Positions 1 to 64,000 of a stretch of DNA of 64,000 nt are shown piece after piece. The notes below the pieces were generated by a model. That model did not search any database. It was not told the origin of the DNA and was given only the letters and a program-made list of their open reading frames with translations. Both the position numbers and the translations under genes were made by a program. The DNA comes from Pristiophorus japonicus (taxonomy: Eukaryota): positions 13,516,001-13,580,000 of the forward strand of contig NC_092006.1 in assembly GCF_044704955.1 (NCBI RefSeq), written 5' to 3'. Each line of letters opens with the position of its first letter. The stretch's first letter is position 1.

Positions 1-251
1 GACGATTGCCGATTAGTTTGACATCTAACCCCGGGAGGTCCGACTGCCTCCTGGGCTGTTGGCAGGAGCCAACGATGGCGGGGAGCCTCCATACACACGG
101 GCCCTCCTCCTCGCCCTCCGTCCACTGGCACCGTGCAGCTCACTCCGCCGTTACCTGCAGGGTCGCCTTACGAGCGCCCCTTAAAACACAGATCCGAATT
201 TAAACGCAAGTCCAAGTTAACGCGACAAATGTCCGCGCTGGAGTCGTCGCT

Positions 252-287
252 TCACTCCACCATGCTCTCGTTCCCGTTCTCGTCCAT
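252..287 (-). CDS. TXNIP: TXNIP exon 8 coding part (MDENGNESMVE*)
   Basis: CCCACAG acceptor at 288-294, phase 0, 11 codons then TGA. Confidence 0.8.
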   Translation of the reverse strand: MDENGNESMVE

Positions 288-3233
288 CTGTGGGAAAACA
301 AGGGTGGGGAAAATTCATCAGATTCACGCCACAACAGGGAGTGTTTAAAAATCTGTGGTCACGAGCAGCGGTGCAATGCTCACCTCAGTGTAGACGGGCG
401 GCGGCGAGAAGTCAAAGAGCGAAGATTTCATGAAGATGGGACTCTCTGGTAACCCATCGTACTCATCAAGCAGGGGCGTGGTGGGGCACTCCATTCGGTG
501 GTTGTCAGGGGTAGAATCCGTGTAAAAAAGGGGACCTGAAAGATTTAAAAAAACGGCACGGGTGAGTCAAGCGACAGACAGGAGATGGGAAACCAGCTCA
601 ATCGGTTTGTGCAGCAAAGACATTGCCCAGCTCCTTACTTCGTGCTTCTTCTGGGAACTCCATGTGGGGCCAGCTCATGCTGGCACTGCTGGTGCTGCTG
701 GCGCTGCAGTTACTGGCCTGGCTGGACGAGCGGCTGTTCAAGCCGCTGTATGGAATGGTGCCGATAACCAGCGGGAGGTCCAGGATCAGCTTCTTGCTTC
801 CGGGAATGTGAACGTAGATCTACAGGAGGGGAAAACACCAGCCATTAGCTAACCGCGAGAGAAACGGCACACAGCTGCCAATAGTCTGGGATACGATGGA
901 ACATCACAGGTGGCCAATCTTTGAACGTGCGCTCCAATTTGTCTCACTCCTCCCCCTCGTCCCATAACCCCACACATTCTTTGCCCTTCCAGTATTTATC
1001 CAATTCCCCCATTTGAACGTCACTATTGAATCTGCCCCCACCGCCCTTTCAGGCAGCGCGCTCCCGATCACAACTCACTGCGTAAAAACATTCTCCTAGT
1101 CTCCCCCTCTGGTTCTATAGCCGATTATCGTCAACCTGTGTCCCTCTGGTTGCCGACAACCCCCCGCCCCCTCCCCCTCCCAAACCCTTACTGACCATCA
1201 AAACCCTTCATGGTTTTGAACACTGATTAAATCTCAAAATCAGAGAATGGTTAGAGCACGGAAGGCGGCCAGTTCCCTTAAGTGATCCCGGGACCGTCTC
1301 TGCTCATCAAGCAGCGGAAGCTCGGACTCTCCAGAGTGCGAAGCAATGTTGTATGGGACATTGCAAGCACCCATCATTTCTCCCCCCACCCCCCACATTG
1401 CCCCCGCACCACTAAACCACACTCACCAGAAGCGAGTACTCCAGCCGGATGATGTTGCAGCTGATGGACGGTTTCACCGTGGGCACCTGCAGACTCTTGC
1501 CACACCAGGACTCTGACATTCCTGAGATGATGTGGTTGCCCCGCACGCTGTTGAGCTTCTCCTTGAAGACCTTGGTGTTGCCGTTGACCAAGTAAGTCTG
1601 TTTTGCCAAGATAGCTGCCTTGGGCACCACGATGCGTGAGCAGTTGTTCTGAAACTGGGCGTTGATGGAGATATTGTCACCTGTGAGGTGGGGGGGGGGG
1701 GGAGAAAAGAGAAAGCAAGTGTCCCCATTAAGACTCGCTGAACCTCCACAAGCAGACAAGCCTGGCACTTCTGAGGTCAGGATAGGACAAGATAATTACC
1801 TTGACAGTAGCCCTTGCGGTCAATCTTGGCAGCGATGCACACGTAGCCATCAGACAGGAAGAAACAAGTGACGTTCTTCTTATTGGATCCACCGACTGGA
1901 CACTGAAAAAAAAATACACGAGGTTTTAATGTGCCATCTTCGCAAGATTCCAAGTCCGCCACAACGCTACCTACGCTTTCCAACTTCCAGTTGTGTGCCA
2001 GCACCAAACTCTACCCCAGCCCCTACACAGTCCAGTAATCACCAGTGCCCCCCCCACTGCGCTTCAGCCCAACACCCTCACCCCGCAGTAATGCCGGTCG
2101 CTCACCAGTAAGGTCGGTGTGTTCACATCGATGGGCTCGACCACATCGAAGTCTTTGCTGGTCTCCAGGGGTGGGAGATTGTCCCGGTCCACGTAGGCTG
2201 TGATGAGGTAGCACACCCCACCGTACTTCCCCTTGAACGACGGGGGCAGAGGCCTGTGCAGGGAAGAAAAACACTGGTTTAGAAGCTGCTCGGATGGGGA
2301 GGGGTAAACAGTGTCAAAGCAAAACTCGTGATTATCACATGCCGAGGACAACACGGAGAAAAAAAAAGAGCTGCTCACCCTTCTGGCACCTGGAAGCTGA
2401 AACTGTATTCGTACGTCTTGCCAGGCTGCAGAAGCACTGTCCCGTCCACATCTGCAAAGGTTAAGAGGAAGCGATCAGCATCTGTAGCGCATTGACCACA
2501 ACTCCAACAGCTGCCCCCCCTCCCTCCTCCACTGGTCCGTCGTCCCAGAGGCGGACGCTAAACTGACCCCCTTTAACCAGATACTGAACGTGAGCCTCTT
2601 TACAGGGCAAAGAGCTCTAAATCCTTCCCCCAGAACAATGACCAGTCAACATCTGTCATTATCATCAAACAGTGGGGCCCCTTTAACAGAGGCCAGGGGG
2701 GGGGGGGGGGGGGCACACTCTCCCTCTTGTCCCCTCCCTCCCTCCCCTCTCTCCCTCAATCCCCTCTTGTCCCCTCCCTCACTCATTCCCCTCTCTTGTC
2801 ACCTCCCTCCCCTCACTCAATCCTCTCTTGTCGCCTCCCTCACTCAATCCCTCCCCTCACTCAATCCCCTCCCTCCCCTCACTCAATCCCCTCCCTCCCT
2901 CAATCCCCTCTCTTGTCCCCTCCCTCCCTCAATCCCCTCTCTTGTCCCCTCCCTCCCTCAATCCCCTCTCTTACCTGCGGGCGGCGCCTCTCCGTCGGCC
3001 TGCAGCGTGTCCTGGTGCCGCAGATATTCCTGTTGCTGGCGCAGCGGCTGCGAGCCCTTGGCCAGCTGGGCGCGCGCGTAGCCCAGGGCGAGGATGCGCA
3101 CGGCGCGCACCCGCAGCGGCTGCGCGGCCCCGAGGCGCAGGCGGCCCGCCACCTTGTCGCCGGCCGTGTAGCTGCGCTCGGAGCCGCTGAGCAGCAGCTC
3201 GAAGGTGGCCAGCGGCTTCTTGCTCACTCCCAT
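252..3233 (-). CDS. TXNIP: Thioredoxin-interacting protein (alpha-arrestin), 8 coding exons: join(3233-2975, 2451-2379, 2253-2106, 1902-1800, 1680-1427, 819-639, 535-384, 287-252); 1206 nt, 401 aa
   Basis: Manual splicing gives GT-AG at every intron and an open frame to TGA at 252-254. Peptides MGVSKKPLATFELLLSGSERSYTAGDKVAGR, SFKGKYG, CSRIVVPKAAI, SVRGNHIISG, PGSKKLILDLPLVIG, PTTPLLD and PPPVYTE match TXNIP. Exon sizes 73/148/103/152/36 match my recollection of vertebrate TXNIP. Confidence 0.93.
384..535 (-). CDS. TXNIP: TXNIP exon 7 (152 nt)
   Basis: SPLFYTDSTPDNHRMECPTTPLLDEYDGLPESPIFMKSSLFDFSPPPVYTE; CAG/GTGAG boundaries. Confidence 0.92.
639..819 (-). CDS. TXNIP: TXNIP exon 6 (181 nt)
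   Basis: IYVHIPGSKKLILDLPLVIGTIPYSGLNSRSSSQASNCSASSTSSASMSWPHMEFPEEAR; TAG acceptor, GTAAG donor. Confidence 0.9.
960..1240 (-). mobile_element. Decayed CR1 LINE 3' fragment in TXNIP intron 5
   Basis: tatccaattcccc...ttgaatctgcccccaccgccctttcaggcag...cactgcgtaaaaacattctcct resembles the CR1 3' ends seen elsewhere in the window; judged by eye. Confidence 0.5.
1427..1680 (-). CDS. TXNIP: TXNIP exon 5 (254 nt)
   Basis: GDNISINAQFQNNCSRIVVPKAAILAKQTYLVNGNTKVFKEKLNSVRGNHIISGMSESWCGKSLQVPTVKPSISCNIIRLEYSLL; GTGAG donor. Confidence 0.93.
1800..1902 (-). CDS. TXNIP: TXNIP exon 4 (103 nt)
   Basis: Poly-T CAG acceptor; CPVGGSNKKNVTCFFLSDGYVCIAAKIDRKGYCQ; GTAAT donor. Confidence 0.92.
2106..2253 (-). 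CDS. TXNIP: TXNIP exon 3 (148 nt)
   Basis: PLPPSFKGKYGGVCYLITAYVDRDNLPPLETSKDFDVVEPIDVNTPTLL; CAG/GTGAG boundaries. Confidence 0.92.
2379..2451 (-). CDS. TXNIP: TXNIP exon 2 (73 nt)
   Basis: TTTGCAG acceptor, DVDGTVLLQPGKTYEYSFSFQVPEG, GTGAG donor. Confidence 0.9.
2718..2970. repeat. CT-rich low-complexity tandem repeat in TXNIP intron 1
   Basis: Repeated ctcttgtcccctccctccctcaatcccct / cactcaatcc units. Confidence 0.85.
2975..3233 (-). CDS. TXNIP: TXNIP coding exon 1 (259 nt)
   Basis: ATG at 3233-3231; encodes VRAVRILALGYARAQLAKGSQPLRQQQEYLRHQDTL; donor G|GTAAG at 2975/2974. Confidence 0.92.
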
Positions 3234-3369
3234 GTCGGCGTCCAGCGTGCGGCCTGTCGTTGCCTGGTCACTCGCTGCTTTTTATTTCTGTCGTCCCTTC
3301 ACTCGCGCTTCTCCCCCCCGGCCCTTCCGTCTCTCGCTCGTTGTGCTGTGGAGCGGCGGCCGGCGCCTC

Positions 3370-3377
3370 TATTTATA
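3370..3377 (-). promoter_or_regulatory. TATA box of TXNIP (TATAAATA)
   Basis: tatttata on + strand, about 137 bp upstream of the ATG, inside CpG-rich DNA. Confidence 0.85.
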
Positions 3378-3416
3378 GGCTCGGCCTCGACCCCGCCCCC
3401 ACCTCTCCGCGTTCCT

Positions 3417-3618
3417 CCAATCACCGCCCCTCGTGGCCCGCCGCCTGCGCCCCGCGTGGCCTGCGCTCCCATTGGCCGCCATCCCGTGTTTACCAGCGTA
3501 CTGGCCAATCGGCGGGCCGCTCTGGCCTCGTGCACAGCGGCTGATGGCCGCGCTGCGGCACGGGGACAGTGGCTGCGCCCCTCCGCGCGCTGGCTGACTG
3601 ACGGGCGCGGCGGCCAAT
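3417..3618 (-). promoter_or_regulatory. TXNIP proximal promoter: ChoRE-like pairs (3442-3458, 3527-3543), CCAAT boxes (3417-3421, 3471-3475, 3505-3509, 3614-3618), FOXO site GTAAACA (3487-3493)
   Basis: Minus strand reads CAGCCG-n5-CACGAG...GATTGG...GTAAACA...CCAAT...CACGCG-n5-CAGGCG...CACGAG...TATAAATA. Confidence 0.75.
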
Positions 3619-3689
3619 CGAAACAGGGGACCAGCCGCGCGTGGTCGGGTGGTGACATCACAGGGCTGCTCGTCACCAGCTGCTAGCTG

Positions 3690-3731
3690 GGGGAGGGAGG
3701 GTGAGGGGAGATAGAGAGAGAGTGAGGGGGG

Positions 3732-3767
<36 letters not shown>

Positions 3768-3936
3768 TGAGTGAGGGGGGAGATAGAGATAGAGAGAGAG
3801 AGAGAGTGAGTGAGTGAGTGAGGGTGGGGGGAGATAGAGAGAGTGTGAGGGGGAAAAGAGAGAGAGAGAGTAAGGGGGAAGAGAGAGAGAGAGAGAGAGT
3901 GTGAGGGGGGAGAGAGAGAGAGAGAGAGAGTGAGGG

Positions 3937-3970
<34 letters not shown>

Positions 3971-4685
3971 GAAGAGAGGGAGAGAGAGAGTGTGAGGGGG
4001 AAGAGAGGGAGAGAGAGAGTGTGAGGGGGAAGAGAGGGAGAGAGAGAGTGAGGGAGAAGAGAGAGAGAGAGAGAGAGTGTGAGGGGAGGGGAGATAGAGA
4101 GAGTGAGGGGGAAGAGAGAGAGAGAGAGTGAGGGGGAAGAGAGAGTGAGGGGGAAGAGAGAGTGAGCGTGAGGGGGAAGAGAGAGAGAGTGAGGGGGAAG
4201 AGATAGAGAGAGAGAGAGAGTGAGGGTGAAGAGAGAGAGTGAGGGTGAAGAGAGAGGAAGAGAGAGTGAGGGGGGGATAGAGAGAGTGAGGGGGGATAGA
4301 GAGAGTGAGGGGGGGGGGATAGAGAGAGTGAGGGGGAAGAGAGAGAGAGTGTGAGGGAAGATAGAGAGAGTGTGAGGGGAGATAGAGAGAGAGTGAGGGG
4401 GAAGAGAGAGAGAGAGAGGGGGAAGAGAGAAGAGAGAGAGAGTGTGAGGGGAGATAGAGAGAGTGAGGGGGAAGAGAGAGAGAGAGTGAGGGGGAAGAGA
4501 GAGAGAGAGTGAGGGGGAAGAGAGAGAGAGAGAGTGAGGGGGAAGAGAGAGAAGAGAGAGAGATAGAGTGTGAGGGGGGATAGAGAGTGTGGGGAGATGA
4601 GAGTGTGAGGGGGGAGATAGAGAGTGTGAGGGGGGAGATAGAGAGTGTGAGGGGGGAGATAGAGAGTGTGAGGGGGGAGAGAGAG
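3690..4685. repeat. (GA)n/GAGT-rich compound microsatellite
   Basis: Almost pure purine gagagagagtgagggggaa repeats. Confidence 0.95.
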
Positions 4686-4885
4686 NNNNNNNNNNNNNNN
4701 NNNNNNNNNNNNNNNNNNNNNNNNNNNNNNNNNNNNNNNNNNNNNNNNNNNNNNNNNNNNNNNNNNNNNNNNNNNNNNNNNNNNNNNNNNNNNNNNNNNN
4801 NNNNNNNNNNNNNNNNNNNNNNNNNNNNNNNNNNNNNNNNNNNNNNNNNNNNNNNNNNNNNNNNNNNNNNNNNNNNNNNNNNNNN
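4686..4885. other. Assembly gap (200 N)
   Basis: Run of n. Confidence 0.99.
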
Positions 4886-5541
4886 AGAGAGGGAGGTGAG
4901 GGAGAGCTGGGGGCAGTCAGCGAGAGTGGAGTGATGGAGAGAGGGGGAGGTGAGGGAGAGCTGCGGGCAGTCAGCGAGAGTGGAGGGATGGAGAGAGAGG
5001 GAGGTGAGGGAGAGCTGGGGGCAGTCAGCGAGAGTGGAGGGATGGAGAGAGGGGGAGGTGAGGGAGAGCTGGGGGCAGTCAGCGAGGGGGGAGGGATGGA
5101 GAGAGAGGGAGGTGAGGGAGAGCTGGGGGCAGTCAGCCAGAGTGGAAGGATGGAGAGAGGGAGATGAGGGAGAGCTGGGGGCAGTCAGCCAGAGTGGAGG
5201 GATGGAGAGAGGGAGGTGAGGGAGAGCTGGGGGCAGTAAGCGAGAGTGGAGGGATACAGAGAGAGGGAGGTGAGGGAGAGCTGGGGGCAGTCAGCGAGGG
5301 GGGAGGGATGGAGAGAGAGGGAGGTGAGGGAGAGCTGGGGGCAGTCAGCGAGGGGGGAGGGATGGAGAGAGAGGGAGGTGAGGGAGAGCTGGGGGCAGTC
5401 AGCGAGGGGGGAGGGATGGAGAGAGAGGGAGGTGAGGGAGAGCTGGGGGCAGTCAGCGAGGGGGGAGGGATGGAGAGAGGGGGAGGTGAGGGAGAGCTGG
5501 GGGCAGTCAGCGAGGGGGGAGGGATGGAGAGAGAGGGAGGT
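4886..5541. repeat. 54-bp purine-rich minisatellite
   Basis: Unit ggagctgggggcagtcagcgaggggggagggatggagagagagggaggtgaggg; 18-aa periodicity (MEREGGEGELGAVSEGGG) in the ORF track. Confidence 0.9.
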
Positions 5542-5700
5542 GAACTTGTGAAACCTGACATGTTCCCCACGATGTTGCCGAGGGGCAGCCTGGAGATGAG
5601 GAGCAGGAGGGAGCCAGGGCTCGATCCTTGTGGGGCAGCAGAGGTAACGGTGCAGGGGCGGGAGAGAGGGCATTCTCTGGCTACGACTGGATTGATAAAG
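5542..5700 (-). mobile_element. Decayed L2-clade LINE reverse transcriptase fragment
   Basis: TVTSAAPQGSSPGSLLLLISRLPLGNIV resembles the RT motif [27 protein letters not shown]. Confidence 0.6.
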
Positions 5701-5811
5701 TTTGGGACCAGGAGAGGGACCTCCCCCAGCACTGGAACCAAAGTACCCGACCTCTTGTCCCCAAATCTTGTCTTTGAAAATAAATTGGGTGGGTGAGGCA
5801 CCCAAGGGCCC

Positions 5812-5935
5812 AACCCCACCCACAGACCCACACCCCCACGCACAGACCCACACCCCCACGCACAGACCCACACCCCCACGCACAGACCCACACCCCCACG
5901 CACAGACCCAGACCCCCACCCACAGACCCCCACCC
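5812..5935. repeat. 20-bp tandem repeat (cacagacccacacccccacg)
   Basis: About 5-6 near-perfect copies. Confidence 0.9.
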
Positions 5936-6244
5936 TCCTGACCCCACAGAGCAGTGCCTCCCCCCCCAAACACTGCAGAGTCTGGGAATGCACCAGCGAC
6001 ACAGAGGGAGTTCGAATCCCATGAGGGCAAGGAGTGATTCGTGACGATCTCAGCGGCTGGCGTGGGAAGATGTCCCTGAAGCTGCTGATTGTAAACTCCT
6101 GGAATGTCCTGCCCCCGGCCCAGTGTGGCCTCTACGTGACTCCGCACCACTTTGAGTCGAGACTGACCGCCCCCAGGATAACTCGGTCTGGGTAAATTCC
6201 AGCCTTGCCACGACAAACAAATTGAACCCCGAGGTATGGAAGAC

Positions 6245-6545
6245 AGACTTGTATTTCTACAGCGCCTTTCATGACCACCAGATGTCCCAAAGCACTTTGC
6301 AGCCAATGACGTCCTTCAAGTGTGGTCGCTGTTGTAATGTGGGAAACGCGGCAGCTCAATGTGCGCACAGCAAGCTCCCACACACAGCCACGTGATAATG
6401 AGCAGAGAATCTGTTTTAGCGATGTTGATTGAGTGGTGAATATTGGCCCCAGGACACCGGAGAGAACTCCCCTCCCCTTCCAATAGTGGCCCCGGGATCT
6501 TTTATGTCCATCTGAGCAGTTTAATGTCTCATCCTGAGTACTGTC
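6245..6545 (-). mobile_element. Deu-domain-type SINE fragment (SacSINE1/AmnSINE-like), 3' part
   Basis: cacagcaagctcccac...atctgttttag.gatgttg...attggccccaggacaccgg.gagaactcccc matches the SINE at 13896; family assignment is from memory. Confidence 0.65.
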
Positions 6546-7497
6546 CCTCCGACAGTGCGGGGCTCCCATAGTACTGCCCCTCCGACAATGCACTGCTCCC
6601 TCAGTACTGCCCCTCCGACAGTGCGGCGCTCCCTCAGTACTGTCCCTCCGACAGTGCGCCGCTCCCTCAGTACTGCCCCTCCGACAGTGCGGCGCTCCCT
6701 CAGTACTGCCCCTCCGACAGTGCGGCGCTCCCTCAGTACTGCCGCTCCGACAGTGCGGCGCTCCCTCAGTACTGCCCCTCCGACAGTGCGGCGCTCCCTC
6801 AGTACTGCCCCTCCGACAGTGCGGCGCTCCCTCAGTACTGCCCCTCCGACAGTGCGGCACTCCCTCAGTACTGCCGCTCCGACAGTGCGGCGCTCCCTCA
6901 TTACTGTCCCTCCGATAGTGCGGCGCTCCCTCAGTACTGCCCCTCCGACAGTGCAGCACTCCCTCAGTACTGCCCCTCCGACAGTGCGGCACTCCCTCAG
7001 CACTGCCGCTCCGACAGTGCGGCGCTCCCTCATTACTGTCCCTCCGATAGTGCGGCGCTCCCTCAGTACTGCCCCTCCGACAGTGTGGCGCTCCCTCAGT
7101 ACTGCCCCTTTGAAAGTGGGGTGCTCCCTCAGTACCGCCCCTCCGACAGTGCGGCACTCCCTCAGTACCGCCCCTCCGACAGTGCGGCACTCCCTCAGTA
7201 CTGCCCCTCCGACAGTGCGGTGCTCCCTCAGTACCGCCCCTCCGACAGTGCGGTGCTCCCTCAGTACCGCCCCTCCGACAGTGCGGTGCTCCCTCAGTAC
7301 CGCCCCTCCGACAGTGCGGCGCTCCCTCAGTACCGTCCCTCCGACAGTGCGGCGCTCCCTCAGTACTGTCCCTCCGACAGTGCGCTGCTCCCTCACTACT
7401 GCCCCTCCGACAGTACAGCACTCCCTCAGTACTGCCCCTCCGACAGTGCGGTGCTCCCTCAGTACTGCCCCTCCGACAGTGCGGCGGTCCCTCAGTA
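6540..7497. repeat. 33-bp minisatellite (ccctccgacagtgcggcgctccctcagtactgc), about 29 copies
   Basis: 11-aa periodic ORFs (TAPPTVRRSLS). Confidence 0.95.
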
Positions 7498-8405
7498 CCC
7501 CATTCCTGCTTTCTCGCCATACTCCTTGATTCCCCCTAGTAGTAAGGACCACATCTAACTCCTTTTTGAATATATTTAGTGAATTGGCCTCAACAACTTT
7601 CTGTGGTAGAGAATTCCACAGGTTCCCCACTCTCTGGGTGAAGAAATTCCTCCTCATCTCGGTCCTAAATGGCTTACCCCTTATCCTTAGACTGTGTCCC
7701 CTGGTTCTGGACTTCCCCAAGATCGGGAACATTCTTCCTGCATCTAACCTGTCTAAACCCGTCAGAATTTTAAACGTTTCTATGAGGTCCCCTCTCATTC
7801 TTCTGAACTCCAGTGAATACAAGCCCAGTTGATCCAGTCTTTCTTGATAGGTCAGTCCCGCAATCCCGGGAATCAGTCTGGTGAACCTTCGCTGCACTGC
7901 CTCAATAGCAAGAATGTCCTTCCTCAGGTTAGGAGACCAAAACTGTACACAATACTCCAGGTGAGGCCTCACCAAGGCCCTGTACAACTGTAGCAACACC
8001 TCCCTGCCCCTGTACTCAAATCTCCTCGCTATGAAGGCCAACATGCCATTTGCTTTCTTAACCGCCTGCTGTACCTGCATGCCAACCTTCAATAACTGAT
8101 GTACCATGACACCCAGGTCTCGTTGCACCTCCCCTTTTCCTAATCTGTCACCATTCAGATAATAGTCTGTCTCTCTGTTTTTACCACCAAAGTGGATAAC
8201 CTCACATTTATCCACATTATACTTCATCTGCCATGCATTTGCCCACTCACCTAACCTATCCAAGTCGCTCTGCAGCCTCATAGCATCCTCCTCGCAGCTC
8301 ACACTGCCACCCAACTTAGTGTCATCTGCAAATTTGGAGATACTACATTTAATCCCCTCGTCTAAATCATTAATGTACAGTGTAAACAGCTGGGGCCCCA
8401 GCACA
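7490..8405 (-). mobile_element. CR1 LINE, 5'-truncated, ORF2 RT C-terminal part; 3' tail missing
   Basis: SVLGPQLFTLYINDLDEG..KFADDTKLGG..WQMKYNVDKC..RPHLEYCVQFWSP..RTRGHSLRI; near-identical to 62478-63392. Confidence 0.95.
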
Positions 8406-8638
8406 GAATCGAGCGTTGCCATGCCGTTGCTAAGGACGGCGACACTTTACGGCAGAACGTCAAAAAAATGTTAACGCTAACACCCATTTGATATCGCTTG
8501 CGGTAACGCCCATTTTCAAAAATGTAAACTCGGTGTTTTGAGAATGGTCGGGAAGCTGGCGATCTGAAAACCCTCTCGCCCATGCCGGAAATAACGCCCA
8601 TTTTTGCGCGCCAAGCTCAAAAGTGGAGCTTCTAGCCT
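8406..8638 (+). mobile_element. Orphan right end of the Harbinger transposon (TIR 8619-8638)
   Basis: Reverse complement of aaaagtggagcttctagcct is AGGCTAGAAGCTCCACTTTT, matching the left TIR GGGCGAGAACCTCCACTTTT at 19284; has subterminal aacgcccatttt repeats. Confidence 0.75.
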
Positions 8639-8677
8639 AAGGTCTCAGCTCCTCCCTGATTCTCTCAGCCATGGAGA

Positions 8678-8968
8678 GGCCTGTGATTCAGGCTCTCACC
8701 CACGGGGCCTGTGGTTCAGGCTCTCGCCCACGGGGCCTGTGGTTCAGGCTCTCGCCCACGGGGCCTGTGATTCAGGCTCCCGACCCGTGGGGCCTGTGAT
8801 TCAGGGGCCTGTGGTGCAGGCTCTCGCCTGTGGGGCCTGTGATTCAGGATCTCGCCCAAGCGGCCTGTGGTTCAGGCTCTCGCCCACGGTGCCTGTGGTT
8901 CAGGCTCTTGTCCACAGGGCCTGTGGTTCAGGCTCTTGCCCACGGGGCCTGTGATTCAGGCTCTCGCC
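8678..8968. repeat. 28-bp minisatellite (ggggcctgtggttcaggctctcgcccac)
   Basis: About 10 copies; the same array recurs at 63665-64000. Confidence 0.9.
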
Positions 8969-9327
8969 AACAGGGCCCTCAGGGGGAGAGGGCCTCACAA
9001 GGCATGTGTTGGAAGTCTGGCTGATCAGATGGAAGTCACCAAATCCAGCCCAGCCGTGGCGGTAAACGGGGAGTTCCGCCTCGGCGCGGCAGAGAAAGCC
9101 TTTGGTGCAGAACGGCCTCTATCACCCACTGGGGTGGGAGGGACAGTGAAAGACGTTGGGTGGGGGTGAGATCTATTTGGGGCTAAGGGCCATGCCCTGT
9201 GAAGCTTCTGTTGCAGACAGGGAGGTGATTGAGTCAATCGAACAGTCCCACAAGGCCGCTGGGCCAGACGTGAGACAAGGCGAGGCTCATTGGTGAGGGG
9301 CATGGACAGCAGTGCTGGGTATGGGCA

Positions 9328-9465
9328 GCCCCTCCGCCTCAGCTCATCCGTTGCTCAAACCCTCACTCATGTCGTTCTTAACTCCAACTCCGACTATTCC
9401 AACGCACTCCTGGCCGGCCTCCACACTTCGTCCCTCTGCAAACCTGAGCTCAGCCAAAACTCGAC
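9328..9465 (+). mobile_element. L2 LINE ORF2 C-terminal fragment
   Basis: LSSSVAQTLTHVVLNSNSDYSNALLAGLHTSSLCKPELSQNS resembles the L2 motif ETLIHAFVTSRLDYCNSLLAGLP...LQLIQN. Confidence 0.7.
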
Positions 9466-12400
9466 TCCCCTCCCTATCTCTGTAACACCCTCCAGCCCCT
9501 ACACCCCTCCCTATCTCAGTAACATCCTCCAGCCCCTACACCCCTCCCTATCTCTGTAACACCCTCCAGCCCCTACACCCCTCCCTATCTCTGTAACCTC
9601 CTCCAGCCCCTATACCCTGCCCTATCTCTGTATCCTCCTCCAGCCCCTATACCCCTCCCTATCTCTGTAACCTCCTCCAGCCCCTACACCCCTCGCTATC
9701 TCTGTAACCTCCTCCAGCCCCTATGCCCCTCCCTATCTCTGTATCCTCCTCCAGCCCCACCACCCTCCCTATCTCTGTAACCTCCTCCAGCCCCTATGCC
9801 CCTCCCTATCTCTGTAACCTCCTCCAGCCCCTACGCCCCTCGCTATCTCTGTAACCTCCTCCAGCCCCTATGCCCCTCCCTATCACTGTAACCTCCTCCA
9901 GCCTCTAAACCCCTCCCTATCTCTGTAACCTCCTCCAGCCCCTGCACCCCTCCCTATCTCTGTAACCTCCTCCAGCTCCTACACCCCTCCCTATCTCTGT
10001 AACCTCCTCCAGCTCCTACACCCCTCCATATATCTGTAACCTCCTCCAGCCCCTACGCCCCTCCCTATCACTGTAACCTCCTCCAGCCTCTAAACCCCTC
10101 CCTATCTCTGTAACCTCCTCCAGCCCCTGCACCCCTCCCTATCTCTGTAACCTCCTCCAGCTCCTACACCCCTCCCTATCTCTGTAACACCCTCCAGCCC
10201 CTATACCCCTCCCTATCTCTGTAACCTCCTCCAGCCCCTGCACCCCTCCCTATCTCTGTAACCTCCTCCAGCCCCACAACACCTCCCTATCTCTGTAACC
10301 TCCTCCAGCCCCTACACCCCTTCCTATCTCTGTAACCTCCTCCAGCCCCTGCACCTCTCCATATCTCTGTAACCTCCTCCAGCCCCTACATCCCTCCCGA
10401 TCTCTGTAACCTCCTCGAGACCCTGCACCCCTCCCTATCTCTGTAACCTCCACCAGGGCCTACACCCCTCCCTATCTCTGTAACATCCCCCAGCCCCTAT
10501 AACCCTCCCTATCTCTGTAATCTCCTCCAGCCCCTACACTTCTCACTCTCTCTGTAACCACCTTCAGCCCCTACACCCCACCCTATCTCTGTAACCTCTC
10601 CAGCCCTTAAAACCCCTCCCCATCTCTGTAACCACCTTCAGCCCTTACACCCCTCCATATCTCTATCATACTCTCCAGCCCCTACACCGACCGATCTCCG
10701 TAACCTCCTCCAGCCCCGACACCCCGCCCGATCTCTGTAACCTCCTCCAGCCCCTACACACCTCCCTATCGTTGCAACCTCCTCCAGCCCCTACACCCCT
10801 CCCTTTCTCCGTAACCTCCTCCAGACCCGACACCCCTCCCTATATCTGTAACACCCTCCAGTCCCTCCATCTCCCGATCTCCATAACCTCCTCCAGCCCC
10901 TTCACCCTTCCCTATCTCTGTAACCACCTCCAGCCCCTACACCCCTCCCTATCTCTGTAACCACCTTCAGCCCCGACACCCCTCTATATCTCTGTAACCT
11001 CCTCCAGCCCCTACACCCCTCCCTATCTCTGTAACCTCCTCCAGCCCCGACACCCCTCCCTTTCTCTAACATCCTCCAGCCCCACAACCTCTCCCTATCT
11101 CTGTAACCTCCTCCAGCCTCTACACACCTCCCTATCTCTGTATCAACCTTCAGCCCCTACACCCCTCCCTATCTCTGTAACCTCCTCCAGCCCCGACACC
11201 CCTCCCGATCTCTGTAACCTCCTCCAGCCCCTACACCCCTCCCTATCTCTGTAACCTCCTCCAGCCCCTACACCCCTCCCTATCTCTGCAACACCCTCCA
11301 GCCCCTACACCCCTCCCTATCTCTGTAACCTCCTCCAGCCCCTGCACCCCTCCCTATCTCTGTAACCTCCTCCAGCCCCGACACCCCTCCCCATCTCTGT
11401 AACACGCTCCAGCCCCGACACCCCTCCCTATCTCTGTAACCTCCTCCAGCCCCACAACCCCTCCCTATCTCTGTAACCTCCTCCAGCCCCTACACCCCTT
11501 CCTATCTCTGTAACCTCCTCCAGCCCCTACACCCCTTCCTATCTCTGTAACCTCATCCAGCCCCTAGGCCCCTCCCTAACTCTGTAACCTCCTCTAGCCC
11601 CTACACCCCTCCATATCTCTGTAACCTCCTCCAGCCCCTACATCCCTCCCTATCTCTGTAACCTCCTCCAGCCCCGACACCCCTCCCTATCTCTGTAACC
11701 TCCTCCAGCTTCTACACCCCTCCTGATCTCTGTAACTTCCTCCACCAGGGCCTACACCCCTCCTGATCTCTGTAACATCTCCCAGCCCCTATAACCCTCC
11801 CTATCTCTGTAATCTCCTCCAGCCCCTACACTTCTCACTCTCTCTGTAACCACCTTCAGCCCCTACACCCCTCCCTATCTCTGTAACCTCTCCAGCCCTT
11901 AAACCCCTCCCCATCTCTGTAACCACCTTCAGCCCTTACACCCCTCCATATCTCTATCATACTCTCCAGCCCCGACACCGACCTATCTCCGTAACCTCCT
12001 CCAGCCCTGACACCCCTCCCTATCTCTGTAACCTCCTCCAGCCCCTACACACCTCCCTATCTCTCCAACCTCCTCCAGCCCCTACACCCCTGCCGATCTC
12101 TGTAATCTGCTCGAGTCCCTACACCCCTCCCTATCTCCGTAACCTCCTCCAGCCCCTACACCCCTCCCTATCTCTGTAACTTCCTCCAGCCCCTACACCC
12201 CTCCCTGACTCTGTAACCCGCTCCAGCCCCTACACCCCTCCCTATCTCTGTAACCCCCTCCAGCCCTTACACCCCTCTCGATCTCTGTTCCCTCCTCCAG
12301 CCCCTACACCCCTGCCGATCTCTGTAATCTCCTCGAGTCCCTACACCCCTCCCTATCTCCGTAACCTCCTCCAGCCCCTACACCCCTCCCTATCTCTGTA

Positions 12401-13893
12401 ACTTCCTCCAGCCCCTACACCCCTCCCTGACTCTGTAACCCGCTCCAGCCCCTACACCCCTCCCTATCTCTGTAACCCCCTCCAGCCCTTACACCCCTCT
12501 CGATCTCTGTTCCCTCCTCCAGCCCCTGCACCCCTCCCTATCTCTGTAACCTCCTCCAACCCCTATTCCTTTTCCAATCTCTGTAACCTCCTCCAGCCCC
12601 TACACCCGCCGTATCTATGCAACACCCTCCAGCCCCTACACCTCTCCCGATCTCTGTAGCCCCCTCCAGCCCTTACACCCCTCCCGATCTCTGTTACTTC
12701 CTCCAGTCCCCACACCCCTCCCTATCTCTGTAACCACCTCCAGCCCCTACACCCCTCCCTATCTCTGTAACCTGCTCCAGACCCGACACCCCTCCCTATC
12801 TCTGTAACCTCCTCCAGCCCCTACACACCTCCCGATCTCTGTAACCTCCTCCAGCCCCTGCACCCCTCCCTTTCTCTGTAACCTCCTCCATCCCCTACAC
12901 CTCTCCCTATCTCTGTAACCTCCTCCAGCCCCTACACCCCTCCCTATCTCTGTAACCTGCTCCAGCCCCCACACCCCTCCCTATCACTGAAAGCTCCTCC
13001 AGCCCCTACTGCCCTCCCGATCTCTGTAATATCCTCCAGCTCCCTCCCTATCTCTGTAACCTCCTCCAGCTCTGCACCCCTCCCTATCTCTGTAACCTCC
13101 TCTAGACCCTCCACCCCTCCCTATCTCTGTAACCACCTCCAGCCCCTACACCCCTCCCTATCTCTGTAACCTCCTCTAGACCCTCCACCCCTCCCTATCT
13201 CTGTAACCACCTCCAGCCCCTACACCCCTCCCTATCTCTGTAACCTCCTCCAGCCTCTACACACCTCCCTATCTCTGTATCAACCTTCAGCCCCTACACC
13301 CCTCCCTATCACTGTAACCTCCTCCAGCCCCTACACCCCTCCCTATCTCTGTAACCACCTTCAGCCCCGACACCCCTCCCTATCTCTGTAACCTCCTCCA
13401 GCCCCTACACCCCTCCCTATCTCTGTAACCTCCTCCAGCTTCTACACCCCTCCCTAGCTCTGTAACCTCCTCCAACCCCTATAACCCTCCCTATCTCTGT
13501 AACCTCCTCCAGCCCCTACACCCCTCCATATATCTGTTACTTCCTCCAGCCCCTGCACCCCTCGATCTCTGTAACACCCTCCAGCCCCTACACCCCTCTA
13601 TCTCTGTAACCTCCACGTGTCCCTACTCCCCTCCCTATCTTGTAACCTCCATGGGCCCCCACACCACTCCCTATCTCTGTAACCTCCTCCAGCCCCTACG
13701 CACCTCCCTAACTCTGTAACCTCCTCCAGCCCTACACCCCTCCTGATCTCTGTAACCTCCTCGAGCCCCTATACCTCTCCCTATCCCTGCAACCTCCTCC
13801 AGCCCCTACACCCCTCCTTATCTCTGCAACACCCTCGAGTCCCTGCACCTCCCGATATCCGTAACCTCCTCCAGCCCCACAACCCCTCCCTAT
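9466..13893. repeat. 37-bp minisatellite (cctccagcccctacacccctccctatctctgtaacct), array 1
   Basis: About 120 diverged copies. Confidence 0.97.
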
Positions 13894-13895
13894 CT

Positions 13896-15103
13896 CCCAC
13901 ACACAGCAATGTGATAATGACCCAGATCATCTGTTTTAGTGATGTTGGTTGAGGGATAAATATTGGGCCCAGGACACCGGGGAGAACTCCCCCTGCTCTT
14001 CTTCCAATAGTAGCCCCGGGATCTTTTACATCCACCCGAGAGGGCAGACGGGGCCTCGGTTTAACGTCTCATCCGAAAGATGGCCCCTCCGACAGTGCGT
14101 CGCTCGCTCAGTACCGGCCCTCCGACAGTGCGGCGATCCCTCAGTACAGCCCCTCCGACAGTGCGGCGCTCCCTCAGTACTGCCCCTCCGACAGTGCGGC
14201 GCTCCTTCAGTACTGCCCCTCCGACAGTGTGGTGCTCCCTCAGTACTGCCCCTCCGACAGTGCGGCGCTCCCTCAGTACTGCCCCACCGACAGTGCAGCG
14301 CTCCCTCAGTACTGTCCCTCCGACAGTGCGGCGCTCCCTCAGTACTGCCCCTCCGACAGTGCAGCGCTCCCTCAGTACCGTCACTCCGACAGTGTGGTGC
14401 TCACTCAGTACTGTCCCTCCGACAGTGCGGTGCTCCCTCAGTACTGTCCCTCCGACAGTGCGGCGCTCCCTCAGTACTGTCCCTCCGACAGTGCAGCGCT
14501 CCCTCAGTACTGCCCCTCCGACAGTGCGGCGCTCCCTCAGTACTGCCCCTCCGACAGTGTGGCGCTCCCTCAGTACTGCGCCTCCGACAGTGCGGCACTC
14601 CCTCAGTACCGTCCCTCCGACAGTGTGGTGCTCCCTCAGTACTGCCCCTCCGACAGTGCGGCGCTCCCTCAGTACTGCCCCTCCGACAGTGCGGCGCTCC
14701 CTCAGTACCGCCCCTCCGACAGTGCGGCGCTCCCTCAGTACTGCCCCTCCGACAGTGTGGCGTTCCCTCAGTACTGCGCCTCCGACAGTGCGGCACTCCC
14801 TCAGTACCGTCCCTCCGACAGTGTGGTGCTCCCTCAGTACTGCCCCTCCGACAGTGCGGCGCTCCCTCAGTACTGCCCCTCCGACAGTGCAGCGCTCCCT
14901 CAGTACTGTCCCTCCGACAGTGCGGCGCTCCCTCAGTACTGCCCCTCCGACAGTGCGGTGCTCCATCAGCACTGCCCCTGCGACAGTGCGTCGCTCCCTC
15001 AGTGCTGCCCCTCCGACAATGCAGCGGTCCCTCAGTACGACATTGGAGTGTTAGCCTCGAGTGAAATGCTCAAGCTCCTGGAGTGGGGCTTGAACCCACA
15101 ATT
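13896..15103 (-). mobile_element. Deu-type tRNA-derived SINE with an internal 33-bp minisatellite expansion (14084-15038)
   Basis: SINE body on both sides of the array; B-box-like GGTTCAAGCCC on the minus strand near 15087-15097. Confidence 0.7.
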
Positions 15104-15239
15104 GGGAGGCAGTTGGTTGAGGAAGGAGTTTTGCCCGGAACACCAGCAACACCCTGTTCTCCAAGGAATAGGATGTTTTACATCCACCGCATCAGGAGAG
15201 GGGTGTGGAGCAGTGAGAGGGCTCAGTGAAACACCAAGT

Positions 15240-16033
15240 CCCCCTCCCCAGGGCTCAGTCCCACACCGGGCCCCCCTCCCCCTCCCCGGGGCTCAGTCCC
15301 ACACCGGGCCACCCTCCCCCTCCCCGGGGCTCAGTCCCACACCGGGCCCCCCTCCCCCTCCCCAGGGCTCAGTCTCACACCGGGCCCCCCTCCCCCTCCC
15401 CGGGGCTCAGTCCCACACCGGGCCACCCTCCCCCTCCCCGGGGCTCAGTCTCACACCGGGCCATCGTCCCCAGGGCTCAGTCCCACACCGGGCCATCGTC
15501 CCCCTCCCCGGGGCTCAGTCTCACACCGGGCCCCCCTCCCCCTCCCCGGGGCTCAGTCCCACACCGGGCCCCCCTCCCCCTCCCCCTCCCCAGGGCCCAG
15601 TCCCACACCGGGCCCCCCTCCCCGGGGCTCAGTCCCACACCGGGCCCCCCTCCCCCTCCCCCTCCCCGGGGCTCAGTCCCACACCGGGCGCCCCTCCCCC
15701 TCCCCAGGGCTCAGTCCCACACCGGGCCCCCCTCCCCCTCCCCGGGGCTCAGTCCCACACCGGGCCCCCCTCCCCCTCCCCCTCCCCGGGGCTCAGTCCC
15801 ACACCGGGCCCCCCTCCCCCTCCCCGGGGCTCAGTCCCACACCGGGCCCCCCTCCCCCTCCCCGGGGCTCAGTCCCACACCGGGCCCACCTCCCCCTCCC
15901 CGGGGCTCAGTCCCACACCGGGCCCCCCTCCCCCTCCCCGGGGCTCAGTCCCACACCGGGCCCCCCTCCCCCTCCCCGGGGCTCAGTCCCACACCGGGCC
16001 CCCCTCCCCCTCCCCGGGGCTCAGTCCCACACC
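15240..16033. repeat. ~38-bp GC-rich minisatellite (gggctcagtcccacaccgggcccccctccccctcccc)
   Basis: About 20 copies here, but only about 4 in the later units (30200, 42634, 56460). Confidence 0.9.
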
Positions 16034-16111
16034 GAGTGAGACCACTGGGGCAATGCGAGCCATGATTCGAAGGGAAGGGGCCCCTGGTGACATTTGGACC
16101 ACTCCTCACTT

Positions 16112-17182
16112 TCGTAGAAATAAAAAATCGGAGCAGGAGTCGGCCATTTGGCCCCTCGATTCTGCTCCGCCATTCAATATGATCCCGGCTGATCCTCTAT
16201 CCTCACACCATATTCCCACTTTTTCTCCAGACCCCTTGATGTCTTTTGTGTCTCGAAATCTATCGATCTCCCTCTTAAATATATTCAGTGACTTGGCCTC
16301 CACAGCCTTCTGTGGTCGAGAATTCCACAGGTTCACCTCCCTCTGAGTGAGAACATTTCTCCTCATCTCAGTCCTAAATTTCCTAGCCCGTATCCTGAGA
16401 CTGTGACCCCTTGTTCTAGACTTCCCAGCCCCGGGGAAACATCCTCCCCGCATCCAGTCTCCAACCCCGTCACAATTTTATACATTTCAATGAGATCCCG
16501 TCTCATTCTTCTAAACTCCAGTGAATACAGGCCCAGTCGACCCAATCTCTCCTCATACGACAGTCCTGCCATCCCAGGAATCAGTCTGGTGAACCTTCGC
16601 TGCACTCCCTCTATGGCAAGTATATCCTTCCTTAGGTAAGGAGACCCAAACTGCTCACAATACTCCAGGTGCGGTCTCACCAAGGCCCTGTATAACTGGA
16701 GTAAGGCATCCTTGCTCCTGTACACAAATCCTCTTGCAATGTGGGCCAACGTACCCCATTTGCCCCTAACTGCTTGCTGCACCATGTCTGTTTTCAATGT
16801 CTGGTGTACAAGGACCCCCAGGTCCCTCTGTACATCCACACTTCCCAAGCCGTCACCATTTAAACAATACTTTGTCCTCATGTTTTTCCCACCAAAGTAG
16901 ATAACTTCACATTTATCCACGTTATACTACATCTGCCATGTGTTTGCCCATTCACATAGAAACATAGAGAATAGGTGCAGGAGTAGGCCATTCGGCCCTT
17001 CGAGCCTGCACCACCATTCAATAAGATCATGGCTGATCATTCACCTCAGTCCCCCATTCCTGCTTTCTCTCCATACCCCTTGATCCCTTTAGCCGTAAGG
17101 ACCACATCCAACTCCCTTTTGAATCTGTCTAACGAACTGGCCTCAACAACTTTCTGTGGCAGTGAATTCGACAGGTTCACTC
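16112..17182 (-). mobile_element. Two tandem CR1 LINE 3' fragments (16112-16953 and 16955-17182)
   Basis: DKCEVIYFGGKN..RPHLEYC..LYSLEFRRMR with frameshifts; the second fragment begins with the acatagaaacatag tail. Confidence 0.9.
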
Positions 17183-17333
17183 TGTCGACCCGCTGTGTCT
17201 TTACATCCTCGTCCCGACTCACAACCCCAGCCAGTTTTGGGTCGTCGGCAAGTGTGGAAGCATGACGATTTGGTTCCCTGCCGTCCCGTGCAATGAGGGG
17301 CCAGCGAGACCAGGGTGGGAGTTTTTAATTCTG

Positions 17334-17339
17334 TTTATT
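17334..17339 (-). terminator. Poly(A) signal AATAAA of actin-like copy 1 (ATTAAA about 10 nt further)
   Basis: tttatt on +, about 67 nt past the stop codon; present in all four copies. Confidence 0.7.
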
Positions 17340-17405
17340 TATCAGAATGTCAGCACTCGCTGGCCATACACACTGGCGTGTGCACGCACACGTTCCGCCA
17401 ATCGC

Positions 17406-18569
17406 TCAGAAACACTTGCGATGGACAATCGCCGGACCTTTCTCGTCGTAGTCCTTGCGACACACCCACATGGACCGGAAGGTGTTGAGGCTGGCCGTGA
17501 TGGAGCCCCCAATCCACACCGAGAACTTGCGCTGGGGCGAGGCGTAGACGTTGAGCTTGAAGCGGCTGGGCACCAGCTCGCCCATCTCCTTCTGGATGCG
17601 CTCGGCGAGGCCGGGGAACATGGAGGAGCCGCCCGACAGCACGATGTTGTTGAACAGCTCGGGCCGGTGCTTGGCCTTGCACTTCTTCAGGCTCTTCATG
17701 GCCAGCACGTGGAGGCCGGGGTCAGTCAGCCCCACCGCCTCGGGCTTGAACAGCGACTCGGGGCAGCGGAAGCGCTGGTTGCCGATGGTGATGATGTGTC
17801 CGTCGGGAAGCTTGTAGTCGGTCAGGTAGTCGCTCTCGTTGGCCACCATCTCCTTGTTGAAGTCCTGCGCCACGTAGCAGCAGGTCTCCTTGATGTTGTG
17901 CACGATGTGCATCTCCTCGGGGCTGAAGGTGTTGCCGCAGTCCTCCAGCAGCTTGGCCATGTACTCGCTCAGCCTGCCCCCAGCCAGGTCCAGGCGGTAG
18001 GTGGCATGGGGCAATGTGTAGCCGTTGTAGATGGGCGCCGTGCAGGAGACCCCCAGGCCCGACTCGATGATCAGGCCGTTGATCCTCCCGGTGGAGTACA
18101 GCGACAGCACGCTCTGGTGGGCCACGTACATGGCCGGCACCCCGAAGTTCTCGAACAGCAGCTCGGCCGACTTCTCCCGGTTGGCGGTGGGCGACAGCGG
18201 GCTGTCGGAGAGCAGCACCGCCTGATCCTCAGGGGCCACCCGCAGCTCATGGTAGAAGACGTGGTGCATGAGCATCTCCAGAGCGTCCCAGTCTGTCACG
18301 ATGCCTTTGGTGACCACCTGGGTCTTGGTGATCCACGGGTCACTGGGGATGGCGCTGCCGATGTAGTAGTCGGGCCCCTTGCGCGGGTCGTTGTCCGTTT
18401 GGTTGGGGATGCCCACCAGGGAGTGGACCACCACGCTGGGCTTGTCGTCGCCGGCAAAGCCAGCCTTGGTATAGCCGGTGCCGTTGTCCATCACCACGGC
18501 CGCCGTCTCGGTGAAGTCTTCTGTGCAGGCGGGGGGCCCCTGGGGGGCAGTGGGGGAGGATTTGCTCAT
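17406..18569 (-). CDS. Intronless divergent actin-related protein, copy 1 (387 aa; ACTL7/ACTL9/ACTRT-like testis-ARP type)
   Basis: Actin motifs VVMDNGTGYTKAGFAGDD, GIVTDWD, ELRVAPE, NREK, FENFGVPAMY, QSVLSLY, RLDLAG, IKETCCYVA, YKLPDG, RFRCPESLF, SGGSSMFPG, RKFSVWIGGSI and C-terminal HRKCF. First in-frame ATG at 18569 (the ORF track starts at a non-ATG codon). Confidence 0.93.
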   Translation of the reverse strand: MSKSSPTAPQGPPACTEDFTETAAVVMDNGTGYTKAGFAGDDKPSVVVHSLVGIPNQTDNDPRKGPDYYIGSAIPSDPWITKTQVVTKGIVTDWDALEMLMHHVFYHELRVAPEDQAVLLSDSPLSPTANREKSAELLFENFGVPAMYVAHQSVLSLYSTGRINGLIIESGLGVSCTAPIYNGYTLPHATYRLDLAGGRLSEYMAKLLEDCGNTFSPEEMHIVHNIKETCCYVAQDFNKEMVANESDYLTDYKLPDGHIITIGNQRFRCPESLFKPEAVGLTDPGLHVLAMKSLKKCKAKHRPELFNNIVLSGGSSMFPGLAERIQKEMGELVPSRFKLNVYASPQRKFSVWIGGSITASLNTFRSMWVCRKDYDEKGPAIVHRKCF

Positions 18570-18972
18570 TCTACACAGCGAGGGCACGGACTGAGGGGGT
18601 CCGGGGGTGGGCTTCTTGGGTCTGCTCTGAGCAACACGATCAGCACGCTTTTCTTCCTGTTTGCAGCCTCCCTCTCTCTCCCTCGAGTGTCACCGTCTGT
18701 ATGGGCCCACACCCCCACCTGCCCCTCTACACTGGGCCTGTCGCCGGGGGCAACGGCGCTGATCTCACAATGTCCCCTTGTTGCCTCTGACCTCTGACCT
18801 CCCCCCCCCCCCCACACACACAGGAAGCCAGGTTACAGACAACAGGTGATGTCACTGAGAGAGGGAGGAGGGCCGTCAGTGGGAGGCCCCTCCCTCACCC
18901 TCACTCAGCCCCCCCACGCACCCCACACCCTCTTCCCCCAACCTCCCCCTCCCCAGCCCCCTGCTCACAGCC

Positions 18973-19043
18973 TCAGCCATGATCATATTGAATGGCGGTG
19001 CAGGCTCGAAGGCCCGACTCCTGCACCTATTTTCTCTGTTCCT
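18973..19043 (+). mobile_element. Short CR1 3'-tail fragment on + strand (also ~33261, ~45695, ~59522)
   Basis: tcagccatgatcatattgaatggcggtgcaggctcgaagg..ctcctgcacctattttct is the reverse complement of the CR1 tail at 16960-17037. Confidence 0.75.
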
Positions 19044-19283
19044 ATCCCCCTCCCCATTACGCTGTCTGCCACCCGCAACACCACCCACATCCTCACTGCC
19101 ACCTTTCCCTCGCTCACCCCTCCACCTTCGCTCCAAACCCCTCCCTCACTTTCTGGAGCCCCGTTCCCCGCCTCTGTCCCACTGCTCGCTCCCTGACTTC
19201 AGAGTGAGTCGGTGCGAATCAGTCTGGCCCCCAGCCCCCGGCTCTCCCCAGTGCTGCAAACCAGCTGCTTGATAAGACTCAAT

Positions 19284-21841
19284 GGGCGAGAACCTCCACT
19301 TTTTTTTTGCCATGCTTAACGCCCATTTTACCGCTGAGATGACGTATAATGCCCAGATGTCGCCCATTTTGGCACAATATGGAAACGGGCATTTTTTGGA
19401 GACTTAGCGTCGAACGTTATTTTCCCCGTGTGCTTAACGCCGAGAAAAAATATCTCCCCCCGCCCACTTTTTTGGGGGTGGATTCAGCAGAACGGGCAAC
19501 TTCAACCCAGCATTACTTTCCACACGGAATTAACGGCGAGATTCAATATTAACGCCCGCTGATTGTTTTTTGTCGTAAGGAGCATATTTACCCAAACTAG
19601 CGGCCATGGAGATCGCCCATTGTCAATTTCACCACCTCACATTTCACCCACACTATCGCTCGCTCAAAAAAGCGCCCACAAAGAATGGAGCTAACCGGAA
19701 CAAATCACAGCGTTATGGACGCCATGTTCTCGATCACATGTTGCGACCTTTAAAAGGCCGCTGTGCTTCAGCCTTGGCGGAGTACGGACGTACCCTGCAG
19801 GGCGTTGGAGTTGATCTGAGCATCTCTAAAAACATCTTGACCACACTGTGACCGATTGGAATTGAAGAGGTGTGTTTGTCAGGACATTCCTTGTTTGGGG
19901 CCAATCGGTGGAAAACAGAACTACTGCAATGGGGCCTGTCCTTTCTCGCCCTCTCTTGGTGACCAAATACATGCAGCAGACTCGAGATCACCGAAGGAAC
20001 GCTGCACAGCAGTATGTGCCCAATGTACGAAGTGACAGACTGATGAGGAGGACCAGACGTTCCATCTCCCACAAGTACAAGGAGAAACAGTCTTCCTTCA
20101 ACTTGCCCAACACCACCTGCCTTCGGAGACTGTGCTTCCACAAAGAGGTTATCACTGAGGTATGCCAGCTGATAAGGGCAGATCCGCAGCCTGCCAGCAC
20201 CATCAGTACTGCACTGTCCGTCGAGGTCAAAGTCACCGCGGCACTGTCGTTCTACACCTCGGGTTCTTTTCAGGCCTCAGCTGGCGACATTTGCGGGCTT
20301 TCTCAGCATGCCACACATCGCTGCATTAGACAGGTCACTGAAGCCCTGTACACACACAGGAGGGACTTGATCAGCTTCCGTATGACCAGGGAGGCACAGA
20401 GTGAGAGGGCTCTAGGATCCTCCAGAATTGCAAACTTCCCCAAGGTGCAGGGAGCAATAGACTGTACGCACATCGCGATGCGGGCACCTTTTCAGGATGC
20501 TGAGGTTTTCAGGAACCGCAAGGGATTCCATTCCCTGAATGTCCAACTCGTGTCAACCACCAGCAAGTTATACTGGCAGTGAATGCTAAATCTCTGGGCA
20601 GCATCCATGAAGCGCACATCCTGCGTGAGAGCACTGTATCTGACTTGTTTAACAATCAGCCACAAGGTCAATGCTGGATGCTTGGTGACAAAGGATACGG
20701 CCTCGCCACCTGGCTGATGACACCCCGCTGCGTGACACCCACACCGAAGCCGAGAGGCGATACAACGAGAGCCACAGAGCAACTCGCAATATCCCAGAGA
20801 AAACCATTGGAGTGCTGAAGCAGCGCTTTAGATGCCTGGACCACTCAGGAGGCGAGCTCCAATACCACCCTGAGCAGGTAGCTCAATTCGTGGTGGTGTG
20901 CTCCATGCTGCACAACTTGGCTATCAGGAGGGGACAAGAATTGCCTGATAGTCTGACAGTCCACCTCACCAGAGAGAGGAAGAGGAGGACAAGGAGGCGG
21001 ACGCTGACGTCGGCCCAGACAATCAGGCTGATGCTGAAGCCATGCCCCTGCCCCCCTGTAGACCAATGAAAGGGCCCATGGTGGCATGATAGCTGCAAGA
21101 GCCTTACGTCAGGAGCTCATCAATGATCGCTTTGCCTGAAAGAACGTTGGTGTTATTTCCAAGGCTGACACACTGCTGGGTGTGCAGGTCATACGTCAAT
21201 GGTAGGCATCACCTTGGTGACAGTTAAAGTTTAGGTTGATTGAAGTTAAGTGTAATTATACCCTTTGATGTTAAGGTATCACCAGCGTGTAACGGTGCAG
21301 CTATCTGAGCCAATGTGCTGCAAGGTTTTGTTAAATAAAAAACATTTAAATCAAACATTAGTCTGAAATCATCAGTATTTCTGGACAAACCAACCCTTTG
21401 GGTGACGGCCGAGACGCTGCTTGGACGGATACGTGAGAGGATGGTCCCGAGGTGGGAACGTGCTCTGAGCCAGAAGCAAGATGTTGCCCCTGGCTCTCAT
21501 GTGTGGTTGGCAATGGGAGTGCATCACCTTGGGGGGCAGTGCCACGCTCCGGGACCATTGGGAGCCCTCTGCCACCAGTGTTCCTGGCTACCAGCTCCAG
21601 GGCCTCCTCCATCCCTTCCATGTTAGCTATTATTTGTTGGACAAAAACTCGGTGCCAACAACGTTCTTGGTGCTTAGTAGGCTTCTTGCTGCTGGTGAAT
21701 CTCCGTCGTTCCTCCCACAACAGGCAAATAAGCACACACCACACAGCCACGCACGCTTTCAGTCCCTCTCTGCTCCCCCTCTCTCTGTCTCCTCTTCTGT
21801 GCATATCATGGTGACTCTTGACCTCCAGAATCGTGGGAATC
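19284..21841 (+). mobile_element. PIF/Harbinger DNA transposon copy 1 (left TIR and transposase; right end deleted)
   Basis: Left TIR gggcgagaacctccactttt, subterminal aacgccc repeats, HARBI1-like transposase. Confidence 0.85.
19929..21138 (+). pseudogene. Frameshifted Harbinger (HARBI1-like, DDE_Tnp_4) transposase, copy 1
   Basis: FPKVQGAIDCTHI, NRKGFHSLNVQLV, GSIHEAHIL, MLGDKGY, LKQRFRCLD and CSMLHN are split over 3 ORFs; frameshifts near 20553, 20727 and 20953. Confidence 0.88.
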
Positions 21842-22449
21842 AGAAACATAGAAAATAGGTGCAGGAGTAGGCCATTCGGCCCTTCTAGCCTGCACCGCCA
21901 TTCAATGAGTTCATGGCTGAACATGCAACTTCAGTACCCCATTCCTGCTTTCTCGCCATACCCCTTGATCCCCCTAGTAGTAAGGACTTCATCTAACTCC
22001 TTTTTGAATATATTTAGTGAATTGGCCTCAACAACTTTCTGTGGTGGAGAATTCCACAGGTTCACCACTCTCTGGGTGAAGAAGTTTCTCCTCATCTCGG
22101 TCCTAACTGGCTTACCCCTTATCCTTAGACTGTGACCTCTGGTTCTGGACTTCCCCAACATTGGGAACATTCTTCCTGCATCTAACCTGCCTAACCCCGT
22201 CAGAATTTTAAACGTTTCTATGAGGTCCCCTCTCATTCTTCTGAACTCCAGTGAATACAAGCCCAGTTGATCCAGTCTTTCTTGATAGGTCAGTCCCGCC
22301 ATCCCGGGAATCAGTCTGGTGAACCTTCGCTGCACTCCCTCAATAGCAAGAATGTCCTTCCTCAGGTTAGGAGACCAAAACTGTACACAATACTCCAGGT
22401 CTGGCCTCACCAAGGCCCTGTACAACTGTAGCAACACCTCCCTACCCCT
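21842..22449 (-). mobile_element. CR1 LINE 3' portion inserted in Harbinger copy 1, cut at a deletion junction
   Basis: agaaacatagaaaataggtgc tail; LLQLYRALVRPDLEYC..GYGEKAGMGY. Confidence 0.93.
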
Positions 22450-25400
22450 CCATATCTCTGTAACCTCCTCCAGCCCCTATACCCCTCCCTATCTCTGTAA
22501 CCTCCTCCAGCCCCTCCGCCCCGCCCTAACTCTGTAACCTGCTCCAGCCCTACACCCCTCCTGATCTCTGTAACCTCCTCCAGCCCCTACACTCCTCCCT
22601 ATCTCTGCAACCTCCTCCAGCCACTACACCCTCCCTATCTCTGCAACCACCTCCAGCCCCGACACCCCTCTCTATCTCTGTAACCTCCTCCAGACCCTAC
22701 ACCTCTCCATATCTCTGTAACCTCCTCCAGCCGCTCCATCCCTCCCTATCTCTGTAACCTCCTCCAGCCCCTACACCCCTCACTATCTCTGTAACCTCCT
22801 CTAGACCCTACACCCCTCCCTATCTCTGTCACCTCCCCCAGCCCCTATAACCCTCCCTATCTCTGTAACCTCCTCCAGCCCCAACACCTCTCACTCTCTC
22901 TGTAACCACCTTCAGCCCCTACACCCTCCATATCTCGGTAACCTCCTCCAGCCCCTACACTCCTCCGTATCTCTGTAACACCCTCCAGCCCCTACGCCCC
23001 TCCCTATCTCTGTAACCTCCTCCAGCCCCTACACCCCTCCCTATCTCTGTAACTGCCTCTAGCCCCTAAACCCCTCCCTATCTCTGCAACACCCTCCAGT
23101 CCCAACACCTCACGATCTCCGTACCATCCTCCAGCCCCGACACACCTCCCTATCTCTGTATCCTCCAGCCCCAACACCTCTCACTCTCTCTGTAACCACC
23201 TTCAGCCCCTACACCCTCCATATCTCTGTAACCTCCTCCAGCCCCTACACCCCTCCGTATCTCTGTAACACCCTCCAGCCCCTACACCCCTCCCTATCTC
23301 TGTAACCTCCTCCAGCCCCTACACCCCTCCCTATCTCTGTAATCTCCTCCAGCCCCTACACACCTCCCTGTCTCTGCAACCTCCTCCAGCCCCTACTGCA
23401 CTCCTTATCTCTGTAACCTCCTCCAGCCCTACAACCCTCCCTATCTCTGCAACCTCCTCCAGCTCCAACACCACTCCCTATCTCTGCAACCTCCTCCAGC
23501 CACGACACCCATGCCGATCTCTGTAACTTCCTCCACCAGACCCGACACACCTCCCTATCTCTGTAACCTCCCCTAGCCCCTACACTCCTCCCTATCTCTG
23601 TCACCTCCTCCAGCCCCTACACCCCTCCCTATCTCTGTAACCTCCTCCAGCTTCTACACCCCTCCCTATCTCTGTAACCTCCTCCAGCCCCTACGCCCCT
23701 CCCTACCTCTGTAACCTCCTCCAGCCCCTATATCCGTCCCCGTCTCTGTAACCACCTTCAGCCCATGCACCTCTCCATATCTCTGTAACCTCCTCCAGCC
23801 CCTACACCCCTCCCTATCTCTGTAACCCCCTCCAGCCCCTACACCCCTCCCTATCCCTGTAGCCTCCTCCAGCCCCTACACCCCTCCCTATCTCTGTAAC
23901 TTCCTCCAGCCCCTACACCCCTCCCTGACTCTGTAACCAGCCACAGCACCTAGAACCCCTCCCTATCTCTGTAACCTCCTCCAGCTCTACACCCCTCCCT
24001 ATCTCTGTAACTTCGAGCTCTACATCCATCCCTATCCCTGCAACCACCTCCAGCCCCCACACACCTCCCGATCTCTGTAATCTCCTCCAGCCCCGACACC
24101 CCTCCCTATCTCTGTAATCTCCTCCAGCCCCTACACCCCTCCCTATCTCAGTAACCTCCTCCAGCCTCTACTGCCCTCCCAATCTCTGCAACCTCCTCCA
24201 GCCCCTACACCCCTCCCTATCTCTGTAGCCTCCTCCAGCCCCTACACCCCTCCCTATCTCTGTAACTTCCTCCAGCCCCTACACCCCTCCCTGACTCTAT
24301 AACCAGCCACAGCACCTAGAACCCCTCCCTATCTCTGTAACCTCCTCCAGCCCCCACACACCTCCCGATCTCTGTAATCTCCTCCAGCCCCTGCACCCCT
24401 TCCTATCTCTGTAGCCACCTCCAGCCCCTACACTCCTCCCTATCTCTGTAACCTCCTCCAGCTCCTGCACCCCTTCCTATCTCTGTAGCCTCCTCCAGCC
24501 CCTACACTCCTCCCTATCTCTGTAATGTCTTCCAGCCCCCTCCCTATCACTGTAACTTTCTCCAGCCCCTGCACCCCTCCCGATCACTGTAACGTCCTCC
24601 AGCCCCTACTGCCTTCCCTATCTCTGTAATCTCCTCCAGCATCTCCTGCCCTCCCTATCTCTGTAACTACCTTCAGCCCCTACACCCCTCCATATCTCTG
24701 TAACCTCCTCCCACTTCGACACCCCTCCCTATCTCTGTAACTTCCTCCACCAGATCCTACACCCCTCCCTATCTCTGTAACCTCCTCCAGCCCCTATAAC
24801 CCTCCCTATCTCTGTAACCTCCTCCAGCCCCTTCACCCCTCCATATCTCTGTTACTTCCTCCAGCCTCTACACCCCTCGATCTCTGTAACACCCTCCAGC
24901 TCCTACACCCCTCTATCTCTGTAATCTCCACGGGTCCCTACACCCCTCCCTATCTTGTAACCTCCACGGGCCCCTACACCCCTCCCTATCTCTGTAACCT
25001 CATCCAGCCCCTACACCCCTCCCTATATCTGTAACCTCCTCCAGCCCCTAAACCCCTCCCTATCTCTGTAACCTCCTCCAGTCCCACAACCCCTCCCTAT
25101 CTCTGTAACCTCCTCCAGCCCCCACACACCTCCCGATCTCTGTAATCTCCTCCAGCCCCGACACCCCTCCCTATCTCTGTAATCTCCTCCAGCCCCTACA
25201 CCCCTCCCTATCTCTGTAACCTCCTCCAGCCTCTACTGCCCTCCCGATCTCTGCAACCTCCTCCAGCCCCTACACCCCTCCCTATCTCTGTAACCTCCTC
25301 CAGCTCTACACCCCTCCCTATCTCTGTAACTTCGAGCTCTACACCCATCCCTATCCCTGCAACCACCTCCAGCCCCTACACCCCTCCATATCTCTCTAAC

Positions 25401-28400
25401 CTTCTCCAGCCCCGACACCCCTCCCCAGCTCTGTAACGTCCTCCAGCCCCAACACCTCTGCCTATCTCTGTAACCTCCTCCTGCCCCTATTGCCCTCCCT
25501 ATCTCTGTAATCTCCTCCAGCCCCTACACACCTCCCTGTCTCTGTAACCTCCTCCAGCCCCTACTGCACTCCCTATCTCTGTAACCTCCTCCAGCCCCTA
25601 CACCCCTCCCCATCTCTGTAAACACCTTCAGCCCCAACACCTCTCCATATCTCTGTAACCTCCTCCAGCCGCTACACAACTCCATATCTCTGTAACCTCC
25701 TCCAGCTTTTACACCCCTGCCTATCTCTGTAACTTCCTCCACCAGATCCTACACCCCTCCCTAGCTCTGTAACCTCCTCCAGCCCCTATAACCCTCCCTA
25801 TCTCTGTAACCTCCTCCAGCCCCTACACCCCTCCATATCTCTGTTACTTCCTCCAGCCTCAACACCCCTCGATCTCTGTAACCTCCACGTATCCCTACAC
25901 CTCTCCCTATCTTGTAACCTCCACGGGCCCCGACACCCCTCCCTATCTCTGTAACCTCCTCCAGCCCCTAAACCCCTCCCTATCTCTGTAACCTCCTCCA
26001 GCCCCACAACCCCTCCCTTTCTCTGTAATATCCTCCAGCCCCACAACCCCTCCCTATTTCTGTAATCTCCTCCAGCCTCTACACACCTCCCTATCTCTGT
26101 TACCTCCTCCAGCACCTATATCCCTCCCTAACTCTGTAACCTCCTCCAGCCCTACACCCCTCCTGATCTCTGTAACCTCCTCCAGCCCCTATACCTCTCA
26201 CTATCCCTGCAACCTCCTCCAGCCCCTACAGCCCTCCCTATCACTGTAACCTCCTCCAGCCCCTACACCCCTCCCTTTCTCTGTAACCTCCTCCAGCCCC
26301 TACACCCCTCCCGATCTCTGTAATCTCCTCCAGCCCCGACACCCCTCCCTATCTCTGTAATCTCCTCCAGCCCCTACACCCCTCCCTATCTCTGTAACCT
26401 CCTCCAGCCTCTACTGCCCTCCCGATCTCTGCAACCTCCTCCAGCCCCTACACCCCTCCCTATCTCTGTAGCCTCCTCCAGCTCTACACCCCTCCCTATC
26501 TCTGTAACTTCGAGCTCTACACCCATCCCTATCCCTGCAACCACCTCCAGCCCCTACACCCCTCCATATCTCTGTAACCTTCTCCAGCCCCGACACCCCT
26601 CCACAGCTCTGTAACGTCCTCCAGCCCCAACACCTCTGCCTATCTCTGTAACCTCCTCCTGCCCTTATTGCCCTCCCCATCTCTGTAAACACCTTCAGCC
26701 CCAACACCTCTCCATATCTCTGTAACCTCCTCCAGCCCCTACACAACTCCATATCTCTGTAACTTCGAGCTCTACACCCATCCCTATCCCTGCAACCACC
26801 TCCAGCCCCTACACCCCTCCATATCTCTGTAACCTTCTCCAGCCCCGACACCCCTCCACAGCTCTGTAACGTCCTCCAGCCCCAACACCTCTGCCTATCT
26901 CTGTAACCTCCTCCTGCCCTTATTGCCCTCCCCATCTCTGTAAACACCTTCAGCCCCAACACCTCTCCATATCTCTGTAACCTCCTCCAGCCCCTACACA
27001 ACTCCATATCTCTGTAACCTCCTCCAGCTTTTACACCCCTGCCTATCTCTGTAACTTCCTCCACCAGATCCTACACCCCTCCCTAGCTCTGTAACCTCCT
27101 CCAGCCCCTATAACCCTCCCTATCTCTGTAACCTCCTCCAGCCCCTACACCCCTCCATATCTCTGTTACTTCCTCCAGCCTCAACACCCCTCGATCTCTG
27201 TAACCTCCACGTATCCCTACACCTCTCCCTATCTTGTAACCTCCACGGGCCCCGACACCCCTCCCTATCTCTGTAACCTCCTCCAGCCCCTAAACCCCTC
27301 CATATCTCTGTAACCTCCTCCAGCCCCACAACCCCTCCCTTTCTCTGTAATATCCTCCAGCCCCACAACCCCTCCCTATTTCTGTAATCTCCTCCAGCCT
27401 CTACACACCTCCCTATCTCTGTTACCTCCTCCAGCACCTATATCCCTCCCTAACTCTGTAACCTCCTCCAGCCCTACACCCCTCCTGATCTCTGTAACCT
27501 CCTCCAGCCCCTATACCTCTCACTATCCCTGCAACCTCCTCCAGCCCCTACAGCCCTCCCTATCACTGTAACCTCCTCCAGCCCCTACACCCCTGCCTAT
27601 CTCTGTAGCCTCCTCCAGCCCCTACACCCCTCACTATCTCTGTAATATCCTCCTGCCTCTACACCCCTCCCTATCTCTGTAATCTCCTCCAGCCTCTACA
27701 CACCTCCCTATCTCTGTAACCTCCTCCAGCCCCTGCACCCCTCCCTATCTCTATAGCCTCCTCCAGCCCCTACACCCCTCCCTATCTCTGTAATGTCCTC
27801 CAACCCTCGACACCACTCCCGATCACTGTAACGTCCTCCAGCCCCTACTGCCTTCCCTATCTCTGTAATCTCCTCCAGCACCTCCTGCTCTCCCTATCTC
27901 TGTAACTACCTTCAGCCCCTACACCCCTCCATATCTCTGTAACCTCCTCCCACTTCTACACCCCTCCTGATCTCTGTAACTTTCTCCACCAGCCCCTACA
28001 CCGCTCCCTATCTCTGTTATCTCCTCCAGCCCCTATACCCCTCCCTATCTATGTAACCTCCTCATGGCCCTATGCCCCTCCCTAACTCTGTAACCTCCTC
28101 CAGCCCAACACCCCTCCTGATCTCTGTAACCTCCTCGAGTCCCTATACCTCTCCCTATCCCTGCAACCTCCTCCAGCCCCTACACCCCTCCCTATCTCTG
28201 CAACACCCTCCAGTCCCTACACCTCCCGATCTCCGTAACCTCCTCCAGCCCCTACACCCCTCCATATCTCTGTAACCTCCTCCCACTTCGACACCCCTCC
28301 CTATCTCTGTAACTTCCTCCACCAGATCCTACACCCCTCCCTATCTCTGTAACCTCCTCCAGCCCCTATAACCCTCCCTATCTCTGTAACCTCCTCCAGC

Positions 28401-29150
28401 CCCTTCACCCCTCCATATCTCTGTTACTTCCTCCAGCCTCTACACCCCTCGATCTCTGTAACATCCTCCAGCTCCTACACCCCTCTATCTCTGTAATCTC
28501 CACGGGTCCCTACACCCCTCCCTATCTTGTAACCTCCACGGGCCCCTACACCCCTCCCTATCTCTGTAACCTCATCCAGCCCCTACACCCCTCCCTATAT
28601 CTGTAACCTCCTCCAGCCCCTAAACCCCTCCCTATCTCTGTAACCTCCTCCAGCCCCACAACCCCTCCCTATCTCTGTAACCTCCTCCAACCCCGACACC
28701 CCTCCCTATCTCTGTAACCTCCTCCAGCCCCTACACCGCTCCCTATCTCTGTAACCACCTCCAGCCCCTACATCCCTTCTTATCTCTGTGATCTCCTCCA
28801 GCCCCTATACCCCTCCCTATCTCTGCAACCACCTCCAGCCCCTATGCCCATCCCTAACTCTGTAACCTCCTCCAGCCCGACACCCCTCCTGATCTCTGTA
28901 ACCTCCTTGAGTCCCTATACCTCTCCCTATCCCTGCAACCTCCTCCAGCCCCTACACCCCTCCCTATCTCTGCAACACCCTCCAGTCCCTACACCTCCCG
29001 ATCTCCGTAACCTCCTCCAGCCCCTACACCCCTCCCTATCTCTGTAACTTCCTCCAGCCTCTACACCCCTCCCTGACTCTGTAACCCGCTTCAGCATCTA
29101 CACCCCTCCCTTTCTCTGTAACCTCCTCCAGCCCCACAACCCCTCCCTAT
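22445..29150. repeat. 37-bp minisatellite, array 2
   Basis: Same unit as array 1, with higher-order duplications. Confidence 0.97.
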
Positions 29151-29152
29151 CT

Positions 29153-30063
29153 CCCACACACAGCGATATGATAATGACCCAGATCATCTGTTTTAGTGAT
29201 GTTGGTTGAGGGATAAATATTGGGCCCAGGACACCGGGGAGAACTCCCCCTGCTCTTCTTCCAATAGTAGCCCCGGGATCTTTTACACCCACCCGAGAGG
29301 GCAGACGGGGCCTCGGTTTAACGTCTCATCCGAAAGATGGCCCCTCCGACAGTGCGTCACTCCCTCAGTACCGCCCCTCCGACAGTGCGGCGCTCCCTCA
29401 GTACCGCCCCTCTGACAGGGCGACGCTCCCTCAGTACTGCCCCTCCGACAGTGCGGCGCTCCCTCAGTACTGCCCCTCGGACAGTGCAGCGCTCCCTCAG
29501 TACCGTCCCTCCGACAGTGCGGCGCTCCCTCAGTACTGCCCCTCCGACAGTGCGTCACTCCCTCAGTACCGCCCCTCCGACAGTGCGGCGCTCCCTCAGT
29601 ACCGCCCCTCTGACAGGGCGACGCTCCCTCAGTACTGCCCCTCCGACAGTGCGGCGCTCCCTCAGTACTGCCCCTCGGACAGTGCAGCGCTCCCTCAGTA
29701 CCGTCCCTCCGACAGTGCGGCGCTCCCTCAGTACTGCCCCTCCGACAGTGCAGCGCTCCCTCAGTACCGCCCCTCCGGACAGTGCGGTGCTCCCTCAGTA
29801 GTGCCCCTCCGACAGTGCGGCGCTCCCTCAGTACTGCCCCTCCGACAGTGCGGCGCTCCCTCAGTACTGTCCCTCCGACAGTGCGGTGCTCCCTCAGTAC
29901 CGCCCCTCCGACAGTGCGGTGCTCCCTCAGTACCGCCCCTCCGACAGTGCAGTGCTCCCTCAGTACCGCCCCTCCGACAGTGCGGCGCTCCCTCAGTACG
30001 ACATTGGAGTGTTAGCCTCGAGTGAAATGCTCAAGCTCCTGGAGTGAGACTTGAACCCACAAT
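29153..30063 (-). mobile_element. Deu-type SINE with 33-bp minisatellite, unit 2
   Basis: Paralogous to 13896-15103. Confidence 0.7.
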
Positions 30064-30421
30064 TGGGAGGCAGTTGGTTGAGGAAGGAGTTTTGCCCGGA
30101 ACACCAGCAACACCCTGTTCTCCAAGGAATAGGATCTTTAACATCCACCGCATCAGGAGAGGGGCATGGAGCAGTGAGAGGGCTCAGTGAAACATCAAGT
30201 CCCCCTCCCCAGGGCTCAGTCCCACACTGGGCCCCTCTCCCCCTCCCCAGGGCTCAGTCCCACACCGGGCCCCCCTCCCCCTCCCCGGGGCTCAGTCCCA
30301 CACCGGGCCCCCCTCCCCCTCCCCGGGGCTCAGTCCCACACCGAGTGAGACCACTGGGGCAATGCGAGCCATGATTCGAAGGGAAGGGGCCCCTGGTGAC
30401 ATTTGGACCAATCCTCACTTT

Positions 30422-31470
30422 CGTAGAAATAAAAAATCGGAGCAGGAGTCGGCCATTCAATATGATCCCGGCTGATCCTCTATCCTCACACCATATTCCC
30501 ACTTTCTCTCCAGCCCCCTTGATGCCTTTTGTGTCTCGAAATCTATCGATCTCCCTCTTGAATATATTCAGTGACTTGGCCTCCACAGCCTTCTGTGGTC
30601 GAGAATTCCACAGGTTCACCACCCTCTGAGTGAGAACATTTCTCCTCATCTCAGTCCTAAATTTCCTAGCCCGTATCCTGAGACTGTGACCCCTTGTTCT
30701 AGACTTCCCAGCCCCGGGGGAAACATCCTCCCCGGATCCAGTCTGTCCAACCCCGTCACAATTTTATACATTTCAATGAGATCCCCTCTCATTCTTCTAA
30801 ACTCCAGTGAATACAGGCCCAGTCGACCCAATCTCTCCTCATACCACAGTCCTGCCATCCCAGGAATCAGTCTGGTGAACCTTCACTGCACTCCCTCTAT
30901 GGCAAGTATATCCTTCCTTAGGTAAGGAGACCAAAACTGCACACAATACTCCTGGTGCGGTCTCACCAATGCCCTGTATAACTGGAGTAAGGCATCTCCT
31001 TGCTCCTGTACACAAATCCTCTTGCAATGTAGGCCAACGTACCCCATTTGCCCCTAACTGCTTGCTGCACCATGTTTGTTTTCAATGTCTGGTGTACAAG
31101 GACACCCAGGTCCCTCTGTACATCCACACTTCCCAAGCCGTCACCATTTAAACAATACTTTGTCCTCATGTTTTTCCCACCAAAGTAGATAACTTCACAT
31201 TTATCCACGTTATACTACATCTGCCATGTGTTTGCCCATTCACATAGAAACATAGAGAATAGGTGCAGGAGTAGGCCATTCGGCCCTTCGAGCCTGCACC
31301 ACCATTCAATAAGATCATGGCTGATCATTCACCTCAGTCCCCCATTCCTGCTTTCTCTCCATACCCCTTGATCCCTTTAGCCGTAAGGACCACATCCAAC
31401 TCCCTTTTGAATCTGTCTAACGAACTGGCCTCAACAACTTTCTGTGGCAGAGAATTCGACAGGTTCACTC
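30422..31470 (-). mobile_element. CR1 fragments, unit 2
   Basis: Paralogous to 16112-17182. Confidence 0.9.
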
Positions 31471-31693
31471 TGTCGACCCGCTGTGTCTTTACATCCTCGT
31501 CCCGACTCACAACCCCAGCCAGTTTTGGGTCGTCGGCAAGTGTGGAAGCATGACGGTTTGGTTCCCTGCCGTCCCGTGCAATGAGGGGCCAGCGAGACCA
31601 GGGTGGGAGTTTTTAATTCTGTTTATTTATCAGAATGTCAGCACTCGCTGGCCATACACACTGGCGTGTGCACGCACACGTTCCGCCAATCGC

Positions 31694-32857
31694 TCAGAAA
31701 CACTTGCGATGGACAATCGCCGGACCTTTCTCGTCGTAGTCCTTGCGACACACCCACATGGACCGGAAGGTGTTGAGGCTGGCTGTGATGGAGCCCCCAA
31801 TCCACACCGAGAACTTGCGCTGGGGCGAGGCGTAGACGTTGAGCTTGAAGCGGCTGGGCACCAGCTCGCCCATCTCCTTCTGGATGCGCTCGGCGAGGCC
31901 GGGGAACATGGAGGAGCCGCCCGACAGCACGATGTTGTTGAACAGCTCGGGCCGGTGCTTGGCCTTGCACTTCTTCAGGCTCTTCATGGCCAGCACGTGG
32001 AGGCCGGGGTCAGTCAGCCCCACCGCCTCGGGCTTGAACAGCGACTCGGGGCAGCGGAAGCGCTGGTTGCCGATGGTGATGATGTGTCCGTCGGGAAGCT
32101 TGTAGTCGGTCAGGTAGTCGCTCTCGTTGGCCACCATCTCCTTGTTGAAGTCCTGCGCCACGTAGCAGCAGGTCTCCTTGATGTTGTGCACGATGTGCAT
32201 CTCCTCGGGGCTGAAGGTGTTGCCGCAGTCCTCCAGCAGCTTGGCCATGTACTCGCTCAGCCTGCCCCCAGCCAGGTCCAGGCGGTAGGTGGCATGGGGC
32301 AATGTGTAGCCGTTGTAGATGGGCGCCGTGCAGGAGACCCCCAGGCCCGACTCGATGATCAGGCCGTTGATCCTCCCGGTGGAGTACAGCGACAGCACGC
32401 TCTGGTGGGCCACGTACATGGCCGGCACCCCGAAGTTCTCGAACAGCAGCTCGGCCGACTTCTCCCGGTTGGTGGTGGGCGACAGCGGGCTGTCGGAGAG
32501 CAGCACCGCCTGATCCTCAGGGGCCACCCGCAGCTCATGGTAGAAGACGTGGTGCATGAGCATCTCCAGAGCGTCCCAGTCTGTCACGATGCCTTTGGTG
32601 ACCACCTGGGTCTTGGTGATCCACGGGTCACTGGGGATGGCGCTGCCGATGTAGTAGTCGGGCCCCTTGCGCGGGTCGTTGTCCGTCTGGTTGGGGATGC
32701 CCACCAGGGAGTGGACCACCACGCTGGGCTTGTCGTCGCCGGCAAAGCCAGCCTTGGTATAGCCGGTGCCGTTGTCCATCACCACGGCCGCCGTCTCGGT
32801 GAAGTCTTCTGTGCAGGCGGGGGGCCCCTGGGGGGCAGTGGGGGAGGATTTGCTCAT
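31694..32857 (-). CDS. Intronless actin-related protein, copy 2 (387 aa)
   Basis: Intact ORF; one aa difference from copy 1 (PTANRE to PTTNRE). Confidence 0.93.
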   Translation of the reverse strand: MSKSSPTAPQGPPACTEDFTETAAVVMDNGTGYTKAGFAGDDKPSVVVHSLVGIPNQTDNDPRKGPDYYIGSAIPSDPWITKTQVVTKGIVTDWDALEMLMHHVFYHELRVAPEDQAVLLSDSPLSPTTNREKSAELLFENFGVPAMYVAHQSVLSLYSTGRINGLIIESGLGVSCTAPIYNGYTLPHATYRLDLAGGRLSEYMAKLLEDCGNTFSPEEMHIVHNIKETCCYVAQDFNKEMVANESDYLTDYKLPDGHIITIGNQRFRCPESLFKPEAVGLTDPGLHVLAMKSLKKCKAKHRPELFNNIVLSGGSSMFPGLAERIQKEMGELVPSRFKLNVYASPQRKFSVWIGGSITASLNTFRSMWVCRKDYDEKGPAIVHRKCF

Positions 32858-33571
32858 TCTCACAGTGAGGGCACAGACTGAGGGGGTCCGGGGGTGGGCT
32901 TCTTGGGTCTGCTCTGAGCAACACGATCAGCACGTTTTTCTTCCTGTTTGCAGCCTCCCTCTCTCTCCCTCGAGTGTCACCGTCTGTATGGGCCCACACC
33001 CCCACCTGCCCCTCTACACTGGGCCTGTCGCCGGGGGCAACGGCGCTGATCTCACAATGTCCCCTTGTTGCCTCTGACCTCTGACCTCCCCCCCCGCCCC
33101 CCCACACACAGGAAGCCAGGTTACAGACAACAGGTGATGTCACTGAGAGAGGGAGGAGGGCCGTCAGTGGGAGGCCCCTCCCTCACCCTCACTCAGCCCC
33201 CCCACGCACCCCACACCCTCTTCCCCCAACCTCCCCCTCCCCAGCCCCCTGCTCACAGCCTCAGCCATGATCATATTGAATGGCGGTGCAGGCTCGAAGG
33301 CCCGACTCCTGCACCTATTTTCTCTGTTCCTATCCCCCTCCCCATTACGCTGTCTGCCACCCGCAACACCACCCACATCCTCACTGCCACCTTTCCCTCG
33401 CTCACCCCTCCACCTTCGCTCCAAACCCCTCCCTCACTTTCTGGAGCCCCGTTCCCCGCCTCTGTCCCACTGCTCGCTCCCTGACTTCAGAGTGAGTCGG
33501 TGCGAATCAGTATGGCCCCCAGCCTCCGGCTCTCCCCAGTGCTGCAAACCAGCTGCTTGATAAGACTCAAT

Positions 33572-36128
33572 GGGCGAGAACCTCCACTTTTTTTTTGCCA
33601 TGCTTAACGCCCATTTTACCACTGAGATGACGTATAATGCCCAGATGTCGCCCATTTTGGCACAATATGGAAACGGGCATTTTTTGGAGACTTAGCGCCG
33701 AACGTTACTTTCCCCGTGTGCTTAACGCCGAGAAAAAATATCTCCCCCCGCCCACTTTTTTGGGGGTGGATTCAGCAGAACGGGCAACTTCAACCCAGCA
33801 TTACTTTCCACACGGAATTAACGGCGAGATTCAATATTAACGCCCGCTGATTGTTTTTTGTCGTAAGGAGCATATTTACCCAAACTAGCGGCCATGGAGA
33901 TCGCCCATTGTCAATTTCACCACCTCACATTTCACCCACACTATCGCTCGCTCAAAAAAGCGCCCACAAAGAATGGAGCTAACCGGAACAAATCACAGCG
34001 TTATGGACGCCATGTTCTCGATCACATGTTGCGACCTTTAAAAGGCCGCTGTGCTTCAGCCTTGGCGGAGTACGGACGTACCCTGCAGGGCGTTGGAGTT
34101 GATCTGAGCATCTCTAAAAACATCTTGACCACACTGTGACCGATTGGAATTGAAGAGGTGTGTTCGTCAGGACATTCCTTGTTTGGGACCAATCGGTGGA
34201 AAACAGAACTACTGCAATGGGGCCTGTCCTTTCTCGCCCTCTCTTGGTGACCAAATACATGCAGCAGACTCGAGATCACCGAAGGAACGCTGCACAGCAG
34301 TATGTGCCCAATGTACGAAGTGACAGACTGATGAGGAGGACCAGACGTTCCATCTCCCACAAGTACAAGGAGAAACAGTCTTCCTTCAACTTGCCCAACA
34401 CCACCTGCCTTCGGAGACTGTGCTTCCACAAAGAGGTTATCACTGAGGTATGCCAGCTGATAAGGGCAGATCCGCAGCCTGCCAGCACCATCAGTAGTGC
34501 ACTGTCCGTCGAGGTCAAAGTCACCGCGGCACTGTCGTTCTACACCTCGGGTTCTTTTCAGGCCTCAGCTGGCGACATTTGCGGGCTTTCTCAGCATGCC
34601 ACACATCGCTGCATTAGACAGGTCACTGAAGCCCTGTACACACACAGGAGGGACTTGATCAGCTTCCGTATGACCAGGGAGGCACAGAGTGAGAGGGCTC
34701 TAGGATCCTCCAGAATTGCAAACTTCCCCAAGGTGCAGGGAGCAATAGACTGTACGCACATCGCGATGCGGGCACCTTTTCAGGATGCTGAGGTTTTCAG
34801 GAACCGCAAGGGATTCCATTCCCTGAATGTCCAACTCGTGTCAACCACCAGCAAGTTATACTGGCAGTGAATGCTAAATCTCTGGGCAGCATCCATGAAG
34901 CTCACATCCTGCGTGAGAGCACTGTATCTGACTTGTTTAACAATCAGCCACAAGGTCAATGCTGGATGCTTGGTGACAAAGGATACGGCCTCGCCACCTG
35001 GCTGATGACACCCGCTGTGTGACACCCACACCGAAGCCGAGAGGCGATACAACGAGAGCCACAGAGCAACTCGCAATATCGCGGAGAAAACCATTGGAGT
35101 GCTGAAGCAGCGCTTTAGATACCTGGACCACTCAGGAGGCGAGCTCCAATACCACCCTGAGCAGGTAGCTCAATTCGTGGTGGTGTGCTCCATGCTGCAC
35201 AACTTGGCTATCAGGAGGGGACAAGAATTGCCTGATAGTCTGACAGTCCACCTCACCAGAGAGAGGAAGAGGAGGACAAGGAGGCGGACGCTGACGTCGG
35301 CCCAGACAATCAGGCTGATGCTGAAGCCATGCCCCTGCCCCCCTGTAGACCAATGAAAGGGCCCATGGTGGCATGATAGCTGCAAGAGCCTTACGTCAGG
35401 AGCTCATCAATGATCGCTTTGCCTGAAAGAACGTTGGTGTTATTTCCAAGGCTGACACACTGCTGGGTGTGCAGGTCATACGTCAATGGTAGGCATCACC
35501 TTGGTGACAGTTAAAGTTTAGGTTGATTGAAGTTAAGTGTAATTATACCCTTTGATGTTAAGGTATCACCAGTGTGTAACGGTGCAGCTATCTGAGCCAA
35601 TGTGCTGCAAGGTTTTGTTAAATAAAAAACATTTAAATCAAACATTAGTCTGAAATCATCAGTATTTCTGGACAAACCAACCCTTTGGGTGACGGCCGAG
35701 ACGCTGCTTGGACGGATACGTGAGAGGATGGTCCCGAGGTGGGAACGTGCTCTGAGCCAGAAGCAAGATGTTGCCCCTGGCTCTCATATGTGGTTGGCAA
35801 TGGGAGTGCATCACCTTGGGGGGCAGTGCCACGCTCCGGGACCATTGGGAGCCCTCTGCCACCAGTGTTCCTGGCTACCAGCTCCAGGGCCTCCTCCATC
35901 CCTTCCATGTTAGCTATTATTTGTTGGACAAAAACTCGGTGCCAACAACGTTCTTGGTGCTTAGTAGGCTTCTTGCTGCTGGTGAATCTCCGTCGTTCCT
36001 CCCACAACAGGCAAATAAGCACACACCACACAGCCACGCACGCTTTCAGTCCCTCTCTGCTCCCCCTCTCTCTGTCTCCTCTTCTGTGCATATCATGGTG
36101 ACTCTTGACCTCCAGAATCGTGGGAATC
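33572..36128 (+). mobile_element. Harbinger transposon copy 2 with frameshifted transposase (~34217-35425); right end deleted
   Basis: Paralogous to 19284-21841. Confidence 0.85.
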
Positions 36129-36736
36129 AGAAACATAGAAAATAGGTGCAGGAGTAGGCCATTCGGCCCTTCTAGCCTGCACCGCCATTCAATGAGTTCA
36201 TGGCTGAACATGCAACTTCAGTACCCCATTCCTGCTTTCTCGCCATACCCCTTGATCCCCCTAGTAGTAAGGACTTCATCTAACTCCTTTTTGAATATAT
36301 TTAGTGAATTGGCCTCAACAACTTTCTGTGGTGGAGAATTCCACAGGTTCACCACTCTCTGGGTGAAGAAGTTTCTCCTCATCTCGGTCCTAACTGGCTT
36401 ACCCCTTATCCTTAGACTGTGACCTCTGGTTCTGGACTTCCCCAACATTGGGAACATTCTTCCTGCATCTAACCTGCCTAACCCCGTCAGAATTTTAAAC
36501 GTTTCTGTGAGGTCCCCTCTCATTCTTCTGAACTCCAGTGAATACAAGCCCAGTTGATCCAGTCTTTCTTGATAGGTCAGTCCCGCCATCCCGGGAATCA
36601 GTCTGGTGAACCTTCGCTGCACTCCCTCAATAGCAAGAATGTCCTTCCTCAGGTTAGGAGACCAAAACTGTACACAATACTCCAGGTGTGGCCTCACCAA
36701 GGCCCTGTACAACTGTAGCAACACCTCCCTACCCCT
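36129..36736 (-). mobile_element. CR1 3' portion, cut at the same junction
   Basis: Paralogous to 21842-22449. Confidence 0.93.
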
Positions 36737-39700
36737 CCATATCTCTGTAACCTCCTCCAGCCCCTATACCCCTCCCTATCTCTGTAACCTCCTCCAGCCC
36801 CTCCGCCCCGCCCTAACTCTGTAACCTGCTCCAGCCCTACACCCCTCCTGATCTCTGTAACCTCCTCCAGCCCCTACACTCCTCCCTATCTCTGCAACCT
36901 CCTCCAGCCACTACACCTTGCCTATCTCTGCAACCACCTCCAGCCCCGACACCCCTCTCTATCTCTGTAACCTCCTCCAGCCCCGACACCCCTCCCTATC
37001 TCTGTAATCTCCTCCAGCCCCTACACCCCTCCCTATCTCAGTAACCTCCTCCAGCCTCTACTGCCCTCCCAATCTCTGCAACCTCCTCCAGCCCCTACAC
37101 CCCTCCCTATCTCTGTAGCCTCCTCCAGCCCCTACACCCCTCCCTATCTCTGTAACTTCCTCCAGCCCCTACACCCCTCCCTGACTCTATAACCAGCCAC
37201 AGCACCTAGAACCCCTCCCTATCTCTGTAACCTCCTCCAGCCCCCACACACCTCCCGATCTCTGTAATCTCCTCCAGCCCCTGCACCCCTTCCTATCTCT
37301 GTAGCCTCCTCCAGCCCCTACACTCCTCCCTATCTCTGTAACCTCCTCCAGCCCCTGCACCCCTTCCTATCTCTGTAGCCTCCTCCAGCCCCTACACTCC
37401 TCCCTATCTCTGTAATGTCTTCCAGCCCCCTCCCTATCACTGTAACTTTCTCCAGCCCCTGCACCCCTCCCGATCACTGTAACGTCCTCCAGCCCCTACT
37501 GCCTTCCCTATCTCTGTAATCTCCTCCAGCATCTCCTGCCCTCCCTATCTCTGTAACTACCTTCAGCCCCTACACCCCTCCATATCTCTGTAACCTCCTC
37601 CCACTTCGACACCCCTCCCTATCTCTGTAACTTCCTCCACCAGATCCTACACCCCTCCCTATCTCTGTAACCTCCTCCAGCCCCTATAACCCTCCCTATC
37701 TCTGTAACCTCCTCCAGCCCCTTCACCCCTCCATATCTCTGTTACTTCCTCCAGCCTCTACACCCCTCGATCTCTGTAACACCCTCCAGCTCCTACACCC
37801 CTCTATCTCTGTAATCTCCACGGGTCCCTACACCCCTCCCTATCTTGTAACCTCCACGGGCCCCTACACCCCTCCCTATCTCTGTAACCTCATCCAGCCC
37901 CTACACCCCTCCCTATATCTGTAACCTCCTCCAGCCCCTAAACCCCTCCCTATCTCTGTAACCTCCTCCAGTCCCACAACCCCTCCCTATCTCTGTAACC
38001 TCCTCCAGCCCCCACACACCTCCCGATCTCTGTAATCTCCTCCAGCCCCGACACCCCTCCCTATCTCTGTAATCTCCTCCAGCCCCTACACCCCTCCCTA
38101 TCTCTGTAACCTCCTCCAGCCTCTACTGCCCTCCCGATCTCTGCAACCTCCTCCAGCCCCTACACCCCTCCCTATCTCTGTAACCTCCTCCAGCTCTACA
38201 CCCCTCCCTATCTCTGTAACTTCGAGCTCTACACCCATCCCTATCCCTGCAACCACCTCCAGCCCCTACACCCCTCCATATCTCTGTAACCTTCTCCAGC
38301 CCCGACACCCCTCCCCAGCTCTGTAACGTCCTCCAGCCCCAACACCTCTGCCTATCTCTGTAACCTCCTCCTGCCCCTATTGCCCTCCCTATCTCTGTAA
38401 TCTCCTCCAGCCCCTACACACCTCCCTGTCTCTGTAACCTCCTCCAGCCCCTACTGCACTCCCTATCTCTGTAACCTCCTCCAGCCCCTACACCCCTCCC
38501 CATCTCTGTAAACACCTTCAGCCCCAACACCTCTCCATATCTCTGTAACCTCCTCCAGCCCCTACACAACTCCATATCTCTGTAACCTCCTCCAGCTTTT
38601 ACACCCCTGCCTATCTCTGTAACTTCCTCCACCAGATCCTACACCCCTCCCTAGCTCTGTAACCTCCTCCAGCCCCTATAACCCTCCCTATCTCTGTAAC
38701 CTCCTCCAGCCCCTACACCCCTCCATATCTCTGTTACTTCCTCCATCCTCAACACCCCTCGATCTCTGTAACCTCCACGTATCCCTACACCTCTCCCTAT
38801 CTTGTAACCTCCACGGGCCCCGACACCCCTCCCTATCTCTGTAATCTCCTCCAGCCCCTAAACCCCTCCCTATCTCTGTAACCTCCTCCAGCCCCACAAC
38901 CCCTCCCTTTCTCTGTAATATCCTCCAGCCCCACAACCCCTCCCTATTTCTGTAATCTCCTCCAGCCTCTACACACCTCCCTATCTCTGTTACCTCCTCC
39001 AGCACCTATATCCCTCCCTAACTCTGTAACCTCCTCCAGCCCTACACCCCTCCTGATCTCTGTAACCTCCTCCAGCCCCTATACCTCTCACTATCCCTGC
39101 AACCTCCTCCAGCCCCTACAGCCCTCCCTATCACTGTAACCTCCTCCAGCCCCTACACCCCTCCCTTTCTCTGTAACCTCCTCCAGCCCCTACACCCCTC
39201 CCGATCTCTGTAATCTCCTCCAGCCCCGACACCCCTCCCTATCTCTGTAATCTCCTCCAGCCCCTACACCCCTCCCTATCTCTGTAACCTCCTCCAGCCT
39301 CTACTGCCCTCCCGATCTCTGCAACCTCCTCCAGCCCCTACACCCCTCCCTATCTCTGTAGCCTCCTCCAGCTCTACACCCCTCCCTATCTCTGTAACTT
39401 CGAGCTCTACACCCATCCCTATCCCTGCAACCACCTCCAGCCCCTACACCCCTCCATATCTCTGTAACCTTCTCCAGCCCCGACACCCCTCCACAGCTCT
39501 GTAACGTCCTCCAGCCCCAACACCTCTGCCTATCTCTGTAACCTCCTCCTGCCCCTATTGCCCTCCCCATCTCTGTAAACACCTTCAGCCCCAACACCTC
39601 TCCATATCTCTGTAACCTCCTCCAGCCCCTACACAACTCCATATCTCTGTAACCTCCTCCAGCTTTTACACCCCTGCCTATCTCTGTAACTTCCTCCACC

Positions 39701-41783
39701 AGATCCTACACCCCTCCCTAGCTCTGTAACCTCCTCCAGCCCCTATAACCCTCCCTATCTCTGTAACCTCCTCCAGCCCCTACACCCCTCCATATCTCTG
39801 TTACTTCCTCCAGCCTCAACACCCCTCGATCTCTGTAACCTCCACGTATCCCTACACCTCTCCCTATCTTGTAACCTCCACTGGCCCCGACACCCCTCCC
39901 TATCTCTGTAACCTCCTCCAGCCCCTAAACCCCTCCCTATCTCTGTAACCTCCTCCAGCCCCACAACCCCTCCCTTTCTCTGTAATATCCTCCAGCCCCA
40001 CAACCCCTCCCTATTTCTGTAATCTCCTCCAGCCTCTACACACCTCCCTATCTCTGTTACCTCCTCCAGCACCTATATCCCTCCCTAACTCTGTAACCTC
40101 CTCCAGCCCTACACCCCTCCTGATCTCTGTAACCTCCTCCAGCCCCTATACCTCTCACTATCCCTGCAACCTCCTCCAGCCCCTACAGCCCTCCCTATCA
40201 CTGTAACCTCCTCCAGCCCCTACACCCCTCCCTATCTCTGTAGCCTCCTCCAGCCCCTACACCCCTCACTATCTCTGTAATATCCTCCTGCCTCTACACC
40301 CCTCCCTATCTCTGTAATCTCCTCCAGCCTCTACACACCTCCCTATCTCTGTAACCTCCTCCAGCCCCTGCACCCCTCCCTATCTCTATAGCCTCCTCCA
40401 GCCCCTACACCCCTCCCTATCTCTGTAATGTCCTCCAACCCTCGACACCACTCCCGATCACTGTAACGTCCTCCAGCCCCTACTGCCTTCCCTATCTCTG
40501 TAATCTCCTCCAGCACCTCCTGCTCTCCCTATCTCTGTAACTACCTTCAGCCCCTACACCCCTCCATATCTCTGTAACCTCCTCCCACTTCTACACCCCT
40601 CCTGATCTCTGTAACTTTCTCCACCAGCCCCTACACCGCTCCCTATCTCTGTTATCTCCTCCAGCCCCTATACCCCTCCCTATCTATGTAACCTCCTCAT
40701 GGCCCTATGCCCCTCCCTAACTCTGTAACCTCCTCCAGCCCAACACCCCTCCTGATCTCTGTAACCTCCTCGAGTCCCTATACCTCTCCCTATCCCTGCA
40801 ACCTCCTCCAGCCCCTACACCCCTCCCTATCTCTGCAACACCCTCCAGTCCCTATACCTCCCGATCTCCGTAACCTCCTCCAGCCCCTACACCCCTCCAT
40901 ATCTCTGTAACCTCCTCCCACTTCGACACCCCTCCCTATCTCTGTAACTTCCTCCACCAGATCCTACACCCCTCCCTATCTCTGTAACCTCCTCCAGCCC
41001 CTATAACCCTCCCTATCTCTGTAACCTCCTCCAGCCCCTTCACCCCTCCATATCTCTGTTACTTCCTCCAGCCTCTACACCCCTCGATCTCTGTAACATC
41101 CTCCAGCTCCTACACCCCTCTATCTCTGTAATCTCCACGGGTCCCTACACCCCTCCCTATCTTGTAACCTCCACGGGCCCCTACACCCCTCCCTATCTCT
41201 GTAACCTCATCCAGCCCCTACACCCCTCCCTATATCTGTAACCTCCTCCAGCCCCTAAACCCCTCCCTATCTCTGTAACCTCCTCCAGCCCCACAACCCC
41301 TCCCTATCTCTGTAACCTCCTCCAACCCCGACACCCCTCCCTATCTCTGTAACCTCCTCCAGCCCCTACACCGCTCCCTATCTCTGTAACCACCTCCAGC
41401 CCCTACATCCCTTCTTATCTCTGTGATCTCCAGCCCCTATACCCCTCCCTATCTGTGCAACCACCTCCAGCCCCTATGCCCATCCCTAACTCTGTAACCT
41501 CCTCCAGCCCGACACCCCTCCTGATCTCTGTAACCTCCTTGAGTCCCTATACCTCTCCCTATCCCTGCAACCTCCTCCAGCCCCTACACCCCTCCCTATC
41601 TCTGCAACACCCTCCAGTCCCTACACCTCCCGATCTCCGTAACCTCCTCCAGCCCCTACACCCCTCCCTATCTCTGTAACTTCCTCCAGCCTCTACACCC
41701 CTCCCTGACTCTGTAACCCGCTTCAGCATCTACACCCCTCCCTTTCTCTGTAACCTCCTCCAGCCCCACAACCCCTCCCTATC
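36732..41783. repeat. 37-bp minisatellite, array 3
   Basis: Same variant order as array 2, with a ~1.4-kb internal deletion. Confidence 0.97.
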
Positions 41784-41784
41784 T

Positions 41785-42497
41785 CCCACACACAGCGATA
41801 TGATAATGACCCAGATCATCTGTTTTAGTGATGTTGGTTGAGGGATAAATATTGGGCCCAGGACACCGGGGAGAACTCCCCCTGCTCTTCTTCCAATAGT
41901 AGCCCCGGGATCTTTTACACCCACCCGAGAGGGCAGACGGGGCCTCGGTTTAACGTCTCATCCGAAAGATGGCCCCTCCGACAGTGCGTCACTCCCTCAG
42001 TACCGCCCCTCCGACAGTGCGGCGCTCCCTCAGTACCGCCCCTCTGACAGGGCGACGCTCCCTCAGTACTGCCCCTCCGACAGTGCGGCGCTCCCTCAGT
42101 ACTGCCCCTCGGACAGTGCAGCGCTCCCTCAGTACCGTCCCTCCGACAGTGCGGCGCTCCCTCAGTACTGCCCCTCCGACAGTGCAGCGCTCCCTCAGTA
42201 CCGCCCCTCCGGACAGTGCGGTGCTCCCTCAGTAGTGCCCCTCCGACAGTGCGGCGCTCCCTCAGTACTGCCCCTCCGACAGTGCGGCGCTCCCTCAGTA
42301 CTGTCCCTCCGACAGTGCGGTGCTCCCTCAGTACCGCCCCTCCGACAGTGCGGTGCTCCCTCAGTACCGCCCCTCCGACAGTGCAGTGCTCCCTCAGTAC
42401 CGCCCCTCCGACAGTGCGGCGCTCCCTCAGTACGACATTGGAGTGTTAGCCTCGAGTGAAATGCTCAAGCTCCTGGAGTGAGACTTGAACCCACAAT
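41785..42497 (-). mobile_element. Deu-type SINE with 33-bp minisatellite, unit 3
   Basis: Paralogous to 13896-15103. Confidence 0.7.
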
Positions 42498-42855
42498 TGG
42501 GAGGCAGTTGGTTGAGGAAGGAGTTTTGCCCGGAACACCAGCAACACCCTGTTCTCCAAGGAATAGGATCTTTAACATCCACCGCATCAGGAGAGGGGCA
42601 TGGAGCAGTGAGAGGGCTCAGTGAAACATCAAGTCCCCCTCCCCAGGGCTCAGTCCCACACTGGGCCCCTCTCCCCCTCCCCAGGGCTCAGTCCCACACC
42701 GGGCCCCCCTCCCCCTCCCCGGGGCTCAGTCCCACACCGGGCCCCCCTCCCCCTCCCCGGGGCTCAGTCCCACACCGAGTGAGACCACTGGGGCAATGCG
42801 AGCCATGATTCGAAGGGAAGGGGCCCCTGGTGATATTTGGACCAATCCTCACTTT

Positions 42856-43897
42856 CGTAGAAATAAAAAATCGGAGCAGGAGTCGGCCATTCAATATGAT
42901 CCCGGCTGATCCTCTATCCTCACACCATATTCCCACTTTCTCTCCAGCCCCCTTGATGCCTTTTGTGTCTCGAAATCTATCGATCTCCCTCTTGAATATA
43001 TTCAGTGACTTGGCCTCCACAGCCTTCTGTGGTCGAGAATTCCACAGGTTCACCACCCTCTGAGTGAGAACATTTCTCCTCATCTCAGTCCTAAATTTCC
43101 TAGCCCGTATCCTGAGACTGTGACCCCTTGTTCTAGACTTCCCAGCCCCGGGGAAACATCCTCCCCGCATCCAGTCTGTCCAACCCCGTCACAATTTTAT
43201 ACCTTTCAATGAGATCCCCTCTCATTCTTCTAAACTCCAGTGAATACAGGCCCAGTCGACCCAATCTCTCCTCATACCACAGTCCTGCCATCCCAGGAAT
43301 CAGTCTGGTGAACCTTCACTGCACTCCCTCTATGGCAAGTATATCCTTCCTTAGGTAAGGAGACCAAAACTGCACACAATACTCCTGGTGCGGTCTCACC
43401 AATGCCCTGTATAACTGGAGTAAGGCATCTCCTTGCTCCTGTACACAAATCCTCTTGCAATGTAGGCCAACGTACCCCATTTGCCCCTAACTGCTTGCTG
43501 CACCATGTTTGTTTTCAATGTCTGGTGTACAAGGACACCCAGGTCCCTCTGTACATCCACACTTCCCAAGCCGTCACCATTTAAATAATACTTTGTCCTC
43601 ATGTTTTTCCCACCAAAGTAGATAACTTCACATTTATCCACGTTATACTACATCTGCCATGTGTTTGCCCATTCACATAGAAACATAGAGAATAGGTGCA
43701 GGAGTAGGCCATTCGGCCCTTCGAGCCTGCACCACCATTCAATAAGATCATGGCTGATCATTCACCTCAGTCCCCCATTCCTGCTTTCTCTCCCTTGATC
43801 CCTTTAGCCGTAAGGACCACATCCAACTCCCTTTTGAATCTGTCTAACGAACTGGCCTCAACAACTTTCTGTGGCAGAGAATTCCACAGGTTCACTC
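42856..43897 (-). mobile_element. CR1 fragments, unit 3
   Basis: Paralogous to 16112-17182. Confidence 0.9.
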
Positions 43898-44120
43898 CGT
43901 CGACCCGCTGTGTCTTTACATCCTCGTCCCGACTCACAACCCCAGCCAGTTTTGGGTCGTCGGCAAGTGTGGAAGCATGACGGTTTGGTTCCCTGCCGTC
44001 CCGTGCAATGAGGGGCCAGCGAGACCAGGGTGGGAGTTTTTAATTCTGTTTATTTATCAGAATGTCAGCACTCGCTGGCCATACACACTGGCGTGTGCAC
44101 GCACACGTTCCGCCAATTGC

Positions 44121-45284
44121 TCAGAAACACTTGCGATGGACAATCGCCGGACCCTTCTCGTCGTAGTCCTTGCGACACACCCACATGGACTGGAAGGTGT
44201 TGAGGCTGGCCGTGATGGAGCCCCCAATCCACACCGAGAACTTGCGCTGGGGCGAGGCGTAGACGTTGAGCTTGAAGCGGCTGGGCACCAGCTCGCCCAT
44301 CTCCTTCTGGATGCGCTCGGCGAGGCCGGGGAACATGGAGGAGCCGCCCGACAGCACGATGTTGTTGAACAGCTCGGGCCGGTGCTTGGCCTTGCACTTC
44401 TTCAGGCTCTTCATGGCCAGCACGTGGAGGCCGGGGTCAGTCAGCCCCACCGCCTCGGGCTTGAACAGAGACTCGGGGCAGCGGAAGCGCTGGTTGCCGA
44501 TGGTGATGATGTGTCCGTCGGGAAGCTTGTAGTCGGTCAGGTAGTCGCTCTTGTTGGCCACCATCTCCTTGTTGAAGTCCTGCGCCACGTAGCAGCAGGT
44601 CTCCTTGATGTTGTGCACGATGTGCATCTCCTCGGGGCTGAAGGTGTTGCCGCACTCCTCCAGCAGCTTGGCCATGTACTCGCTCAGCCTGCCCCCAGCC
44701 AGGTCCAGGCGGTAGGTGGCATGGGGCAATGTGTAGCCGTTGTAGATGGGCACCGTGTAGGAGACCCCCAGGCCCGACTCGATGATCAGGCCGTTGATCC
44801 TCCCGGTGGAGTACAGCGACAGCACGCTCTGGTGGGCCACGTACATGGCCGGCACCCCAAAGTTCTCGAACAGCAGCTCGGCCGACTTCTCCCGGTTGGC
44901 GGTGGGCGACAGCGGGCTGTCGGAGAGCAGCACCGCCTGATCCTCAGGGGCCACCCGCAGCTCATGGCAGAAGACGTGGTGCATGAGCATCTCCAGAGCG
45001 TCCCAGTCTGTCACGATGCCTTTGGTGACCACCTGGGTCTTGGTGATCCACGGGTCACTGGGGATGGCGCTGCCGATGTAGTAGTCGGGCCCCTTGCGCG
45101 GGTCGTTGCCCGTCTGGTTGGGGATGCCCACCAGGGAGTGGACCACCACGCTGGGCTTGTCGTCGCCGGCAAAGCCAGCCTTGGTATAGCTGGTGCCGTT
45201 GTCCATCACCACGGCCGCCGTCTCGGTGAAGTCTTCTGTGCAGGCGGGGGGCCCCTGGGGGGCAGTGGGGGAGGATTTGCTCAT
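44121..45284 (-). CDS. Intronless actin-related protein, copy 3 (387 aa)
   Basis: Intact ORF; 8 aa differences from copy 1, including DNGTGY to DNGTSY. Confidence 0.93.
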   Translation of the reverse strand: MSKSSPTAPQGPPACTEDFTETAAVVMDNGTSYTKAGFAGDDKPSVVVHSLVGIPNQTGNDPRKGPDYYIGSAIPSDPWITKTQVVTKGIVTDWDALEMLMHHVFCHELRVAPEDQAVLLSDSPLSPTANREKSAELLFENFGVPAMYVAHQSVLSLYSTGRINGLIIESGLGVSYTVPIYNGYTLPHATYRLDLAGGRLSEYMAKLLEECGNTFSPEEMHIVHNIKETCCYVAQDFNKEMVANKSDYLTDYKLPDGHIITIGNQRFRCPESLFKPEAVGLTDPGLHVLAMKSLKKCKAKHRPELFNNIVLSGGSSMFPGLAERIQKEMGELVPSRFKLNVYASPQRKFSVWIGGSITASLNTFQSMWVCRKDYDEKGPAIVHRKCF

Positions 45285-46005
45285 TCTCACAGTGAGGGCA
45301 CGGACTGAGGGGGTCCGGGGGTGGGCTTCTTGGGTCTGCTCTGAGCAACACGATCAGCACGCTTTTCTTCCTGTTTGCAGCCTCCCTCTCTCTCCCTCGA
45401 GTGTCACCGTCTGTATGGGCCCACACCCCCACCTGCCCCTCTACACTGGGCCTGTCGCCGGGGGCAACGGCGCTGATCTCACAATGTCCCCTTGTTGCCT
45501 CTGACCTCCTCCCCCCCCCCCCCCCCAACACACAGGAAGCCAGGTTACAGACAACAGGTGATGTCACTGAGAGAGGGAGGAGGGCCGTCAGCGGGAGGCC
45601 CCTCCCCCACCCTGAACCCCCTCACTCAGCCCCCCCCACGCACCCCACACCCTCTTCCCCCAACCTCCCCCTCCCCAACCTCCTGCTCACAGCCTCAGCC
45701 ATGATCATATTGAATGGCGGTGCAGGCTCGAAGGGCCGACTCCTGCACCTATTTTCTCTGTTCCTATCCCCCTCCCCATTACGCTGTCCGCCACCCGCAA
45801 CACCACCCACATCCTCACTGCCACCTTTCCCTCGCTCACCCCTCCACCTTCGCTCCAAACCCCTCCCTCACTTTCTGGAGCCCCGTTCCCCGCCTCTGTC
45901 CCACTGCTCGCTTCCTGACTTCAGAGTGAGTCGGTGCGAATCAGTCTGGCCCCCAGCCCCCGGCTCTCCCCAGTGCTGCAAACCAGCTGCTTGATAAGAC
46001 TCAAT

Positions 46006-48563
46006 GGGCGAGAACCTCCCCTTTTTTTTTGCCATGCTTAACGCCCATTTTACCGCTGAGATGACGTATAATGCCCAGATGTCGCCCATTTTGGCACAAT
46101 ATGGAAACGGGCATTTTTTGGAGACTTAGCGCCGAACGTTACTTCCCCCATGTGCTTAACGCCGAGAAAAAATATCTCCCCCCGCCCACTTTTTTGGGGG
46201 CGGATTCAGCAGAACGGGCAACTTCAACCCAGCATTACTTTCCACACGGAATTAACGGCGAGATTCAATATTAACGCCCGCTGATTGTTTTTTGTCGTAA
46301 GGAGCATATTTACCCAAACTAGCGGCCATGGAGATCGCCCATTGTCAATTTCACCACCTCACATTTCACCCACACTATCGCTCGCTCAAAAAAGCGCCCA
46401 CAAAGAATGGAGCTAACCGGAACAAATCGCAGCGTTATGGACGCCATGTTCTCGATCACATGTTGCGACCTTTAAAAGGCCGCTGTGCTTCAGCCTTGGC
46501 GGAGTACGGACGTACCCTGCAGGGCGTTGGAGTTGATCTGAGCATCTCTAAAAACATCTTGACCACACTGTGACCGATTGGAATTGAAGAGGTGTGTTCG
46601 TCAGGACATTCCTTGTTTGGGACCAATCGGTGGAAAACAGAACTACTGCAATGGGGCCTGTCCTTTCTCGCCCTCTCTTGGTGACCAAATACATGCAGCA
46701 GACTCGAGATCACCGAAGGAACGCTGCACAGCAGTATGTGCCCAATGTACGAAGTGACAGACTGATGAGGAGGACCAGACGTTCCATCTCCCACAAGTAC
46801 AAGGAGAAACAGTCTTCCTTCAACTTGCCCAACACCACCTGCCTTCGGAGACTGTGCTTCCACAAAGAGGTTATCACTGAGGTATGCCAGCTGATAAGGG
46901 CAGATCCGCAGCCTGCCAGCACCATCAGTACTGCACTGTCCGTCGAGGTCAAAGTCACCGCGGCACTGTCGTTCTACACCTCGGGTTCTTTTCAGGCCTC
47001 AGCTGGCGACATTTGCGGACTTTCTCAGCATGCCACACATCGCTGCATTAGACAGGTCACTGAAGCCCTGTACACACACAGGAGGGACTTGATCAGCTTC
47101 CGTATGACCAGGGAGGCACAGAGTGAGAGGGCTCTAGGATCCTCCAGAATTGCAAACTTCCCCAAGGTGCAGGGAGCAATAGACTGTACGCACATCGCGA
47201 TGCGGGCACCTTTTCAGGATGCTGAGGTTTTCAGGAACCGCAAGGGATTCCATTCCCTGAATGTCCAACTCGTGTCAACCACCAGCAAGTTATACTGGCA
47301 GTGAATGCTAAATCTCTGGGCAGCATCCATGAAGCTCACATCCTGCGTGAGAGCACTGTATCTGACTTGTTTAACAATCAGCCACAAGGTCAATGCTGGA
47401 TGCTTGGTGACAAAGGATACGGCCTCGCCACCTGGCTGATGACACCCCGCTGCGTGACACCCACACCGAAGCCGAGAGGCGATACAACGAGAGCCACAGA
47501 GCAACTCGCAATATCGCGGAGAAAACCATTGGAGTGCTGAAGCAGCGCTTTAGATGCCTGGACCACTCAGGAGGCGAGCTCCAATACCACCCTGAGCAGG
47601 TAGCTCAATTCGTGGTGGTGTGCTCCATGCTGCACAACTTGGCTATCAGGAGGGGACAAGAATTACCTGATAGTCTGACAGTCCACCTCACCAGAGAGAG
47701 GAAGAGGAGGACAAGGAGGCGGACGCTGACGTCGGCCCAGACAATCAGGCTGATGCTGAAGCCATGCCCCCGCCCTCCTGTAGACCAATGAAAGGGCCCA
47801 TGGTGGCATGATAGCTGCAAGATCCTTACGTCAGGAGCTCATCAATGATCGCTTTGCCTGAAAGAACGTTGGTGTTATTTACAAGGCTGACACACTGCTG
47901 GGTGTGCAGGTCATACGTCAATGGTAGGCATCACCTTGGTGACAGTTAAAGTTTAGGTTGATTGAAGTTAAGTGTAATTATACCCTTTGATCTTAAGGTA
48001 TCACCAGCGTGTAACGGTGCAGCTATCTGAGCCAATGTGCTGCAAGGTTTTGTTAAATAAAAAACATTTAAATCAAACATTAGTCTGAAATCATCAGTAT
48101 TTCTGGACAAACCAACCCTTTGGGTGACGGCCGAGACGCTGCTTGGACGGATACGTGAGAGGATGGTCCCGTGGTGGGAACGTGCTCTGAGCCAGAAGCA
48201 AGATGTTGCCCCTGGCTCTCATGTGTGGTTGGCAATGGGAGTGCATCACCTTGGGGGGCAGTGCCACGCTCCGGGACCATTGGGAGCCCTCTGCCACCAG
48301 TGTTCCTGGCTACCAGCTCCAGGGCCTCCTCCATCCCTTCCATGTTAGCTATTATTTGTTGGACAAAAACTCGGTGCCAACAACGTTCTTGGTGCTTAGT
48401 AGGCTTCTTGCTGCTGGTGAATCTCCGTCGTTCCTCCCACAACAGGCAAATAAGCACACACCACACAGCCACGCACGCTTTCAGTCCCTCTCTGCTCCCC
48501 CTCTCTCTGTCTCCTCTTCTGTGCATATCATGGTGACTCTTGACCTCCAGAATCGTGGGAATC
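46006..48563 (+). mobile_element. Harbinger transposon copy 3 with frameshifted transposase (~46651-47860); right end deleted
   Basis: Paralogous to 19284-21841. Confidence 0.85.
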
Positions 48564-49171
48564 AGAAACATAGAAAATAGGTGCAGGAGTAGGCCATTCG
48601 GCCCTTCTAGCCTGCACCGCCATTCAATGAGTTCATGGCTGAACATGCAACTTCAGTACCCCATTCCTGCTTTCTCGCCATACCCCTTGATCCCCCTAGT
48701 AGTAAGGACTTCATCTAACTCCTTTTTGAATATATTTAGTGAATTGGCCTCAACAACTTTCTGTGGTGGAGAATTCCACAGGTTCACCACTCTCTGGGTG
48801 AAGAAGTTTCTCCTCATCTCGGTCCTAACTGGCTTACCCCTTATCCTTAGACTGTGACCTCTGGTTCTGGACTTCCCCAACATTGGGAACATTCTTCCTG
48901 CATCTAACCTGCCTAACCCCGTCAGAATTTTAAACGTTTCTATGAGGTCCCCTCTCATTCTTCTGAACTCCAGTGAATACAAGCCCAGTTGATCCAGTCT
49001 TTCTTGATAGGTCAGTCCCGCCATCCCGGGAATCAGTCTGGTGAACCTTCGCTGCACTCCCTCAATAGCAAGAATGTCCTTCCTCAGGTTAGGAGACCAA
49101 AACTGTACACAATACTCCAGGTCTGGCCTCACCAAGGCCCTGTACAACTGTAGCAACACCTCCCTACCCCT
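48564..49171 (-). mobile_element. CR1 3' portion, cut at the same junction
   Basis: Paralogous to 21842-22449. Confidence 0.93.
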
Positions 49172-52100
49172 CCATATCTCTGTAACCTCCTCCAGCCCCT
49201 ATACCCCTCCCTATCTCTGTAACCTCCTCCAGCCCCTCCGCCCCGCCCTAACTCTGTAACCTGCTCCAGCCCTACACCCCTCCTGATCTCTGTAACCTCC
49301 TCCAGCCCCTACACTCCTCCCTATCTCTGCAACCTCCTCCAGCCACTACACCCTCCCTATCTCTGCAACCACCTCCAGCCCCGACACCCCTCTCTATCTC
49401 TGTAACCTCCTCCAGACCCTACACCTCTCCATATCTCTGTAACCTCCTCCAGCCGCTCCATCCCTCCCTATCTCTGTAACCTCCTCCAGCCCCTACACCC
49501 CTCACTATCTCTGTAACCTCCTCTAGACCCTACACCCCTCCCTATCTCTGTCACCTCCCCCAGCCCCTATAACCCTCCCTATCTCTGTAACCTCCTCCAG
49601 CCCCAACACCTCTCACTCTCTCTGTAACCACCTTCAGCCCCTACACCCTCCATATCTCGGTAACCTCCTCCAGCCCCTACACTCCTCCGTATCTCTGTAA
49701 CACCCTCCAGCCCCTACGCCCCTCCCTATCTCTGTAACCTCCTACACCCCTCCCTATCTCTGTAACTGCCTCTAGCCCCTAAACCCCTCCCTATCTCTGC
49801 AACACCCTCCAGTCCCAACACCTCACGATCTCCGTACCATCCTCCAGCCCCGACACACCTCCCTATCTCTGTATCCTCCAGCCCCAACACCTCTCACTCT
49901 CTCTGTAACCACCTTCAGCCCCTACACCCTCCATATCTCTGTAACCTCCTCCAGCCCCTACACCCCTCCGTATCTCTGTAACACCCTCCAGCCCCTACAC
50001 CCCTCCCTATCTCTGTAACCTCCTCCAGCCCCTACACCCCTCCCTATCTCTGTAATCTCCTCCAGCCCCTACACACCTCCCTGTCTCTGCAACCTCCTCC
50101 AGCCCCTACTGCACTCCTTATCTCTGTAACCTCCTCCAGCCCTACAACCCTCCCTATCTCTGCAACCTCCTCCAGCCCCAACACCACTCCCTATCTCTGC
50201 AACCTCCTCCAGCCACGACACCCATGCCGATCTCTGTAACTTCCTCCACCAGACCCGACACACCTCCCTATCTCTGTAACCTCCCCTAGCCCCTACACTC
50301 CTCCCTATCTCTGTCACCTCCTCCAGCCCCTACACCCCTCCCTATCTCTGTAACCTCCTCCAGCTTCTACACCCCTCCCTATCTCTGTAACCTCCTCCAG
50401 CCCCTACGCCCCTCCCTAAATCTGTAACCTCCTCCAGCCCCTATATCCGTCCCCGTCTCTGTAACCACCTTCAGCCCATGCACCTCTCCATATCTCTGTA
50501 ACCTCCTCCAGCCCCTACACCCCTCCCTATCTCTGTAACCCCCTCCAGCCCCTACACCCCTCCCTATCCCTGTAGCCTCCTCCAGCCCCTACACCCCTCC
50601 CTATCTCTGTAACTTGCTCCAGCCCCTACACCCCTCCCTGACTCTGTAACCAGCTACAGCACCTAGAACCCCTCCCTATCTCTGTAACCTCCTCCAGCTC
50701 TACACCCCTCCCTATCTCTGTAACTTCGAGCTCTACATCCATCCCTATCCCTGCAACCACCTCCAGCCCCTACACCCCTCCATATCTCTGTAACCTTCTC
50801 CAGCCCCGACACCCCTCCCTATCTCTGTAATCTCCTCCAGCCCCTACACCCCTCCCTATCTCAGTAACCTCCTCCAGCCTCTACTGCCCTCCCAATCTCT
50901 GCAACCTCCTCCAGCCCCTACACCCCTCCCTATCTCTGTAGCCTCCTCCAGCCCCTACACCCCTCCCTATCTCTGTAACTTCCTCCAGCCCCTACACCCC
51001 TCCCTGACTCTATAACCAGCCACAGCACCTAGAACCCCTCCCTATCTCTGTAACCTCCTCCAGCCCCCACACACCTCCCGATCTCTGTAATCTCCTCCAG
51101 CCCCTGCACCCCTTCCTATCTCTGTAGCCTCCTCCAGCCCCTACACTCCTCCCTATCTCTGTAACCTCCTCCAGCCCCTGCACCCCTTCCTATCTCTGTA
51201 GCCTCCTCCAGCCCCTACACTCCTCCCTATCTCTGTAATGTCTTCCAGCCCCCTCCCTATCACTGTAACTTTCTCCAGCCCCTGCACCCCTCCCGATCAC
51301 TGTACCGTCCTCCAGCCCCTACTGCCTTCCCTATCTCTGTAATCTCCTCCAGCATCTCCTGCCCTCCCTATCTCTGTAACTACCTTCAGCCCCTACACCC
51401 CTCCATATCTCTGTAACCTCCTCCCACTTCGACACCCCTCCCTATCTCTGTAACTTCCTCCACCAGATCCTACACCCCTCCCTATCTCTGTAACCTCCTC
51501 CAGCCCCTATAACCCTCCCTATCTCTGTAACCTCCTCCAGCCCCTTCACCCCTCCATATCTCTGTTACTTCCTCCAGCCTCTACACCCCTCGATCTCTGT
51601 AACACCCTCCAGCTCCTACACCCCTCTATCTCTGTAATCTCCACGGGTCCCTACACCCCTCCCTATCTTGTAACCTCCACGGGCCCCTACACCCCTCCCT
51701 ATCTCTGTAACCTCATCCAGCCCCTACACCCCTCCCTATATCTGTAACCTCCTCCAGCCCCTAAACCCCTCCCTATCTCTGTAACCTCCTCCAGTCCCAC
51801 AACCCCTCCCTATCTCTGTAACCTCCTCCAGCCCCCACACACCTCCCGATCTCTGTAATCTCCTCCAGCCCCGACACCCCTCCCTATCTCTGTAATCTCC
51901 TCCAGCCCCTACACCCCTCCCTATCTCTGTAACCTCCTCCAGCCTCTACTGCCCTCCCGATCTCTGCAACCTCCTCCAGCCCCTACACCCCTCCCTATCT
52001 CTGTAACCTCCTCCAGCTCTACACCCCTCCCTATCTCTGTAACTTCGAGCTCTACACCCATCCCTATCCCTGCAACCACCTCCAGCCCCTACACCCCTCC

Positions 52101-55100
52101 ATATCTCTGTAACCTTCTCCAGCCCCGACACCCCTCCCCAGCTCTGTAACGTCCTCCAGCCCCAACACCTCTGCCTATCTCTGTAACCTCCTCCTGCCCC
52201 TATTGCCCTCCCTATCTCTGTAATCTCCTCCAGCCCCTACACACCTCCCTGTCTCTGTAACCTCCTCCAGCCCCTACTGCACTCCCTATCTCTGTAACCT
52301 CCTCCAGCCCCTACACCCCTCCCCATCTCTGTAAACACCTTCAGCCCCAACACCTCTCCATATCTCTGTAACCTCCTCCAGCCCCTACACAACTCCATAT
52401 CTCTGTAACCTCCTCCAGCTTTTACACCCCTGCCTATCTCTGTAACTTCCTCCACCAGATCCTACACCCCTCCCTAGCTCTGTAACCTCCTCCAGCCCCT
52501 ATAACCCTCCCTATCTCTGTAACCTCCTCCAGCCCCTACACCCCTCCATATCTCTGTTACTTCCTCCAGCCTCAACACCCCTCGATCTCTGTAACCTCCA
52601 CGTATCCCTACACCTCTCCCTATCTTGTAACCTCCACGGGCCCCGACACCCCTCCCTATCTCTGTAACCTCCTCCAGCCCCTAAACCCCTCCCTATCTCT
52701 GTAACCTCCTCCAGCCCCACAACCCCTCCCTTTCTCTGTAATATCCTCCAGCCCCACAACCCCTCCCTATTTCTGTAATCTCCTCCAGCCTCTACACACC
52801 TCCCTATCTCTGTTACCTCCTCCAGCACCTATATCCCTCCCTAACTCTGTAACCTCCTCCAGCCCTACACCCCTCCTGATCTCTGTAACCTCCTCCAGCC
52901 CCTATACCTCTCACTATCCCTGCAACCTCCTCCAGCCCCTACACCCCTCCCTATCACTGTAACCTCCTCCAGCCCCTACACCCCTCCCTTTCTCTGTAAC
53001 CTCCTCCAGCCCCTACACCCCTCCCGATCTCCGTAATCTCCTCCAGCCCCGACACCCCTCCCTATCTCTGTAATCTCCTCCAGCCCCTACACCCCTCCCT
53101 ATCTCTGTAACCTCCTCCAGCCTCTACTGCCCTCCCGATCTCTGCAACCTCCTCCAGCCCCTACACCCCTCCCTATCTCTGTAGCCTCCTCCAGCTCTAC
53201 ACCCCTCCCTATCTCTGTAACTTCGAGCTCTACACCCATCCCTATCCCTGCAACCACCTCCAGCCCCTACACCCCTCCATATCTCTGTAACCTTCTCCAG
53301 CCCCGACACCCCTCCACAGCTCTGTAACGTCCTCCAGCCCCAACACCTCTGCCTATCTCTGTAACCTCCTCCTGCCCCTATTGCCCTCCCCATCTCTGTA
53401 AACACCTTCAGCCCCAACACCTCTCCATATCTCTGTAACCTCCTCCAGCCCCTACACAACTCCATATCTCTGTAACCTCCTCCAGCTTTTACACCCCTGC
53501 CTATCTCTGTAACTTCCTCCACCAGATCCTACACCCCTCCCTAGCTCTGTAACCTCCTCCAGCCCCTATAACCCTCCCTATCTCTGTAACCTCCTCCAGC
53601 CCCTACACCCCTCCATATCTCTGTTACTTCCTCCAGCCTCAACACCCCTCGATCTCTGTAACCTCCACGTATCCCTACACCTCTCCCTATCTTGTAACCT
53701 CCACTGGCCCCGACACCCCTCCCTATCTCTGTAACCTCCTCCAGCCCCTAAACCCCTCCCTATCTCTGTAACCTCCTCCAGCCCCACAACCCCTCCCTTT
53801 CTCTGTAATATCCTCCAGCCCCACAACCCCTCCCTATTTCTGTAATCTCCTCCAGCCTCTACACACCTCCCTATCTCTGTTACCTCCTCCAGCACCTATA
53901 TCCCTCCCTAACTCTGTAACCTCCTCCAGCCCTACACCCCTCCTGATCTCTGTAACCTCCTCCAGCCCCTATACCTCTCACTATCCCTGCAACCTCCTCC
54001 AGCCCCTACAGCCCTCCCTATCACTGTAACCTCCTCCAGCCCCTACACCCCTCCCTATCTCTGTAGCCTCCTCCAGCCCCTACACCCCTCACTATCTCTG
54101 TAATATCCTCCTGCCTCTACACCCCTCCCTATCTCTGTAATCTCCTCCAGCCTCTACACACCTCCCTATCTCTGTAACCTCCTCCAGCCCCTGCACCCCT
54201 CCCTATCTCTATAGCCTCCTCCAGCCCCTACACCCCTCCCTATCTCTGTAATGTCCTCCAACCCTCGACACCACTCCCGATCACTGTAACGTCCTCCAGC
54301 CCCTACTGCCTTCCCTATCTCTGTAATCTCCTCCAGCACCTCCTGCTCTCCCTATCTCTGTAACTACCTTCAGCCCCTACACCCCTCCATATCTCTGTAA
54401 CCTCCTCCCACTTCTACACCCCTCCTGATCTCTGTAACTTTCTCCACCAGCCCCTACACCGCTCCCTATCTCTGTTATCTCCTCCAGCCCCTATACCCCT
54501 CCCTATCTATGTAACCTCCTCATGGCCCTATGCCCCTCCCTAACTCTGTAACCTCCTCCAGCCCAACACCCCTCCTGATCTCTGTAACCTCCTCGAGTCC
54601 CTATACCTCTCCCTATCCCTGCAACCTCCTCCAGCCCCTACACCCCTCCCTATCTCTGCAACACCCTCCAGTCCCTACACCTCCCGATCTCCGTAACCTC
54701 CTCCAGCCCCTACACCCCTCCATATCTCTGTAACCTCCTCCCACTTCGACACCCCTCCCTATCTCTGTAACTTCCTCCACCAGATCCTACACCCCTCCCT
54801 ATCTCTGTAACCTCCTCCAGCCCCTATAACCCTCCCTATCTCTGTAACCTCCTCCAGCCCCTTCACCCCTCCATATCTCTGTTACTTCCTCCAGCCTCTA
54901 CACCCCTCGATCTCTGTAACATCCTCCAGCTCCTACACCCCTCTATCTCTGTAATCTCCACGGGTCCCTACACCCCTCCCTATCTTGTAACCTCCACGGG
55001 CCCCTACACCCCTCCCTATCTCTGTAACCTCATCCAGCCCCTACACCCCTCCCTATATCTGTAACCTCCTCCAGCCCCTAAACCCCTCCCTATCTCTGTA

Positions 55101-55610
55101 ACCTCCTCCAGCCCCACAACCCCTCCCTATCTCTGTAACCTCCTCCAACCCCGACACCCCTCCCTATCTCTGTAACCTCCTCCAGCCCCTACACCGCTCC
55201 CTATCTCTGTAACCACCTCCAGCCCCTACATCCCTTCTTATCTCTGTGATCTCCTCCAGCCCCTATACCCCTCCCTATCTCTGCAACCACCTCCAGCCCC
55301 TATGCCCATCCCTAACTCTGTAACCTCCTCCAGCCCGACACCCCTCCTGATCTCTGTAACCTCCTTGAGTCCCTATACCTCTCCCTATCCCTGCAACCTC
55401 CTCCAGCCCCTACACCCCTCCCTATCTCTGCAACACCCTCCAGTCCGTACACCTCCCGATCTCCGTAACCTCCTCCAGCCCCTACACCCCTCCCTATCTC
55501 TGTAACTTCCTCCAGCCTCTACACCCCTCCCTGACTCTGTAACCCGCTTCAGCATCTACACCCCTCCCTTTCTCTGTAACCTCCTCCAGCCCCACAACCC
55601 CTCCCTATCT
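49167..55610. repeat. 37-bp minisatellite, array 4
   Basis: Near-identical variant order to array 2. Confidence 0.97.
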
Positions 55611-55611
55611 C

Positions 55612-56323
55612 CCACACACAGCGATATGATAATGACCCAGATCATCTGTTTTAGTGATGTTGGTTGAGGGATAAATATTGGGCCCAGGACACCGGGGAGA
55701 ACTCCCCCTGCTCTTCTTCCAATAGTAGCCCCGGGATCTTTTACACCCACCCGAGAGGGCAGACGGGGCCTCGGTTTAACGTCTCATCCGAAAGATGGCC
55801 CCTCCGACAGTGCGTCACTCCCTCAGTACCGCCCCTCCGACAGTGCGGCGCTCCCTCAGTACCGCCCCTCTGACAGGGCGACGCTCCCTCAGTACTGCCC
55901 CTCCGACAGTGCGGCGCTCCCTCAGTACTGCCCCTCGGACAGTGCAGCGCTCCCTCAGTACCGTCCCTCCGACAGTGCGGCGCTCCCTCAGTACTGCCCC
56001 TCCGACAGTGCAGCGCTCCCTCAGTACCGCCCCTCCGGACAGTGCGGTGCTCCCTCAGTAGTGCCCCTCCGACAGTGCGGCGCTCCCTCAGTACTGCCCC
56101 TCCGACAGTGCGGCGCTCCCTCAGTACTGTCCCTCCGACAGTGCAGTGCTCCCTCAGTACCGCCCCTCCGACAGTGCGGTGCTCCCTCAGTACCGCCCCT
56201 CCGACAGTGCAGTGCTCCCTCAGTACCGCCCCTCCGACAGTGCGGCGCTCCCTCAGTACGACATTGGAGTGTTAGCCTCGAGTGAAATGCTCAAGCTCCT
56301 GGAGTGAGACTTGAACCCACAAT
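55612..56323 (-). mobile_element. Deu-type SINE with 33-bp minisatellite, unit 4
   Basis: Paralogous to 13896-15103. Confidence 0.7.
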
Positions 56324-56681
56324 TGGGAGGCAGTTGGTTGAGGAAGGAGTTTTGCCCGGAACACCAGCAACACCCTGTTCTCCAAGGAATAGGATCTTTA
56401 ACATCCACCGCATCAGGAGAGGGGCATGGAGCAGTGAGAGGGCTCAGTGAAACATCAAGTCCCCCTCCCCAGGGCTCAGTCCCACACTGGGCCCCTCTCC
56501 CCCTCCCCAGGGCTCAGTCCCACACCGGGCCCCCCTCCCCCTCCCCGGGGCTCAGTCCCACACCGGGCCCCCCTCCCCCTCCCCGGGGCTCAGTCCCACA
56601 CCGAGTGAGACCACTGGGGCAATGCGAGCCATGATTCGAAGGGAAGGGGCCCCTGGTGACATTTGGACCAATCCTCACTTT

Positions 56682-57723
56682 CGTAGAAATAAAAAATCGG
56701 AGCAGGAGTCGGCCATTCAATATGATCCCGGCTGATCCTCTATCCTCACACCATATTCCCACTTTCTCTCCAGCCCCCTTGATGCCTTTTGTGTCTCGAA
56801 ATCTATCGATCTCCCTCTTGAATATATTCAGTGACTTGGCCTCCACAGCCTTCTGTGGTCGAGAATTCCACAGGTTCACCACCCTCTGAGTGAGAACATT
56901 TCTCCTCATCTCAGTCCTAAATTTCCTAGCCCGTATCCTGAGACTGTGACCCCTTGTTCTAGACTTCCCAGCCCCGGGGAAACATCCTCCCCGCATCCAG
57001 TCTGTCCAACCCCGTCACAATTTTATACATTTCAATGAGATCCCCTCTCATTCTTCTAAACTCCAGTGAATACAGGCCCAGTCGACCCAATCTCTCCTCA
57101 TACCACAGTCCTGCCATCCCAGGAATCAGTCTGGTGAACCTTCACTGCACTCCCTCTATGGCAAGTATATCCTTCCTTAGGTAAGGAGACCAAAACTGCA
57201 CACAATACTCCTGGTGCGGTCTCACCAATGCCCTGTATAACTGGAGTAAGGCATCTCCTTGCTCCTGTACACAAATCCTCTTGCAATGTAGGCCAACGTA
57301 CCCCATTTGCCCCTAACTGCTTGCTGCACCATGTTTGTTTTCAATGTCTGGTGTACAAGGACACCCAGGTCCCTCTGTACATCCACACTTCCCAAGCCGT
57401 CACCATTTAAACAATACTTTGTCCTCATGTTTTTCCCACCAAAGTAGATAACTTCACATTTATCCACGTTATACTACATCTGCCATGTGTTTGCCCATTC
57501 ACATAGAAACATAGAGAATAGGTGCAGGAGTAGGCCATTCGGCCCTTCGAGCCTGCACCACCATTCAATAAGATCATGGCTGATCATTCACCTCAGTCCC
57601 CCATTCCTGCTTTCTCTCCCTTGATCCCTTTAGCCGTAAGGACCACATCCAACTCCCTTTTGAATCTGTCTAACGAACTGGCCTCAACAACTTTCTGTGG
57701 CAGAGAATTCGACAGGTTCACTC
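56682..57723 (-). mobile_element. CR1 fragments, unit 4
   Basis: Paralogous to 16112-17182. Confidence 0.9.
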
Positions 57724-57946
57724 TGTCGACCCGCTGTGTCTTTACATCCTCGTCCCGACTCACAACCCCAGCCAGTTTTGGGTCGTCGGCAAGTGTGGAA
57801 GCATGACGGTTTGGTTCCCTGCCGTCCCGTGCAATGAGGGGCCAGCGAGACCAGGGTGGGAGTTTTTAATTCTGTTTATTTATCAGAATGTCAGCACTCG
57901 CTGGCCATACACACTGGCGTGTGCACGCACACGTTCCGCCAATCGC

Positions 57947-59110
57947 TCAGAAACACTTGCGATGGACAATCGCCGGACCCTTCTCGTCGTAGTCCTTGCG
58001 ACACACCCACATGGACTGGAAGGTGTTGAGGCTGGCCGTGATGGAGCCCCCAATCCACACCGAGAACTTGCGCTGGGGCGAGGCGTAGACGTTGAGCTTG
58101 AAGCGGCTGGGCACCAGCTCGCCCATCTCCTTCTGGATGCGCTCGGCGAGGCCGGGGAACATGGAGGAGCCGCCCGACAGCACGATGTTGTTGAACAGCT
58201 CGGGCCGGTGCTTGGCCTTGCACTTCTTCAGGCTCTTCATGGCCAGCACGTGGAGGCCGGGGTCAGTCAGCCCCACCGCCTCGGGCTTGAACAGAGACTC
58301 GGGGCAGCGGAAGCGCTGGTTGCCGATGGTGATGATGTGTCCGTCGGGAAGCTTGTAGTCGGTCAGGTAGTCGCTCTTGTTGGCCACCATCTCCTTGTTG
58401 AAGTCCTGCGCCACGTAGCAGCAGGTCTCCTTGATGTTGTGCACGATGTGCATCTCCTCGGGGCTGAAGGTGTTGCCGCACTCCTCCAGCAGCTTGGCCA
58501 TGTACTCGCTCAGCCTGCCCCCAGCCAGGTCCAGGCGGTAGGTGGCATGGGGCAATGTGTAGCCGTTGTAGATGGGCACCGTGTAGGAGACCCCCAGGCC
58601 CGACTCGATGATCAGGCCGTTGATCCTCCCGGTGGAGTACAGCGACAGCACGCTCTGGTGGGCCACGTACATGGCCGGCACCCCAAAGTTCTCGAACAGC
58701 AGCTCGGCCGACTTCTCCCGGTTGGCGGTGGGCGACAGCGGGCTGTCGGAGAGCAGCACCGCCTGATCCTCAGGGGCCACCCGCAGCTCATGGCAGAAGA
58801 CGTGGTGCATGAGCATCTCCAGAGCGTCCCAGTCTGTCACGATGCCTTTGGTGACCACCTGGGTCTTGGTGATCCACGGGTCACTGGGGATGGCGCTGCC
58901 GATGTAGTAGTCGGGCCCCTTGCGCGGGTCGTTGCCCGTCTGGTTGGGGATGCCCACCAGGGAGTGGACCACCACGCTGGGCTTGTCGTCGCCGGCAAAG
59001 CCAGCCTTGGTATAGCCGGTGCCGTTGTCCATCACCACGGCCGCCGTCTTGGTGAAGTCTTCTGTGCAGGCGGGGGGCCCCTGGGGGGCAGTGGGGGAGG
59101 ATTTGCTCAT
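57947..59110 (-). CDS. Intronless actin-related protein, copy 4 (387 aa)
   Basis: Intact ORF; 8 aa differences from copy 1, of which 7 are shared with copy 3. Confidence 0.93.
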   Translation of the reverse strand: MSKSSPTAPQGPPACTEDFTKTAAVVMDNGTGYTKAGFAGDDKPSVVVHSLVGIPNQTGNDPRKGPDYYIGSAIPSDPWITKTQVVTKGIVTDWDALEMLMHHVFCHELRVAPEDQAVLLSDSPLSPTANREKSAELLFENFGVPAMYVAHQSVLSLYSTGRINGLIIESGLGVSYTVPIYNGYTLPHATYRLDLAGGRLSEYMAKLLEECGNTFSPEEMHIVHNIKETCCYVAQDFNKEMVANKSDYLTDYKLPDGHIITIGNQRFRCPESLFKPEAVGLTDPGLHVLAMKSLKKCKAKHRPELFNNIVLSGGSSMFPGLAERIQKEMGELVPSRFKLNVYASPQRKFSVWIGGSITASLNTFQSMWVCRKDYDEKGPAIVHRKCF

Positions 59111-59832
59111 TCTCACAGCGAGGGCACGGACTGAGGGGGTCCGGGGGTGGGCTTCTTGGGTCTGCTCTGAGCAACACGATCAGCACGCTTTTCTTCCTGT
59201 TTGCAGCCTCCCTCTCTCTCCCTCGAGTGTCACCGTCTGTATGGGCCCACACCTCCACCTGCCCCTCTACACTGGGCCTGTCGCCGGGGGCAACGGCGCT
59301 GATCTCACAATGTCCCCTTGTTGCCTCTGACCTCTGACCTCCCCCCCCCCCACACACACACAGGAAGCCAGGTTACAGACAACAGGTGATGTCACTGAGA
59401 GAGGGAGGAGGGCCGTCAGCGGGAGGCCCCTCCCCCACCCTGAACCCCCTCACTCAGCCCCCCCACGCACCCCACACCCTCTTCCCCCAACCTCCCCCTC
59501 CCCAACCTCCTGCTCACAGCCTCAGCCATGATCATATTGAATGGCGGTGCAGGCTCGAAGGGCCGACTCCTGCACCTATTTTCTCTGTTCCTATCCCCCT
59601 CCCCATTACGCTGTCCGCCACCCGCAACACCACCCACATCCTCACTGCCACCTTTCCCTCGCTCACCCCTCCACCTTCGCTCCAAACCCCTCCCTCACTT
59701 TCTGGAGCCCCGTTCCCCGCCTCTGTCCCACTGCTCGCTCCCTGACTTCAGAGTGAGTCGGTGCGAATCAGTCTGGCCCCCAGCCCCCGGCTCTCCCCAG
59801 TGCTGCAAACCAGCTGCTTGATAAGACTCAAT

Positions 59833-62800
59833 GGGCGAGAACCTCCCCTTTTTTTTTGCCATGCTTAACGCCCATTTTACCGCTGAGATGACGTATAATG
59901 CCCAGATGTCGCCCATTTTGGCACAATATGGAAACGGGCATTTTTTGGAGACTTAGCGCCGAACGTTACTTCCCCCATGTGCTTAACGCCGAGAAAAAAT
60001 ATCTCCCCCCGCCCACTTTTTTGGGGGCGGATTCAGCAGAACGGGCAACTTCAACCCAGCATTACTTTCCACACGGAATTAACGCCGAGATTCAATATTA
60101 ACGCCCGCTGATTGTTTTTTGTCGTAAGGAGCATATTTACCCAAACTAGCGGCCATGGAGATCGCCCATTGTCAATTTCACCACCTCACATTTCACCCAC
60201 ACTATCGCTCGCTCAAAAAAGCGCCCACAAAGAATGGAGCTAACCGGAACAAATCACAGCGTTATGGACGCCACGTTCTCGATCACATGTTGCGACCTTT
60301 AAAAGGCCGCTGTGCTTCAGCCTTGGCGGAGTACGGACGTACCCTGCAGGGCGTTGGAGTTGATCTGAGCATCTCTAAAAACATCTTGACCACACTGTGA
60401 CCGATTGGAATTGAAGAGGTGTGTTCGTCGGGACATTCCTTGTTTGGGACCAATCGGTGGAAAACCGAACTACTGCAATGGGGCCTGTCCTTTCTCGCCC
60501 TCTCTTGGTGACCAAATACATGCAGCAGACTCGAGATCATCGAAGGAACGCTGCACAGCAGTATGTGCCCAATGTACGAAGTGACAGACTGATGAGGAGG
60601 ACCAGGCGTTACATCTCCCACAAGTACAAGGAGAAACAGTCTTCCCTCGACTTGCCCAACACCACCTGCCTTCGGAGACTGTGCTTCCACAAAGAGGTTA
60701 TCACTGAGGTATGCCAGCTGATAAGGGCAGATCCGCAGCCTGCCAGCACCATCAGTACTGCACTGTCCGTCGAGGTCAAAGTCACCGCGGCACTGTCGTT
60801 CTATGCCTCGGGTTCTTTTCAGGCCTCAGCTGGCGACATTTGCGGACTTTCTCAGCATGCCACACATCGCTGCATTAGACAGGTCACTGAAGCCCTGTAC
60901 ACACACAGGAGGGACTTGATCAGCTTCCCTATGACCAGGGAGGCACAGAGTGAGAGGGCTCTAGGATCCTCCAGAATTGCAAACTTCCCCAAGGTGCAGG
61001 GAGCAATAGACTGTACACACATCGCGATGCGGGCACCTTTTCAGGATGCTGAGGTTTTCAGGAACCGCAAGGGATTCCACTCCCTGAATGTCCAACTCGT
61101 GTCAACCACCAGCAAGTTATACTGGCAGTGAATGCTAAATCTCTGGGCAGCATCCATGAAGCTCACATCCTGCGTGAGAGCACTGTATCTGACTTGTTTA
61201 ACAATCAGCCACAAGGTCAATGCTGGATGCTTGGTGACAAAGGATACGGCCTCGCCACCTGGCTGATGACACCCCGCTGCGTGACACCCACACCGAAGCC
61301 GAGAGGCGATACAACGAGAGCCACAGAGCAACTCGCAATATCGCGGAGAAAACCATTGGAGTGCTGAAGCAGCGCTTTAGATACCTGGACCACTCAGGAG
61401 GCGAGCTCCAATACCACCCTGAGCAGGTAGCTCAATTCGTGGTGGTGTGCTCCATGCTGCACAACTTGGCTATCAGGAGGGGACAAGAATTGCCTGATAG
61501 TCTGACAGTCCACCTCACCAGAGAGAGGAAGAGGAGGACAAGGAGGCGGACGCTGACATCGGCCCAGACAATCAGGCTGATGCTGAAGCCATGCCCCCGC
61601 CCCCCTGTAGACCAATGAAAGGGCCCATGGTGGCATGATAGCTGCAAGATCCTTACGTCAGGAGCTCATCAATGATCGCTTTGCCTGAAAGAACGTTGGT
61701 GTTATTTACAAGGCTGACACACTGCTGGGTGTGCAGGTCATACGTCAATGGTAGGCATCACCTTGGTGACAGTTAAAGTTTAGGTTGATTGAAGTTAAGT
61801 GTAATTATACCCTTTGATGTTAAGGTATCACCAGCGTGTAACGGTGCAGCTATCTGAGCCAATGTGCTGCAAGGTTTTGTTAAATAAAAAACATTTAAAT
61901 CAAACATTAGTCTGAAATCATCAGTATTTCTGGACAAACCAACCCTTTGGGTGACGGCCGAGACGCTGCTTGGACGGATACGTGAGAGGATGGTCCCGAG
62001 GTGGGAACGTGCTCTGAGCCAGAAGCAAGATGTTGCCCCTGGCTCTCATGTGTGGTTGGCAATGGGAGTGCATCACCTTGGGGGGCAGTGCCACGCTCCG
62101 GGACCACTGGGAGCCCTCTGCCACCAATGTTCCTGGCTACCAGCTCCAGGGCCTCCTCCATCCCTTCCATGTTAGCTATTATTTGTTGGACAACAACTCG
62201 GTGCCAACAACGTTCTTGGTGCTTAGTAGGCTTCTTGCTGCTGGTGAATCTCCGTCGTTCCTCCCACAACAGGCAAATAAGCACACACCACACAGCCACG
62301 CACGCTTTCAGTCCCTCTCTGCTCCCCATCTCTCTGTCTCCTCTTCTGTGCATATCATGGTGACTCTTGACCTCCAGAATCGTGGGAATCAGAAACATAG
62401 AAAATAGGTGCAGGAGTAGGCCATTCGGCCCTTCTAGCCTGCACCGCCATTCAATGAGTTAATGGCTGAACATGCAACTTCAGTACCCCATTCCTGCTTT
62501 CTCGCCATACTCCTTGATTCCCCTAGTAGTAAGGACTTCATCTAACTCCTTTTTGAATATATTTAGTGAATTGGCCTTAACAACTTTCTGTGGTAGAGAA
62601 TTCCACAGGTTCCCCACTCTCTGGGTGAAGAAGTTTCTCCTCATCTCGGTCCTAAATGGCTTACCCCTTATCCTTAGACTGTGACCCCTGGTTCTGGACT
62701 TCCCCAACATTGGGAACATTCTTCCTGCATCTAACCTGTCTAACCCCGTCAGAATTTTAAACGTTTCTATGAGGTCCCCTCTCATTCTTCTGAACTCCAG

Positions 62801-63625
62801 TGAATACAAGCCCAGTTGATCCAGTCTTTCTTGATAGGTCAGTCCCGCCATCCCGGGAATCAGTCTGGTGAACCTTCGCTGCACTCCCTCAATAGCAAGA
62901 ATGTCCTTCCTCAGGTTAGGAGACCAAAACTGTACACAATACTCCAGGTCTGGCCTCACCAAGGCCCTGTACAACTGTAGCAACACCTCTCTGCCTCTGT
63001 ACTCAAATCCCCTCGCTATGAAGGCCAACATGCCATTTGCTTTCTTAACCGCCTGCTGTACCTGCATGCCAACCTTCAATGACTGATGTTCCATGACACC
63101 CAGGTCTCGTTGCACCTCCCCTTTTCCTAATCTGTCACCATTCAGATAATAGTCTGTCTCTCTGTTTTTACCACCAAAGTGGATAACCTCACATTTATCC
63201 ACATTATACTTCATCTGCCATGCATTTGCCCACTCACCTAACCTATCCAAGTCACTCTGCAGCCTCATAGCATCCTCCTCGCAGCTCACACTGCCACCCA
63301 ACTTAGTGTCATCTGCAAATTTGGAGATACTACATTTAATCCCCTCGTCTAAATCATTAATGTACAGTGTAAACAGCTGGGGCCCCAGCACAGAATCGAG
63401 CGTTGCCATGCCATTGCTAAGGACGGCGACACTTTACGGCAGAAGGTCAAAAAAATGTTAACGCTAACACCCATTTGATATCGCTTGCGGTAACGCCCAT
63501 TTTCAAAAATGTAAACTAGGTGTTTTGAGAATGGTCGGGAAGCTGGCGATTTGAAAACCCTCTCGCCCATGCCGGAAATAACGCCCATTTTTGCGCGCTA
63601 AGTTCAAAAGTGGAGCTTCGAGCCT
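59833..63625 (+). mobile_element. Two-ended Harbinger transposon copy 4 (TIRs 59833-59852 and 63606-63625), frameshifted transposase ~60478-61687, nested CR1
   Basis: Imperfect ~20-bp TIRs: gggcgagaacctcccctttt versus reverse complement aggctcgaagctccactttt; subterminal aacgcccatttt repeats at both ends. Confidence 0.85.
62391..63392 (-). mobile_element. 5'-truncated CR1 LINE inserted in the Harbinger, putative TSD gaatc
   Basis: Open RT C-terminal frame with FADD; gaatc at 62386-62390 and 63393-63397. Confidence 0.93.
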
Positions 63626-63664
63626 AAGGTCTCAGCTCCTCCCTGATTCTCTCAGCCATGGAGA

Positions 63665-64000
63665 GGCCTGTGATTCAGGCTCTCACCCACGGGGCCTGTG
63701 GTTCAGGCTCCCGGCCCGTGGGGCCTGTGATTCAGGGGCCTGTGGTTCAGGCTCTCGCCTGTGATTCAGGCTCTCGCCCACGGGGCCTGTGATTCAGGCT
63801 CTCGCCCACGGGGCCTGTGGTTCAGGCTCTCGTCCATGGGGCCTGTGGTTCAGGCTCTCAACCATGGGGCCTGTGGTTCAGGCTCTCGCCCACGGGGCCT
63901 GTGATTCAGGCTCTCGTCCACAGGGCCTGTGGTTCAGGCTCTCAACCATGGGGCCTGTGGTTCAGGCTCTCGCCCACGGGGCCTGTGATTCAGGCTCTCG
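63665..64000. repeat. 28-bp minisatellite running off the window end
   Basis: Same unit and same upstream flank as 8678-8968. Confidence 0.9.

Follow-up and report, generated by a model that had tools for sequence, protein, structure and literature searches.

Several described systems lie close to the locus reported here. ACTL7A, ACTL7B, ACTL9 and ACTL10 are intronless divergent actins of one superclade (ACTL7/9/10, support 100/100), with the ACTRT types of testis actin-related proteins (ARPs) outside it. ACTL11 is described as a heavily phosphorylated boar sperm protein (PMC8322956), and human ACTL11P is reported to adjoin MST1R on chromosome 3 (10.1101/2025.06.26.661731). Mammalian ARPM1 is stated to evolve at an omega of 0.23 (10.1101/2025.03.27.645694), against about 1 for the gene below. 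Tandem duplication is reportedly commoner in larger shark and ray genomes (10.1101/2025.06.08.657570); its passages on such gene clusters name no actin-like one. Stringent LINE/SINE pairs, such as HE1-HER1 of sharks, and L1 transduction supply a further parallel: as the source describes them, a non-autonomous RNA ending in the 3' tail of a LINE is copied by the LINE's enzyme, and tail repeats grow by slippage, as for UnaL2 (PMC3747384). For CR1, a review holds that host retrocopies are kept in check by the element's recognition of its RNA (PMC5470649), and copying of host genes by CR1 is described in reviews as rare. We analysed a window (the whole 64,000-nt stretch of DNA) on chromosome C32 of Pristiophorus japonicus, whose genome measures 5.9 Gb. 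Our main reading, to which we give a probability of roughly 60%, is that the window holds most of a real five-copy tandem array of a gene that likely belongs to the ACTL11 lineage; the array was likely enlarged by unequal crossing-over, its protein is near-neutral, and the extra copies are likely tolerated passengers.

The genes and their nearest signals are as follows, in window coordinates except for copy 5.
17406..18569, minus strand: putative ACTL11-clade actin-like gene, copy 1; 387 aa, single coding exon, GC3 0.93
31694..32857, minus strand: copy 2; 3 nt different from copy 1
44121..45284, minus strand: copy 3; 2 nt different from copy 4; carries G32S
57947..59110, minus strand: copy 4; 2 nt different from copy 3
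G000:C32:13597727-13598887: copy 5, outside the window
17334..17339, 31622-31627, 44049-44054 and 57875-57880, minus strand: AATAAA of copies 1-4
18847..18854, minus strand: TGACATCA, candidate CRE-like motif, about 285 nt upstream of the copy 1 ATG
290..3232, minus strand: multi-exon alpha-arrestin gene, presumably TXNIP-like; a neighbour outside the amplified unit, with one close genome match

The initial annotation of the window had described four head-to-tail open frames of 387 aa, each with its own AATAAA, and had expected the array to run on past the window. Both statements were borne out: the four frames read from ATG to stop on the minus strand, and an intact fifth copy follows 23.8 kb after copy 4, with no further copy found up to 13.68 Mb. 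Copies 1-4 are spaced 14,288, 12,427 and 13,826 bp from start to start, and their coding sequences differ at 2-13 of 1164 nt. AATAAA lies 67 nt past the stop codon in all four window copies (and is present in 8/8 copies checked), and the CRE-like motif, which we take to be linked to CREM, was found upstream of the ATG in 9/9 copies examined. In the whole genome there are ten copies, five in tandem and five scattered, seven of them on C32 and one each on C8, C14 and C19; among the seven on C32 the coding sequence differs by 0.2-1.7% (identity >97%). The gene is intronless, as had been claimed, in the sense that the coding sequence is one continuous frame. Shorter RefSeq isoforms with deletions inside the coding sequence exist, one of which fits a 102-nt GC-AG intron; we rejected these junctions as proof of transcription, since they may stem from protein alignment. 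Contigs of run X5 (run kind unknown, one study) covered parts of 17427-18694 and not the unique flanks; DNA run X1 had a depth near 19 over the coding sequence, a figure without a single-copy baseline for comparison. A literature search, with most subscription journals outside its coverage, turned up no title or abstract that dealt with an actin-like array in sharks or with gene transduction by CR1 tails. The earlier remark that no description was known stands for the papers covered but not for databases, as RefSeq-derived ones carry copies automatically annotated as 'actin-1-like'; we gave no weight to the name 'acrosomal process isoform-like', which was probably assigned automatically from a best hit.

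The predicted protein matches the Pfam actin domain (PF00022, E 8e-113) over residues 21-387, shares about 52% identity with conventional actin and is, by its sequence, an actin superfamily member with a full-length actin domain. As in the ACTL7/9/10 and ACTRT1-3 testis ARPs, the equivalents of D11, G13, G15, K18 and Q137 are retained in copy 1; we take these to be the actin residue numbers of the phosphate-binding loops (the mapping was taken only up to actin position 214). In copy 3 the phosphate-loop glycine that corresponds to actin G15 is altered (G32S). Conventional-actin features are absent: the D-loop is replaced, H73 is K, and the H161 position holds Cys in window copies 1 and 2 and in copy 5, and Tyr elsewhere. 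ACTL11 shares this Tyr, the loss of D157 and a divergent D-loop. By homology, the protein would be a nucleotide-binding and probably non-canonical actin of male germ cells. An AlphaFold model was too poor for use (mean pLDDT 43.7).

A 35-row tree placed the gene within the ACTL7/9/10/11 group with support of 100/100. Its best placement is in a common clade with mammalian ACTL11 and the unnamed 'actin-3-like' genes of bony vertebrates (92/93, just below the 95 bootstrap mark), whose branching matches the species tree; ACTL11 has a long branch and shifted to the base of the clade in a 180-row FastTree. Grouping with ACTL7 was rejected (p-AU 0.0005), as was grouping with ACTL9 (p-AU 0.001), whereas grouping with ACTL10, absent from the best tree, was not rejected (p-AU 0.076, in a set without mammalian ACTL10). 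The genome holds its own separate ACTL7-, ACTL9- and ACTRT-type genes as single members on C1, C18, C6, C2 and C4, the ACTL7-type genes being on C1 and the C18 gene (L012) pairing with human ACTL9 (98/95). The proposed testis-type identity would, by homology, hold at the level of the group, with ACTL7 and ACTL9 rejected and ACTL11 the best fit. Orthologs occur in 14 other chondrichthyan genera, and on the tree the gene belongs to an old jawed-vertebrate lineage within the ACTL7/9/10/11 group, its closest mammalian relative likely being the sperm protein ACTL11. Little-studied ACTL11 would thereby gain non-mammalian relatives. Since the testis-type set (ACTL7, ACTL9, ACTL11-like and ACTRT types) consists of separate genes in sharks, it predates the shark-mammal split.

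Several differences from ACTL11 accompany this placement. Identity over the actin domain is 43-45% to mammalian ACTL11 and 54-56% to the reptile, amphibian and coelacanth relatives. ACTL11 has a long N-terminal extension (800 residues; about 1200 aa in placentals), which both the 387-aa shark protein and the reptile and amphibian members lack. MON1A belongs to the ACTL11 neighbourhood; here, MON1-family matches lie on C12 and C19 and the array adjoins the alpha-arrestin gene on C32, so that the neighbourhood is not shared. The gene has ten copies in this genome. As to multi-copy states in other species, five Callorhinchus records represent one gene, Latimeria has, among protein records, two near-identical proteins assigned to a contig of one length, and in S. 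torazame one protein stands under two RefSeq accessions. The claim of a recent amplification in a cartilaginous fish was upheld, with copies >97% identical.

The repeats that accompany each copy bear on how copies reached other chromosomes.
16954..17180, minus strand: CR1-type LINE 3' end, 227 bp, with an 8-nt tail repeat; downstream of the gene, same orientation
31242-31468, 43675-43895 and 57501-57721, minus strand: CR1-type LINE 3' end in the other units
16115..16953, minus strand: older CR1-type LINE fragment downstream of the gene
19284..21841, plus strand: Harbinger-type DNA transposon, unit 1; left end, transposase broken at two places
21842..22443, minus strand: young CR1-type LINE in the Harbinger element; also 36129-36730 and 48564-49165
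62391..63664, minus strand: longer form of the young CR1-type LINE (RVT_1) and Harbinger right end, unit 4

All three off-chromosome copies (C8, C14 and C19) end exactly at a CR1-type LINE 3' tail. Those on C8 and C19 stop exactly at the tail of the 227-bp fragment and carry 3/3 of its source-specific variants, one of them 16 nt from the junction; the tail was lengthened by added units on C8 and C14. On C8, a clean 2.5-kb insertion interrupts the body of an old CR1 of opposite orientation and is flanked on either side by a 5-nt sequence, a duplication that overlaps microhomology at both ends. A 6-nt match flanks the C19 insert on both sides, and on C14 neither a target duplication nor diagnostic sites were seen. 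These observations suggest that the CR1 machinery moved the copies: the three likely hitch-hiked on the retrotransposon tail, in that CR1 would earlier have acted in trans on long read-through RNAs ending in its 3' tail, reverse-transcribing them and placing the products, promoter region and all, on C8, C14 and C19. We rejected capture by a Harbinger element, since no Harbinger ends delimit the dispersed copies. The alternative, which we consider rather unlikely, is that they are DNA-level duplications (templated insertion or recombination) that happened to find microhomology in the CR1 tail repeat. Such tails occur in very large numbers in the genome, the region contains large DNA duplications such as the inverted 99% pair at 13.10 and 13.18 Mb of C32, and the inserts, which take in the promoter region as well as minisatellite sequence of up to 15 kb, are long for a LINE product on C14 and C19 (15.4 and 11.8 kb); the missing target duplication on C14 points the same way. 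On a DNA-level origin, however, one would have to account for three junctions that coincide with the tail, always on one and the same side of the gene, whereas the opposite ends differ, and for a C8 target that was the body of an opposite-orientation CR1 without a resident tail, yet where the tail gained a unit.

Returning to CR1-mediated movement, we can give a fuller account, which is less likely than not. A sperm-type actin gene that gained a CR1 3' tail shortly downstream of its poly(A) signal may have become cargo for 'stringent' CR1 machinery, which would have seeded mostly intact, promoter-carrying copies on three other chromosomes; with tandem amplification too, the result would be an expressed, fast-changing germline family. 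The passenger would then differ from that of HE1-HER1, as far as that pair is described in the source, in being not a SINE but an entire protein-coding gene together with its promoter region, 2.5-15 kb in all (PMC3747384). Should the tail junctions be scars of retrotransposition, CR1 would be able to carry along entire host genes that happen to lie upstream of its tails; if the full account is true, transduction of host genes through CR1 tails would be a general process in shark genomes.

Under the best-fitting models, the protein now changes at about the neutral rate, with a dN/dS of about 1 (omega 0.86 for eight copies, p 0.49 against 1; omega 1.16 for nine copies, p 0.50), and the coding sequence has diverged as fast as the flanks. 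F3x4 models gave an omega of 0.20-0.33 and rejected 1, but were set aside for their worse fit (lnL -2012 and -2004 vs -1992) and for assuming equilibrium at a GC3 of 0.93. Amino-acid alleles fall on shark-invariant sites in 38 of 53 cases, against 67% expected, and the invariant:variable ratio of novel residues is 43:20, compared with 52:93 in ten other chondrichthyans (p 2e-5). With a protein rate this close to neutral, the additional copies are probably passengers that are tolerated, not the selected testis dosage increase that the initial annotation had proposed. That proposal had leaned on the contrast between open genes and a frameshifted transposase. The transposase is indeed broken in 4/4 units, but always at the same two places, so that the breaks were inherited from before the duplication; as four open frames are moreover expected by chance (P about 0.3), the contrast does not support selection. 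Over the genome, 8 of the 9 complete copies have open frames, whereas some 5-8 disruptions would be expected under full neutrality (P 0.002-0.03, with the indel rate taken from repeat-rich flanks), an excess that suggests some selection against truncation.

We consider it unlikely that the amplification, like that of mammalian ampliconic testis genes, was driven by selection for a larger or more varied supply of sperm-head actin, with an average omega near 1 arising from a mix of purifying and positive selection. Besides the excess of open copies, the testis-type placement and the conserved CRE-like motif and AATAAA would fit this explanation, as would the larger number of changes at shark-invariant sites in the C32 lineage (21-23 vs 13-14 for C19 and C14), although conserved residues are among those altered (W101, E265 and the G15 equivalent). 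The site model M2a beat M1a with nine copies (p 0.002), but the p value was 0.095 on three non-mosaic copies, and positive selection by M2a was rejected because a neutral model with two mutation-rate classes fits better (-2071.2 vs -2073.2). In a branch model the C32 stem omega of 1.47 was indistinguishable from 1 (p 0.49). The shark X is reported to carry HoxC (PMC10620051), and none of four Hox9 matches lies on C32, which by this indirect test is probably not the X; X-linkage of the array is unlikely. The array shares with mammalian ampliconic testis families, as described in the source, multiple copies at >97% identity, tandem and inverted arrangement and mosaicism by recombination (PMC13616518); it differs in being probably autosomal, in having only 5-7 copies, and in that positive selection is unsupported after control for rate heterogeneity.

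For a shark genome so large and rich in repeats, a tandem array is nothing unusual; this one gives a clean, legible trace of what were likely two unequal crossovers and of a breakdown of constraint once the gene had been duplicated. The four aligned units differ at 113 sites, where three blocks follow one another, dominated in turn by the patterns 0111, 0011 and 0001; the transition:transversion count is 75:38, 32 transitions are at CpG, and 14 sites are private to copy 2 and 16 to copy 3. The pattern switches lie in two intervals (unit-1 coordinates).
17268..17439: inferred crossover interval 1; copy 1 vs 2-4 switches to 1+2 vs 3+4
19479..19536: inferred crossover interval 2; 1+2 vs 3+4 switches to 1-3 vs 4

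This staircase of shared variants is likely explained by two unequal crossovers. An ancestor with two copies would have mispaired twice between LINE-and-minisatellite blocks, once at the gene 3' end and once about 0.9 kb upstream of the ATG, giving exactly the flank-gene-flank combinations of copies 2 and 3 and enlarging the array. The five-copy array is real: that the assembly joined haplotypes of one or two copies in tandem is very improbable, for although the region is repeat- and GC-rich with 5-14 kb satellites between genes, and the longest X1 contig over the coding sequence exactly matches none of the assembled copies, the five versions each carry private substitutions biased to transitions and CpG, which makes false duplication unlikely, the derived flank upstream occurs in three different forms, where two alleles of a single locus could account for no more than two, satellite length differs in each unit, and C32 contains zero N from 13,520,886 to 13,680,000.

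The satellites are the following.
9467..13896: 37-bp minisatellite, 120 units
22444-29153, 36731-41785 and 49166-55611: 37-bp minisatellite, 182, 137 and 175 units respectively
14083..16034: 33-bp and 38-bp minisatellites

A Pfam scan of 146/604 flank frames gave only retrotransposon domains and one sub-threshold DUF match; the Harbinger-type transposase matches DDE_Tnp_4 below the cut-off (E 0.00076). The Harbinger left end is present in all four units and its right end remains in unit 4 only (~63624), the young CR1-type LINE being truncated by a deletion common to units 1-3. The block at 62391..63664 is homologous to 7492-8677 at 97.7%, the two bounding the four-copy stretch. The 37-bp minisatellite has 367 units outside the window, and the 38-bp one has shrunk to 3.8 units in units 2-4.

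The four minus-strand actin-like genes lie at the positions given in the initial annotation, each open over 387 codons and each with its own AATAAA 67 nt past the stop. The encoded protein has an actin fold (PF00022, E 8e-113) and about 52% identity to conventional actin. The window corresponds to C32:13516001-13580000 of the 5.9-Gb sawshark genome searched (G000), in which a protein search and two flank searches returned the same total of ten copies. The array accounts for five of these, an inverted pair on C32, 350-430 kb from the array, for two further copies (one interrupted by a gap), and the remainder are dispersed.

Dispersed copies of the actin-like gene
C19: dispersed copy, 94%
C14: dispersed copy, 91%
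C8: dispersed copy, frameshifted

In UniRef, proteins clustered with those of the window carry the name Pristiophorus japonicus 'actin-1-like', and the array genes are already auto-annotated; our literature search found no description of a sawshark actin-like array. The two C32 copies outside the array lie in an inverted duplication at C32:13.09-13.19 Mb (L045-L049, ~99% identity), where gypsy-type LTR fragments precede the genes; assembly gaps fall inside and near this duplication, part of which may be an artefact. Some RefSeq-derived isoforms are shorter by 34 codons at codons 58-92 of the coding sequence, a stretch that would fit an in-frame 102-nt GC-AG intron within the exon, and other isoforms (sawshark, Stegostoma, Heterodontus) have unexplained junctions near the same codons.

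We conclude that the array is real, young and probably autosomal, and that its ACTL11-like gene evolves under relaxed constraint. When the four units were aligned over 6.2 kb, 113 sites varied, mostly in three successive blocks: downstream, copy 1 is distinct from the others; over the gene, copies 1 and 2 differ from 3 and 4; upstream, copy 4 is distinct. A two-copy ancestor that underwent two unequal crossovers, at 17268-17439 and 19479-19536, would yield exactly this pattern. It is very improbable that the array is an assembly artefact: the private sites (14 in copy 2, 16 in copy 3), the spectrum of 75 transitions, 32 of them at CpG, and 38 transversions, and the three versions of the derived flank would be hard to obtain from a two-haplotype false duplication. 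As a tandem duplication the array is ordinary. Tandem clusters are reportedly commoner in larger elasmobranch genomes (available text of 10.1101/2025.06.08.657570). Mammalian ampliconic families, as the accessible part of PMC13616518 defines them, combine high identity with expression in testis and linkage to a sex chromosome; of these features, identity is the one seen in the sawshark array.

On the plus strand, each unit runs from 37-bp, 33-bp and 38-bp minisatellites through an old CR1-type fragment and a 227-bp CR1 3' end to the gene, beyond which lie a Harbinger-type transposon and a fragment of a young CR1. Both names, CR1 and Harbinger, are based on weak Pfam matches and on motifs that we take to be typical of these elements. 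A deletion that puts the young CR1 directly against the 37-bp satellite is common to units 1-3, and a contraction of the 38-bp array to units 2-4. The contrast previously drawn between open genes and a frameshifted transposase proved uninformative: all four units share the same two breaks in the transposase, so the contrast is silent on selection since duplication. At C19 ~86,398,900-86,399,090 (L052), a short, internally deleted Harbinger element retains both ends, whereas the long form is found with the C32, C14 and C8 copies. An intact-looking alpha-arrestin gene, presumably TXNIP-like, with a CpG-rich, CCAAT-box promoter, lies 14 kb from copy 1 (window 290-3232, minus strand). Between this gene and the array lies an assembly gap of 200 N, bordered by GA-rich repeats (window 4686-4885), so their adjacency rests on scaffolding.

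The main interest lies in the CR1-tail junctions of the dispersed copies. The inserts measure 2.5 kb (C8), 11.8 kb (C19) and 15.4 kb (C14); on the 3' side of the gene all three stop exactly at the CR1 tail, while their opposite ends differ. Recombination with a resident CR1 would not account for C8 and C19, since each has three of three variants specific to the source in its 227-bp tail fragment, one of them lying 16 nt from the junction. Extra tail units occur on the C8 and C14 copies. The C8 insert cleanly interrupts the body of an old CR1 that runs in the other direction, and a 5-nt sequence flanks it on both sides; the C19 insert has a 6-nt match at both sides. A LINE pair on C32 and C8 is 99.7% identical over 3.4 kb, which indicates that the CR1-type family was recently active. 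The tail junctions, variants and duplications are consistent with reverse transcription of long read-through RNAs, which would have been primed at the CR1 tail; stringent LINE/SINE pairs, as outlined in the available part of PMC3747384, are alike in reverse transcription primed at a LINE tail. Such copies deserve notice, since CR1 reportedly keeps host retrocopies few (PMC5470649, in the portion available). Weighing against this route are the large insert sizes and the C14 insert, which has neither a target duplication nor diagnostic sites; the case is weakened further by microhomology that overlaps the C8 duplication. Transcription of the read-through RNA would have begun far 5' of the presumed promoter, and the dispersed copies are therefore no proof of a normal mRNA.

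Orthologs of the array gene, 61-87% identical, were found across sharks, rays and one chimaera. A 35-row maximum-likelihood tree, from a set omitting mammalian ACTL7, ACTL8, ACTL10 and ACTRT1-3, grouped it with ACTL7, ACTL9, ACTL10 and ACTL11 (support 100/100) and placed it in a clade (92/93) with mammalian ACTL11 and with 'actin-3-like' genes of sturgeon, coelacanth, amphibians and reptiles; a second tree did likewise. The proposed testis-type actin-related identity is supported, from homology, at the level of this group. AU tests rejected grouping with ACTL7 (p 0.0005) or ACTL9 (p 0.001); the ACTL10 grouping stayed above the rejection level (p 0.076). Counting against ACTL11 orthology are the long ACTL11 branch and a gene neighbourhood that differs from the one given for ACTL11 in the available text of 10.1101/2025.06.26.661731. 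In boar sperm, ACTL11 is listed among the most phosphorylated proteins (PMC8322956, accessible text). The array protein conserves the phosphate-loop residues but not the canonical D-loop or the H73 and H161 equivalents, so that, judging from sequence, nucleotide binding is likely and canonical filament formation doubtful. In copy 3, G32S at codon 32 (window 18476 equivalent) alters the phosphate-loop glycine that corresponds to G15 of actin, and nucleotide binding by this copy may be impaired.

An older actin-like paralog (L029:1146-2031, C32 ~12.406 Mb), 1.1 Mb from the array, has a frameshift near its 5' end and in-frame deletions, and resembles an intact Heterodontus protein of the same clade (P0452). 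Sawshark also possesses long-single-exon actin-related genes (L011 and L022 on C1; L012 and L020 on C18; L023, L024, L026 and L028), comprising an ACTL7A/7B-type pair, a pair whose member L012 clusters with human ACTL9 (98/95), and genes of ACTRT type. The full set in a shark indicates that the repertoire predates mammals. Two clusters at C1:480.81-481.03 Mb and 542.39-542.59 Mb (L013-L019, L021, L025) hold nine or more actin genes of conventional type, each with its last 332 codons in a single exon; L025 is strongly divergent.

The four copies differ by 15 substitutions in total, a number expected to bring about 1.1 disruptions; the chance of seeing none is 0.32. Coding divergence matches that of the flanks (copy 1 vs C14: 4.9% against 3.1% and 5.7%). 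With 8 copies and equal mutation rates, omega came to 0.86; with 9 copies and the GC-to-AT bias left free, it came to 1.16. Neither value differs from 1, and the F3x4 models, which gave 0.20-0.33, fitted less well. An omega of 0.23 appears for mammalian ARPM1 in the available text of 10.1101/2025.03.27.645694. Shark-invariant sites take 38 of 53 amino-acid alleles (expectation 67%), and the share of novel residues at such sites is far higher in the sawshark copies than in ten other chondrichthyans (invariant to variable, 43:20 vs 52:93, p 2e-5). An apparent signal of positive selection (p 0.002) was accounted for by a neutral model that allows two classes of mutation rate. Pointing in the opposite direction to relaxation, the frame is open in 8 of the 9 complete copies, where ~5-8 disruptions were expected (P 0.002-0.03). 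The simplest reading is that amino-acid constraint is strongly relaxed, perhaps with some selection against truncation.

None of the four Hox9 matches from a genome search lies on C32, and since HoxC is on the shark X (PMC10620051, available part), the array is probably autosomal. The most divergent of these matches, at C37:40293568-40294164, is a candidate HoxC9; its contig breaks the size order and is a candidate X chromosome.
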